From Hypanus sabinus (Eukaryota): a DNA stretch of 64,000 bases. Under the pieces are notes generated by a model, which saw only the letters and a list, made by a program, of their open reading frames with translations, ran no database searches and was not told where the DNA came from. The position numbers and the translations under genes are program-made. Shown here in pieces: positions 1 through 64,000 of this stretch. Location: the NCBI RefSeq assembly GCF_030144855.1, contig NC_082727.1:62434001-62498000 (forward strand). Reading direction: 5' to 3'. How positions within the stretch are numbered: the first letter of the stretch is position 1; each line of letters opens with the position of its first letter.

Positions 1-588
1 ATTCTTTTCAAGGAGAATAGAATATAAAGAAAGGAGCTAATACTAAGGCTTTATAAGACTGTAGTCAGGCCACTCTTAGAGTATTGTCAACAGTTTTGTG
101 CCCCATATCTGAGAAAGGATTTGTTGTCATTGGAGAGAGTCCATAAGAGGTACATGAGGATGATTCTGGGAATGAGGGGGTTAATATATGAGAAGTGTTT
201 GGAAGCTTTGGGCCCATGTTCACTGGAATTTAGAAGAATGCAGGGGATCTCATTGAAACCTATAGAATGTTGAAAGGACTAGATAGGGTGGAGGAGGAAA
301 GGATGGTTTCCTGTGAAGGGAGTATCCAGAATTGTAGAGAAAAGCCTCAAAATTGAGGGGTAACATTTTAGTGCAGGGGTAAAGAGGATTTGTTTTAGTA
401 AGAGAGGACTTTTTTTTAGTAAATCTGTGGAATGCTCAGCCATAGACTGCAGTGGAGGCCAAGTCTGTAGGTATATTTAATGTGGAAGTTGATAGTTTCC
501 TTATTGATAGGACATCAAAGAATATGGCAAGAAGGCAGGTGTATGGGATCTGGGATCAGCCATGATAGAATGTTAAAGCAGACTCACT
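1..588 (+). mobile_element. CR1-clade LINE (HER1-like), 3' part of ORF2 and tail, decayed
   Basis: Encodes LYKTVVRPLLEYCQQFCAPYLRKD...LERV, typical of the CR1 ORF2 C-terminus; ends in the gggatcagccatgatagaatg tail. Confidence 0.85.
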
Positions 589-1139
589 GTTTAGTATTAT
601 ATTATAGTATCATATTAGTAAGAATATCAGTCCATACATATCTAGTATTTATCACAATTAAGCTAAGCAGACAGATTGTGTTGTTGACCAATGCTTTGGG
701 AAGCCAACACTATTAAATTTAAATTATTTAAATCTGAATTAAATTGGGCCTTGGTTAACTGACCCAAGAGTGACAAGCCCTGATGGGTTTGAGTCTGAGC
801 CATTCAGATTGAATAGTGCTCATCACACAGTCAAAGGATAAGAAACACAGAGAAAGTATGAAGATGTGTAGCAGGTGGTGTGTGTGTATATGAGAGAACC
901 TTTGTTAACACTGCACAGCATCATTGACAAGTGGGCTTAGGACCTGATAACCCCTGCCTAGCCTAACTGCCAAGACCAACTGCAAAAAAAAATAAGTCCA
1001 ACTCCCATTAATCCACTTGCAATCAGTCCATGTGTTGTTAGTTCAACATCAGTAAATGTTCTAAGTTAAATTTAAAATCAAAGCATCGACTTTTTATGGC
1101 TGTTTATGTAGAAAGGTTGTGAGCTTGAAGAATTTTGCT

Positions 1140-1605
1140 CCAACATGTCAGTCCGTGGCCTCTTCTTATGCCAAGATGAAGCCACCCTCGGTGGAAGAGC
1201 AACACCTTATATTCTGTCTCTAACCTGATAGCATGAATATCGATCTCTCCTCCCACCCACTCCTCGTTTCTTTTCTTCCCTCACACTGGCCTCTTAACTC
1301 TTCATACTTATTTATCACCTCCTCCTTCCCTTTCTACTATGGTCCACTTTCCTCTCCCATCAGATTCCTTCCTCTCTAGCCCTTTATCTTTCCTATTCAC
1401 CTGGCTTCATTTATCACCTTGTAGCTATCTTCCTTCCCTTCCCCAATCTTTTTATTCTGGTGTCTTCCCCCTTCCTTTCCAGTCCTAAAAAAAGGTTTCA
1501 GCCCAAAATGTTGGCTGGTTATTCATTTTGACCTGCTGAGTTCCTCCAGTGTTGTGTGTGTGTTGCTTTGGATTTCCAGCATCTGCAGAAGTTCTTGTGT
1601 TTAAA
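1140..1605 (+). mobile_element. Penelope-like element 3' fragment (end of GIY-YIG endonuclease, pyrimidine-rich spacer, degenerate hammerhead and tail)
   Basis: CQDEATL..EEQHLIF remnant; tail ctgctgagttcctccag...gatttccagcatctgcaga shared with many copies in the window. Confidence 0.8.
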
Positions 1606-2094
1606 ACTTAGGTCTGCTTCTTTCTACATGGACACTGGATGATCTATCCGAGCATTTCTAATATTTTCTGACCTTTGAATATCTGGAATATGTTTCTCAT
1701 ATCTTCTGTAACACCTGCCAACATTAGATCCCGGGCAAAGCAATATATCAATAAACAATGTGATAAATGTGACAGAGGCAAAAATAATGTAAACAAACAA
1801 AGAGCTCAATGTTGGTATGCTGCCTTTATTTGAAACAATGCATCTGGATTAATCACAAGATCCACCCCCATGACTGATTTCAAGGGCAGTTTCATTTAAT
1901 GTGTGCCAGCCACAATACTTGCATGCAGTAAAAATACTTGAAATGACTACAACATACTTCAAGAAGATCCTTTTCGATTTTTGTGATGACCATAACACTT
2001 TTTCCTTTTTTAAAAAATTGGAATAAGCAGAACAATATTTGGTAATATATAGAAAAAAAAGTTACATATTATTTTCAAATCCTCTGAAAATTCA

Positions 2095-2392
2095 ACAGAG
2101 TCCAGACAGATTCATCAGAATGTTACGTGGAATTAAAAGCAGAAATTGGTATGGCTGGGTTTATTCTCACTGGAACACAGATGTTGAAGGGGTAATGATG
2201 TGCAAAGTTTTGAGAGGCATAGATAGGATAGCTAGTCAGCATCTCTTTCCCATCTAGGGGACACTAGAACTAGAGAACATTGGTTTAAGGTGAGAAGGGA
2301 GAAATTTAAAGAATATCTGACGTGTAAATTTTTCCACCCAGATGGTGATGAATATTTGGAATGAGCTGCTAGTGGAGGTAGATACAATGATT
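2095..2392 (+). mobile_element. CR1 LINE 3' fragment, decayed
   Basis: agagtccagacagattcatcagaatgtt...actagagaacattggtttaaggtgag resembles the CR1 ORF2 end. Confidence 0.65.
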
Positions 2393-3220
2393 AAAATCCC
2401 CTTTCAGTCCTGTACATTTCTGTGATAAATGGAACCCACAGAAAAGTTTATCAGGGATATTCTTAGAGAAGAGGAAACTGAAAACTGCTTCCTAAATTAC
2501 ATTTACTGCGGCTCCTGAGTCCCAGACTATTCAGATCATCAAGTTAGAGGTACTGGTGGTGTAAGTCAGTTTTTATATTTGTTAGAGTTTTGTGGCTATG
2601 CATACTTGTGACTTTTTGTATCAAGGACTACCGCAAGCTTCAGTTCATATATTTGGCAATATTTCTAGTAATTTCCTTTGGAGGGTCTTAGATGTGTGAT
2701 TTTTTGGCTTCTGATTTGTATAACCTCTATCATGGGAATGGCAATTAAGGTGAAAAGAACTATTAAATATCAGGCTGTCAGATCCTGCCGGATTTTTGCA
2801 GTGTTAAGCAACTTGGAATACCTATTTATTCACCCTTTTATTTCTTTAAATCTGATAACTTAATATTTCCTCTTTTGACAGTCGTACGCTTTTGACACCC
2901 AGTTGCTGCACTGTGCATATAATACTGCTTGCCTGTTTAAAGGTTGGGTTTGTCTGTATTCGAGCGCCTTCACTCAATGATCCTTTTTTTTTAAGATCAG
3001 TTAATATTTCTGGTGCTGAAGTAAATGGCAGTGGTGAAATTTTAGCGTGAATGAATAGCTAAAATCAAAAATAAGCATCATCTGTGAGTGCTTCAGGGAT
3101 ATGTTGAACCTTGTATGACAGAATTGAAAATGCCCATCATGGAAGTGTGACTCTATGCTCTTGGGTGTTTGTGGTGCCGCTTGTGGTGACAAAATAAGAA
3201 TAGACAAAAAGTAGATGATT

Positions 3221-3545
3221 ATGTGAAGCACGTTTGGGCCGAAACATTGACGGTACTTTTTTCTATAGATGTTGCCTGGCCTGCTGTGTTCCACCAGCAT
3301 TTTGTGTGTGTCCATTTATTCTTCCTCTCTTGTATCCCCTCTCACTTGTCATATTGTTCCTCACTCTTTATCCCTTGTCTCTTTCATTCAGCTACCTCCC
3401 CTTTACACTCTCAGTGACAATGCAGGGTCTGAGCCAAAAATGTTGATTTTTCTAATGCCTCCACAGATGCTGCCTGATCTGGAGTTCCTCTAGCAATTTG
3501 CCTTTTTTATATAACTCCAAATCCCAGCATCTACAATCTCTTCAT
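3221..3545 (+). mobile_element. Two degenerate Penelope terminal-repeat (hammerhead + tail) copies
   Basis: ggccgaaacattgac...cctgctgtgttccaccagcattttgtgtg and cagggtctgagccaaaaatgttga...gatgctgcctgatctggagttcctc. Confidence 0.7.
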
Positions 3546-3814
3546 TTAAAAGCATGTATTTTCCACTTACTATTTTCCCAGATGTTGCTCATTTTCTTTG
3601 TGTGCACCTAATGCATTACTGTTTTCTTTGTTTTTTAAAATGCAACTTTCTTTTAAATAAATTTAGTTTAGCAGTAACTGTGAAAATACACTGCTTTTCT
3701 ATGACTTTTAGAACGTGCTGATCTTCCATTCATTGGCTGGTACTGTGCTACAGATATTGTAAAGGTACTAGTCCTGGAACACACCTGTGAAGGAAGTTGA
3801 TGAGAGTGAGGCTC

Positions 3815-4281
3815 TCATCAGCCCATTTTAACCAAACTTTACAGGAACATCACTGAGAGTGTCCTCACTACCTGGCACAGGAATTGCAAGGCATCCGACT
3901 GCAGGTCTCTACAAAAGACTGTGAAAACTGCTGAGAAGGTTATCACTGTCTCTCTTCCACCCATTATTGTTATTTATCACGAGCGCTGCATACACAGGCC
4001 TCAGCATTGTCAGCAATCCCTCCCACCAATCCAACAATGTCTTTCATCAGACAAAAATTGTTCAGATGCCACCATCCATGATCATCAATATCATAATACT
4101 ATTTACTTTTTGACTTGTATCATATAAACACCTTATTATTTGTTAATATATTGAGGTAATACTTTATTTGTGTGTTGTATGTGTGAGCTATATGTACTGT
4201 GTTGGTCAAGATGAACTTTGTCTCATTTGGCAGTGTATCTGGGTATGGTTAAATGACAATAAATTTGAACTTGAACTTGAG
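3815..4281 (+). mobile_element. Rex1/Babar-type LINE 3' fragment
   Basis: TESVLTTW...CRSLQKTVKTAEKVI remnant; aataaatttgaacttgaacttga tail. Confidence 0.7.
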
Positions 4282-4431
4282 ATTTACAGCAGTTCATATC
4301 CAAATTATTAAAACAACCAGGAAAGATGCAATCTTTCTTCTAATTTACTCATTCCCCTCTAAATTGTGTTTTGAACACTGGTTGTTACTCCCACAATAGA
4401 GTAATTTTGCAAAAACAGGAAAAAAAAGGAG

Positions 4432-5352
4432 AAACAAGATGGTAGCGTGATGCAGCTTGCAGCGGCCACCCTCGATCTGATATGTTATTTGTTAAGCGGG
4501 GATGCCATGCGCAATCCTAATCTGACGAAAAATGGAGGTGGGAGCACAGAGCACGGAGGAACATCTGGAAGTCTCCAGGAAGGCCCTCTTTGTTGCTGGT
4601 GCTGTTGTGAGGTCCAGGTCTCTGCCGTGAAGAACAGGACCCCAGTCCTCGGTGTCGTGTTGCTGGTGACCGTTGCTGGTGACCGTCTTAATATGCTCGG
4701 CAGAGGATGGTGCTTGGAGAAGCTGTGCTAGAGGGGATGGTCAGAGGCTCGGAGGTTTGACGGACTCGGAGTCTGCGGTGCGGTCAGGTCGCTTTCAGTG
4801 TGTGCTGTGTCTGCGAGGCTGGGTTTGATGGAACTTTCATTGTGTGCTGCGTCTGCGAGGTTGACTCGGGCGGCGCCGTGGAAGTCCATAGCGGGGGTAT
4901 TCCCTTCTGCCGCCAGCGTGAGATGACCAGTCTATCGGGACCCTGAGGACTTGTGAAAACTGTGTGGTGGTTTCTTTCAAACGGATTGTCTTTTAACATC
5001 TTTGGACTATTTTTACCATGCCCATGGTCTGTTTTTTATCAATTATGATATTGTTTGCACTGTTGGAACTATGTGGTTTTGTGCAGGTCTTGTAGCTTTA
5101 GTTTTTGGTCTTGTTTTGTCTGGTAGTTTGGAACTCCTTTCCGGGAACAACACTAAGACAGTATAGCGATATTAATACACAACAGCCTCTCCGGACTCTG
5201 GATTGGGGATTGCCAAAAGTTATGTGGCTTTTCTGGTGTAGTCTGTTTTGTCGTGTGCTTTTGTGATATCATTCTGGAGGAATGTTGTCTCATTTTTTAA
5301 CTGCATTGCATTTGTGGTTTTTGAATGACAATAAACTGAATCTGAATCTGAA
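4432..5352 (+). mobile_element. Non-autonomous LINE-dependent retroposon (GC/CpG-rich body, tandem-repeat tail)
   Basis: Starts caagatggtagcg, has no coding similarity, and ends aataaactgaatctgaatctgaa like the Rex/L2 tails in the window. Confidence 0.6.
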
Positions 5353-5955
5353 AATAAGCATATACTGTATCTTCTGTTTGAGCTAAAGGGAGTGATTTTC
5401 CATTTTCCAAGCAATCTCAGATCAAATATTTCTAATTTTCTCTCTTGCATCAAGCTGCTGTTTCTACACTTTAGCAACTTCTCAATCACCACTCCGAAAG
5501 TAGGAAAAGGATAGATAAAGATTGAGATGGAGCGTTAGCATGATGTGAAAGTGGGACCTTAAAAACAAGAAAAATGTTATAATGGTAGTAAATATGTGAA
5601 TGGGCTTAGGGACAGCGATATAGAACACACTACTCAAAAGTACAAGGTTCTGAAGTTCTTAAGAGTGTGCATGGGTATGGGAAGACTTAGTTGAGTCATT
5701 TGCAGCACCTTGGTATCTGTACTGGTTGCAAATAGGAGATAGAAAAAGGCATACTAATGTTTTGTGAGTTGCCCATCTAAATTGAGTTTGCTTCTCCACA
5801 TTGTTTTAAATCCTGAAAACTAAGATATAAAATGTTTCTGCAGGACTTCTAATTACTACAGCAGTGTGTAATCTCTGTTCTATTTCTTGCACAACTTAAG
5901 AAAATATGTTTGTCTTAGGAACCATAATTAATGTAGGAGCCATAAAATAACTTCC

Positions 5956-6272
5956 TAGTGGCCAAACATTTTAACTCCAATTCCCGTTCTTGTTCTGATG
6001 TATTGGTCCGTGGCCTCCATTTGTGCCAAGATGAGGTCACCGCCAGGGTGGAGGAGCAATGCCTTATATTCCATCTGGGTCACCTTCAATCTTGTTGGAA
6101 TGAATATCGATTTCCCCTTCCAGCAAAAATTCCCTTTCACCCCTCCCCTCCACACTCTGGCCTCTTACCTTGACTGTTTATTCAGTTCCATGGATGCTGC
6201 CTGACCTGCTGAGCTCCTCCAGCATTTTGTGTGTGTTGCCTTGGATTTCCAACATCTGCAGACTTTCTTGTT
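5956..6272 (+). mobile_element. Penelope-like endonuclease C-terminal fragment plus tail (hammerhead core deleted)
   Basis: ORF 5958-6173 reads HFNSNSRSCSDVLVRGLHLCQDEVTARVEEQCLIFHLG; followed by the gatgctgcctgacctgctgagctcctccagca tail. Confidence 0.8.
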
Positions 6273-6347
6273 TCCATAAAATAAAGCTGTGATTGTTAGA
6301 ATATTGCAATAGCGAAGTAGTTAGCACAACGCTATCACAACTTAGGG

Positions 6348-7704
6348 CAGGGTTTCTCAACAAGAGGGCTTCAGGAGTTCCACGAAAAATTGTATTTAGA
6401 AAAACTAGACATCACTTTTTGAACTTTGCTCGATGCATTATGCTAGCGCTCGCAGTGGTGGATAGTGATCGAGTAACCCCGTTAGCAGTCTCTTCAGAAG
6501 TCTCTCAGGCCAGTATGGCAGTGTGCAGTAGGGTTGTGTTTATTTAGTTGAGTCCTCTCCTTCCTGAATTGCCGTCCACAACTTCCCTTTATGTGCCACC
6601 AACTGACTTATGGAAGCAATGAACTTTACCAGTGTAGCAGAAAATTGAAGGGATATTTTCAATTTTTGAAGGAGATGTGTAAGATGGAAGAGGAGGACTC
6701 CAGGCCTTGGCCTATGGACAATTCTGATAGGTTAATGATGAAGAATTACAATCTTCTGAGTCATTTCACTGCACTAGTGCAACAATGGACCCAAAAAAAG
6801 TCCAACTTTATGATGAAAGCTACTGATCAGTAGTTTTTACATGGACTAGTGATCCAAGCTGTCCTATTCCATTGTGCCTAGTCTGTGGCAAGCAACTTAT
6901 AAATGCATTAAGAATCCAGCAAAATTGAAAAGAAACTTAACTACAAATCACAGCCATAAAACATGTAAAAGTTCTGATTATTTTGAATGGATATTGGAAT
7001 TTCAAAACAAACATGGAACTTAGAGGGCTATGTAATTAGCCCTAGTTAATTTCTAAAGTAAGTACATGTTTGGCACAGCATTGTGGGCCAAAGGGCCTGT
7101 ATGTTGCTGTAGGTTTTCTGTGCTTCTGAACAGAGTAAAGCTTTTGTTATCGAAGTCACAGTCAGTAAAAGTTTCAGGAAGCAAGTTATTTAGTAGCAGA
7201 ACATATTACTCAGAAAAGGAAAAGTTTTTGCTGTATTTCAACTTCTTACATGTGGGAGCAAGCTTTTTACTATTTAACAAGCATCAAGGGCAAGGGTAGA
7301 AATTGTCTGATTTCAGTTGAAAGTGAAATCCACATGTGCTTATCTCAAGTTCAACCCAACCCAGAATTAAATCCAGTTACTCAATAACTTAAGCCAGTTA
7401 TTCAACAGAAATTTATTATGTTTGCCTTATGAATTTTTAAAATTTATGAAAAGGAAAGGAAAAGATTAATTTTAAGAAAGATAAGCTAAGCTTAACTACC
7501 TGTTTTTTTTCAAGAAAAGTTGGCAAAAAAATCATTTTCTACTGAAAAGAGCTTTGACGATTATTTTTGTATTATTATATATACAACTTACTGATCACAC
7601 TAACATACTTTGAGCTGTAGATATAATAATTTTTACACAGGGATTCCCTGAGACCTGAAAATTATTTTAAGAGTTCCTCCAGGGCAAAAAGCTGAGAAAG
7701 GCTG
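6348..7704 (+). mobile_element. hAT (Buster/Charlie, ZBED5-like) DNA transposon, internally deleted
   Basis: Imperfect TIRs cagggtttctcaac / gctgagaaaggctg; 8-bp TSD acttaggg (6340-6347) / gcttaggg (7705-7712); BED-finger remnant FTWTSDPSCPIPLCLVCGKQL..PAKLKRNLTTNHSH and a C-terminal dimerisation-domain remnant. Confidence 0.85.
7011..7128 (+). mobile_element. Short CR1 3'-tail insertion inside the hAT element
   Basis: ggcacagcattgtgggccaaagggcctgtatgttgctgtaggttttc; the same tail occurs at about 62300-62428. Confidence 0.65.
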
Positions 7705-8623
7705 GCTTAGGGTGTTGGAGTTTGGAGTTAAATTTCAATGGCATCTGTACGGATCTTATATGTCTTCCCTGTATAATATATGGGTTTTCTCCAGGTGTTC
7801 CAGTTTCCTCCCACAGTCTAATGCTGTATCAGTTAATAGGTTAATTGCTTATTGTAAGTTGTCCCTTGATTGGACTGGGTTAAATTGGGGGTTGCTGGTG
7901 GTGTGGCTCGAACGGCTGGAAGGTCCTGTTCTATGTGGTAACCCAATCAATCAATCAATAAATAAATAAATAACTTGGATAACTAATTTTTTAGTAAGCC
8001 ATTCATAAGAAATTTCCAATGGATTATGACATGCCTTTTTCCAATTATTCTCGGAGAAAGAAGTAATTGGTGTCACCTTTTACTGGTGTGAATAGACAAG
8101 TGAATCAATATACAATAGCTTGTACAAGTGTTTAGAGTAATTATTTATAGTCACTTTTTAGAGTAGCTTCATAGAGATTAAGAGTAGCTATCAAAATGTA
8201 ACAATTCACTCTTTTTATTTTCAAACTTCACATGCACAATCCAGCTGTCTTCTCATTTATCACTGTGTTCAGCTCCATTGCCAAAATTCCTTACTCCAGA
8301 TGTTGAAGACTGAGAGCATCAGGGAAAGAATTTGTTACTTATCTAGTTTGCTTTGTGTTAACAGAAGAAGAAAATCATGAGAAATGCTTCACCCCCACCC
8401 TTACACCCCTTACCATCTTACCCACCCCTTCCTGAGAATTGCCTTTAATGCAACAACATTTATTGAGAATTCAAAGGCAAGTTGGCATTAGTTGGTTTCA
8501 GGGATCACATAGGCTATTAAAGGATAATATAGTGGAGGGATCTGTAGATCTTGTATTTGACCATTGGGCGTCAGGTGGCCAATCAAGACTGATGACAGAA
8601 GACGTTATAATATCTGGTTTATA

Positions 8624-8686
8624 TTCCCAACCTAAAGTCCACAGACTCCTTGGTTAATGGTATGGGTCCAAGGCATAAAACCCCTG
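8624..8686. mobile_element. Tiny hAT-type MITE, degenerate
   Basis: ttcccaacct...ggtccaaggcataaaacccctg; related to 9985-10049 and 17191-17258. Confidence 0.5.
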
Positions 8687-9499
8687 CTCTACTGGGTTTG
8701 CAAAACTCTGTGAATGGCTGGTCTCCCAGTCATCCACTGAAGTTCCCATAAATTATGCATTTTCAGGTTTGTGGTTCAAATATGTCACTTGAACTGTAGC
8801 TGAAATATCCTGATACCCGAGGCAGCAGTCTTTTTCTTCTTAAGCTCGTCAGCCCTTCTGTGGCATAAGCCACCAGCAGCAGCTCAGCAGTCCTCTTTCC
8901 TGAGCCAGTCTTTCAGTATTTCAAGGTGTAGCCAGTCGAAGATCTATCCTCTCCCAGGATTGAGATCTTTGGAGTTTCTCTTGGCATTTCTGTAGGACTA
9001 AGCTTTTTATGGGATGGAGCTTGAAGCCCCATGACCAACCCTCCTCCTTTTGCAGGCAGACTTGAGTCCATCCATGCCAGAGTTTGATGCACAGGCCTCT
9101 AATGGAAAATACTAGTCTGCATTTCATTTATAGGCGTTAGAATTACATTGGTATTTTAATACATTTCTTTTGTCTTGCATGGTATCTGACAGCTTTACAG
9201 TTTTACAAACTATATTTTCTCCAATGACTTTTCAGTACAATGGAGATTCCAAGAAGGGAGATGAAATAACTTGTATTTTTTATTATTTAAATTGCTTACA
9301 ATAAACTGTTTTGTCCCTTGACTGATTTGTGGCTCCACAAAATATTTTACTTGCTGGCATCCTGTTTAGTTGTGATTTGTTGCTGCTTTTTTATATGGAA
9401 TTTCAACTAGTTAAATGCATGTATCTTGCAAAATGTGTCTATAGATGCATAAAACTTGATGTTTGTTGACAGTCTTGTGCATTCACAAGGCACTTTAGA

Positions 9500-9732
9500 T
9501 TTATTTATTTTTTAAATTTATTGTGATACAGCACAGAATCTGCCCAGCAACCCCTGATTTAATCCTAGCCTAATCACTGGACAATTTCCAATGACCAATT
9601 AACCTACTAACTGGTATATCTTTGAACTGTGAAAGGAAACTCACACAGTCACGGATAGAACGTACAAACTCCTTACAGACAATGGTGGGTATTGAACCTG
9701 GGTCTGTACTGTAAAGTGTTGTGCTAACCATT
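9500..9732 (-). mobile_element. V-SINE (HE1-like)
   Basis: Reverse complement matches other copies (ggacaatttccaatgaccaattaacctac...gtgctaacca on +). Confidence 0.75.
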
Positions 9733-9873
9733 ATTTAGACATCGATAAAACTGTATTATCAATCTTAAGCTGACATTTTTAAAAGGATAAAATACTGATT
9801 CATTGCTAAGAAATTCTACTCATTTTACTGGAAAATAGATTTCATCTGTTTGATTTTGTTTATTTTCTTTTAG

Positions 9874-9952
9874 CTGCTTTCTGTCACTACTTCTGGTGGC
9901 AGCAGTTGTGTGGAAGATCAAGCAAACTTGCTGGGCTTCTCGAAGGAGAGAG
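9874..9952 (+). CDS. ATRNL1: Internal coding exon (79 bp) of attractin-like protein 1: end of transmembrane helix and start of cytoplasmic tail
   Basis: Polypyrimidine tract with tttag acceptor ending 9873 and GTAAG donor at 9953. Translation (phase 2 in, phase 0 out) is CFLSLLLVAAVVWKIKQTCWASRRRE, matching the attractin family as I recall it; QTC rather than QSC favours ATRNL1 over ATRN. Neighbouring exons were not found in the window. Confidence 0.92.
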
Positions 9953-9984
9953 GTAAGAAATAGCAGTGTTACTTGGCTCGAGTG

Positions 9985-10049
9985 CAGGAGTTCCCAACCT
10001 TTTTTATGCCATGGACCAATACCATTAGGCAAGGATCCATAGACTCCTG
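9985..10049. mobile_element. Tiny hAT-type MITE 32 bp downstream of the ATRNL1 exon
   Basis: caggagttcccaacc...gactcctg termini. Confidence 0.55.
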
Positions 10050-10224
10050 CTTTACTGCATCCTTTCATATAATTAATTAATACTGTCACATATTTACTCT
10101 TGGTGCTCTATTATACAGAAGGAGGCAAATGTAATTAATTTGTTATTTATTGGCCTAAATTCACCCTTGTCATTGACTCACAGAAATCATTAGAGAGATT
10201 ATTGATTGGAAAACTATAAAATGG

Positions 10225-10500
10225 TTAGTTCAAAAGTCAAAGGCGAGTTTCTTGTGGTATGCACAAGTACATAGATGCACAGATGCAATGAACATCTTAC
10301 CTGAAAGAGCATCACAGGTATACAGCATCATAAAAGCAGCATTCACAGAAAAACAAAAAACATACACAAGTTTTACAAGAAAGAATACAATTACAAGAAC
10401 ACAGTAAAAACAAATGAAAAACAAAATCCATTTCCAATGTTGTAGTTTTGCTAAACTGTTATGATTTTAGGGTTATGACAGTAGTTTCAAGAATTAAACG
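10225..10500 (-). mobile_element. LINE (Rex/L2-type) 3' tail
   Basis: gttcaaaagtcaaaggcgagtt tandem tail on the minus strand with a typical tgtgatgc...aggtaagatgttcattgca 3' UTR. Confidence 0.55.
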
Positions 10501-12140
10501 GATATTTCACATTCTGATCATTTCTACTCTTACTGAAAATGGAATTGTTTAAATTTTAACAAAAACATACAAGTAGCTAAGTTCTTTCTCCAACATTTGT
10601 TCAATGCAATCAAGTTAATCAGACTTATTTTGTGATGTGATTGGGATAGTCGCATATCCTCTGATTTGCAGACATAGTTGTTGGTTATATAATAGATATA
10701 GCATTGAATAGACAATGGATAATTAAAGATTAATTTGTATTTGGTTTTTATGATGATATGATGCAACCTAAGATCATGCTATCCTGGAGCATGTTAAATT
10801 GCAAGATTACTTGTGGGATTATTAGGGAAACATACAATGCTGTGGCCTGCATGCACATTTATTTAATTAATGATCAAATTTGAATGGCTTGAACTGTCTT
10901 ATATTATAATTTATTACCAAACAGAATTCACTTAGCTATTTCTTTAATTTTGAATAATCTCTGAGGTGTTTCTTTGCTAACAAATGAATTTAAATTGCTA
11001 AACCTGCTGTGTTTTTATGGATTTAATAAATCTACAAAAATGGGTATATGACTTATGTTGAAAAGCAAATATGATGTATAGCTTTTATTTTCTTCAGAAT
11101 GGGCTGTTCAGAGCACAAATAATTTTTCTATTCTGTTATCTTAGAAATTTCAGAGAAATTGAGAGCTTATTTATTGTAAAATAGTGTATTAGAGTGTCAT
11201 GTTTTCCAGCTGCATGTTGGTTGAGACTGGCTTTACACTTAGTATCCTCAGCTGCAATTCAACAGAGAACTTTCAATGCACTTGTGGAGATAGTACAAAT
11301 GCAATTTTTGTTATTTTTGATAAGTGATTAAAATATGCAGCATATATTAAAAATTAACTGTATTAACTTGACAATCTTGACACTTTGATAGATTTCAAAT
11401 GTACTAACATACTGTACATTTCAAACTCTTTGTAAGAAGCATTATTGGTTTAACATGAGAGGAATATAAAACGAATAAAAATTCTGTTATAACTCTTACT
11501 TTTGGAAATATGTGTTTGGGTTAGCACAGAAACAATGGATGGATATTGATATGATTTGTTGGCCATGAGAGCCAAATTAACACACTTGAATCCTACTAGT
11601 TGTTATCTTGTTTGTCATGCATGACTGGGAAATAGGTAAGTTACCTGTTATATCCATATAATTTGAAGCTTTATCTGCAAGTCCTAATTTATTTGACTCT
11701 TTCTTTGTAATTGTTTTAAAGAACTAATTTACTTTTGATATTGTTAAAATGCTGAAATGATGCAGAAAAAATCAAAGATGAATCTGGATCTGTAGCAGTA
11801 GAGTGGTAATTCATATGGTTTCAGGTGTGGATTTTATTTCTAGAAACATTTGGCAAGGAATTTCTGATAAGTAAGCAAAGCTCAGATTTACACAGTATGA
11901 CATCTTAGAATGGGCTGGGACACATCATCAGTGATGTAACGTGGGATCTTCAGGTGTTTTGAGTCTCTCACTGTCAGACATCCTTGTCCAGATGGTCCTG
12001 CCAAAGTTGATCAGGTCCTGGCTTGTGTGCCAGAGGCATTGGTCCATGGGTCACATCTCTTGATCCATAGCCATCCAGAAGATCACACAGCAGCCTCTGT
12101 GAAGGTTCTTCTCTTTGTAGCCCCCATAATGCCAAGGAGA

Positions 12141-15070
12141 AAATCAGAATCAGGTTTAATGTCACTGACATGTGCCATGAAATTTGTTAACTTAGCCACA
12201 GCAGTTCACTGGAATACATAAGATAGAAGAAGAAGCAATAATAATAAAAAACAAACAAACAAATAAATAAATAAATCAATTACTATATTTATATAGAATA
12301 GATTTAAAATGGTGCAAAAACAGAAATAATATATATTTTAAAAGTGAGGTGGTGTTCACGGGTTCAATGCCCATTTAGAAATCAGTTGGCAGAGGGAAGA
12401 AGCTATTCCTGAATCACTGAGTGTGTGTCTTCAGGCTTCTGTACCACCTACCTGATGGTAACAGTGAGAAAAGGACATGCCCTGGGTGCTGGAGGTCTTT
12501 AATAATGGACACTGCCTTTCTAAGACACCGCTCCCTAAAGATGTCCTGCGTACTTTGTAGCCTGGTGCCCAAGATGAAGCTAACTAGATTTACAACCCTC
12601 TGTAGCTTCTTTCGGTCCTGTGCAGTAGCCCCTCCATACCAGAGAGTGATGCCGCCTGTCAGAATGGTCTCCATGGTACAACAATAAAAGTTTTTGAATG
12701 TATTTGTTGACCTGCCAAATCTCTTCAAACTCCTAATGAAGTATAGCCGCTATCATGCCTTCTTTATAACTACATCGATATGTTGGGATCAGGTTAGACC
12801 CTCAGAGATCTTGACACCCAGGAACTTGAAACTGCTCACTCTCTCCACTTCTGATCCCTCTATGAGGATTGGAATGTGTTCCTTCGTCTCATCCTTCCTG
12901 AAGTCCACAATCAACTCTTTCGTCTTCTGATGTCAAGTGTGAGGTTTTTGCTGCAACACCACTCCACTAGTTGGCATATCTCACCCCTATACACCCCCTC
13001 ATCTCCATCTGAGATCCTACCAACAATGGTTGTATCATCAGAGAACTTATAGATGGTATTTGAGCTATGCCTAGCCACACAGTCATTGGTATAGAGAGAA
13101 TAGAGCGCTGGGCTAAGCACACACTCCTGAAATGCACCAGTGTTGATTGTCAGTGAGGAGGAGATGTTATCACCAATCCAAACAGATTGTGGTCTTCCAA
13201 TTGCAGAGGGAGGACAGAGGCCCAGATTCTGTAACTTCTTAATCAGGATAGCGAGAGTGATGGTATTGAATACTGAGGTATAGTCAATGAACAGCATCCT
13301 GATATAGGTGTTTCTGTTGTCTAGGTGATCTAAGGCTCTGTGAAGAGCCATTGAGATTGCATCTGCCTTTGACCTATTGTGGCAATAGGCAAATTGTAAT
13401 GGGTCCAGGTCCTTGCTGAGGCAGGAGTTCAGTCTGGTTATGGCCAACCTCTCAAAGCATTTCCTCACTGTAGATGTGAGTGCTACCCGGATATTGTCAT
13501 TAAGGCAGCTCACATTATTCTCCTTAGGCAATGATATAATTGTTGCCTTTTTCAAGCAAGTGGAAACTTTTGCTCGTAGCAGTGAGAGGTTGAAAATGTC
13601 CTTGAATACTCCCACCAGTTGATTGACACAGGTTTTCAGAGCCATGCCAGGTACTGCATCAGGACTTTCCACTTTGTGAGGATTCATCCTCTGTAAAGAC
13701 AGTCTAACATCAGCCCCTGAGACTGAGATCATCGGGTGCAGCAGAGAAGTTCACAACTGTAGTTATATTCTCCCTTTCAAACGGGCGTAGACGGCATTGA
13801 GTCCTTCTGGTAGTGAAGCTTCACCGCCTTTCATGCTTTTGGGTTTCGCTTTGTAGGAAGTAATGCCATACCTGGTTTTCTCGTACATTCCTGGGTCACC
13901 AATCTTGAATGCCACAGATCTAGCCTTCAGCAGATGGCGTGCCTCCTGGTTCATCCACGGCTTTTGATTTGAGAATGTACAGTAAGTGTCCACACAGGTT
14001 TTGGTGAAGTCAGTAACAACAGCAGCATCTCAGATTTGAAGTTGAATCCCTGAATACAGTCCAGTCCACCGATTCAAAGCAGTCCTGAAAGCACTCCTAT
14101 GCTTCCCTTGTCCATACGTTCTTGGTCTTCACTGCTGGTGCTGCAGTCTTCAGTCTCTGCCTAGAATCAGGGAGAATAAGTTTAGCCAGGTGATCAGACT
14201 TCTCGAAGTGAGGGCATGGAATAGCATGGTAGGCATTCCTGTTGGTCTAGTGTGTTGTTTCTTCTGGTATCACAAATGATCTGTTGATGGTAATTGCTTA
14301 GTGATTTTTTCAGGCTGGCCTGGTTAAAATCCCCCAAAACGATGGTGAATGTGTTAGGGTGTGCTGTTTTGTGCATGTTGATCCCATTGTTCAGATCATC
14401 TAAAGCCTGATTGACATTTGTCTGAGGTAGAATGTATACTGCTACCAGAGAGATCCTGGAAATCATCCACAGTAGGCAAAATGGACGGCACTTAACTGCG
14501 AGATATTCCAGGTGTGGTGAGTAGAGTTGGGGTAGTACTGGTATATTTGTTCACCAAGCAGATTTGATCATGAGGCATACTCCTCCACCTCTGCTTTTGA
14601 GAGACTCTATACATCTATCCTGATGGTATATAATAAACCCGTTGATTTATATCGCTGCATCCGGTACAGAAGGGGTTAACCAGGATTCCATGCGACAAGG
14701 GATACACGCTGTTCTAATGTCCCTCTGATTCAGCACCCTAGCTCTGAGATCATTGATATTATTCACCAGAGACTGCACGTTTGCCTTCAAGATAATCAGT
14801 ATCGGGAGTTTAAAACCCCGTTTCCTTAAATGCAGTTGTATCCCTGACCTGCAACAATGTTTTCTATGTGAAATCCGACGAGGAGTCTGTCGGCAATGGG
14901 CATTGTTTACGTCAGTTTTAAGCAGCAATTGTTCATTTAAAGGCGTTAAGACATCTTCGTTGACTGTACTGACCTTGGGAGCAGATATGATTTTTAGCTG
15001 TATCAGGATGAAACAAGAATATTTAATCGTATCCATTGAGAGTTCTGCTGCCACACAAGTTGCCTCGAGC
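12141..15070 (-). mobile_element. Near full-length Rex1/Babar non-LTR retrotransposon (APE + RT), frameshifted
   Basis: Successive minus-strand ORF fragments: ANVQSLVN..ESWL (APE), LGDFNQA (APE), [46 protein letters not shown] (RT), HPGHVLFSLLPSGR; tail attaaacctgattctgatt. Confidence 0.92.
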
Positions 15071-15494
15071 CCCCCCAGGAAGTAGAGTAGGTTCTGTAGA
15101 GCGGGTTGCCAGCAAAGCCTCTATATCCCCCCTCTATAGGCTCACAAAGTGACCTTCACCCCCTCTCTCACTTCTGTCAGAAAATCTCAAAGCACTTTAA
15201 TGCCATTTTGTAAATGGACCAAAAATTATCTAATATAGTGGATTTATCTGCTCTGGAATTATCTACTAGCTCTTATCTGGTAGAGTGCCACAGAATATCT
15301 GAGAGAAAATGAGTTGGGCCTTGGTTTATGCATTACCTTATAGATAATGAAAAAGCCACATAAGTACCAGCGTGTCATGTATATAAATTACTATGTATGT
15401 CAACCTTTCCTTTTTATCCATACAGTCAGTTTGTCAGAAATTCTCCATATAAATATGCTTTTGTTTGTATAAATGAAAAGAACACGGAGAGAAA

Positions 15495-15630
15495 GAGGTT
15501 ATGCGCTTCGCCCCTGCTTTATTCATTTTATACTTTTGACTGTGAGGGTGAGAACAGCTCCAATACCATATTTAAGTTTGCTGATTGTCCAGCACTGTCA
15601 TTGGCTGAATTAAAGTTGGTGACAAATCCA
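15495..15630 (+). mobile_element. Rex1/Babar RT fragment
   Basis: SPLLYSFYTFDC...NTIFKFAD in ORF 15397-15735. Confidence 0.7.
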
Positions 15631-16835
15631 CCTCTCAGAGTGAGGTTGTTGGGATCATCTGCTGTATCCAATGCTCCCAGTGTGGCCTCTTGTATATCGG
15701 TGAAACCTGATGTAGATTGGAGACTGCTTTTCTGAGCACCTACACTCCGTGTGCTACAAAATGCGTGATCTTCCAGTGGCCACCCATTTTAATTCCACTT
15801 CCTATTCCCATTCTGACATGTTCAAAGGTTCAAAGGTCCAATTTATTGTCAGAGAAATGTAGACAATATACATCCTAAAATGCTTTTTCTTCGCAAACAT
15901 TCATGAAAGCAGAGAAGTGCCCCAAAGAATGAATGACAGTTAAATGTGAGAACCCCAAAGTCCCTCCAGCTCCCCCTCCTTCATGCAACAATCCCCCCTC
16001 ACCCCCCAGCAAAAAAAGTGCACCCGCTACCGAGCACAAGCATGAGCTGGGCGATAGCAAAGACCTTGCAATTACCCCAAAGACGATCGCATTTCACCCA
16101 ACATTCGACAAACCACATGTTCTCTCTCTCCTTAATAAGGGAGAGGGAGGTGTCCCCCATTTTCACAGCAAGCGGGAGACATAATAAACCAATGGTTTAC
16201 GATGTAAAAAAGTCCATTTCGTTGATTTTTTTCAAGCTCTGTGCCTGAAGATCGCAAAGATCTCAGGTCTTCGGGCCCACAGCGAAAGATTTTCTGGTCT
16301 CCCTAACGACACACGAGTCTCCTGCCATGACAGCAACCCTCGATCCACCCGCCTCTGGAGCCCTGAGATCTTAGGTTTTCGAATTCGAGCCGGCCTCTCA
16401 GGCTGAACCCTTGGCATGCCGAACAATGAAGGCCCATCCTGAAACCCTGAGAACGGGTCCCATTCCCACAAAGAACCGAAGACTGCGGGTCAGGGCCTTC
16501 AAAAGAACCCTGAAAGGGAAAAATAAAGATACTGAAGATGGAAATAGAGCAGTTTCCGAAGATGCAAACAAGGGAGTTGCCGTTTAGCGACATGTCAGAC
16601 CAAGGCCTCCTCTACTACCACAATGAGGCCATGCTTAGGTTGGAGGAGCAACACCTTTTATTCCATCTAGGTAGCCCTCAACCTGTTGGCATGAACATCG
16701 ATTTCTCGAACTTCAGGTAATGTCCCCCACCCCCCTTCACCATTCCCTATTCCCATTTCCTTCCCTCACCTTATCTCCTTTCCTGTCCACCAACTCCCTC
16801 TGGTGCTTCTCCCCCAGCAATTTCTTCCATGGCCT
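15631..16835 (+). mobile_element. Penelope-like GIY-YIG endonuclease region, interrupted by an insertion
   Basis: GIICCIQCSQCGLLYIGET..VATHFN before the insertion; GLLYYHNEAMLRLEEQHLLFHLGSPQPVGMNIDFSNFR after it. Confidence 0.85.
15822..16588 (-). mobile_element. Non-autonomous retroposon with 7-bp TSD
   Basis: TSD gacatgt at 15815-15821 and 16589-16595; minus-strand tail aataaattggacctttgaacctttgaa; homologous to about 42833-43986. Confidence 0.8.
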
Positions 16836-17190
16836 TCATGAATCTCAGGTTTGTATATGGTGACATAGATATACTTTGACAATAAATTTGCTTTGAAATT
16901 TGAAAGGCTGCTGTGTGTATGGTTTTAATTTATTTTCCTCCACAGCTCTAATTGTTTATTGTATAAAAAATCGGTGGTATGGGAGCATTGTCGGGTACCT
17001 AATATTGAAACATTTTTCCTACAATAAGAAATATTTATAGCATTATCATTAAGTGATTTAATTATTTTGTAAAAATACTCTTTTAGTGTGAGGTATCTGC
17101 TTTAAAGTGTAGATTAAAAATACTTTGATTAAAAACATTGCAATTTAAACCATTTTGTTCCAATAAATGGAATAGTCGCCCATGCTGATG

Positions 17191-17258
17191 CAGGGATCCC
17201 AACCCGGAGTCCAGGTTAATGGGAGAGGTCCTTGGTATAATAAAGCTTGGGAACCCCG
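17191..17258. mobile_element. Tiny hAT-type MITE
   Basis: TIR-like ends cagggatcccaacc / gcttgggaaccccg. Confidence 0.55.
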
Positions 17259-18166
17259 GCTCTAAGCTAAAGAGGAGAAATTCTGATAATAAAAGGATTT
17301 TATATAATACATTTACCTGTATAAGGAAGTTATTTAATGCTGTCAAGCAAGAATTTTCCAGATGTTGCACTGCTCTTGATATTTCACATTTTGCATTGAG
17401 TAGTAGAATATTTATTACTGCGTTTTCTCATTACTGATTACAATATAGTGTGTCCTGTATGACACTTATCTGTAAATTTAGGACAGCCCATGGTCATATT
17501 ATTAGTTTTCTAAATATACATATTTATTTTTGAGACCAATATTACATTAGCTTTCAGTGACTCTTTTATTAAGAACACAAATCAATCTCTGTCTTTGTTT
17601 TTATTCAAATATATTTTCTAATCCATTGATTTTTCTGTACACATTCCTATAATACTGTTCCTCATCATTCTGTAACAGATAAGCTCAATCTTCTCCGTTC
17701 ATCTATTGATGCAGTTGTGTATGTTGATCCAATTTTCTATTTTTACCATAGATTGGGAGGACGTTTTTCATTAAAACTGATAGAAAATAATAACTAACTT
17801 GCATTTATGGCCAGTCTTTTACCATTATTTTTTCACAGATGCACAAAATTAAATTATCTTCCTTCACAAGTTTGTTTCTTGGAGTCTTAAAGATTGTAAG
17901 TGGGAGGAAGGGGAAGTCTGCACAATAAGTTGAATCAGAGCAGCTTGTATAAAAGGTGATAGGATGAATGTTTACTTGCTTAAGTAGTGTCTGAACATTT
18001 TAAATATGGGGCCATCAGAGAACTAGGAGCAGTATTGGATGGCAGAGACTGGCATGAAGGGTGACCTTTGACTCGATGATAGCACTCTTTTCTCTGAGTC
18101 CAACATTTGTATGTTGAAGCTCCTCATAGGACTTTGGTACATAACAATGGGTGCACATTTAATTTT

Positions 18167-18557
18167 CATCATCATCATTATGTGCTGTGTCGTGTGACAT
18201 GGGTGATCATGGTCTTTGACCATGATTGTATTAGGCAAAATTTTCTACAGAAATGGTTTGCCATTGCCTTCTTCTGGGCAGTGCCTTTACAAGACAGGTG
18301 ACTCCAGCCATTACCAATACCCTTCAGAGATTGTCTGCCTGGCGTCAGTAGTGGGATAACCAGGACTTGTGATATACGCCAGCTACCCGTATGATCATCC
18401 ACCACCTGCTCCATGGTTACAGGTACCCTGATCAGTGTTGGGGGTAGGTGCTAAGCAAGTGCTACACCTTGGCAAAGGGTCATCTGCAGGCTAGCAGAGG
18501 GACAGAGCATTTTTATCCCTCCCTTGGTAGAGATGCCTCTCCACCCTGCCACTCCAC
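18167..18557 (-). mobile_element. RTE-related non-autonomous retroposon (Bov-B/Sauria-SINE-like tail)
   Basis: Minus strand has agaaggcaatggcaaacca...catggtc...(ATG)n, an RTE-type 3' end. Confidence 0.7.
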
Positions 18558-19489
18558 TTTCAAATGACCCTCTTATATTCAGGTTAAATGAAACTAATAT
18601 ACCATTTATTCAAAAATTGTATTATAATTGCTCAATTAAAAGGGAGTTATTTCAAATATTGGTGTGTTTTGTAGCTGTGATAATATGCATTCAATTAAAG
18701 ATGGAAAGAACATAAAACAAATAAACTGATGGATGTTCTGTCACTTGCTTTAGTGCATTGTAAATCATTATAACGTAATGAGGAAATGCATAGAATTTCA
18801 CATCATGTCATTTGTTTAGCTATATTTTATTTTTGCAAGTTTTAAGACCCTGTGTAGTTTAAATAGATGCAATTAAAAACTGTAGTGGTAAAATATCTTA
18901 AGCAGAGCCGAGCTGAATTTTAAATGTTTGTTTTTACAATTTAGTTTTTACAAAATACTTCTCTTTTAGAAGTGACTTGATCAGAAAGCAAACTTATGTC
19001 ATGTACAAGGTGCTAAGTGCATTTGTATGTTGTAAATTTAGTACAGAGGTTCCATGTATAAATCTTCCAAGAAAATGAAAATACTATTTGTTTTTTTTTG
19101 GAATGTGGAGTTGTGGTTGAATCCAAACAACAGGTTGATTAATGAGACTACAATTAATACTTTCCCTATTGTTTGTAATATCTACTGTTAATTATTTTAC
19201 ATTGCCTTTTTTTCTGACCTAAATGCTTCATTGCATTCACAATACTGTATACATCATTGACTATTAATGGGAAATCTAAATATGGAAATGCAGTGCATAT
19301 GACTTGCAGTAAGAGAGTACTAGAAAATTTTTCATTTTTAGCATAAGCAAGCATGATGTCATTTCAAAAGAAATGATATGAATCAGTGCTGAAAGTATCT
19401 GATGCTGAAGCAGATTAAATATTCATGCACACATTTAGTTCACTTGTAGCCATTAATCATATGGTTTGACAAATAACATATTTTCCTGC

Positions 19490-19710
19490 CATTGCCTGTA
19501 AGAAGATTGTATGTTCTCCCAGTGACTGTATGGGTTTCCTCTGGGTGCTTTTGTCTCCTCCCAAGGTCCTAAAGACGCAACAGTTGGTAGGTTAATTAGT
19601 CATTGTAAATTGTTGTGCGATTAGGCTAGGTTTAAATCGGGATTGCTGGGCAGCACGGTTCAAAGGTCAGGAAGGGATTATTTCATGCTGTATCTCAGTA
19701 AATAAATAAA
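19490..19710 (+). mobile_element. V-SINE (HE1-like)
   Basis: tgggtttcctctgggtgct..ctcctccca V-domain; ggtaggttaattagtcattgtaaattg. Confidence 0.7.
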
Positions 19711-19929
19711 GAAACAACCAAACAAACATTTGTCCCATAAGTTAAATAAAAGATGGCTTTTGCTTAATCACAAATTGATAATGATGTTTTTATGTTGGAA
19801 CTAATGTTTAAGAATGCTTCCCACAAGGGGGCTTCAGTACTTTAAAATGCAATACCTATACATTTCTAATTCAAATCTCTCGTTTTTTAAATGCTTACAA
19901 CTTCATTCTTTCTTCCCCAGTCTCATCTC

Positions 19930-21000
19930 TTTCCACTTGTGTCTGTAACACTGGATGCCCTCCATCTCTTCAACAGTTTCCAATTTCTTCATCTCAACTG
20001 ACCCATCTTCACCATGGAGGTCATTGCTTCTCCATCCCACTTTGCAAGTTCTGAGAGCACTCTGTGTTTTTCTTGAACAGAGGCTCAGCCAGTTCCCCTC
20101 CTCCAACATATCTGGCTGAAAGCTCCCCAGATCGAAGGTGTAGTTGTGAACATTCACATCTGTCTAAACTATATACTGTACAATATATTCTCTTGTAGAA
20201 TATATGCAACAGTCTTTGATTCAGTTATACTTGGGCCCACTCCCACAGACTATTTTTCTAGTACCTCATCAACTGCCTAGTTGTTGCTTCCTGCACTGAT
20301 ACAGATCACTTAGGCTTCTTCCATATGCCTCTCATGTCAATCTGGTGGTCCATCTCTGACTCTTTCTGATTCCATCTCAGAGGATAGGCTAGTCTCACTG
20401 ACCCTCCACAGCCATCTTAACTATACTTTTCTCCCACTCTGTCTCCTTTAAGAAATTGATTCCATGTTTCCAAAATTCCATCTCTGATCAATTTACTGTG
20501 TTAATGAGATTTTTCACACAGGTTCCTTGGAAATGTCTTTTTCCTTCTTCAATCATGGCTTCATGTATTCCCTTGGGAAGTATAGGAACAAAGTTTCCTC
20601 AGTCCTCACCTTATACTTCACCTTTTTTTTGTATTTAAAAGATCATCTGTGCAGCTCCAAAAAGAATCCACTGCCAGATTCTTCCCCATTCTGCCAGAAG
20701 TGTTCCCATCCTTCTCAGCACTTTGAAGGGACAAGTTTCCATAATGCACTCTCCTGTCTCCACCAACCACTACCATCTTTTGGTACCATCCCTTCCAACT
20801 GCAGGAATACAACACCTATCCTTTTACTTCTTCCTTTCCACACTCCAGAGACCCAGACAGTTTTTACAGGTGAAGTATTTCTTCCATTCAAATACATTAC
20901 ATTTGGTGTTCATAGACCTTCCTGTTGCTTGCTACTTTCATTCCATCCCACTACCACTCTGATCTCCTACCTGTGCCCTCCTGCACTGCTATTTCACCTG
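19930..21000 (+). mobile_element. Old, heavily decayed Penelope-like RT/EN body
   Basis: Remnants such as LRALCVFLEQR and QQSLIQLYLGPLPQ; pyrimidine-rich composition like the younger copies. Confidence 0.5.
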
Positions 21001-21264
21001 ATCTTTCATCTAGAAATGTTACAGTCTTCCAGATACAATACCTAATTCTCTAGTTCAACATAACTTGCTCTTTGTCTGTATCAGAGTAAATATTTTCTTC
21101 CTTTGCGAATCATGGCTTCTCTTTAAATTGCTCTTTGTATGAGAATGGGCCATTTCTGTGATATATGTTCCCTTTTTCCTTCTCTATGTGTTCCCAGAAT
21201 GTTATGAATATTGCACAGTCTTAATATTAGTAATGAAGATAAAGAAATGTAACATCATTTCAAA

Positions 21265-21625
21265 AATATTCACAAAATGGAGAAGGAATTCAGCAGGTCA
21301 GACATCATCTACGGAAAGGAATAAAGAGTCAACATTTCATGCTGAGATCATTCGTTATGACTGGAAAGGACAGGGGAAGACTGAGTGTTACTCTGGATTT
21401 GCAGCATTTGCAGAATCTCTTGTTTTCATAAATATTGCTTTGTTTTGCCTATCTCTCCCCCGCTTTGTCTGCTACTGAAACAAGCATGATTTTTTTCCAG
21501 TTCTAACTAAGAGTCTCAAATATGAAACCATAACTGTTTCACTTCCTGCAGATGCTGCTTAACCTGCAGGGTATTTCCACCATTTTAATTTTTTCTTTCA
21601 GATTACCAGCATCTGCAGTTTTTTT
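21265..21625. mobile_element. Penelope terminal-repeat copies (inverted pair at about 21265-21425 plus a forward copy)
   Basis: Minus-strand tail with degenerate hammerhead joined to forward ggatttgcagcatttgcaga; second degenerate copy at about 21490-21625. Confidence 0.6.
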
Positions 21626-22524
21626 TTAACTTTTGGATTACTTTTTTAATTGGTTTGATCTGGACACACCCAGTGCTTTAAGAATGATGTGACACAATGA
21701 AGAACTGAGCTTCTCCATTTCTACCCTGAATATCTAGAAGTAGAAATATATTCTCTGTGGGATGCTCTCTCTGTGCATTGTAATGCCCAATTCTCCTGAT
21801 CTGCTTCTAAGATTCATTTCCGTTGAAGTCTGTTGACTAGAATTTCAGAAGCAGAGTTTGGTGCACAAGAATTGCTGTCTCATCAGTTTACTGTTTGCTG
21901 CATTTGTACCTCCTGGGAACAATAACAACAATGAAATTTGGAAGTTGTCCCTCTGGCTAATGATCTGTTTCTATTCTTTGTCCATATTGCCTCAGATTCG
22001 GGTTGAAAGATGTCACTGTGAAAGAAATAGTGGTTGATAAAAACAGAATGATAATTGAGGTGGAAACTCTGGCATTTTTAGAATAAGAGTGCAAGGTTTA
22101 TTTCACTGCTTTTTGTAACTCAGCACTGCGCTGCTTTGTTGATGTGCTTCAATTTGACAGGAAATGCTTTTTGAGCAACCAGATAGCTGGAAAGCTGTCT
22201 TGCCTTCATTCTGGTTTGAACTCAGCTCTTGCATGTCCTGTTTGATCTCTCTGAGAAGCTGTTGTTCAGTTCAGCCATCTATGAAGTTCCCACACCCACA
22301 GCTCAAGTGTGCCTCCTGCTGAGCCAATTAGGTAGCATTGTAGTTTGCAGCTAGATTGTGCTTCATCTCCTGGAGCAGCCATTCTTTCAGGGAGAGTCAG
22401 AGACTGGCTTCAGATAACTAACTTGTGGAAAAATACCAGATTGTCCTAAATGGAAATGCTTTAAAGATACCGCAGTCCACTTTCTGCTATACACTTGGGA
22501 ATGTAAATTGAAATGAATTGACCA

Positions 22525-23329
22525 CAGTGGATTCCAATTGATTGGGACAGCCGATCATTTGGGACAACTCTTAAAAGAACAAGATCTAATCGAGAAAATG
22601 GGATTAGTTTATTTTGGAAACTATGCTGCTTAATCGGGACAGGAGACTGTTGCCAAACAGTTTGTAACTGGTGTCAGTCGTGTACACTTGTGTGACCATA
22701 AGAGACTACAACATGCTGAGAGCAAACAGTTTTTAAATGGTGTTAGTTACGTATTTCTCTGTTCAAAACTCAGTGATTTTTGTCACTGATACTTGGCAAG
22801 AAATAAGCAGTGAGGCAAGTATGAACTCTGCCCCCTGCAATTTCAAACTTGGAGATGCCAGAAACAGCTGGGAGCGAAAATGAAACAATATCACTACTTC
22901 AACAAATTAGGAACAATGAAGCAGTTGAATATATCAATAATCATTTTGAATGTTAAAAAGGAAATTAAGATTTGGAGAATGCAATCATCAAAAGCATTAC
23001 ATGAAGGCAGTCTACCATCTAAACTGAGTGTCTGTGCTTATTTTGTTCATTTACAATCCATCAAAGAATAAGCCAGTGTACACTGGGCGAATTCATCCAC
23101 TGATAGATATTAGAAACTAATTCACTGTTTTATTGTACAATAGTAGATTTGATCGTGTTCAAATTTGTTGGGTAGCTCATTTAAATATATACTTTGTTAC
23201 TCAGTTAAACAGTAGTTTGCCTTTTTATACTTTTTTAACTACTTCAACGAAACTTCAGCTAATTGGAGCAACCACTTGACTAGGCCGAAATGTTCTGGTC
23301 TGCTGTGTCCCATGAACCAGAATCCGCAG
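22525..23329 (+). mobile_element. TcMar (Tigger/pogo-like) non-autonomous DNA transposon
   Basis: Termini cagtggattcc...gaatccgcag|ta; homologous, opposite-orientation copy at 42759-44739. Confidence 0.7.
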
Positions 23330-23703
23330 TAATTGGTGCTTTTCTGTGCGGACAATACTGATTCAGTAAACTGGAGACACAGGAGACTGGAATCTGGAGA
23401 ACATTCTGCTGGAGGAACTCATGCAGGATCCTGACACAGGTTTTTGACTCAAAATGTTGACAATTCCTAACCACTGTTCGACCTCTAAAGTTCCTACAGT
23501 AGTTTATTTGTTAATATTGACACAGTGATGCTGGAAAATTGTGAATGTCACTCTAGTCTTTAACAAGGCAGAGAAGCAAAAGGAAGGAAATTATAGGCCA
23601 GTTAGCCTCATGTCAGTGGTTTGGAAGATTTTTGAGTCCATTGTTAAGGATAAAGTTTCAGGTTACCTGGAAGGACATGATAAATTAGACCAAAGTCAGC
23701 ATG

Positions 23704-24235
23704 CATGAGGAAATCTGCAGATGCTGGAAATTCAAACAACAACACACACAAAATGCTGGTGGAACACAGCAGGCCAGGCAGCATCTATAGGGAGAAGCGC
23801 TGTCGACACTTCGGGCCTTATAACAACACCTTATAAACTGGCTGGGTAGCCTCCAACCTGATGGCATGAACATTGACTTCTCTAACTTCCATTAATGCCC
23901 CTCCTCCCCTTCTTACCCCATCCCTGACATATTTAGTTGTTTGCCTGTTCTCCATCTCCCTCTGGTGCTCTCCCCACCTTTCTTTCTCCTGAGGCCTCCC
24001 GTCCCATGATCCTTTCCCTTCTCCAGCTCTGTATCACTTTTGCCAATCACCTTTCCAGCTCTTAGCTTCATCCCACCCCCTCCGGTCTTCTCCTATCATT
24101 CCGCATTTCCCCCTCCCCCCTCTACTTTCAAATCTCTTACTATCTTTCCTTTCGGTTAGTCCTGACGAAGGGTCCCGGCCCAAAACGTCGACAGGTGCTG
24201 CCTAGCCTGCTGTGTTCCACCGGCATTTTGTGTGT
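23704..24235 (+). mobile_element. Penelope-like insertion with inverted terminal repeat and 14-bp TSD
   Basis: TSD ccaaagtcagcatg at 23690-23703 and 24236-24249; inverted tail 23704-23818, then forward QHLINWLGSLQPDGMNIDFSNFH* with hammerhead and tail. Confidence 0.9.
24159..24192 (+). ncRNA. Minimal type-I hammerhead ribozyme motif (G12>A, predicted inactive)
   Basis: gtc CTGACGA A GGG tcccgg CCC AAAA C GTC gac. Confidence 0.7.
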
Positions 24236-24985
24236 CCAAAGTCAGCATGGTTTCCTCAAGGGGAAAGCTTGCCTGGCAAATCTGTTGTAATTCTTTGAGG
24301 AAATGACAGGCAGGATAGAAAAAGGAGAGTCAGTCAATGTTGTATACTTGTATTTTCTGATGGCCTTGACAAGATGCCATACATGAGGCTACTCAACAAG
24401 ATTAGAGTCCATGGCATTACAGGAAAGCTACTAGCATGGGTAAAAGTTTGGCCGACTAGCGGGAGGCAGAGTGGGAATAAAAGGGGCCTTTTATGGTTGG
24501 CTGCTGGTGACTAGTGATTTTCCACAGGAGTCGATGTCGGGACCGCTTTTTTCATGTTATATGTTAATAATTTGGATGATGAAATTGATGTTCTGTGGCC
24601 AGTTTTGCAGATGATATGAAGACAGATGAAGTGGCAAATAATGTTGAGGAAATAGGAGCCTGCAGAAGTACTTAGACAGATTGGGAGAATGGGCAAAAAA
24701 GAGGCTGATGGAATATAGTGTAGTCAAGTATATGGTAATAGACTTTGGTAGAAAGAATAAAGGCATAGACTATTTTCTAAACAAGGAGAAAATTTCTAAA
24801 ATCGGAGGTGCAAAGGGATTTGGGAGTTTTGTGAAAGATCCCTAAAAGTTAACTTTCAAGTTGAGTCAATGGTAAGGAAGGCAAATGCAATGTTAGCATT
24901 CATTTCGAGAGGACTAGAATATAAGAGCATTTCTACGCTTAGTAAATATTGCAAAGGTAGGTTAATTTCTGTCATATAATTTAGT

Positions 24986-25290
24986 GTTGGCGTATGGCGT
25001 AGTGGATAAGGCATCAGACTAGTAACCTGAAGGTCACTGGTTCGAGCCTCAGCTGAGGCAGTGTGTTTGTGTCCTTGAGCAAGGCACTTAACAACACATT
25101 GCTCTGCGACGTCACCGGTGCCAAGCTGCATGGGTTCTAGTGCCCTTCCCTCGGACAACATCGGTGGCGTGGAGAAGGGAAGGCCTGTAGCTTGGGCAAC
25201 TACCGGTCTCCCATACAGACCCTGCCCAGGCCTGCGCCCTGGAAACTCCAGGCACAGATCCATGGTCTCTCGAAACCAACGGATGCCACC
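24986..25290 (+). mobile_element. tRNA-derived CORE-like SINE with RTE-like tail
   Basis: A box tggcgtagtgg, B box ggttcgagcc, CORE-like gtgtccttgagcaaggcacttaac, tail gatccatggtctctcgaaaccaacggatgcc. Confidence 0.7.
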
Positions 25291-25751
25291 GCCAATAATG
25301 CTGAAGAGCTAATTCACACCTTTACATTGAATAGACTAAATTACTGCAATGCACTTTTTACTTCAACTCATTCAGAATGCCACTACTAGACTTTTAGCCA
25401 AAAACAGGATGAGGGAACATATCACTCCCATGCTAGTTATTCAGCATTGGCTTCCTATATGTTTCATAATTGATTTTGATGTTCTCTTACTTGTTTTTAA
25501 AGCTCTTAATGGCCTGGGACTGGAGTACATCACAGGATCATTTTCATTTTATAACCCTGTTCAAGCTCTCAGGACATCTTCCACTGGTCTCTTAAATTTA
25601 AACAACGTCCCTCAAAAAATAATTATCAAGTCAGCTTTTTTCAACTACACTCCTAAACTGAAATTCATTACCTGAAACCATAAGAGATGCAGAATCCATT
25701 GACACTTCTAAACACCAGCTCAAAACCTATTTATTTAACCTTACTTTTAAC

Positions 25752-26780
25752 AAATAACACACACAAATTGCTGGTGGAACACAGCAGGCTAGGCAGCATC
25801 TATGGGAAGAAGTGCAGTCGACATTTCAGGCCAAGACCCTTCGTCAGGACTAACTGAAAGAAGAGGTAGTAAGAGATTTGAAAGTGGGAGAGGGAGGGGG
25901 AGATCCAAAATGATAGGAGAAGTCCGGAGGGGGTGGGGTGAAGCTGAGAGCCGGAAAGGTGATTGGCGAAAGGGCTGGAGAAGGGAAAGGATCATGGGAC
26001 GGGAGGCCTAGGGAGAAAGAAGGGGGGAGGGGAGCACCAGAGGGAGATGGAGAACAGCAAAGAGTGATGGGCAAAAAGGGAGAAAAAAGGGGGTGAGGGA
26101 ACTAAATATATCAGGGACGGGGTAAGAAGGGGAGGAGGGGCATTAATGGAAGTTAGAGAAGTCAATGTTCATGCCATCAGGTTGGAGGCTACCTAGCCAG
26201 TATATAAGGTGTTGTTCCTCCAACCTGAGTGTGGCTTCATCTTGACAGTAGAGGAGGCCATGGATTGACAGATCAGAATGGGAATGGGACGTGGAATTAA
26301 AATGTGTGGCCACTGGGGGATCCTGCTTTCTCTGGCGGACCGAGCGTAAGTGTTCAGCGAAACGGTTTCCCAGTCTGCATCAGGTCTCACCAATATACAG
26401 AAGGTCGCACCGGGAGCACCAGACACAATATATCACACCAGCCGACTCACAGGTGAAGTGTCGCCTCACCTGGAAGGACAGGCTGGGGCTCTGAATGGTG
26501 GTGAGAGAGGAAGTGTAAGGGCAGGTGTAGCGCTTGTTCCGCTTACAAGGATAAGTGCTGGGAGGAAGATAGGTGGGAAGGGTTGGGGGTGGGCTAGCGA
26601 ATGGACAAGGGAGTTGCGTAGGGAGTGATCCTGTGGAAAGCAGAAAGGGGGGTAGGGAAAGATGTGCTTGGTGGTGGGATCCCATTGGAGGTGGCGGAAG
26701 TTGCGAAGAATTATATGTTGGACCTGGAGGCTAGTGGGGTTGTAGGTGAGGACAACGGGAACCCTATCCCTAGTGGGGTG
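25752..26780 (-). mobile_element. Penelope-like element, 3' 1 kb (Cys-rich linker, GIY-YIG endonuclease, hammerhead, tail)
   Basis: ORF 26380-26685: YPCKRNKRYTCP..HFTCESAGVIYCVWCSRCDLLYIGET; continues VATHFN..EEQHLIYWLGSLQPDGMNIDFSNFH. Confidence 0.92.
25816..25851 (-). ncRNA. Minimal type-I hammerhead ribozyme, catalytic core intact
   Basis: Minus strand: agtc CTGACGA A GGG tcttgg CCT GAAA T GTC gact (stem I agtc/gact, stem II GGG/CCU, GUC cleavage triplet). Confidence 0.75.
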
Positions 26781-28459
26781 ACATCATTTTGTCTTTTATT
26801 TTCATATTTTTATTTTTTTATCTTATTTTAATGTTTGTACTTTTATCCCATTGTAAAGTACTTTGAATTACTTCATCTGTATGAAAAGTGCACTATAATA
26901 ATGTTATTAATTAATATATCAGCCATGATGGGTTGAATGGCCTAATTCTTCTCTTATGTCTTATGATTTTATACTCAGATGCATATTCCTATTAACAGTG
27001 ATGCTAGTCCAATCCCGTCAGTGCTTTATGGTGCAAACTCCTCATTCCTCATATCAATCTAGTGGAAGTTTTATGCCACTGACTGCAAATCTGTGTATCT
27101 TTCCTCAGGTGTGGACAGCAGAACTACAGCTTGTTGACCTTGAGTGTAGTTAACTGAAGTTCTGAAGAATTATAGTAAGACATCCTTAATGTCATACTTA
27201 TATTTTCCTACAAAAAAGGCCAATGTACTCTTTACTTTCCCAATTGTTTGCTATTCCTGTATGTTTTTTACAGTTTATGAATCAGCACCAAATTTTCAGT
27301 TGACGAAGTTCCAAGGAAAGTCAAAGTATTGATGCATAAAACAAGTTTGAAATTTACACAGGTTTTTAGTCAGGTAAGGGACTTCATTCAAATACCACAG
27401 TTTAGAAAAGAGAAGTGTCTATTGAAAATTATAAGTAGAGTTCCACTACAGGATATTACAATATGCAATGTATCTACCAAGCTTTGTATCTCAGCATAAT
27501 TTATTTAATTTTCTTGGAAGAGGCAAATAGAACTGCTATCAGCCTAGAACAGGTGACTGGACCACAATTACAATGAACTAAATCAAATTTATCAAAAACC
27601 TTGTAGTGGTCTTCTATTTCCTTCACTCCTACTGTGTTCTTCATGAAAAATGCCGTAAGTATTGTGGGTGTTTTGGAGCAGCAGTTCTCACTGTAATCCC
27701 TATGTTTTGTAGCATGAATGGAAAGGTACCAGTAAGCCAATATATAATATTACAAGTAACTGGGATGTAGCTCAGAATTCTTTACATTAGCTATATCCCA
27801 TTTTCATAGTATTTGTTGCAATTCTTTACTGAAGAACCTTACAAGTAATCTAGTCTGATGTAAGTGTATTATTGAAACGTGTAAGCTGCTTGGCGCTTGA
27901 ATAGAGAAACCTTGAAGAATCCATCTGTGTGAAAGTATGAGAATGCCCAAAACATTTTCAATTACATTCTATACACTTGTAAATCAGTCAAATGATATTG
28001 AAACTAATTTGTACTTTCCACAGTTGTCATTCTACAATATTACCTCATCTTATTTTCTTTCATTTGTTAGGAACCCCATGCTATCCATGATAATTATTGT
28101 AATGGAAACTTTTACCATATGGGTGTTGCGCAAATTTACACATGCAATTAAGCTTTTGCATTCAACATATTACAGCACACTATAATGAAGCACCTGGTGA
28201 TCACAAAAATATTAAAATGCTTTTTTGATACAAGTAAGACACTGGCTTGAAAGATCACATAAAATCCGCCCATCTGTGCTGTGATTTTCTGTGTTTCTCC
28301 TATATGAACAATACAAGTCTTCTGCTGCTGTTTAATATTAATGGTGAAAATACATGTGAGCAAATGTTTCCCTTTTCTTGTAATGCTGGTAATACAGAAT
28401 CATTAAACTAACACACTTGTGTTTGTAGCAGAGGTCATACCTACTTTCTGTTTATTTAC

Positions 28460-29095
28460 AATTCAAGATTGTTTAATGTCATTTCCTGTATATAAGTGTA
28501 AAGGAGAATGAAATAATTGCAGCACAAAAAACACAATAAGATAAAGAACACAATAATAAGAAGAGAACAACAACTTACTTAAATAGATATCGCCATTCCA
28601 AACACAGATTAACATACAGAAGTTAAAAAGTGAAAGACACCGGAGATGTGTTGAATTAAAAGAGGGAATTGAAAGAATATGGAACATGAACAAGGTATAC
28701 ATTGTCCCAATAGTAATATCTACAATTGTTATCACCTCAAAGTCATTACATAATAGCATTAAGCAAGTAGACCTAAACATAATATTTATGTAAATCTTCA
28801 GAAAGCCAGCATTTCTAAACAACACTAGATATTGTCCAAAAGTTCCTAGCAATTGAGAAATGAGTGTGCCTGGTGATGCCTGTACCTCAGGTTTTACCAT
28901 CTTCAGCTGAGAAAAAAGATAATAATAAACACAATAAATATGTTGTGATAGCTTATATACATCGATTGTATGTTCATAAAGTGACACTAGACACAGGAGT
29001 GTCCGTACATAAGGAAATGATAGGAACTGATAAAGTAGTGGAGGCGTGGGTTAGTGAGTGGAGGTGTTGATCAGCCTTACTGCTTGGGAAAAGTA
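28460..29095 (-). mobile_element. Rex/L2-type LINE 3' tail, split by a Dong-like insertion
   Basis: attcaagattgtttaatgtcatttcc tail on minus; resumes after 28918 up to gatcagccttactgcttgggaaaag. Confidence 0.6.
28562..28918 (+). mobile_element. R4/Dong-clade LINE 3' fragment (restriction-like endonuclease C-terminus)
   Basis: IDIAIPNT (from 28583), ELKEGIERIWNMNKVYIVPIVIST, LQKA, IVQKFLAIEK* (stop 28861-28863); flanked by aataataa-type sequence on both sides. Confidence 0.75.
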
Positions 29096-29589
29096 CAGCT
29101 TATCTGATGCCAATACAAATCTGTAAATTAGACATCAGAACTGAATTGTTAGGTGGAGTAGTTAGAAACACTGCAGGTTCCACGTGAAAGTTCCTGTGAT
29201 TTACTTTGAAGTAAGGCAGGTTTCCAACTCCTGTGAAGTCGTTCACAGCTAAAAGGCAAAGTGCTGCAAATGCTCAGTGTCAGTGGAGAGAGAAGCTGAG
29301 TTATAGCCCACAAGTTGTTACAAACATAGAGCTATCTTCTGAAAAAGAATTTGAGCTTGCCTTAAGCAATTTTCCAAGTAGAAAATTGGTGTTCAGTACT
29401 GTCTGCATCCTTGCCAATAGGTGTTTTGGCAGTTTAGTAGGATCTCAGTGATGGAATGGGGATAGATTGGGAGTGTGGTGTTGCGAGAAGCCGTATGCTA
29501 TAAATAAAACTAGCTTTGAATTACTATCCCTTTCGCTGGCCAAGGTGTAAAAATAGTGAATATTTTTAATATTTGAAATATATCCAACT

Positions 29590-30210
29590 CCCTGTATACT
29601 GGGATTTGTCAGTTGTCCCTGTCCCACCTGCAACTGGTCCAGAATGCCGCAGCCAGGTGCCCGGAAGAGGGACCACATTACTTCTATCCTGGCCTCTCTC
29701 CACTGCCTAACAGTACAGCTTAGAATTGATTTTAAGGTTCTCCTATTTGTTTATAAAGCCCTAAATTGGCTGGCCCCCTCCTATATCACAGACCTTCTTG
29801 CCCCTTATTCTACTTCCAGGTCCCTCAGGTTGGTTAACTTGGGGCTCCTGGCTGTCCCGCGATCTAAACTTAAGCTCAGGGCTGACCGCACCTTTGCTGT
29901 TGCAGACCCTAGACTGTGGAACAGCATTCCCCTCCCTATCAGATCTACCCCCTCCATTGACTCTTTTAAGTCCAGGCTCAAAACTTACCTTTATTCACTG
30001 GCATTTGAATCTTCCTGATGTGGCGTGGCTTGTGCCTAGGCTCATGTGTTGTTTATTTTGTGCCTATAAGCTGAGTGCCTTGTTGTCTCTTTCTGTATTT
30101 CTTGTATTTGTGATTTTAGCTATTTGTTATGGTTTGCACAGCACTTTGGTCAACATGGGTTGTTTTTTAAATGTGCTTTATTAATAAATTTGACTTGACT
30201 TGACTTGAAT
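29590..30210 (+). mobile_element. L2 LINE 3' fragment
   Basis: ORF 29644-30018: RDHITSILASLHCL..RIDFKVLLFVYKALN..RLWNSIP..FKSRLKTYLYSLAF; tail aataaatttgacttgacttgacttga. Confidence 0.9.
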
Positions 30211-30509
30211 CTTTTATTCTTAATATCTGTTTATTTTAAAATAGAATTGCTTTCAGTCCCTAAGTGTGTTGCTCCTGATTTCTGAATCACAGCAACTTGG
30301 TCAAAAGATGGAATAGTTGGTCCCTCAGTAAAAAAAAAAGTGGAAATCTGTCCAACAAACTGGGAACTGAGATTGTTATGTGTGGATTTTTGCTTGAATT
30401 TTAGGAAACCTTTCTCTAATGTAGAAGTGTAATGTTTGTAACTTATTACAGTAAGTCAAATAATTTAATATTGTAATTATAACAACAAAATTCAATTCTG
30501 CTCCTCGAT

Positions 30510-30793
30510 ATTTATTTAATTATTGAGAAACGGTGCAGAATAAGCCTTTCAGCCCTTTGAGCTGCACTGCCTAGCAACCCCTGATTCAACACCAGCCTAA
30601 TCACAGGACAAATTACAATGACCAATTAACCTACTAGTTGGTACGTCTTTGGACTGTGAGAGGAAACTGGAGCACCCAGAGGAAACCCACGTGGTCATGG
30701 GGAGAACGAACAAACGTCTTACAGGCAGAGATGGGAATTAAACCGGGTCACTGGTAGTGTGAAGCGTTGTGCTAACCACTACAGTACTGTGCT
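30510..30793 (-). mobile_element. V-SINE (HE1-like)
   Basis: tttggactgtgagaggaaactggagcacccagaggaaacccac is the reverse complement of the V-domain. Confidence 0.8.
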
Positions 30794-30894
30794 CTGATGG
30801 GTGTAATAACAGCTAATATTATTTCTGTTCTTAAAGCTTTCTATTTCTGATCTGCTTGAACCTGATTTGTTTTTACAACACATCTGTGACAAAC

Positions 30895-31088
30895 ATCAGA
30901 AAAATCTGCAGATGCTGGAAATCCAAGGCAACTTTCACAAAATACTGGAGGAACTCAGCAGGCTAGGCAGCATTTGTGAACATAAATAAACATTGATGTT
31001 TCTGTCCTGATGAAGGGTCTCACCCCGAAACATCGACTGCTTATTCCTATCCTTCGATGTTACCTGGTCCCTATTCATGTGTGTGTGT
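30895..31088. mobile_element. Head-to-head inverted pair of Penelope terminal repeats
   Basis: Minus-strand tail 30895-31002 joined directly to a forward hammerhead and tail from 31003. Confidence 0.8.
31004..31037 (+). ncRNA. Minimal type-I hammerhead ribozyme, core intact (AUC triplet), sense to ATRNL1
   Basis: gtc CTGATGA A GGG tctcac CCC GAAA C ATC gac. Confidence 0.72.
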
Positions 31089-31116
31089 AAAACCACACAT
31101 CAATACATTATCTATA

Positions 31117-32564
31117 TGGTACTATTCAAAGGTCTTAGACACCTTAGATTTTCTCTCTAAATTTTGATTTAGATGTTTATGATTTATCTTCTGCATTAGT
31201 CTGTCAGTAGAAAAGAGGAATTTTTAGATTTCCAAGCATTAATTTTCCAAAACATCAAATGTTACAGAGAATGTTTTGTATTTCATTAAAGAAATAATGT
31301 TTACTTTGTAGGTATACAGTTCAGTGCATGACAAGATGCTAATGGTCAATGATATAATGAGTTGAATGAACTAAACTGAAACACAAGCAGAGATAGAAGG
31401 AATCAAACTGGGCAAAGGACAACCAGTCCTTTGAAGTGTGGCAGATGTGACAGTTTAACCAAATTATCTTGCTCTTTCACTATGGCAAATGTGAGCAGAG
31501 CAACGAGACACAAGGTGGTCATCCTGCATCATCAAGGTCTTTCCCAAGCAGAAATTTTGCAGCACACATGAGTTTCAAGATGTGCTGTCCAAGCTCTTCT
31601 GAAGAATCACAAATAAACAAGCAAGGTTAAAGACCGGAAACACAGCAGTCAGCCACGGAAATTAAGTGGAGCAGATGAGAGATACATCAAACTGATATCT
31701 CTTCTAAGTCGGAAGAAGTCCGGAACTGCTATCAGCTCTGAACTCACAGAAATCACTGGAACCCAATAACACCCTCTACAGTCCTGAGAAGTTTTGACAG
31801 AAGTAATTTCATGGAAGTGATGCTGTCAAAAAGCCATTCCTCTGAAGTGGAAACAAAGCCAAGACACTCACCTACGCACAAATATGTAAGGACTGAGGTC
31901 CTGAACAAGGGCAGCAAGTGCTCTGGACTGACGAATGAAATTTTGGCTCAAACAAGAAGCAATTTGTCCTTAGAAGAGCTGGAGTGCACTGCACGGATGA
32001 GTGTCTGCAGCCAACAGTGATACATGCTGGAGGTTTGGGGCTGTATTTCTGCAAATGGAGCTGGTGATCTGGTCAGAGTTAATGGAATCCTCAATGCTGA
32101 GAAGTAGAAGCAGATTCTCATCCATCATGCAAAACCGTCAGTGAGGCAGCTGATCAATCCCAACATCATGCTGCAGCAGGACAATAACCCCAAACCTGTA
32201 ACAGATGGCATGGCCTCCACAGAGCTTTGATCTCAACGTCATCAAGGCTGTCTGGGATTACCCAGAGAGACAGAAACAAGCGAGACCCCTGAGGTCTGCA
32301 GAACTGTGGTAAGTTCTCCAAGATGCTTGGAACAACCTACCAGCCAATTTTCTTATAAAATAGTGTACCTTAGATAATTGAGGCAATTTTAAAGGCAAAG
32401 GGTGGTCACAGCAAATATTGATTTGATTTTTAATTGCTTTTTTTACTATTTACTGCTTTTTATAATAATTCTTTAGATATTTAGAAACTTCACTTCATTG
32501 TTTTTGAAAACATCTTCATTTCACAGAGTTTTATTCATGTGCCTAAGATTTTTGTACAGTATTG
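31117..32564 (+). mobile_element. Tc1 DNA transposon with pseudogenised transposase
   Basis: TA-flanked TIRs (tggtactattcaaaggtcttagacac / gtgcctaagatttttgtacagtattg); ATG at 31482 MANVSRATRHKVVILHHQGLSQAEI, later LWTDE, LQQDNNPK, WPPQSFDLNVI, KAKGGHSKY*. Confidence 0.9.
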
Positions 32565-33419
32565 TATATAAGCCATTGAGATCAAATATTAAGGCAATGG
32601 AGTCTATTTGGCTTCATAAAAGTGAAATAGATGATCCTTGTGCATTTGCAACTTCCATGGCTTAAGGATGACCTATATTCGTGTTATAGAAATTTAATTT
32701 GAAAACCTAAGAATTTGGAACCAATTTCTTAGTTTCAGCAATGCAACAACTAGAATTCTTACGCAAATTTTCGGGTACATATTCTTGGCCAAAATTTTTA
32801 TGAGCTTTCTACTAAGAACATATTTCACAATTCTGAATCTTTCTTGACAACTATCAATTTTCTTCTATTTTCCCAAAACACTAGTTACTGACTTTGTTCA
32901 CACTGTGTGTGTTGTGTAGGTACTGTTGCAATGAAATTATGTTTTTGATGTTTCTTCTCTGCAGTGTTCAAGGCAACCCGAGCTAGAAGTTTGTTCAAAC
33001 ATCTCTGGTGAAGGGTGAGGATTGAAAAGTATCACAAAAACAAGTTAGCCAGCAGTCAATTGTGCTAAATGACTTGATCTTCCAAAAATTTAACTCTCTC
33101 AGCAGGATTTTAATGCTTTCATCAGCTTTTCTTCAAGCAAAACCCCCCAAAACAGCAGCATGACCAGCAAAAATTACCTCTATTATGATTTTTTTCTAAA
33201 CTTACTAATATTAAAAAAGTCACTTACTCACAGACCATTGAATTTTCACAAACCCTATTGCCCCTTAAACTGTGCTGTTTAAAGAACCATGCATGTTGCA
33301 TGATTTAGCTTTATTTATTAGCTTTTGCTTTATATGTCTTGCGTACATCAAAAATCTCAGGGATGTTTACTGCATGCATACTTTGACAATTAGTGTACTT
33401 TGAATTTGATTCTTTAAAA

Positions 33420-33700
33420 TACAGTGAAATGTGTCAATGATCAACACAGTCTGAGGATTGTTCTGGGGGCCACCCAGAAGTGTTGCCAAGCTTCTGGTGC
33501 CAACAGAGCATGCCCACAACTCATTAACTCTAACCCTAACCATATGCCTTTGGAATGTGGAACTGAAACCAGAGGATCTGCAGTAAGCCCATGCAGTCTT
33601 GGGACAACGTACAAACTCCTTCCAGACAATGGCAGGAATTGAACTGTGATTGGTGATTGCTGATGTTGTAAAGCCTTGTGCTAACCACTACATTACCTTA
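33420..33700 (-). mobile_element. V-SINE-related element
   Basis: tttggaatgtggaactgaaaccagagg...acgtacaaactcctt...gtgctaaccactac. Confidence 0.6.
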
Positions 33701-33884
33701 CCAGTCACTTACCTTGTTGTCACAAGATCTCAGACTTCTAACAACTTCAAATACAACCTTGAATGACCCTTCCTGGTTGTGGGCTGATTCCTGCTACTCT
33801 AAGTAATCTATGCCAGATCTCTGCTTACTACTCCCTACTCCATTGGGGAGTGACCCAAATTCTGTATTCAAGGAGAAGAGACAT

Positions 33885-34005
33885 CAGTCCTGTCGAAGGG
33901 TTTCAGTCCAAAACGTCGACTGGACTTTTCTCCATAGATGCTGCCTGGCCTGCTGAGTTCCTCCAGCATTTTGTGTGTGTTGCTCGGATTTCCAGCATCT
34001 TGTTT
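33885..34005 (+). mobile_element. Solo Penelope terminal repeat starting exactly at hammerhead stem I (core mutated)
   Basis: cagtc CTGTCGA A GGG tttcag TCC AAAA C GTC gactg (33885-33922), then the structured tail. Confidence 0.8.
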
Positions 34006-34189
34006 GAGACATTGTCTTATTTCTTTCCGCCACAAATACAAAGAGATGGGGCAAAGTTATTTAACTATCTTAAAGTTTTCCCCAAAAATCTAAGCATTTA
34101 GAGATTGCACTTCTGTCCTTTCAGGGACCATTCTGCTTATATCCCTAGCTGCTCAAAGAACTTGCTGTCTGTGATATTGTTTATATGAC

Positions 34190-34920
34190 AAAGTACACAG
34201 CAGTGAGATAGATCAGCTGGTTGAGTGGTGTTGCAATAATCTCGTTCTCAGTGTCAGCTTCAGTAAGGGGAAGTCATAGGAACACACAACAGTTCCCATT
34301 GAAGGGTCAGCAGTGGAGAGGGTAAGCAGTTTCAAGTTGTGGGTGTCAACATCTCTGAGGTTCTATTCTGAGTCCAACACATGAATGCAATCATGATGTG
34401 TTGGACTCAAAATAGATCCTCAAAGATGTTGAAGAAGGCATGCCAGTGGCTCAAGTTCATTAGGAATTTGATGAGATTTGGTATGTCACCAAAGACTTGT
34501 AAATTTCAATACGTGTATGGTGGAGAATATTCTGATTAGTTGCCACACAGCCTGGTATGGAGGCTTCAGTGCATAAGTTCACAAGAAACTGCAGAGGGTT
34601 GCTGACAGCCAGTTATATTGCCGACACAACTCTCCTTATCTTCGAGGGGATCTTCAGAGCTGGTGCCTCAAGAATGGGGCATCCATTATTACAGACCCTC
34701 ACTGTCAGGGACATGCTCTCTTTCTGTTACTACCATTGAGGACAGGATACAGGAGCTTGAAGACCCACCCTCAACTGTACCATTAGGTTTCTGAATGGAC
34801 AATGCATCTCATCATATATATTTTGTACTATATAGTCTTGTAAGTTTTTTTTGTACCGTGCTGCTGCCACAAAACAACAAATTTCATGGCAAATATTAGT
34901 GATAATTAAAAACCTGATTC
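34190..34920 (+). mobile_element. Rex1/Babar LINE 3' fragment containing a fold-back duplication
   Basis: EIDQLVEWCCNN, VERVSSFK remnants; tail aacaaatttcatggcaaatattagtgata..aacctgattc. Confidence 0.75.
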
Positions 34921-36544
34921 GTCACATGGGTTATTTTTGTAATTTTTTCCGGTAAAAATGTCATCAAATTTGTCTTGGATTGTTATCTGATCATTTCTAT
35001 TCCTGGCTTTGGCATTCTTCTAAGCTGACTTAAAGGGCTAGTTTTATCCAGCTATCATATGTAGGTATGGCCAAAAATCATTTCTCTAGCTCTTGGGGCT
35101 GGCTACTGTGTACAAAAACAGAATATCATCCACTTCACAGTTTATGAGGTAGACTATGTATGGTAGTTACTAATCCAAACTTAAAGGCATTAAAGCCAAA
35201 GCAACCTGATTTATCATTTTCATCATAGTTTTCTGAATGGGATTTGCTACAAATTTTTCACTTATCCAGCTATGAGGAAGGGAGCCAATTGTACCTTCTT
35301 CAGTGCCATCACAACGATCTGGTAATTCAGCAGAGGTCAGTACTCTACACGGAAATCTCTCTGATGTGTATGTTTTAATATCATATCACACAATTCATTC
35401 ATACTATTAATGTAATGTTCTACCCATGTTATGTCAGTGATGGTAAACCTGATTCTGACCCTGACCACAAGGAAGTCCCAAAGAATGAGTGGATTCTGGT
35501 GTTTATAATCCAAGGTTCTTTTAGAAGTCAGGAATAAGGCACAAAACCGGCTGCTTCGTGACCATTTATTAAGAGTTGATACAACAACAAGAAATTGAAA
35601 CAAACAGTGATCAGGGGTCTACTAGTAGAAGAAGAGAGAAAGTAAAGATGGCACCTTGCATGAAACAGCTATTTTTATACTACTGAGATAAGGAAAATTC
35701 CATTCAAGCTTGTAGATTAGGGGCAACCAATTAGTACTTATTTGAATACAGCAGTACCATTTTAACCAATGAGAAAATACTTATTAATTTAATGCTGAAC
35801 AAGCAAGCTTCCAAAGCTTTCTGGAATTATAATTGTACAGCCTCAAGAGGCCTATTAAACTTGCATAAACTGGAAAGAAAATAGCAATTAAACAGTCTAC
35901 TCTAAGAATTAAATAATTGGGTCCAACAGAATCTGCTGCCTGATGGAGTTGTTCAAATCCTCTGACCGCATAGTCTCTCCCTCTATCTTTGTAGTCTCCA
36001 TTTATTCATTAATGACACTTTGCCACAGTTGGAAGAATGTTGCTTGTATTGTAGTACATCACTTTTCGACTGTCTTCAGGGATCACCAGGCTACAACCTA
36101 CAACACTTCAGTAGGGAGCACTATACTGAAACTGACAATGTCAATTTCAGTGCAATGTTATACAAGGAACAACAACAATACCTTTCCACCAACCTTGCAA
36201 TTGACCTTCTTGTCCTTTATGTAACTAACAGCATTAGGGTGAACGATTCCTGTTATAGCACCTGCAGAATATTGTGGAACTATTTCTTTTTGTTGTTGAT
36301 CTTTAAACCTTCTTTACACACATAAGCTATAGGACATGGAGCTTTATGTTTAATCAGTTGAATTCCTTTCCGTAAAAGGGAAATAATTTTGTCAGAATAA
36401 TTCTAAGTGTAGCCATTACCTACACCCATCTTTCTCTTTTCCCGTTATCTAAACACTCTGCTTTCAGAAGCCATGTGTAATCCCAAAATCACCAGCTGAG
36501 TAACAAGAACATGAGCAGTGATTGGAGATCCAACTGATTAATGA

Positions 36545-37188
36545 CAAGATGTTGTAGGGCCAGAACAAGCATCTCAAAGGCCAGAGATGCAGACGTAGTC
36601 AAATGTGCGCTGATGCCCGCCCTCCTCAGATCAGTGAGTTGTCAGCAATTTCCAGAGTCAGAGTTCCATGTGAATAAGAGGAATGAGGTGCAATGAACTC
36701 CTTGGGTACACTAAGGTGAGATCAGAGTTCAAGGCCTAGTGTGTGTGGCCACATTATCATTGAATCCAGAGTCCAAGACCTAGTGTTCAGTGAATGGCAG
36801 ATTCTGGAATTGATGGCAAGCATCGATAGGAATTCAAGGCTTCTTGGCTGAACCCTCAGGTCTGTGAGTTTCTGTGACTCAAAGGCCCATTCTATTCAAA
36901 TCTGAGTCCACTGGAAATGAAAGGCGGAAGACGGCCTCTCCTGGGGTTGCAGGACTGTGTATGTGCAGGGGGTAAGGAAGATGGAAGAGGGCTTGTTTTG
37001 CTGTTATTGTTTTGTTGCTTGTTGTGTAATGTATTGTTCTGCTAAGCACTGTGGGCATGATATGTGCCGGAATGTGTGGCAACCCTTGTGCCCTGTCCCC
37101 AGCACACCTTTGGGTCTGTCGGTTGTTAATCCAAAGAAGATATTTCTGTAAATATTTGGACCCTTAATTAAATAAATCTGAATCTTGA
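36545..37188 (+). mobile_element. Non-autonomous LINE-tailed retroposon, old
   Basis: Starts caagatg; ends aataaatctgaatcttga; typical gttgcttgttgtg..gggcatgatatgt 3' region. Confidence 0.5.
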
Positions 37189-37564
37189 GGTTCTCTGTAT
37201 TTATGTGCTGTAGTGTAGGTGTAGTTGTAGTGATTTATAAACAATGTATTAGAACATGCTGAAGGTCACTTGGAAGAAATGTTACATTGGTTTCTTCAAG
37301 AGCATGAATAGAGGAAGGTTAACTGTCAACCCTGTTCTGTTCTTGCACACTGTATAATCTGTATTCTGAAGTAACTTGTATTCCAGCTTTCTGTTGCTGC
37401 AGACTGCAGCATCTGCAATCCCTTGTGTCTTAATTCCTACACACTGTGTCTGCATTGTCTTCTTCAGAATTGGAATGCTTATTGTGGACATGTTGATAGA
37501 GTACTTATATTTTTTCAGCACAAATGCAGGGCTGCATATCTAAGCTTTGGCTAAGGAATAATAA

Positions 37565-37895
37565 GCACATGATTCTGCAGTTACTGGAATTCTTGAGCAA
37601 CACACACCAAGTGCTGGAGGAACTGAGCAAGTCTGGATCAGAATCAGAATCAGGTTTAACATCTCTGGCATATGCCATGAAATTTGTTGCTTTGCAGGAC
37701 AATACAACACGTAATAAAAAATATAAATTACAATGAGGTATGTATATATAAAAATAATTAAGTTAATAAGTAGTGCAGAATAGTGCAAACAGTAGTCAGG
37801 CAGCAGCTAAGAAGGGGAATATACAGTTGAATTTTGGGGTTGAAACCTTCATTGGGACTTGCTGAGTTCCTCCAGCATTTTGTGTATGTTGTTTG
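37565..37895. mobile_element. Inverted Penelope terminal-repeat pair with a Rex tail inserted at about 37638-37790
   Basis: Minus-strand tail, atcagaatcagaatcaggtttaac insert, degenerate minus-strand hammerhead, then forward tgctgagttcctccagcattttgtg. Confidence 0.65.
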
Positions 37896-38014
37896 TCTAA
37901 GGAATGACCAACAATTCTCCTTGATAACATGTTATATATACTTTACTTCTGCTTTCATTTCTGCAGCTTTTATTTTTAGTGTTTGAATACTTTTTTTGCT
38001 TTTTAACATGTCAA

Positions 38015-38382
38015 TCTACCGTCTCATCCATCCACAATCTCTTTGACCCCTTACCGTCAGGAAGGAGGTACCATAGTATTAGGACAAGAACTGTTAGAAT
38101 GGGAACCATCTTCTTTCCCAGCCATAAGAATATGGAACTCTCTATCACCACAAAGGTCTCATCACACATGAAGCACCAGTAGCATTATACTGTATTGTTT
38201 ACTTTTTTTAACTTGTATCGTATATGCACCTTATTATTTGTTTATTTATTTGTGTTAATATTACTTTACGTCTTATGTGTGTGACTTATATGTGCTGTGT
38301 TGTACACCTTGGTCGGGAGGAACTTTCTTTGATTTGGCGGTGTACATGTGTATGGTTCAATGAGAATAAACTTGAACTTGAA
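38015..38382 (+). mobile_element. Rex1/Babar LINE 3' end
   Basis: HNLFDPLPSGRRYHSIRTRTVRMGTIFFP; aataaacttgaacttgaa tail. Confidence 0.8.
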
Positions 38383-40099
38383 TGTTGCAAAGATGAAAAT
38401 GATGTTGCACTCTTCTCTATTGACAGTGCCTGCACCTGAATTCTTTCATTAGCTTTACTTTATATCTATCAAAACAAAATCCATGACTGTGGGTGTTGAT
38501 TTCATGACATCCACATGCACAATACAGAATAGGACTTGTTGTGATTCTCTGGAATGTACAATTCAGCTAACCACTCACTTAGCAAGATGGTTTTGCACTA
38601 TTCTGTTGACAGGTAGATAACTTGTAAGGACCATGTATCTATTTATTGTCTGTCTGTATTTGTGCTGTGCATCGTCGTCGTGGGTTAAGGTAATTTGCCA
38701 CAAGGGTTTAGGCAGGGGTTAGTAAATGGTGCATGGTGTAGGGTGACAGTTAAAGTAAATGCATATAGTCACCTGCTTCGTGGCATGGGGGGGAGGGGGG
38801 GGAGTAGGGAGCGCATATTTTTTTTTTGAATGCTTGTCTTTGACCGCTCATCCTTGTTTGAATTTGATATCGTTGCACTCATTATGGAAGATTCAAATGA
38901 TTCAAATGGTTTGTAATAAAGGATTAAACATACTTTTTCAACTTGGAATTCAGTTAGTCGGAAGCTCATCATCCAGTGCAATACTCTCTCACTTTGCCTC
39001 TCAGTGACTCTTAGTTTGTTTTCAAGTACTCTGTACAACTTTGGTGCACTTTGCAAGCTTGCTAATGCTTTTGAACAATTTCCTATTTAAGTTGTACCAT
39101 TACTTTACATATTGTGCATAGGCAGGTTATCAATGTACTTGTCGAGAATTTGAAAATTTATTATTACGGTATCAAAAGTGTCAAATCTGTTAAAGTAGTT
39201 TTTGAAATTACTTGATAATGATCATATTTGGCTGATGGTACCGGGTTTTCTATTGCTTAGCAACTTATCCCTCTTGAGGTAACGCGTTTAAAATTTTTTG
39301 GCATTTAGGTTCACTGTGAAATCTAGTATACCAGTTAGCTGAGGAAGGTGAAACATTAGCTGTTCTATTATCAGTTCTGAGCTGACTGTTCACATGTTTT
39401 GTGCAATTTACAATTAATTATTGTTTGGAGGAGGGGTTGTTTTGTGCATAAAGTACTGAGTGACTTGATTTGGAAGACCTCTGCGGGTATCTTCCACATT
39501 TTGTTTCTTTCTTATTGGCAGCTGAGCATGTTTTCCTTTATTGCATTGCACAGTGTTCGCCTGCCTGAAACCTATCGCCCGCACCACTTCCTCTGAAAGA
39601 CAAGTGTTTGAGATGGTTTTGTAGAGTTTGGATCATGCACAAGTGAATGTTTAGCCATGGGTGAAGCCAGAAAAACCTTAACAAGAACTAAATGCTGACC
39701 ATGTGATGCATCAGTCAGCACAGACAGTAAAAATGAACTGTAGAGCCTTATGAGTTAGGGGATTTTATGATGAAAATGGGGTTTTTCTAGCAATGGCATG
39801 CATCTAGTTCTGGTTGTCAAGACCATTCTTTATGCCATAGATCTAGGATTATTATGTGTCATGTCAGGATGACACAACACTGCTTCCATATCATTCCAGC
39901 AACCTGAGCTCATTCTGATCTGTGGGGCACTCTTTTTTGAAATTTGTTTACTCTCCCTTTGACAGGCAGGTTTGCCCTTTATTTTCTTCCCACATCCCAA
40001 ATAGTTCATATGCTACTTTTAAAGAACTGCTCCCTCCCTTTTTATTATTTGCCAATTTGGCCACATAGGCTCTGAATCCAGTTATGGTGAGGTTTTATT

Positions 40100-40480
40100 C
40101 AAAAGTTCAAAGTAAATTTCATCATCAAAATACATATATGTCACCACATATAACCCTGAGATTCACTTTCTTGTGGACATATTCAACAAATCTATAGAAT
40201 AGTAACTTTAAGAGGATGAATGAAAGACCACCCTGTTATGGCCCTCAACTGGAATCCAGAAGACAACAAACTGTGCAAATGCAAATACGTGTAAAAAGCA
40301 ATAAGTAATGAGAACATGAGATGAAGATTACTGGAAAATGAGTCCTTTGGTTGTGCAAACATATCAATGATTGAGCAAGTAAAGTTGAGTGAAGTTATCC
40401 CCTTTGGTTCAAGAGCCTAATGGTTGAAGGGCAATAACTGTTCTTGAACCTGGTGGTGAGAGTCCTGAGGGTTTTGTAGG
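40100..40480 (-). mobile_element. LINE (Rex-type) 3' tail
   Basis: ttcaaaagttcaaagtaaattt..atgtcaccacatataaccctgagattc; aactgttcttgaacctggtggtg. Confidence 0.65.
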
Positions 40481-41059
40481 AATGGCAAAGTATGGAAGAT
40501 TTTTACTTTTAAGTATAACAAAATAAATTTTGCCCTGGTATCAAGACTGATAAACACCTAAAATAAATTTGTGTAATGATCTGTGAAAATGGTGATAGTG
40601 TAAGAAATTAATAAAAACCACCATTGTATGCTAAAATAAAGGAACTGTGAAAACCTTGAATAGATTAATGGAGCTAGGCTGAAATACAGCAGATGCAAGG
40701 GTTTGTGCCATCTGACCTTCTTAAATCATCTACTTCTGCAGCGTTTTGAAGATTTTTTTGATTATGTCAATGTCATGGCAGTTTAAAAAAATAAGTGTGT
40801 GTGCCAGCATTTGTGAAGCATTGAAAAGTACTGGAAATTCAATGAAGTCCCAAAGCTTGAAGTACTTTGCAACAGCTATTAGTTAAGTGAGTAGTTTTAG
40901 TCATGGCAACACACACAAAATGCTGGAGGAACTTAGCAGGCCAGGCAGCATATATGCAAAAGAGTATAGTCCGGGGGTCGGCAACCCGCGGCTCCGGAGC
41001 CACATGTGGCTCTTTTACGTCTGTGCTGCGGCTCCCTGTTGCTTTGGGAAATAATTGGT

Positions 41060-41274
41060 TGTGGCGACCCTTTTCCTGGCACATCCGAACCGACTCACAA
41101 TTAGATAGCCTACGGGGGTTTGCGAGCACAGAGCTTTGGAGCCTCTGTGCCATGGGGGGCAGGTTGAGGGAGGCTTAAAAGTGAGGCTGAAGATTTCGAA
41201 TAAAGTTTTTTCCTTCGACTGCAGTTACCGACTCCGTGTCGTAATTTTAGCGCTGCGTGTAGCACACCGCTACA
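41060..41274 (+). mobile_element. Solo LTR 1 (Gypsy-like) inside the hAT element
   Basis: TGTGGCG...CGCTACA termini, internal AATAAA, 4-bp TSD tggt. Confidence 0.85.
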
Positions 41275-41379
41275 TGGTCACTATTTAATTAAAATGTATT
41301 TTATGTTAGTTTGTTAGTTTTTGAAATGTAAATCTAAATTTGAAGATTATGGTGATCTTGTACAATCTAAATAAGACGT

Positions 41380-41595
41380 TGTGGCGACCCATTTCCTGAC
41401 ACATCCGAACCGGCTCACAATTAGCCAGCGTTCAGGCTAAGGGAGATAGCCTACGGGGGTTTGTGAGTACGTGTCTTTTGCAGCATCCGCGCCCATGGGG
41501 GGGCGGGTTGAGGGAGGCTTAAAAGCAAGGCTGTTTAGTTCGAATAAAGCTATCTTTGACTGCAGTTTACTGACTGCGTGTAGCACAACGCTACA
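41380..41595 (+). mobile_element. Solo LTR 2 (same family) inside the hAT element
   Basis: TGTGGCG...CGCTACA termini, internal AATAAA, 4-bp TSD acgt. Confidence 0.85.
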
Positions 41596-42758
41596 ACGTG
41601 TTTTTATCGCTGGCTGTCCAGAGGGGAGGTGCTGAAACGCTTTGTCGCGTGTCTAGAAGAAGTGAAAACTTTCCTGGGCAGCAAAGGGCTCAACTTTCCT
41701 GAGCTGGAACAGCCAGAGTGGCTGGAAAAGCTACACTTCATGGTAGACATGACAGCACACCTGAACACGCTGAACACAGCTCTTCAACGGGGTAAGGACG
41801 TACAGCCCTGCACATGTTGGAGGATGTTTTGGCATTCGAGCGCAAGTTGACTTTGCTTGCCAGAGATTTACAGAAAGGCACATTGTCTCACTTCCCCAAT
41901 TTGAGAGAGTTCAAACAAGGTCACGACATGATAAATTCGGAGTATTTACATTCTGCAATCATCGCAATGCAAACATCGTTTGGGAAACGCTTCTGTGAGT
42001 TCAGAGAGGAAAAAAAACACATTATCCTTCCCGGTCAGTCCCCTAAGCATCGATCCATCCCTACTGAATACGACTGCATTGTCAGGTGTGAGTCAACCTG
42101 AACAAGTATGATAAATATTTTAATTGCCTATTATTTTACGTATATTCATATGTTTTCATTGTTCAGTGAAATAGTCCTTTTATTTTTCAGGTTGACAGCT
42201 GGCTGACATTATTTTTGGTTTGCTGCTGGCGGCAAATTTAAGTTTGGCGTTTTTCATAAATACAAGAAGGACTCAAATAGACGTTGAGTATTTTACTTAA
42301 AAGTAACCTTCAACCCAACGTCTTTTTTTCGGAGTTCAAAATGTTTTTGTTGCATGCAGAAATGTAATTTCGTTTTCTCTGCAGGAGTTCATCAATTTCA
42401 TAAATGCAACACATTATAGTTTGTTTATACATAGCATAAAGGCAAAACAAAACGTTGTATGCAGTGTTATTTCATTTTAAATGTCAAACGGGTTTTGCGG
42501 CTCCCAGTGTTTTCTTTTCTGTGGGAAACGGATCCAAGTGGCTCTTTCAGTGGTAAAGGTTGCTGACCCCTGGTATAGTCAATCTTTCAGGCTGAGATCC
42601 AGTCATTTAGTCTTTGGATTGTTTCAAATGTATGGCAATATAAAGTAAGCTTTGGACTTAAAAAACAATGAGCAAATGCAAAATGAAATCAAACACTTAC
42701 ATTAAATTGAAAATCTGATGAATTGGCTTTCTCAAATCAATAATGTTATTTTGAAGCA

Positions 42759-44739
42759 TAGTGGATTCCAATTAATTGAGACAAGTGCATTTCGGCCCAA
42801 TTAAGCAACTGCTGCAATTATCTGAAGTTTCAATAGGTATATTTAATGTCAGAGAAATGTATACAATATGGATAAGCACTGGAAATCACATCAAACCTTA
42901 ATCCCCATAATAAAGAACCTTAATTACAACACACCCCACTTTCTCCAAACACACTGCTTAAACACACAATAAACTGCTTAATCAATCCTTAAACAGTATT
43001 CACAGAGCATCCGATATCTGGGACGAGCACCCCACAAATGCAACTCTCTCTCTGAGGCTCACTAGCTACTCTGCGAACAGCCACTGACTCCGTTGTAGGA
43101 AGGTCACCTTCCGTAAGAAATAGATGTCTAGGTTACGTGGAGAAAGCCGGGAAATGGGGCTGAGGAGGGGAAGAAAGGATCAGCCATGATTGAATGGTGG
43201 AGCAGACGATGGGCCAAATGGCCTAATTCTGCTCCTATGTCTTAGGGTTTATACATCCTGAAATTCTTTTTCTTCACAAACATCCTCAAAAACAGAGGAG
43301 TTCCCCAAAGAAGGAATGGCAGTTGAATATTAGGACCTCAACTTCCCCAGCTCCTTCTCTCATGCACAAGCAACGACACCCTCTGCCCCAGCAAAAAAAC
43401 ATCGACACCCTCCACCGAGCACTCAAGCGTGCAGTAAAGCATCCATAAAAACACATACTTCAGTACCCCAAAGGCTACTCATTCACCTGGTAATATAGCA
43501 TACCATAGGCTCTCTCGCTCCCATTTCACTGCGAGAGGGGAGGCATAACAAACAAGTCAGTGGTTTATAATGTTCAAACTCTGTTGCATTGCTTTTTCTG
43601 AGCTCTGCACCCAGAGAGTCAACCCCAAAAAGGCTTAGGTCTCTGGACACACAGCCCATGGCAGCTAACCTGCTGGTCCCGATGTTCCGTGTTCTCCCGT
43701 GATGCCTCTGTCCAGACCACCGGCTTTGAATCAGCCCGTCCCCAGAGCCACGAAAATCCGGCATCTTGAAGGTCTGCTGGTCTTGGAATATCAAAAAGTG
43801 GCCAGTTGTGAGGCCCCGAGAGCGGGTCCCATTCCCACGAAAACCAAAGTCAGAGTGTAACTCCAGGTCAGGGTCTTCAAAAGAACCTTGAAAAGGAAAA
43901 AAGAGTTATCAAAGATAGAAATAGAGCTGTTTCCGAAGATGCAAGCAGAAGCACCATCATCACTTTGCTCTGCCCCTCCATCATATGATGAAAATAGTTT
44001 AAAAAGGTATAATAAAAGACAAACTGCTATTTAAGTGAGTAACAAATGATGGGTTTAAAGGAAATACAGAACAGATTAGAACACTACAAAAGCTACTGCA
44101 GTACTATAAAACTATGTATTAGTTTATATCAATGAAGTAACTAATTCAGTATACACTGCTTTGGTCTTTTTATTAACTGTAAATAAACAAAATCAATGCA
44201 GATACCTAGTGCAGATGATCGACTGCCTTTAAGCAATGCTTTTGATTATTGCATCCCCCAAATCTCTTCATTTCCATCGTAACATTCAAAATTATTGTCA
44301 ATACCTTCAAATTCTTCATAGTTCCTAAGCTGTTGAAGTAGTCAAATCATTTCATTTTCACTCCCAGCCATTTTTGGCATCTCCAAGCTGAATGCTTGAA
44401 ATTGCAGTGAGCTAAACCGATCTGAATTGTCTTACTGCTTATTTATAGCCAAATATTAGTGACACAAATCACTGCCCTTTGAAAACAAACACACACCTGC
44501 AAGTGACACTATTTAAAAGCTGTTCACTCGAAGCACTGTATAGTGTCCAATGGCCACATGATGTGCACGTGACTGACGCTAGTTTGGCAACAGTCTCCTG
44601 CCCCAATTAAGTGACATGGTGTCCCAAATAAATGAAGAGAATCTGGGCTATTTTCTTGATTTGTTTATGTTCTTTAAGAGTTGCCCCAAATCCGCGGCTG
44701 CCTCGATTAACCAGCGGCTGAATTAACCTGAATCCACTG
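42759..44739 (-). mobile_element. TcMar (Tigger/pogo-like) element with nested insertions
   Basis: Ends tagtggattcc...gaatccactg; reverse homologue of 22525-23329. Confidence 0.7.
42833..43986 (-). mobile_element. Non-autonomous retroposon (family of 15822-16588), itself interrupted at about 42870-43250 by CR1-derived sequence
   Basis: Shares tgtcagagaaatgta..acatcc and gggtcccattccca..cagggtcttcaaaagaacc blocks with 15822-16588; CR1 tail ggatcagccatgattgaatggtggagcagac near 43180-43210. Confidence 0.7.
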
Positions 44740-46869
44740 TGTATAAAGGTAAAGATCAAAAGATTTGCATACTTTTTCTATTTTTCATCATATTGAAATA
44801 AACTGTCATGCATGTTATAAAGTAGTTTGTACCCTATAGCTTGATGCATCAACCGTGAAGTGACTATATTTCTTCATCTTTTACAGATAATATTTCATTT
44901 ACATATTGCTATGAAATATTATAAATGCTAGATACCCGAAATGAACATAGAAAATATTCAGGCACTCCAGTAGCATCTGTGGAAAGAGTAAGACTGGTCT
45001 CAGCTCAAGAATTGTTTTAAGGTCACCTTCTTAGCCAGTTTCATTCCTCAGCAGCCAGCCTCTAGTGAATGGTCATTGTTCTGAAATGTGCCTGCTTTTT
45101 TCTTTCTTTCAGTGTTGCAGAGTATTTCTAATATATTTGTTATTTTTATCTTTGGTGTACAATAATCACCTTGGTAACTGATCACAATGGGTCATACACA
45201 TCTTGTACTACCTATCTTGTTTTCAGTTTTCTCAAGCTTTCTCTTTATTGTATTTTGTCCATCGCTGCTCCTTGTTGTCTTCCATCTCCAATCAGCGAGA
45301 GATTAGCACTTGGTGTTAAGTGACCCTGTAGTTTGCCAACCACCTGGCAGTAGATGCAATGGGCAGCTAATCTGGAAAGCAGTCTAGCTGCGTGACTGGC
45401 TGAGCTCTAAAAGAATAAGCAATCCAGCATGTGAAAAATGCTGCTTTTAACCAACTAGGTAAGAAGGGTTTAGAATTAACTGTTACTTTACACAATCTAT
45501 ATAATTAGGGACTTGTGCACTATCCTATCTGAGCTATGTGGGTGCACAAATGCCCCCATACACATAGCCTTTGTTGTCGTGTAGTTGGAATTTTCTAATA
45601 CATAATAGTAATATAACATACAAAATCTATGATAATATAATTATGATATACCCTGTAATTATGTGTTGATTAATATAATCCATAAATTTTCTAAACAACA
45701 AATGTACCACAATCTTTACTTTGAAATTGTTAGTAAGTTACAGCACTGTTACAAGTTGTAACAATGAACACTGAATGGAAGTTGGTAGCCTACTGTTAAT
45801 AAATTGCTGGCTCGAATGCTGACACCAGTAAAAACATATTATTTTGAAATGAAAAATTCTATATCCTGACTTGTTTAGTAAGTAATCAAAAGTATGTGTT
45901 TTTAAAATTTTCATTTCAAATATTTATAGTATACATATTTCAAAAAGAACAACTTTTAAAGTGCCACGCCATTTTCAGGCCATGGCTGGTCCACACAACT
46001 GTATAAAAAATAGAGGGAATATTGGACTTGTGTAAAACTTATTGAGAAATTTTACTTGCTTTTACCATATGCAAGTTTATCTTGAAATTGATAATTACAA
46101 ATAAATTTCAATCAAAATCGTCAATGTGCACATCTTTAAAGGCTAGATTACAAAAATTTGTTTACACAAAATGTGAACTTTTCTCATCATGGTGCATAAT
46201 GGTTACCCATTGTCAGTTACGGTGTGGACCTTTGCAATAACAAAAATGTTGGAAGTCCTCAGCAGCACCCATGGAAAGAGAAAACAAACAGCAGAGTAGA
46301 TATCACAATGTAAAAAAAAGATCGGCACCTGCAACCTTCTTTTTCTTCTTGTGAATACAGTTATTTCTGTATTTTTTTCAGATTTCCAACATCCGCAGTT
46401 GTTTAAGTGGCATATTGATCACATGTCTCCACAACTATGGAAAAATGGTCCCACCTGAAAGTCTGTTGATTGAAGGCAGCACAATTGAATAGAATTCATG
46501 ATTATGAGCATTAAGTCTTCAACAATGTTTCCATATAACCAAACCTAAAACATACTATTGCTTTGTACCACACTCATATTTTCTTCAGTCGAATATCCAT
46601 TGGTCACTAAACTGTTTTAAATCAGAAGCTTATGTTTAAAGCTGTGTTATCTATAACAAAAACACATGGTGCACAACACAGAAAAGGGTGAGTTGAGAAA
46701 ATTAATGAATGATGCCAGCAGGCTTGTAGCTGATAAATACTTCTGTGTGAATAAGTAAATTTCCAATGACCCAATATCCCATTGAACCCAGTATCCAAGT
46801 CTTATCTGCCATTTTCTGTGCAGCCAATAATGAAATGAATTTCCTGCTGCAATTTATTTATAATTGGAC

Positions 46870-47392
46870 ACATCGGTAGGTTCGTGGTTAGCGTGATGCT
46901 ATTATATCTTGGGGCATTCCGATGTTTGGATTTCAAATCCAGCACCATTGTGTCAGGAGCTTCAGTACATCCCCGCATTGGAAGGTGTCAGTTTTCCCCA
47001 GGTGCTCTGGTTTCTGTCCACAGTCCAAAGACCAGTTAGATTAATTGGTCATTGTAAATTGTCCCGATATTCGGGTATGGTTAATTCGGGGGTTGTTAGG
47101 GGTGACAGTATGTAGCTGGTGGGTGTCATACCCAGTCTGTCATATATAATTTACCACCACCGACATTGGGCTGGAGTTCACTTTAAGAGGCTGATCTGAC
47201 GTGCTGAGGTAATTAATTAAGTTTATCATGCTTGATGTTCAGTTATTTTGTGTTCAACAAATGAGTTGCTATGGATTTCCCTGAACATAAAACACTTGTG
47301 CTGTTTTATTTGGAAAAACCTTTGGGCCTTTCCTGGGGTGACATGGCTTGATGGACTGGAAGAACCTATTCCTTGCTATATCTTTAAATAAA
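46870..47392 (+). mobile_element. V-SINE with an internal insertion
   Basis: gtggttagcgtgatgct head, tttccccaggtgctctggtttc V-domain; tail resumes after about 47335. Confidence 0.65.
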
Positions 47393-48769
47393 TAACTGTC
47401 TTTTTTTTAAACTTATGAACTCTCCATGTTCTGCTTCCTATACTTCCTTTAAGTTCATTGGTTTCTGCATTTACTTTCTCTTTAAGCTGACTGGGTTCTA
47501 TTTCCTACGCATCCATTCAGCTCACTGTCTTCTTTATCTCACTCTCACTCTCCCTTCAGCTCTCTGGATTTTGTATATCACTCTTCCTTTAAATTCTCTA
47601 AATTATGTTTCTCATGTTACCTGTAAATATGGTTCACACTCCCTTTAAACTCGTCAAATTGGCTGGAAAACATATTATACTATTTATTTGCCTTTTACAA
47701 GAGTGAAATTAAAGTGTGTCACAACTGTGAAATGCAATAAAACAGTTTAAATAATGGACAGGCAAACCAGAAGCTTAAACTAAAGATATAAAGAAATGCA
47801 TTCAACATTAGGAGAATTAGGATTTAGCCAATAAATTTATGAATTAAATAGCTTATCAAATAATAATGAAACTTACTGAATTGTTGTTTAAAAGCATTCC
47901 GGATATTCCTGTGAGGAAGGAGTCTGACACTCTCACCCAGTCTGACACATGGACTTCACACTCTCAACAATGTTCTTGACTGGAATGCACAACTGGATTT
48001 ATTTTTCCACATAAATGGATTTGATTTGTTGACTTCATACGTGCAGTTTTGCTTTAGAGGTAATGTTACTGAGAATCATTCAAGTGGTGCAGAACAATAA
48101 TTCTTCAAATTGCTGACCTGCCTGTGTTTAGTATCATTAGTGTAGAACTCGAAGCCCAGTGTAGAATACTGATTTGGCAGTGATGTACTGGCTGAAGGTA
48201 TTAATGAATCAAGCTGTATGAGAGCGACTTGATATTTTGGGAGAAAAAAAATCAAAGATGAAAATAGTTATTATCATTCTAAGTACAGAAGAAAAGTGAA
48301 GATATATTGTATACGATTTTGTATTTTTACATTATTCTATTTGCTGTACTTTTTTGCTCTTGAAAATAACATGATCCCTCAGCAAATTTATTTTTGAAGG
48401 AAAATTATTTGTTTTGAATGGAAATGCAGTACTGAGAAATTTTTCACATTTTCTAATATGCAGCTCTTTTGGCTGCACACTTCAGGCACAGCCAGTTTCC
48501 AAAGCTGATATAACCTACGCTATACACTTACCTGTTTTGGACAATGGAATTTGTTAAGATTTTGGCATGCATTTGTAACAGCGAACATCACTGTCCATTA
48601 TGTATCACTATTAGTTATTAGCTTTATATCCTGGTCATTGCTGCCAGAACTGCTACTGTGTTTCAGAAAAATAAGATTCTTATTTATCACAATTCACTGT
48701 TTAGAAAACTAAAACTAGTGCTGCAGAACATTAAACAATTGATCAACAAAGCTCAGTTCACAGTACTTC

Positions 48770-49030
48770 AGGAACCATGTTAGTTTTACAGCTCAGAGTT
48801 TGGAGTTCAGTACCACATCCTCTGTAAGGAGTTTTTATGTCCTCCCTGTGAAATACATAGGTTCCCTGCAGGTGCTCTGGTTTCCTCCCACAGTCCAGTG
48901 ACGGACTGGTTAGAAGATTAATTGCTCATTGCAAATTGTCCCATGATTAGGTGAGGGATAAATTTGGGTCTGCTGCTGGCATGACTCGAAGGGTCAGAAA
49001 GGCCTGTTCTATGCCGTGTCTTAATAAATT
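48770..49030 (+). mobile_element. V-SINE (HE1-like)
   Basis: ggtgctctggtttcctcccacagtcc V-domain. Confidence 0.75.
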
Positions 49031-51234
49031 AGTAAGTACATCATTAGACCCCAAAACAAGATATAAATCACATACTGATGATATTGATATTGCAGTATCT
49101 CTGTTCCTAAGCAAGCCCTGCCCTTTCTCAAGGACTGGTTGGTTGTTGGGGAGGCCCTGAAGTTTGCACAGATTGTTGTGACTGGATGCTGAGTGTCAAC
49201 AAGCTGACCCATTGTGTCAGCTTCAGAGTTAAAACGGATTTTGTTGTTATGCATTACCTGAACATCAGGAGGGACTACAATTTGTATCATCTGTACATGA
49301 GAACTTTCAAGCATGGATCATTTTATTGATCCCAAGCTTGATAGTTCAGCAGCTATTGTTGTTACTTGTTTTAACCCAGAACACAGATTTATTACAAGCC
49401 AGTCATATTTGACCAAGGTTTCAATCAGAAAGAACAGATTTCAAAGGGGAGCAACTGAACTCCCTACCTAGGTCTCATCGTGCATGAAGTGCCTGTAGCG
49501 TTATACTATTTACTTTTTAACGTGTTCCGCAAATACACATTCTTATTTGTTAATTTACTCATGGTAATATGACTTTATGTGCAATGTATGTGAGTTAAAT
49601 ATATTGTGTTAGTCCAGATGAAGGTTGTTTCCTTTGACGGTATACATGTGTATGATTGAATGACAATAAACCTGAACTTGAACTGAATATTGTAACTAAA
49701 ATAACTTGAGCTGACCTAATAATGAATGGGTAATGCTACCAACAAGTGATGGGAGATATCTATTTAATTATTTGGTACAATTCAGTAGTACCCCATGTTC
49801 TTAGTAGATATCCGTCCACCAACTTAAGCAACAATGCTAACAATTGAAGAGCGACAGCCAAATTAAAAGAAAATATGTAAGCAAATGTAAAAAACAAGTG
49901 GAAAATTAGGTGATTGGGTATACTATAGAAAACAATAAGAGTTTGGAAATAATTTCCTGTGGCTGAGTAATCCTTGCACAAGAAATTGGATCCCAGAATC
50001 TGAGCTGGGCCATTTATGGTGATGTCAGCAAACAGTATTTCCATACAACACCCAGGTGGAGACCAAGAATTTATTTCCCTTAAAGACAGAATGCTGTGTC
50101 AAAACTGAGCTCACTTGATTTCCATTAAGTCCTGATATCAAGGAACAGATAAAATGCCGGTAAATGGAGTTGATGTAAATTGAGTAAAATTGAATTGAAT
50201 GTCATCTCCATTTTCTTGCCCAAATCCTAGATGTCTTGCTTCTTGTATTGCAATGCTTACTGCATGAATTAAGTCATAGAAGAAGCTCAAAGAGTTGCAT
50301 TGCCTTTATTTCTTGCTTCTATATTCCTGGCACTACCATTCTTGATATTTGCAAGTGGAGGAGAAGATTAAACAAGGCACCACCTTGTTTTATGTGGCTC
50401 AGGACAAGGCCAAATTTAGGCATTCTGCTTGTTGTGAGAACATTGTTAGAGTGGATGACGACTTAATTTCATCTGGAGAATGCACCAAACAAATTATCAA
50501 AGTACTTCCAATAAATTCAGAGCATTCATTACTAGGATAATGAATTCAATTTGAAAGGGATCCTCAAAGTTAATTTACCAGTTATTTGGGAGTTCTTTTC
50601 TGAGATGTTTTTAATTGGCTTTTTGACTCTGGCTAAGCAGCATCAATTGCTCATCCACTGTGACCCTGAGGATGTGGCATCTTGAGATTTTTTTCCTTTC
50701 TTAACTGAACAACAGTGAACAAGGCAAAGGATGAACAATGCAAGAATAATTTTTGGCCAGGTGATTTCTGAACATTTTGTAACTTGAAGTGCTTGAAACC
50801 CCAAGACTGCAGCTGATTACATAAAAATGTTATTAAAATTAATCACTTTAATTCACCTTTTGCTAAGATGTGTTTCAGTTTAATATCTTATTACATTGTG
50901 ATTGTCTATATTACATTGTTAATTTTGGGCCCATGTGCTCTACAGTTTGGCTAAACTGCTGCTGAAGTCTTAAAGCCATTAAAGTTGTAAACTACAAACC
51001 TTTTTTCTAAACTTGACCACTGACATCTCATGGCTCGCTCGTGATGGCAAATTAACTTATTTCACTGTAGAAAAATAAAATGAGACATGTATCCTTTTTT
51101 TAGAACGTGAATGAATATCTATTGGTCACAAATATACCAAAAAGAAATTTGTAATGAGGACAAAACATGCTGAATATTCCAATTGTGTTGATGGTACACT
51201 GAAACTTGATTAAAAGGCAGATACTCTGGATGCA

Positions 51235-54200
51235 GTGATATGACTGGAAGTTTTTACCATTTTCAGAATGGATTGAACTGCAAACTCTGGTAAGGAAAAA
51301 GGTGGTGGCGTGTGCTTTTTAGTCAATTCTCGTAGGTGCACTTAAGGTTGATTTTGCCAGGGGTGATAAAGGGGATATGCTTCCAATACCTATTAAATGC
51401 TCCCAATGGTGTGTGCCTCAAATAGTCTCTGACAACCAAATCCAGCACCTGGCCCTCACGTGTGGCTCAGCTACTCAACCCACCAGAACCACTTCTACTG
51501 ACTGGAGAAGGGGCAAAGGCAGGTCACTGGCACCTTAAAACCAGTCACTTTGGACAGGTGGGGCTTGTCAGCTCATCTCGGAGAAAGAAAACTCAAATTC
51601 CAAATCTCCGCTGCAGCTATACCCATTCATGGGGATGGCTTCAGGGGTAAACCCCGAGGGAAAAATCCAGAGCTACAGTACAATGCTGACTGGCAACTCC
51701 TGCAACACTACTGGTACCAAACTCTATCGTTCTCTGCCGTTCCTTTGGGTTCATTAGATGCATTGAAAAGAGGAGCTTACTACATGGGCAACAGCTTACT
51801 CTCCACATCGCTTCTGTGTCCAGACAGCTAGGATGCAAAATCCATGGTCAACTCTGATCAGTGGAGGCCAAGACAAGACGAGAAGATATTGGTGCACGGA
51901 CATTGCAGTTTTGCTAACTTCTTGTTTCCCTGATTTAGAACAACTACTGATTAAATATAGACCATTTACTTTTCCTCAGGAGTTCGCATCTGTGATCCTG
52001 ACCACAATTTACATACCATCAGTGGCTGAATATAAGCAAGCACTCGTAAAACTGCACGATGTTGTCTGCCAGCAAGAAACAGGCTATCCTGATGCATTTC
52101 AAATTATAGTTAGTGACTTTAACCAGGCCTGTTTGAAAAAAATCCTGCCTAATTGTCACCAGCACATAACCGGTTGCATCAGAGGTCCTAGCACACTAGA
52201 CCACTGCTACACAACAATAAGGAGTGCCAATTGTTCCTTTCTGAGACCACATGTTAGCAAGTCAGATCAGTTGTCTGTACTCCTACAACCTGCATACAGA
52301 CAGAGCCTAAAAAGCAAGGCTCCAGAGATCAGGATATCTAAGGGTGGTCGCAGTTACAGGATTGCCTTGAGTCAGTCGACTGGGCTGTGCTCAAGAACTC
52401 ATCTGAGGACCTGAATGACTACACCCAGGTTTTACAAAACAGCTGTAGATGAGTCTGTCTCCATGAAATCTTTCAGGGTTTTCCCCAATCAGAAGCCTTG
52501 GATGAATGACAAAATCCAGAGTTTGCTGAAAGCCTGATCAGAGGCATTCAAGTCTGGAGATCAAGAATGCTACAAGAGATGCAAGTATGATCTCTGGAAA
52601 GCCAACTCACCGGCGAAGTGGAGATTCTGGACCAGACTGCGGCAGTGTTTGAATGCTATAACTTCCTACAAAGTTAAATTTTGTGACAAAGGTGACAGCA
52701 GAGCTTCGCTTCCCCATGAGCTCAATGCCTTCTAACCTGACTTTGACCACCAGAACAGGGAGGAACCATCATGCATCCCCATGTCTCCCTATGATTCTTT
52801 GGTCTTAGTATCTGAAGATGACGTGCGTGCTGCCTTCAAGAGAGTGAATACAAGGAAAGCATCCAGTCTGGACGGAGCACCTGGTCGAGTACTGAAGACC
52901 TGTGCTGACCAACTGGCAGGTGTACTTATAGATATCTTAAGCCACTTGCTCCAGTAGTGTAGAACCCACCTACCTCAAGCAGGGTTCGATCATTTTGGTG
53001 CCCAAAAAGAGTGTGGTAACCTGTCTTAATGACTATCACCCAGTGGCACTTTTATCCACAGCTATAAAGTGTAAGAGGCTGGTGTTGAAGTGTGTCAGCT
53101 CCTGTCTGAATAGTGACTAGGATCTCCTCCAATTCACCTACCAAAGCAACGGGCCTACAGCAGATACATCTCATGACCCTGAATCATCTAGCTAGCAAAG
53201 ATGCATGCATCAGAATGCTCTTTATCGATTACAGCTCAGCATTTAATACCATCGTCCCCTCGAAACTAATCAGTAATATCCAAGACCTCACTACCTCCTT
53301 GTGCAATTCGATCCTGAATTTACTGACTTGTAGGCCCCAGTCAATTTGGCTTGCAAAAGCAGCTCCTCCATAATCTCTATCAGCACAGGAGAACCACAGG
53401 GATGTGTGCTTAGTCTCCTGCTTTACTTGCTTTACACCTTTGACTGTGCAGCTAAGAACAGCTCCAACACCTGCTACATGTTTGCTGATGGCACACACTG
53501 TTGTGGGCTGTATCAAAGGTGGTCATGGATCAGCATACAGGAGGGAGACTAAAAATTTGGCTGAGTACTGTAATAGCAATAACCTCTCAGTCAATGTCAA
53601 TAGGTCCAAGAAACTGTTTGTGAACTTTGGGGAGGGAATCCAGAGGTCCATGAGCCAGTATTCATCAGCGGATTAGAGGGAGAGAGGGTCAGTAACTTTA
53701 AATTCCTAGGTGTCATTATCTTAGAGGACTTGTCCTGGACCCATCATTTAAACGTAATTGCAAGGAAAGCACGACAGCGCCTCTACTGTCTCAGGTGTTT
53801 GCGGAGATTTGGCAAACTTCTGTAGATGCGTCGGTGGAAAGTGTGCGGACTGACTGCATTACAGCCACATAGGGGAACATCAATGCCTTTGAGTGGCAAA
53901 TCCTACAAAAGGGAGTGGATTTGGCCCAGTACATCGTGGGTAAAATCCTCCAACAATTGAGCACATCTACATGAAGTATTGCTGTAGAAAAGCAGCATCA
54001 GCCATCAAAGATCCTCACCACCCAGGCCATGCTCTTTTCTCACTGCTGCCATCAGCTAGAAGGTACAGGAGTCTCAGGACTCACACCACCAGGTTCAACA
54101 ATTACTACCCTTCAACCATCAAGCTCTTGAACACTCATTCTACTTCTGGTGTTCTCATAACCAATGGTCTCCCTTTAAGGACTCTTTATCTTGCTATTTC

Positions 54201-54310
54201 ATGCTCGTTACTTATTGCTATTTGCTAAGTATGCCTGCAGATAAAGAATCACAGGGTTGTGTGTGGTGACATTTATGTATTCTGATAAAACTTTTACTTT
54301 GAACTTTGAA
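51235..54310 (+). mobile_element. Rex1/Babar non-LTR retrotransposon (APE + RT), 5'-truncated, decayed
   Basis: [72 protein letters not shown]; tail tttactttgaactttgaa. Confidence 0.9.
51342..51890 (+). mobile_element. Non-autonomous (probably RTE-related) retroposon inserted in the Rex APE domain
   Basis: 7-bp TSD ggtgcac at 51335-51341 and 51891-51897; tccatggtc..gacaagacgagaaga tail. Confidence 0.7.
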
Positions 54311-54620
54311 TTTCAAGTGATCAAATACTATCATCTGATTGAAAATGGGTGCTAAATTATATTTCCAGCTCATCTATTTAAGTCCGTTGAAGGTTAAGTA
54401 ATGATTGATTTTGCTAATCAGATCCTTGTTATGTTTTGCTATTTCCTAAGGAAGATTGTGAATCATGAAATCAGCATATACCTAGTGAGTGTCTAGAAAA
54501 ACAGTGTCATTATGAATGTCCTTCCTATTTTACATTGAAGTATCTAGTGTAATTTACACTGTGGAAGTGGACATTTGCTTAGATTGATGGAGCATCTGAA
54601 CAGTAAAGACACATACGGTA

Positions 54621-54693
54621 CAGTACTGTGAAAAAGTCTTAGGCACGTATATATATATATTATACAGACACACACACACACACACGCACACAC

Positions 54694-54728
<35 letters not shown>

Positions 54729-54934
54729 CTCCTTTTTATTCTGGCATTGCCTCCCTTTCCTTCTCGTCTTGAAGAAGTGTCTCGCCTGGAACATCGACTC
54801 TTTATTCATTTCCATAGATGCTGCCTGACTTGCTGAGTTTGTCCAGCATTTTGTGTGGATTTGGGTTTCCAGCATTTGCAGGCTTTCTAGTGTTTATATA
54901 TAGCTAGGGTGCCTAAAACTTTTGCACGGTATTA
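54621..54934. mobile_element. Tc1-family mini element (TIR-only MITE) containing a microsatellite and a Penelope tail
   Basis: TIRs cagtactgtgaaaaagtcttaggcac / gtgcctaaaacttttgcacggtatta, related to the TIRs of 31117-32564. Confidence 0.75.
54648..54724. repeat. Compound (TA)n(CA)n(TA)n microsatellite
   Basis: Directly visible. Confidence 0.95.
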
Positions 54935-56729
54935 TAGCAATTTTATGTATTGCATTGTGACTGCTGCAAAAAAAAAATCATAAACCTGATTCTGGTGTGG
55001 GTCTCTATTGTGAACTGAGAATGTGAAGGGGGCAGGAAAAGGGGAATCATAGTTGGGAAAAGGGTAAGGGAGAGGGGAGAGAGTGGGAAGCACCAGAGAG
55101 ACGTTCTGTAATGATCAATAAGCCAACTCTTCGTAATCAAGTGACCTTGCCTGGTATCTCAGGACTGGGTGTGACTGTACCCATGCATTCCCACCCTGGC
55201 ACTCCTTCTCTGCCACCTGTCCCACACCCTTCCCCTGAAGCCTAAGGAGAGCACCTAGCTTTCAGAAAGACTATTAAACAATCCCCTAGTATGATAATAT
55301 GGGCTCTTGACATCACAATCTACCTTGTTTTGATGTTGCACCTTATTGTTTACCTGGACTGCACTTTCTCTGTAACTACTGTATAACACTTTATTCTCCA
55401 CTCTATTATTATTTTAGCTTGTGTGACCTTGATGTATTATATAACGAATTGATCTGTATGAACAGCTTGCAAGTTAAGTTATACACTTGACCTTGGTGCA
55501 TGTGACAATAATAAACCAATTCAGTTCAATTCAATGCAGTCCCTTTTGAAAAGGAATATAAAGGTCCTTGACCCTTGGCAAAAGATCTGGAAGTCTCAAG
55601 CATTTTTAACTGTTAAAGGATTCACAGTCCTTAGGCTGTATAAATTAGAATTGTTAAATATTCTTTTCAGAAAATGAGTCAGGCAGTAATTTTGCATGGA
55701 TACTTAACCTAACCAGATTAGCTGGCTCATTCAGGCACATGAATGAGACTTTTGTTTAACTTGTCAAACATGCTTGCAACTATCATGGTCCATAAATTAA
55801 TCACAGTTTTGATCAGTCCAGTGAAAAACAGGATTTTTATCTTTTCCCTCTCTTTGCCTTTTGCAATTGTTTTTAAACCAAAGAAACCATCATCTCTATA
55901 GACTGGTTTTCTCATTCACAATTGTTTCTCATGGCTTAAATTATTTTGGGAAGTTTAAATAGAGTCAATTATAATACATTGCCAATATGAGAACAAAGTA
56001 TTTTGTTTTGTAAAACAGACACAAAACTTGTTTACCAGTATTGTGCATTGAAAAGAATCAAAAGAACCTTTTCTTTAGAAATCATGTCAAACATTGAATT
56101 TGTACCAGTGATAAACTGCAAATTGTATTCAATCCTTAACTGAATTTTATTTGATTCTGGCAATATGTCATTCTTAAAAAATGCCTCTGTTGTATCTGTA
56201 GTGGTTGGTTTCCCAGATTAATTAATGCGCTGTTTAGAAAACAAAAAATTTATTTATGTGACGATTGAATTAAAAAATATCAGCTACAAATTCACTGTGT
56301 GTCTTATTTAGGGATAAAGAGGTTGAAAAGATTGTTGAATGAAGCTAGCTATTGAAGACTTGAGAGGTTATCACATTGTGCTTTTGGAACTATTTTTGTA
56401 TCACAAGATGGTCATAGAACACTGAACAATACAGCTCAGAAACAGGCCCTTCAGCTCAGTGCCAACCACAGAGACAAATTAAACTAATCCCATCTGCCTG
56501 CACATATCTCTCTATTCCCTGTACATTTATGTCTCTGTCTAAACCCTTCACATTTTCCCCACCACCTCATGCCAAAGAATTCAAGGCTTTCCATGCTTCT
56601 AGCCAATACTGTCTAATCCAGGTATGAAAAGTCATCTCACATGTGAAGCCATCTCACATGTGAAGTGACAATTCAACACCAAACTTGAATCACAGAAGGG
56701 TACTTGACACTGCCAGGGCTCGAATGTTA

Positions 56730-56964
56730 TCATCTCCTAGAAAGTGAAACCAATTGACATAGGTGATAACAAGGCTTCACTCCCAGATGACCTCAGTGCC
56801 TTTTAGGTCCACTTTAACCAACAAAATATGGAGGCACCTTCACAAATTCCCATTGCCCCTTACAACCCTGTGATTTCAGTTTCTGAAGCTGATGCGAGAA
56901 TATCCCTCGGGAGGATAAACCATGGAAAGCATCTGCCCCAAACGGGTAACCTGGCAGAGCACTG
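56730..56964 (+). mobile_element. Rex1/Babar fragment
   Basis: ASLPDDLSAF..VISVSEAD remnant. Confidence 0.65.
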
Positions 56965-57006
56965 AACAGTCCTGATGAAGGGTCTCGGCCCAAAACATCG
57001 ACTGTT
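56965..57006 (+). ncRNA. Minimal hammerhead motif with 7-bp stem I (G12>A, predicted inactive), followed by Penelope tail
   Basis: aacagtc CTGATGA A GGG tctcgg CCC AAAA C ATC gactgtt. Confidence 0.72.
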
Positions 57007-57289
57007 TACTCACTTCCATAGATGCTGCCTGGCCTGCTGAGTTCCTCCAGTATTTCGTGTGAGTTGCTTAGAATTCTTTTAAGCTCTCACCCAAATCCCT
57101 TGACTTCACACATAGATTACCACAAGGGGATCTGCTGTCTCCCTAGTTCCTTTTTTTTAAACTCTCAATATGGTGTCTTTGAGGAATCTCCTTTGTCTAC
57201 TCAGCTCTTTGTTGCCCTCTTAATTCCCTCATTAGTTGTAAACTAAGTTTAAGATGAGCAGTGTCTTTGCCCTCAAGTTGGGGGCTCCC

Positions 57290-58465
57290 TCTTGATTACA
57301 CAAAGGTTGGTAAAGTTTTGTATAATGCAGAGGACTGTTGTAGGTTGTGACATGACATTGACAGGATTCACAGCAGATGTATGAGAAGTGGCAGATGGAG
57401 TTTAACCTGGAAAAGTGCAGAGTGCTTTATTTTGGAAGGTCAAATTTGAAGGCAGAATAAAGTATTAATGGCAGGATTCCTGGGAGTGTGGAGCTGATCT
57501 TGGGGCTGATGTCTATTGATCCCTCAAAGTTGCCTTGCAAGTTGATAGGTTGTTAAGAACACATATGGTGTGTTGGCCTCCATTCGTCAGGAGACTGAAT
57601 TCAAGAGCCCCAAGGTAATGCTGAAGCTGTATAAACCCTGTTCAGACCACCCTTTGAATATTGTGTTCCGTTCTGGTCACTTCATTATAGGAAGGCTGTG
57701 GAAGCTTTAGTGAGGATACGGAGGAGATTTACTAGGATGCTGCCTGGGCTAAAGACCATGCCTTATGAAGATACGTTGAGTGAGCTGGAGCTTTTCTCTT
57801 TGGAGTAAAGGAGATTTATAGAGGCGTATAAGATGCATAGATGGAGTGGACAGCTAGGGACTTTTTCCCAAGGTGAAAACAGAGAATGCCAGAGGATATA
57901 ATTGTAAAGTGATTAGAGAAAACAATAGAGGGATATCAGAGGTAAGTTCTTTACACAGAGAATGGTGAGTGCATGGAACCCCCACTGGGAGTAGTGGTAG
58001 AAGCATATTAGGGGCATTTATGAAACTCTGGTAGGCACATGGATGATAGAAAAATGGAGGGTTACATTGATCTTAAACCATAAGACAAAGGAGCAGAAGT
58101 CAGCCATTCGGCCCATCGAGTCTGCTCCGTCATTTCATCATGAGCTGAATCAATCTCCCCTTTAGTCCCATTCCTCTGCCTTCTCACCATAACCTTTGAT
58201 GCCCTGACTACTCAGATACCTCTCAATCTCTGCCTTAAATATACCCAATGACTTGGCCACCACTGCCGCCCGTGGCAACAAATTCCACAGATTCACCACC
58301 CTCTGGCTAAAAAAAATTTTTTCGCATCTCTGTTCTGAATGGGCACCCTGCAATCCTCAAGTCATGTCCTCTCATACTAGAGTGGATTAGTGGATTTTAG
58401 AGTGGATTAAAAGGTCAGTGTGATATCTTGGGCCAAAGGACCTGTACTGAGCTGTATGTTCTCTT
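57290..58465 (+). mobile_element. CR1 LINE 3' part, with a second CR1 tail inserted on the minus strand at about 58077-58380
   Basis: EKWQMEFNLEKC, RPPFEYCVPFWSLHYRK; minus ORF 58162-58353 FFSQRVVNLWNLLP..FKAEIERYL..GIKGYG. Confidence 0.85.
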
Positions 58466-59119
58466 AATTAGACTGCCCAGAAATTTTATATTTTTCCAGG
58501 AAAGGAGCTGGCCACCCCTTTGACATTTTCTCCTAATTTGACAAATAAACTGGCAACTTAATTTCACCACCATTATTTTTCTTACATTTTAAAATAAAGA
58601 TGGATTCTTGGCAGGATCCCTGTGCTGGCTCAAATGAATCTGCTATCTCAATACTACAAGGTGTGAATAGTCACTGAAATCTCTAAATGAATTACCACTG
58701 TCTCAAGCACTCTGGTTCATTTGCTTCCAACTGAATTCTAATCTACACTTTGCAGCTCTACAGTTATGTAAATTTACCTATTACAAGCCAAATTTAACTT
58801 AATAGCTGTGTTTTAAGACATAAATTACACCTAGATCCTCCTCTGGCAGTTAGAATTTGATTTTGTACCAGTTTGACTTGTACTGGCATCCCTAGTCTTG
58901 AAATCTTAGTTTGTGTTCAATGCGTGATAAGAATGAATATTTTTGTCTTTGGCTTATAAACGAAAGGAACTGTGCTGCAATTTATCTTGCACAGTACAAC
59001 ACAAGTGTATTTTACCTGATAACCCAACCATGGCTATGTGAGTGACAGACCTCGGCTTTTCAGTTTGCATTATTGTTTTGTATATGACCACATTTAGAGA
59101 AGCTGACAGACAATACAAA

Positions 59120-59502
59120 CTTACATTCCCATTCTGGTTAGCCTCTCTCACCTGCCCATCACCTACTTCTGGTTCCCCTCTTCCCTCTCTTTCTTCCACA
59201 GTCCACTGTTCTTTCCTGTTAGATTCCTTCTTCTTCTGCCCTTTACCTCTTCCACCTATTCCTTCCCAGATTCTTAACTCATTATCCCCTACCCCTCTCA
59301 CCCACCCACCTTCCCCCTCACCTGGTCTCACCTATCATCTACCAGCTTTCACCCCTTCCCCTTCCCTTTATCTTCTTATTCTGGTTTCAGCTTTCTTCCT
59401 TTCTAGTCCTGACAAAGGGTGTCAGCCCTCAACATCAATTCTTTATTCCTCTTGATAGATGCTGCTTGACTTACTGAATTTCATCAGCATTTTGTGTGTG
59501 GT
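59120..59502 (+). mobile_element. Penelope pyrimidine-rich spacer, degenerate hammerhead and tail
   Basis: agtcctgacaaagggtgtcagccc..gatgctgcttgacttactgaatttcatcagcattttgtgtg. Confidence 0.7.
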
Positions 59503-60149
59503 ATTAAATACAAGGTTCTTTTCCGTAATTCAAATCTGCAGACAGTGTAGAACATTCACTGAACCAGGCATTAACTGCAAAAATACTTAATTAAGTATTA
59601 ATTAAATATAACTCAGTCCTACCTGACCTGCAGGTAAATCATTGGCTGGTTGCCTCAACCCACTTACCAGCACTCTTCCTACCTCAATGGATGAATTGCT
59701 AATGTCTGTTGAATCACTGCTCATGTGTTGATCCACATCTTAGTGTCCTACCCAGACCTCAACTCCCAATTATGTTTGGGACTATCCACCATCCAGCATC
59801 CCAGTTCCTTGAACCTGAATGTCTAAATACCCTCCAGAGGATTGCATATTCATATGCAATCTCTCTGTGCTCATGTAAGTTCCTACCCAAACCCTCTTGC
59901 AATAGTGCTCCAAACTACTCAGCACACAATTACCCAAACTCTTCCACCCTGGCACTGGTGTCTGGTCCAAATCTTCCTTGCCACCCACCAATCAATCTGG
60001 TTCTCTGCCTCCCTGCCGTGACCTGAAGAGCTCCTATTTTCAACACAAAATGGATATGCTTTAGATGTATTGCTAGGAAACGTTTTAGTGCTAGCAGCCC
60101 TGGCAGTAATTGGCATGGATCACTGGTGTAGTTGTCCTTCAGTGGGGCA

Positions 60150-60592
60150 CTATTGAGCACATCTACATGAAGTAGCATCCATCATCAGGGACCCCCACCA
60201 CCCAGAACATGCTCTGTCCTTGCTAGTTCCATCAGGAAGAAGGTACAGGAACCTCAATTCTCACATCAGGAACAGTTATTACCTCTCAACCATCGGGCTG
60301 TCACTTTACTCAACTTCACTTGCTCAATCATTGAAATGTTTGCACAATCAAAGGACTCACTTTCAAGTACACTTCATCTCATGTTCTCATTACTTATTGT
60401 TATCTGCTTTTGCAGAGTTTGTTGTCTTCCGCAGTCTAGTTGAATGCCCTAACTGGGCGGTCTTCCATTGATACGCTTGAAGTTACTATTCTATAGATTT
60501 GTTGAGTATGTCCACAAGAAAATGAATCTCAGGGTTGTATATGGTGAGGTATATGTGCTTTGATAATAAATTTACTTTTGAATTTTGAACTT
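60150..60592 (+). mobile_element. Rex1/Babar LINE 3' end
   Basis: IIRDPHHPEHALSLLVPSGRRYRNL; aataaatttacttttgaattttgaac tail. Confidence 0.8.
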
Positions 60593-61069
60593 GACTTTTC
60601 CAGGCACTGAAAATGTTTAATCCAGCTGATGACAAAAAGTAAATTTTGTAACCTCACTTTTCCAAGGAACCACTGCCGTATTTTAGCAGTGATGCTTGTT
60701 TATCATATATGATGTAGAATCAGTTATGTTGATGGGTTTTGACTCTGATGTCATAGAAGGGGTGATTTGGTCAATATAGCTTTCTGCGAGCTTCAGTCAT
60801 TTAACCTGGGGTGTTTTTGAACTGCTGTTGCACCTTCCCATTGGACTTTGTTGAACAGCTGTCAAAAAAAAAATCCTTGGCTGTGATTAAACTGAATCTG
60901 GCACATTGAAGAGGAAAGCTGGTGGCACTGTGATGTGAATACTAATTATTAGTGAGATACTCCACTGTTAGAGAGCCAATGGAGGCCACCTTGTGGTGGA
61001 TCCGGTTGGCACTCTCAGCTGCTCAGGACAGAATGTTGGAGTGGAACAGTTTGGAAATAAAGGAGGTTC

Positions 61070-61165
61070 GTAACACATCAAAATGCTGGAGGAACTCAGC
61101 AAGTCAGACAGTATCTATGGAAGGGAATAAACAACTGACATTTCAGGCTGAGACCCTTGATCAGC
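61070..61165 (-). mobile_element. Penelope terminal repeat with hammerhead (G8>C)
   Basis: Minus strand: CTGATCA A GGG tctcag CCT GAAA T GTC, then the tail. Confidence 0.7.
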
Positions 61166-61299
61166 TTTAAAAGTGAAGGGAACAGTACATAGTACTTAGT
61201 TCATTTTGTCCCAGCAGTTAAGGGATGGCAGAGAGTACTAGGGATAGAATTCAATAATGAGTCTTGATTTAATGGGAACCTGGTTCCTGATACTCCTGT

Positions 61300-61765
61300 A
61301 TCTCCTTCCAGGTTGAAGAGTTTGTGGTACGGGTGGTAGGGATCCTCAACAGTGTTTCAGGCCTTTTGTCAGCATCACTCCTGGTCAATGTCACAATTAG
61401 TGGGGAGGGAGACCTTGGTGATCCTCATGGTGAGTTTTACTATCCCATATAGGGTCTTGTAGTCCAATGCCTTGCAGCTTCCATACCACACAAAGATGCA
61501 GCTATACAGGACACTCCTGACAGTGCTCCTATAGAAAGTTGTTAGAATGGGGGTGGGGAGTCTTGTATGCCCTGAATCTCTTCACAAAGTGTAGATGCTA
61601 CTGTGCCTTCTTGACTAGTGAGGAGGAGTTATGGGCCCATTATGTGCACACTGAGGAACTTTGTACTCTCTCCACAGCAGAGGCCATTGATGTGCTTTGG
61701 AGAGTGGTCATTCTGTTCCTTCCTGTAGTACACAATCAACTCTTTTGTCTTGTTCACATTGAGAC
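61300..61765 (-). mobile_element. Rex1/Babar LINE fragment
   Basis: Minus-strand NFYRSTVRSVLYSCIFVWYGSC remnant. Confidence 0.65.
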
Positions 61766-62029
61766 TCCAGTTGTTATGATATGATAGTTAGATCCATAAG
61801 TACAAGTCACTGCAGAAACTGCCCAGTCAACTGACTACGATAAACAGGTCGTAAGTGTTCACAACTGTATTTCATTTCAGGGAAAATCCACTTTAATTAG
61901 ATAGATAGATAGATACTTTATTCATCCCCAAGGGGAAATTCAACAACATTTTTCCAGTGTCCCATACAGTGTCCCATATACATATAATTTTGTAATGTTA
62001 AAATATCAAATGCTGAGTAATTGAGCTTC

Positions 62030-63950
62030 TAGGCCAACAGCATGAATGGCAGCAATGCTTCACTGGCAGATGAACTCAATGCCTTCTATGCCCGCTGTGA
62101 AAGGGAAAACACAACTACTGCTGTGAAGATCCCTGCTGCACCCGATGACCCTGTGATCTCTTTCTCAGAGGCCAATGTTAAGCTGTCTTTAAAGAAAGTT
62201 TTTTTTTATGCGGAGTGTGGTGAGTGTGTGAAATGGGCTGCCAGCAATGGTGGTGGAGGCAGGTGATAGGGTCTTTTAAGTGATTCCTGGGTAGGTACGT
62301 GGAAATTAGAAAAATAGAGGGCCATGGGTAACCCTAGGGAATTTCTGAAGTAGGTATATGTTCAGCACAGCATTGTGGGTTGAAGTGCCTATATTGTGCT
62401 GTAGGTTTTCCATGTGTCTATATTTCTAGAGTGAACCTTCGCGAGGCGGAAGGTCCTGATGGAGTACCTGGTAAGGCTCTGAAAACCTGTGCCAACCAAC
62501 TAGCGGGAGTATTCACGGACACTTTCAGCCTCTCACTGTTATGGGCAGAAGTTCCCACTTGCTTCAAAAAGGCAACAATTATATCAGTACCTAAGAAGAA
62601 TAATGTGAGCTGCCTTAATGACACTCTCATCTACAGTGATGAAATGCTTTGAGAGGTTGGTCATGACTAGACTGAACTCCTGCCTCAGCAAGGACCTGGA
62701 CCCATTGCAATTTGCCTTTCACCACAATAGGTCAACAGCAGACGCAATCTCAATGGCTCTCTACACAGCTTTAGACCACTTGGACAACACAAGCACCTAT
62801 GTCAGGATGCTGTTCATCGACTATAGCTCAGCATTTAGTACCATCATTCCCACAATCCTGATCAAGAAGTTGCAAGCCTGGGTCTCTCTACCTCCCTCTG
62901 CAATTGGATCCTAACTGGAAGACCACAATCTGTGCGAATCAGTGATAACATATCTTCCTCACTGATGATCAACACAGGCACACTTCAGGGGTGTGTGCTT
63001 AGCCCACTGCTCTACTCTCTATATACACATGACTGTGTGGCTCGGCATAGCTCAAATATCATCTATACATTTGCTGACAATACAACTATTGTTGGTAGAA
63101 TCTGAGGTGGTGACAAGAGGGCGTACAGGAGTGAGATAAGCCAACTAGTGGAGCGGTGTCACAGCAACTACCTGGCACTCAACGTCAGTAAAACAAAAGA
63201 GCTGATTGTGGACTTCAGGAAGTGTAAGATGAAGGAACATATACCAATCCTCATAGAGGGATCAGGAGTGGAGAGCGTGAGCATTTCAAATTCCAGGGTA
63301 TCAAGATCTCTGAGGATCTAACCTGGTCCCAACATATCATTGTAGCTATATAGAAGGCAAGACAGCTGCTATACTTCATTAGGAGTTTAAAGAGATTTGG
63401 CATGTCAAAAAATACACTCAAAAACTTCTATAGATGTACCATGGAGAGCATTCTGACAGGCTGCATCTCTGTCTGGTATGAAAGGGCTACTGCACAGGAC
63501 TGAAAGAAGCTGTAAATCTAGTCAGCTCCATCTTGGGTACTATCCTACAAAGTACCCAGGACATCTTTAGGGAGCGGTGGCTCAGAGAGGTAGCATCCAC
63601 TATTAAGGACCCCCATCACCCAGGTCATGTCCTTTTCTCATTGCTACCATCAAGGAGGAGGTACAGAAGCCTGAAGGCACACACTCAGTGATTCAGGAAC
63701 AGCTTCTTCTCCTCTGCTATCCAAATCCGAAATGGACATTGAACCCTTGGACACTACCTCACTTTTTTTTAATATACAGTATTTCTGTTTTTTGCATGGT
63801 TTTAAAATCTATTCAATATGCGTATACTGCAATTTATTTATTTATTTATTATTATTATTTTCTTCTAGATTATGTATTGCATTGAACTGCTGCTGCTAAG
63901 TTAACAAATTTCACGTCACATGCCGGTGATAATAAACCTGATTCTGATTC
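62030..63950 (+). mobile_element. Rex1/Babar LINE (same subfamily as 12141-15070), 5'-truncated, with a CR1 tail inserted at about 62195-62428
   Basis: [59 protein letters not shown]; tail aataaacctgattctgattct. Confidence 0.92.
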
Positions 63951-64000
63951 TAATGTGTCTAATCCCTGTGACTCTATTATGATAGAATTGTGCTGAATTG

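What the first reader, a model, noticed from the sequence alone, without database searches (positions are those of the whole stretch)
1480..61165. Dispersed family of minimal, loop-less hammerhead ribozymes in Penelope terminal repeats within ATRNL1 introns
Seen: about 18 copies by manual count (clearest 24159+, 25816-, 31004+, 33885+, 56965+, 61132-; more degenerate or partial near 1480, 3225, 3415, 21320, 21500, 23430, 23800, 30995, 37825, 42580, 54766, 59405). Consensus is CAGTC-CTGAYGA-A-GGG-N6-CCC-GAAA-C-GTC-GACTG: stem I (CAGTC/GACTG), the CUGANGA box with one extra A, a 3-bp stem II, GAAA, and a GUC cleavage triplet. Stem III is reduced to the palindrome ACGU with no loop. Known: Penelope-like elements carry minimal type-I hammerheads that can cleave as dimers. 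Inference: this is a high-copy, probably obligate-dimer ribozyme family in this genome, and many copies have no coding sequence left.
Basis: partly seen in the sequence, partly recalled or inferred. Interest (0 to 1): 0.85.

Follow-up and report, generated by a model that had tools for sequence, protein, structure and literature searches.

The report
Decayed Penelope-element hammerhead ribozyme relics
The window is littered with broken 3' ends of a Penelope-like retrotransposon whose ancestral sequence carried the already described minimal, dimer-type hammerhead ribozyme. Every copy here is mutated, so this is an ordinary repeat family and not a set of working ribozymes.

Summary
A repeat of about 97 nt, or about 135 nt with an optional extension, occurs 21 times in the 64 kb. 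Fourteen copies keep the 38-nt hammerhead segment, three keep only its 3' half, and four have lost it.

The consensus is a textbook Penelope-type minimal type-I hammerhead: helix I, CUGAYGA, one extra A, a 3-4 bp helix II, GAAA, a loopless ACGU helix III, and a GUC cleavage site.

The Penelope link is shown directly. Copy 25815-25852(-) lies about 295 nt downstream of the stop codon of a frameshifted GIY-YIG endonuclease remnant. That remnant aligns collinearly with the C-terminal third of an RT + GIY-YIG protein. The window also shows 5' truncation, head-to-head inverted partners and the optional 35-40 nt "tail", all known hallmarks of these elements.

The copies are relics:
- None keeps both the catalytic core and the ACGU palindrome.
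- The hammerhead segment is less conserved than the adjacent 3' module (79% against 87%), because of CpG decay.
- There is no covariation among the copies.

Minimal dimeric hammerheads in these elements were described in 2014 and 2016-17. This scan has also flagged the same family in at least eight other windows of this genome, apparently a stingray. At most this is a new member of a known kind, and interest is low. The host gene name ATRNL1 was not checked.

The parts
56967..57004 (+). Hammerhead segment and best match to the consensus. G12 is mutated to A (CpG to CpA) and helix III reads ACAU.
   Evidence: 53.1 bits
25815..25852 (-). Best preserved hammerhead segment. All 11 invariant core bases are kept. 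Pair 10.1-11.1 is weakened to G-U, and helix III reads AUGU, giving two G-U wobbles in a homodimer.
31002..31039 (+). Hammerhead segment with the core intact. Helix III reads ACAU, which gives C-A mismatches in a homodimer. Helix I has a U-U mismatch. The segment abuts an inverted truncated copy at 30933-31007(-).
33885..33922 (+). Hammerhead segment with A6 changed to U and G12 changed to A. The copy begins at the 5' edge of the hammerhead. A 7-nt GAGACAT repeat flanks the insertion and is a possible target-site duplication.
24157..24194 (+). Hammerhead segment with G12 changed to A. It is part of a 459-nt 5'-truncated element copy at 23777-24235.
61132..61169 (-). Hammerhead segment with G8 changed to C, which breaks the C3-G8 pair.
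1480..1517 (+). Degenerate hammerhead segment with 3 core defects. It is part of a 422-nt copy at 1141-1562 that reaches the end of the endonuclease reading frame.
3412..3449 (+). Degenerate hammerhead segment with 5 core defects.
21326..21363 (-). Degenerate hammerhead segment with 2 core defects. It lies head-to-head with the copy at 21498(+), 137 bp away.
21498..21536 (+). Degenerate hammerhead segment with 3 core defects.
23426..23463 (+). Degenerate hammerhead segment with 3 core defects. An inverted truncated copy lies directly upstream.
37824..37860 (-). Degenerate hammerhead segment with 3 core defects. It abuts an inverted truncated copy at 37856-37888(+).
54764..54800 (+). Degenerate hammerhead segment with 2 core defects. 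It lies beside a (TA)n/(TG)n microsatellite.
59404..59441 (+). Degenerate hammerhead segment with 3 core defects.
3234..3310 (+). 5'-truncated copy that keeps only the 3' half of the hammerhead, from model position 18.
23743..23817 (-). 5'-truncated inverted copy, from model position 20. It lies head-to-head with the copy at 23777/23822-24235(+).
30933..31007 (-). 5'-truncated inverted copy, from model position 20. It lies head-to-head with the copy at 31002(+).
6167..6235 (+). 3' module without a hammerhead. Together with 5949-6148 it forms a copy whose internal deletion removed the hammerhead.
37601..37646 (-). 3' module only, with no hammerhead.
40910..40971 (-). 3' module only, with no hammerhead.
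26146..26783 (-). Frameshifted remnant of the Penelope-like element reading frame, comprising the RT-EN linker, a CX4(C>R)X2C zinc knuckle and the GIY-YIG endonuclease. The stop codon lies at about 26146, roughly 295 nt upstream of the hammerhead at 25852.
25757..26800 (-). Longest element copy in the window. It runs reading-frame end, then 3' UTR, then hammerhead, then 3' module, and ends at GTGTGTGT.
1563..1602 (+). Example of the optional tail extension of about 40 nt after the GTGTGTG end. About 9 of 19 copies with a 3' end have it.
15629..15851 (+). Endonuclease-coding fragment of the same element family, without the hammerhead part.
16588..16836 (+). Fragment of the same family covering the reading-frame end and the proximal 3' UTR, without the hammerhead part.

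Best explanation
These are dead, mostly 5'-truncated insertions of the 3' terminal region (pseudo-LTR region) of an endonuclease-bearing Penelope-like retrotransposon. Its RT-EN linker has the Neptune/Nematis type of zinc knuckle. The host appears to be a stingray.

The ancestral element ran as follows. The reading frame ended, about 295 nt of CT-rich 3' UTR followed, then a 38-nt minimal type-I hammerhead, then a 3' module of about 60 nt ending in UUUUGUGUGUG. An optional extension of about 40 nt could follow.

Inference from the architecture and from published work on other such elements: in transcripts of active, tandemly arranged source elements, two hammerhead copies pair through the ACGU palindrome and through intermolecular helix I. 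Probably helped by the element's own protein, they cut after GUC and so process the element RNA. Reverse transcription starts at one of two similar sites downstream of the hammerhead. That would explain the two classes of 3' end. Frequent 5' truncation and an inverted second copy would produce the short and head-to-head copies seen.

Shown here: after insertion the copies evolved neutrally. Their four CpG sites decayed, which destroyed G12 and the helix III palindrome in most copies. The insertions in this window are therefore not expected to cleave and show no sign of any host function.
For: Family and consensus.

Penelope link:
- Three minus-strand reading-frame pieces at 26146-26783 align collinearly to residues 403-462, 472-530 and 533-606 of the 609-aa protein P0106.
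- P0106 carries RVT_1 and GIY-YIG domains.
- A search with the 78-aa piece gave 543 homologues. The best hits with source names are from stingrays and a skate.
- Two further copies, 1141-1562 and 23777-24235, also run from the reading-frame end through the hammerhead.

Known hallmarks of these elements seen here:
- Variable 5' truncation.
- Head-to-head inverted truncated partners at 23817/23822, 31007/31004, 37859/37856 and 21362/21499.
- An optional 35-40 nt tail in about 9 of 19 copies. These features are described in PMC8557442 and PMC11167929.

All motif features listed by Cervera & De la Pena (PMC4209133) are present in the consensus. They are the extra base between positions 9 and 10.1, the G10.1-C11.1 pair, a palindromic 15.2-16.2, and no helix III loop.

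An unrelated element on contig L001 has its own minimal hammerhead about 390 nt downstream of its stop codon. It has a different helix II (GUGC/GCAC) and an AAUU palindrome. The motif is therefore kept, with compensating changes, across element lineages.

Decay:
- 0 of 14 copies are intact.
- Identity to the consensus is 79% for the hammerhead against 87% for the 3' module, p = 7e-4. At non-CpG sites it is 85% against 87%, p = 0.41.
- Changes at CpG columns are mostly C to T or G to A.
- Covariation is no higher than in shuffles.
Against: - No full-length element and no RT domain lies in the window. Clade assignment rests only on the linker motif and on homology of the endonuclease end.
- No cleavage data exist for this family. 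Published metazoan minimal hammerheads cleave poorly in vitro even as dimers (PMC4209133). The one Penelope-like element hammerhead tested with its protein was dispensable for insertion in vitro (PMC11167929).
- The nearest-neighbour energy model prefers a non-hammerhead extended duplex (-33.7 kcal/mol) to the double-hammerhead fold (-19.9 kcal/mol) for the consensus dimer.
- At least two copies (33885, 56967) begin exactly at the 5' edge of the hammerhead, and two more alignments (31003, 61171) end there. Simple random truncation does not predict this.
Confidence: 0.9

Rival explanations
1. The short copies are a separate non-autonomous element. It would be a SINE-like or non-LTR retrozyme monomer of about 100-140 nt that begins at the hammerhead and borrows the Penelope-like element's 3' module for mobilisation. 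On this view they are not truncated autonomous elements.
For: At least two copies (33885, 56967) begin within 1-2 nt of the 5' edge of the hammerhead, and two more alignments (31003, 61171) end there. One of them has a possible 7-nt target-site duplication. A 2026 preprint derives animal retrozymes from pseudo-LTRs of these elements and reports many monomers.
Against: The 5' ends are spread over positions 1, 526, 542, 872, 928-950 and 966-990 of the reference copy, as expected for truncation. Three copies are contiguous with the endonuclease reading frame. No tandem hammerhead arrays occur in the window; same-strand copies are 0.7-2.9 kb apart with unrelated sequence between them. The CT-rich sequence upstream of the motif aligns poorly, so some of the apparent starts at the hammerhead edge are alignment limits.
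Confidence: 0.08
2. Some of the intronic copies have been taken over by the host. They would cut or regulate the host pre-mRNA, possibly as heterodimers between decayed copies.
For: Two copies keep all invariant core bases. The AUGU and ACAU variants of helix III are complementary to each other (sequence). The family is very abundant in RNA-library contigs.
Against: There is no excess conservation of the core or stems over the flanks, and no covariation. The copies lie on both strands, 10 plus and 4 minus. The two core-intact copies are on opposite strands, so one transcript cannot carry both. The RNA-library contigs give no information on RNA ends, and the tool itself warns that such libraries can hold DNA.
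Confidence: 0.02
3. The hammerhead-like consensus is a chance resemblance in a repeat and was never a ribozyme.
For: Rfam hammerhead models do not match. The thermodynamic model does not favour the hammerhead dimer fold. No biochemical data exist for this family.
Against: The consensus carries all 11 invariant core bases in the right order and spacing. It also has helix I, helix II with G10.1-C11.1, the typical extra base, and a palindromic 15.2-16.2. It sits in the same place, downstream of the RT-EN reading frame, as in other Penelope-like elements (PMC4209133). A distant element (L001) keeps the motif with different helix sequences.
Confidence: 0.02

Closest known systems
Minimal hammerhead ribozymes (min-HHR) of metazoan Penelope-like elements (Cervera & De la Pena 2014, PMC4209133; Lunse, Weinberg & Breaker 2016/17, cited in PMC6765202)
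   Same: Type I topology. No helix III hairpin, only a palindromic 15.1-16.1 tetranucleotide. One unpaired base between A9 and G10.1. A G10.1-C11.1 pair. A short helix I of 4-5 bp. Location in the terminal repeat region downstream of the RT-EN reading frame. Most copies are single and sit on truncated elements, and some pairs lie on opposite strands 100-700 bp apart.
   Different: Helix II is only 3-4 bp with a 4-6 nt loop. The 2014 paper describes a helix II of 6-8 bp in the Schistosoma and Drosophila virilis motifs. The consensus has four CpGs, so it decays fast in a methylated vertebrate genome. The papers I could read do not describe this specific ray family.
Poseidon element PAc of Anolis carolinensis (Frangieh et al. 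2024, PMC11167929)
   Same: A hammerhead lies a short distance upstream of the site where reverse transcription starts. There are two alternative genomic 3' ends 30-40 nt apart (the 'tail'). Here the ends lie about 64 and about 104 nt after the cleavage site. In PAc the RT start sites lie about 85-92 nt after it, by my arithmetic from the paper's coordinates.
   Different: The PAc hammerhead overlaps the start codon, and its cleavage needed the element's protein. Neither point could be tested here. The clade also differs: the linker here is of the Neptune/Nematis type, not Poseidon.
Animal non-LTR retrozymes (Cervera & De la Pena 2020, PMC7229834; Li, Clavereau & Pollet 2026 preprint)
   Same: Non-coding repeats that carry a type I hammerhead and are related to the pseudo-LTRs of Penelope-like elements.
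   Different: Retrozymes are tandem arrays of roughly 170-400 bp units with canonical hammerheads that give circular RNAs. Here the copies are dispersed and single, the motif is minimal, and no tandem arrays were found.
Double-hammerhead of newt satellite 2 and some viroids (Forster et al. 1988, cited in PMC4209133 and PMC6765202)
   Same: Helix III is too short to be stable in one molecule, so two copies pair to build an extended helix III.
   Different: The newt and viroid motifs still have a 1-2 bp helix III with a small loop, and they have tertiary loop-loop contacts. This motif has neither.

Membership tests
Hammerhead ribozyme, minimal type I (min-HHR) | Invariant core C3 U4 G5 A6 N7 G8 A9 ... 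G12 A13 A14 A15.1 ... U16.1 H17 in the right order | tested here: met
   Met in the family consensus. Among individual copies only 25815-25852(-) and 31002-31039(+) keep all 11 bases.
Hammerhead ribozyme, minimal type I (min-HHR) | Helix I and helix II flank the core, with a G10.1-C11.1 closing pair | tested here: met
   The consensus has a helix I of 5 bp and a helix II of 3 G-C pairs plus a U-G pair. In total 78% of cells are paired across the copies, against 21-39% when the partners are slid.
Hammerhead ribozyme, minimal type I (min-HHR) | Palindromic 15.1-15.2-16.2-16.1, so that two copies can build helix III | tested here: met
   The consensus reads ACGU. Only 2 of 14 copies keep C-G at 15.2/16.2, and both of those have lost G12.
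Hammerhead ribozyme, minimal type I (min-HHR) | Compensatory changes that keep the helices | tested here: not met
   Among the window copies, covariation is no higher than in shuffles. Between element lineages, the L001 motif has different helix II and helix III sequences that still pair. That is a single comparison.
Hammerhead ribozyme, minimal type I (min-HHR) | Site-specific self-cleavage 3' of H17 | not testable with these tools
   The RNA data available are assembled contigs, which carry no end information.
Rfam hammerhead families (types I, II, III, HH9, HH10) | Score at or above the family's gathering threshold | tested here: not met
   No hammerhead match at the gathering score or at E <= 10. 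I attribute this, untested, to the motif lacking the helix III hairpin.
Penelope-like element, EN+ (canonical) | A single reading frame with a reverse transcriptase followed by a C-terminal GIY-YIG endonuclease | tested here: inconclusive
   The window holds only the linker and endonuclease end, frameshifted. Pfam does not score the pieces themselves. They align collinearly to the last 207 residues of a protein with RVT_1 and GIY-YIG domains. No RT of this element lies in the window.
Penelope-like element, EN+ (canonical) | Heavy 5' truncation with an inverted truncated copy at the 5' end (pseudo-LTR or inverted structures) | tested here: met
Penelope-like element, EN+ (canonical) | An optional 30-40 bp tail at an end of the insertion | tested here: met
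   About 9 of 19 copies with a 3' end carry an extension of about 40 nt after the GTGTGTG end.
Neptune/Nematis clades of Penelope-like elements | [quoted passage not shown] | tested here: inconclusive
   The homologue P0106 has C-GRSR-C-LT-C. The window copy has C-KRNK-R-YT-C, with the middle cysteine mutated. No phylogeny was made.
Animal non-LTR retrozyme | Tandem head-to-tail arrays of hammerhead-bearing units | tested here: not met
   No two hammerhead copies are in tandem. Same-strand neighbours are 0.7-2.9 kb apart with unrelated sequence between them.

The most novel reading that the evidence does not exclude
CpG decay turns the ACGU helix III into AUGU or ACAU, and these two forms are complementary to each other. 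In a genome that may hold very many intronic copies, decayed copies that keep the core could still pair in trans as heterodimeric hammerheads. They could then cause low-level cleavage of host pre-mRNAs, so the family would be a diffuse RNA-destabilising load and not an inert fossil.
Probability: 0.03. Interest if true: 0.55.

Novelty: new member of a known kind. Interest (0 to 1): 0.15.

Why it matters
It matters little beyond annotation. The result shows that a dense repeat in this ray genome is the hammerhead-bearing 3' end of a Penelope-like element, and that repeat maskers and ribozyme scans should treat these sites as decayed relics. Three modest points are useful:
- The family has a very short helix II for an element hammerhead.
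- The two 3'-end classes mirror the two reverse-transcription start sites shown biochemically for an Anolis element.
- The CpG-rich core explains why strict descriptor searches would badly undercount such motifs in methylated vertebrate genomes.

Tried and rejected
- Rfam at the gathering score and at E <= 10 gave no hammerhead hit. The only hits were spurious microRNA-like matches on a microsatellite.
- Pfam on the endonuclease pieces from the window gave nothing, because the domain is split by a frameshift. A library-wide phmmer search followed by Pfam on the hits solved this.
- Several top protein hits are host gene models with an exonised element fragment (a GPCR, RecQ5, NYAP, 'mucin-2'). 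I did not use them as evidence of architecture.
- The stingray contig carrying the closest homologue could not be fetched because the file was too large.
- The covariance-model scan added no copies beyond the nhmmer set.
- Cofolding the consensus dimer does not favour the hammerhead fold. I treat that as uninformative about catalysis, because nearest-neighbour models ignore the tertiary core.
- RNA-library contigs show abundance but no RNA ends, so cleavage could not be examined.
- The 2016/17 Lunse et al. paper and the 2014 supplements are not held in the library.
- The host gene identity (ATRNL1) and the orientation of the copies relative to it were not checked. No reference sequence was at hand, and the point does not change the verdict.
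- I considered that the same-strand copies at 54764, 56967 and 59404, spaced 2.2-2.4 kb apart, might be a tandem element array. I rejected this because the sequence between them has no homology to the element.

Full report
**1. What is in the sequence**

A strict pattern for the core (CTGAYGA, 13 bases, GAAAC, one mismatch allowed) finds four sites, where shuffled sequence gives 0.64.

Self-comparison shows that the hammerhead is only the first 37 nt or so of a longer repeat. An iterated nhmmer profile finds 21 copies of a unit of about 97 nt, with E-values from 4e-7 to 5e-29.
- Fourteen copies include the whole hammerhead segment.
- Three start inside it: 3234+, 23817-, 31007-.
- Four have only the 3' module: 6167+, 37646-, 37856+, 40971-.

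These are shown. A covariance model built from the 14 segments with helices I and II recovers exactly those 14 at 32-53 bits. That is by construction. The next best match in the window is noise at 12.6 bits, E = 1.6. Rfam's hammerhead families match nothing, even at E <= 10. I attribute that, without testing it, to the motif having no helix III hairpin.

**2. The motif**

The consensus reads, in order:
- helix I 5' strand (C)AGUC;
- C3-A9 as CUGAYGA;
- one extra A;
- helix II, GGGU paired with GCCC around a 4-nt loop;
- G12-A14 and A15.1 as GAAA;
- C15.2, G16.2, U16.1 and C17;
- helix I 3' strand GACUG.

Helix III is the bare palindrome ACGU. One molecule cannot close it. Two molecules can, and helix I then also forms between molecules. 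This follows from the strand topology and is reproduced in the target structure.

**3. It is the 3' end of a Penelope-like element**

On the minus strand, upstream of the copy at 25815-25852, three stop-free pieces at 26590-26783, 26383-26565 and 26146-26379 read as RT-EN linker, zinc knuckle and GIY-YIG endonuclease. Pfam does not score the split pieces.

A search of 1.8 billion representative proteins with the last piece gives 543 hits. Among the longer hits, P0106 and P0054 carry RVT_1 plus GIY-YIG. The three window pieces align collinearly to P0106 residues 403-462, 472-530 and 533-606 of 609. The reading frame stops at about 26146, and the hammerhead starts about 295 nt further on.

Using that 1-kb copy as a query, two more copies (1141-1562 and 23777-24235) also run from the reading-frame end through the hammerhead. 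One copy (5949-6148 plus 6182-6235) has lost the hammerhead by internal deletion. Two fragments (15629-15851 and 16588-16836) cover only the coding part or the proximal UTR.

The 5' ends are scattered across the reference copy. Several copies have an inverted, truncated partner directly at their 5' end, at 23817/23822, 31007/31004 and 37859/37856. The pair 21362/21499 is 137 bp apart.

About 9 of the 19 copies that have a 3' end stop after a further 40 nt or so, instead of after UUUUGUGUGUG. Both kinds of end follow a similar UCCAGCAU...UGUGU motif.

All of this matches the published description of these elements:
- heavy 5' truncation, inverted truncated copies, and an optional 30-40 bp tail (PMC8557442);
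- two adjacent internal start sites for reverse transcription, which explain the tail (PMC11167929).

The linker motif CX4CX2C in P0106, with the middle cysteine mutated in the window copy, is the extra zinc-finger-like motif of the Neptune and Nematis clades (PMC8557442). I made no tree.

**4. Are the copies working ribozymes? No.**

Against the consensus, none of the 14 copies keeps both the 11 invariant core bases and the ACGU palindrome.
- The three closest copies (56967, 33885, 24157) have all lost G12 through CpG-to-CpA change.
- Copy 61132(-) has G8 changed to C.
- Copies 25815(-) and 31002(+) keep the core, but their helix III reads AUGU and ACAU.

The hammerhead contains four CpGs, and changes at those columns are mostly C to T or G to A. 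Identity to the consensus is 79% in the hammerhead against 87% in the 3' module (Fisher p = 7e-4). With CpG columns removed the figures are 85% against 87% (p = 0.41). The core alone is 87%.

Pair counting shows 78% of cells paired, far above the slid controls, but covariation is no higher than in shuffles. So the motif was inherited from a structured ancestor and has since drifted.

**5. Was the ancestral motif a real hammerhead?**

Several lines say yes:
- All invariant bases are present.
- The extra base between positions 9 and 10.1, the G10.1-C11.1 pair and the palindromic 15.2-16.2 are exactly the unsearched-for features that Cervera and De la Pena list as arguing against chance (PMC4209133).
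- The motif sits downstream of the RT-EN reading frame.
- The distant element on contig L001, whose endonuclease end is 39-43% identical to the window's, has its own minimal hammerhead about 390 nt after its stop codon. It reads CUGAAGA, an extra A, GUGC/GCAC, GAAA, with an AAUU palindrome. The helices differ in sequence but still pair.

Two cautions apply. The nearest-neighbour model prefers an extended non-hammerhead duplex for the consensus dimer, at -33.7 against -19.9 kcal/mol. Published metazoan minimal hammerheads cleave poorly in vitro (PMC4209133), and the Anolis one needed the element's protein and was dispensable for insertion in vitro (PMC11167929).

**6. Abundance and host**

The best named relatives of the endonuclease piece come from the stingrays Hypanus sabinus, Hemitrygon akajei and Mobula hypostoma, and from the skate Rhinoraja longicauda. 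Earlier notes of this scan call the genome a stingray.

RNA-library assemblies from four runs under four different organism labels each hold 2,241-13,412 contigs at least 85% identical to the stretch 25700-26800. This shows that the family is very abundant and shared among related species. It says nothing about cleavage, and such libraries can contain DNA.

The same family had already been flagged by first readers in at least eight other windows of this genome.

**7. Comparison with what is known, and verdict**

Minimal, loopless, dimer-type hammerheads in terminal repeats of Penelope-like elements were described in 2014. Thousands of mostly solitary copies were reported in the coelacanth and Xenopus, and similar motifs in fishes and reptiles (PMC4209133). 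A review cites the 2016/17 Lunse et al. paper for cleavage as dimers (PMC6765202). A 2026 preprint samples one cartilaginous fish for Penelope-like elements and retrozymes and reports retrozymes in it.

What is specific to this family is modest: a very short helix II, a CpG-rich core that decays quickly, and a ray host. I file it as a new member of a known kind, of low interest. The ATRNL1 label was not tested.

Noticed in passing
window columns 67-86 of the repeat unit, e.g. 33951-33970, 25767-25786(-): The 3' module has a small hairpin with stem UGCUG/CAGCA. Two subfamilies differ by a paired change just inside it: A..U in 13 copies and U..A in 4 copies (3234, 23817-, 24158, 25851-). Two decayed copies (21499, 59405) carry other combinations. 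This is one possible compensatory event in what may be the reverse-transcriptase recognition hairpin. Another first-stage note (s1-216756) covers it.
   Followed up: partly
window 1563-1602, 6236-6275, 23703-23742(-), 30893-30932(-), 54858-54890: The optional extension of about 40 nt repeats the UCCAGCAU...UGUGU motif that precedes the short 3' end. The two classes of 3' end therefore look like two similar start sites for reverse transcription, as shown biochemically for the Anolis Poseidon element.
   Followed up: partly
window 12914-13750(-), 62338-62911(+), 23529-23705(+): These are fragments of non-LTR (LINE-type) reverse transcriptases matching RVT_1, unrelated to the Penelope-like family.
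   Followed up: partly
window 54638-54723: A (TA)n/(TG)n microsatellite gives spurious sub-threshold Rfam microRNA matches (mir-297, mir-568, mir-3149). A Penelope-like copy starts directly beside it, which fits the reported microsatellite insertion bias of these elements.
   Followed up: no
window 34345-34433: An inverted repeat of about 90 nt forms a long perfect-looking hairpin and gives a sub-threshold match to a plant microRNA family. It is probably a small fold-back or MITE-like element.
   Followed up: no
repeat unit columns 55 onward, e.g. 6190-6290: An ATG 23 nt after the cleavage site opens a stop-free frame that runs through the 3' module and the tail. In the Anolis element the reading frame starts inside the hammerhead, so this could be the element's start codon in a tandem unit. 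No full-length copy was available to test the idea.
   Followed up: no
P0001, P0004, P0012, P0017, P0030 (public gene models from rays): Several annotated host proteins of rays (for example 'mucin-2', RecQ5 isoforms and a neuromedin-U receptor) end in, or contain, a fragment of this element's endonuclease. These look like exonised or mis-annotated repeat fragments.
   Followed up: no
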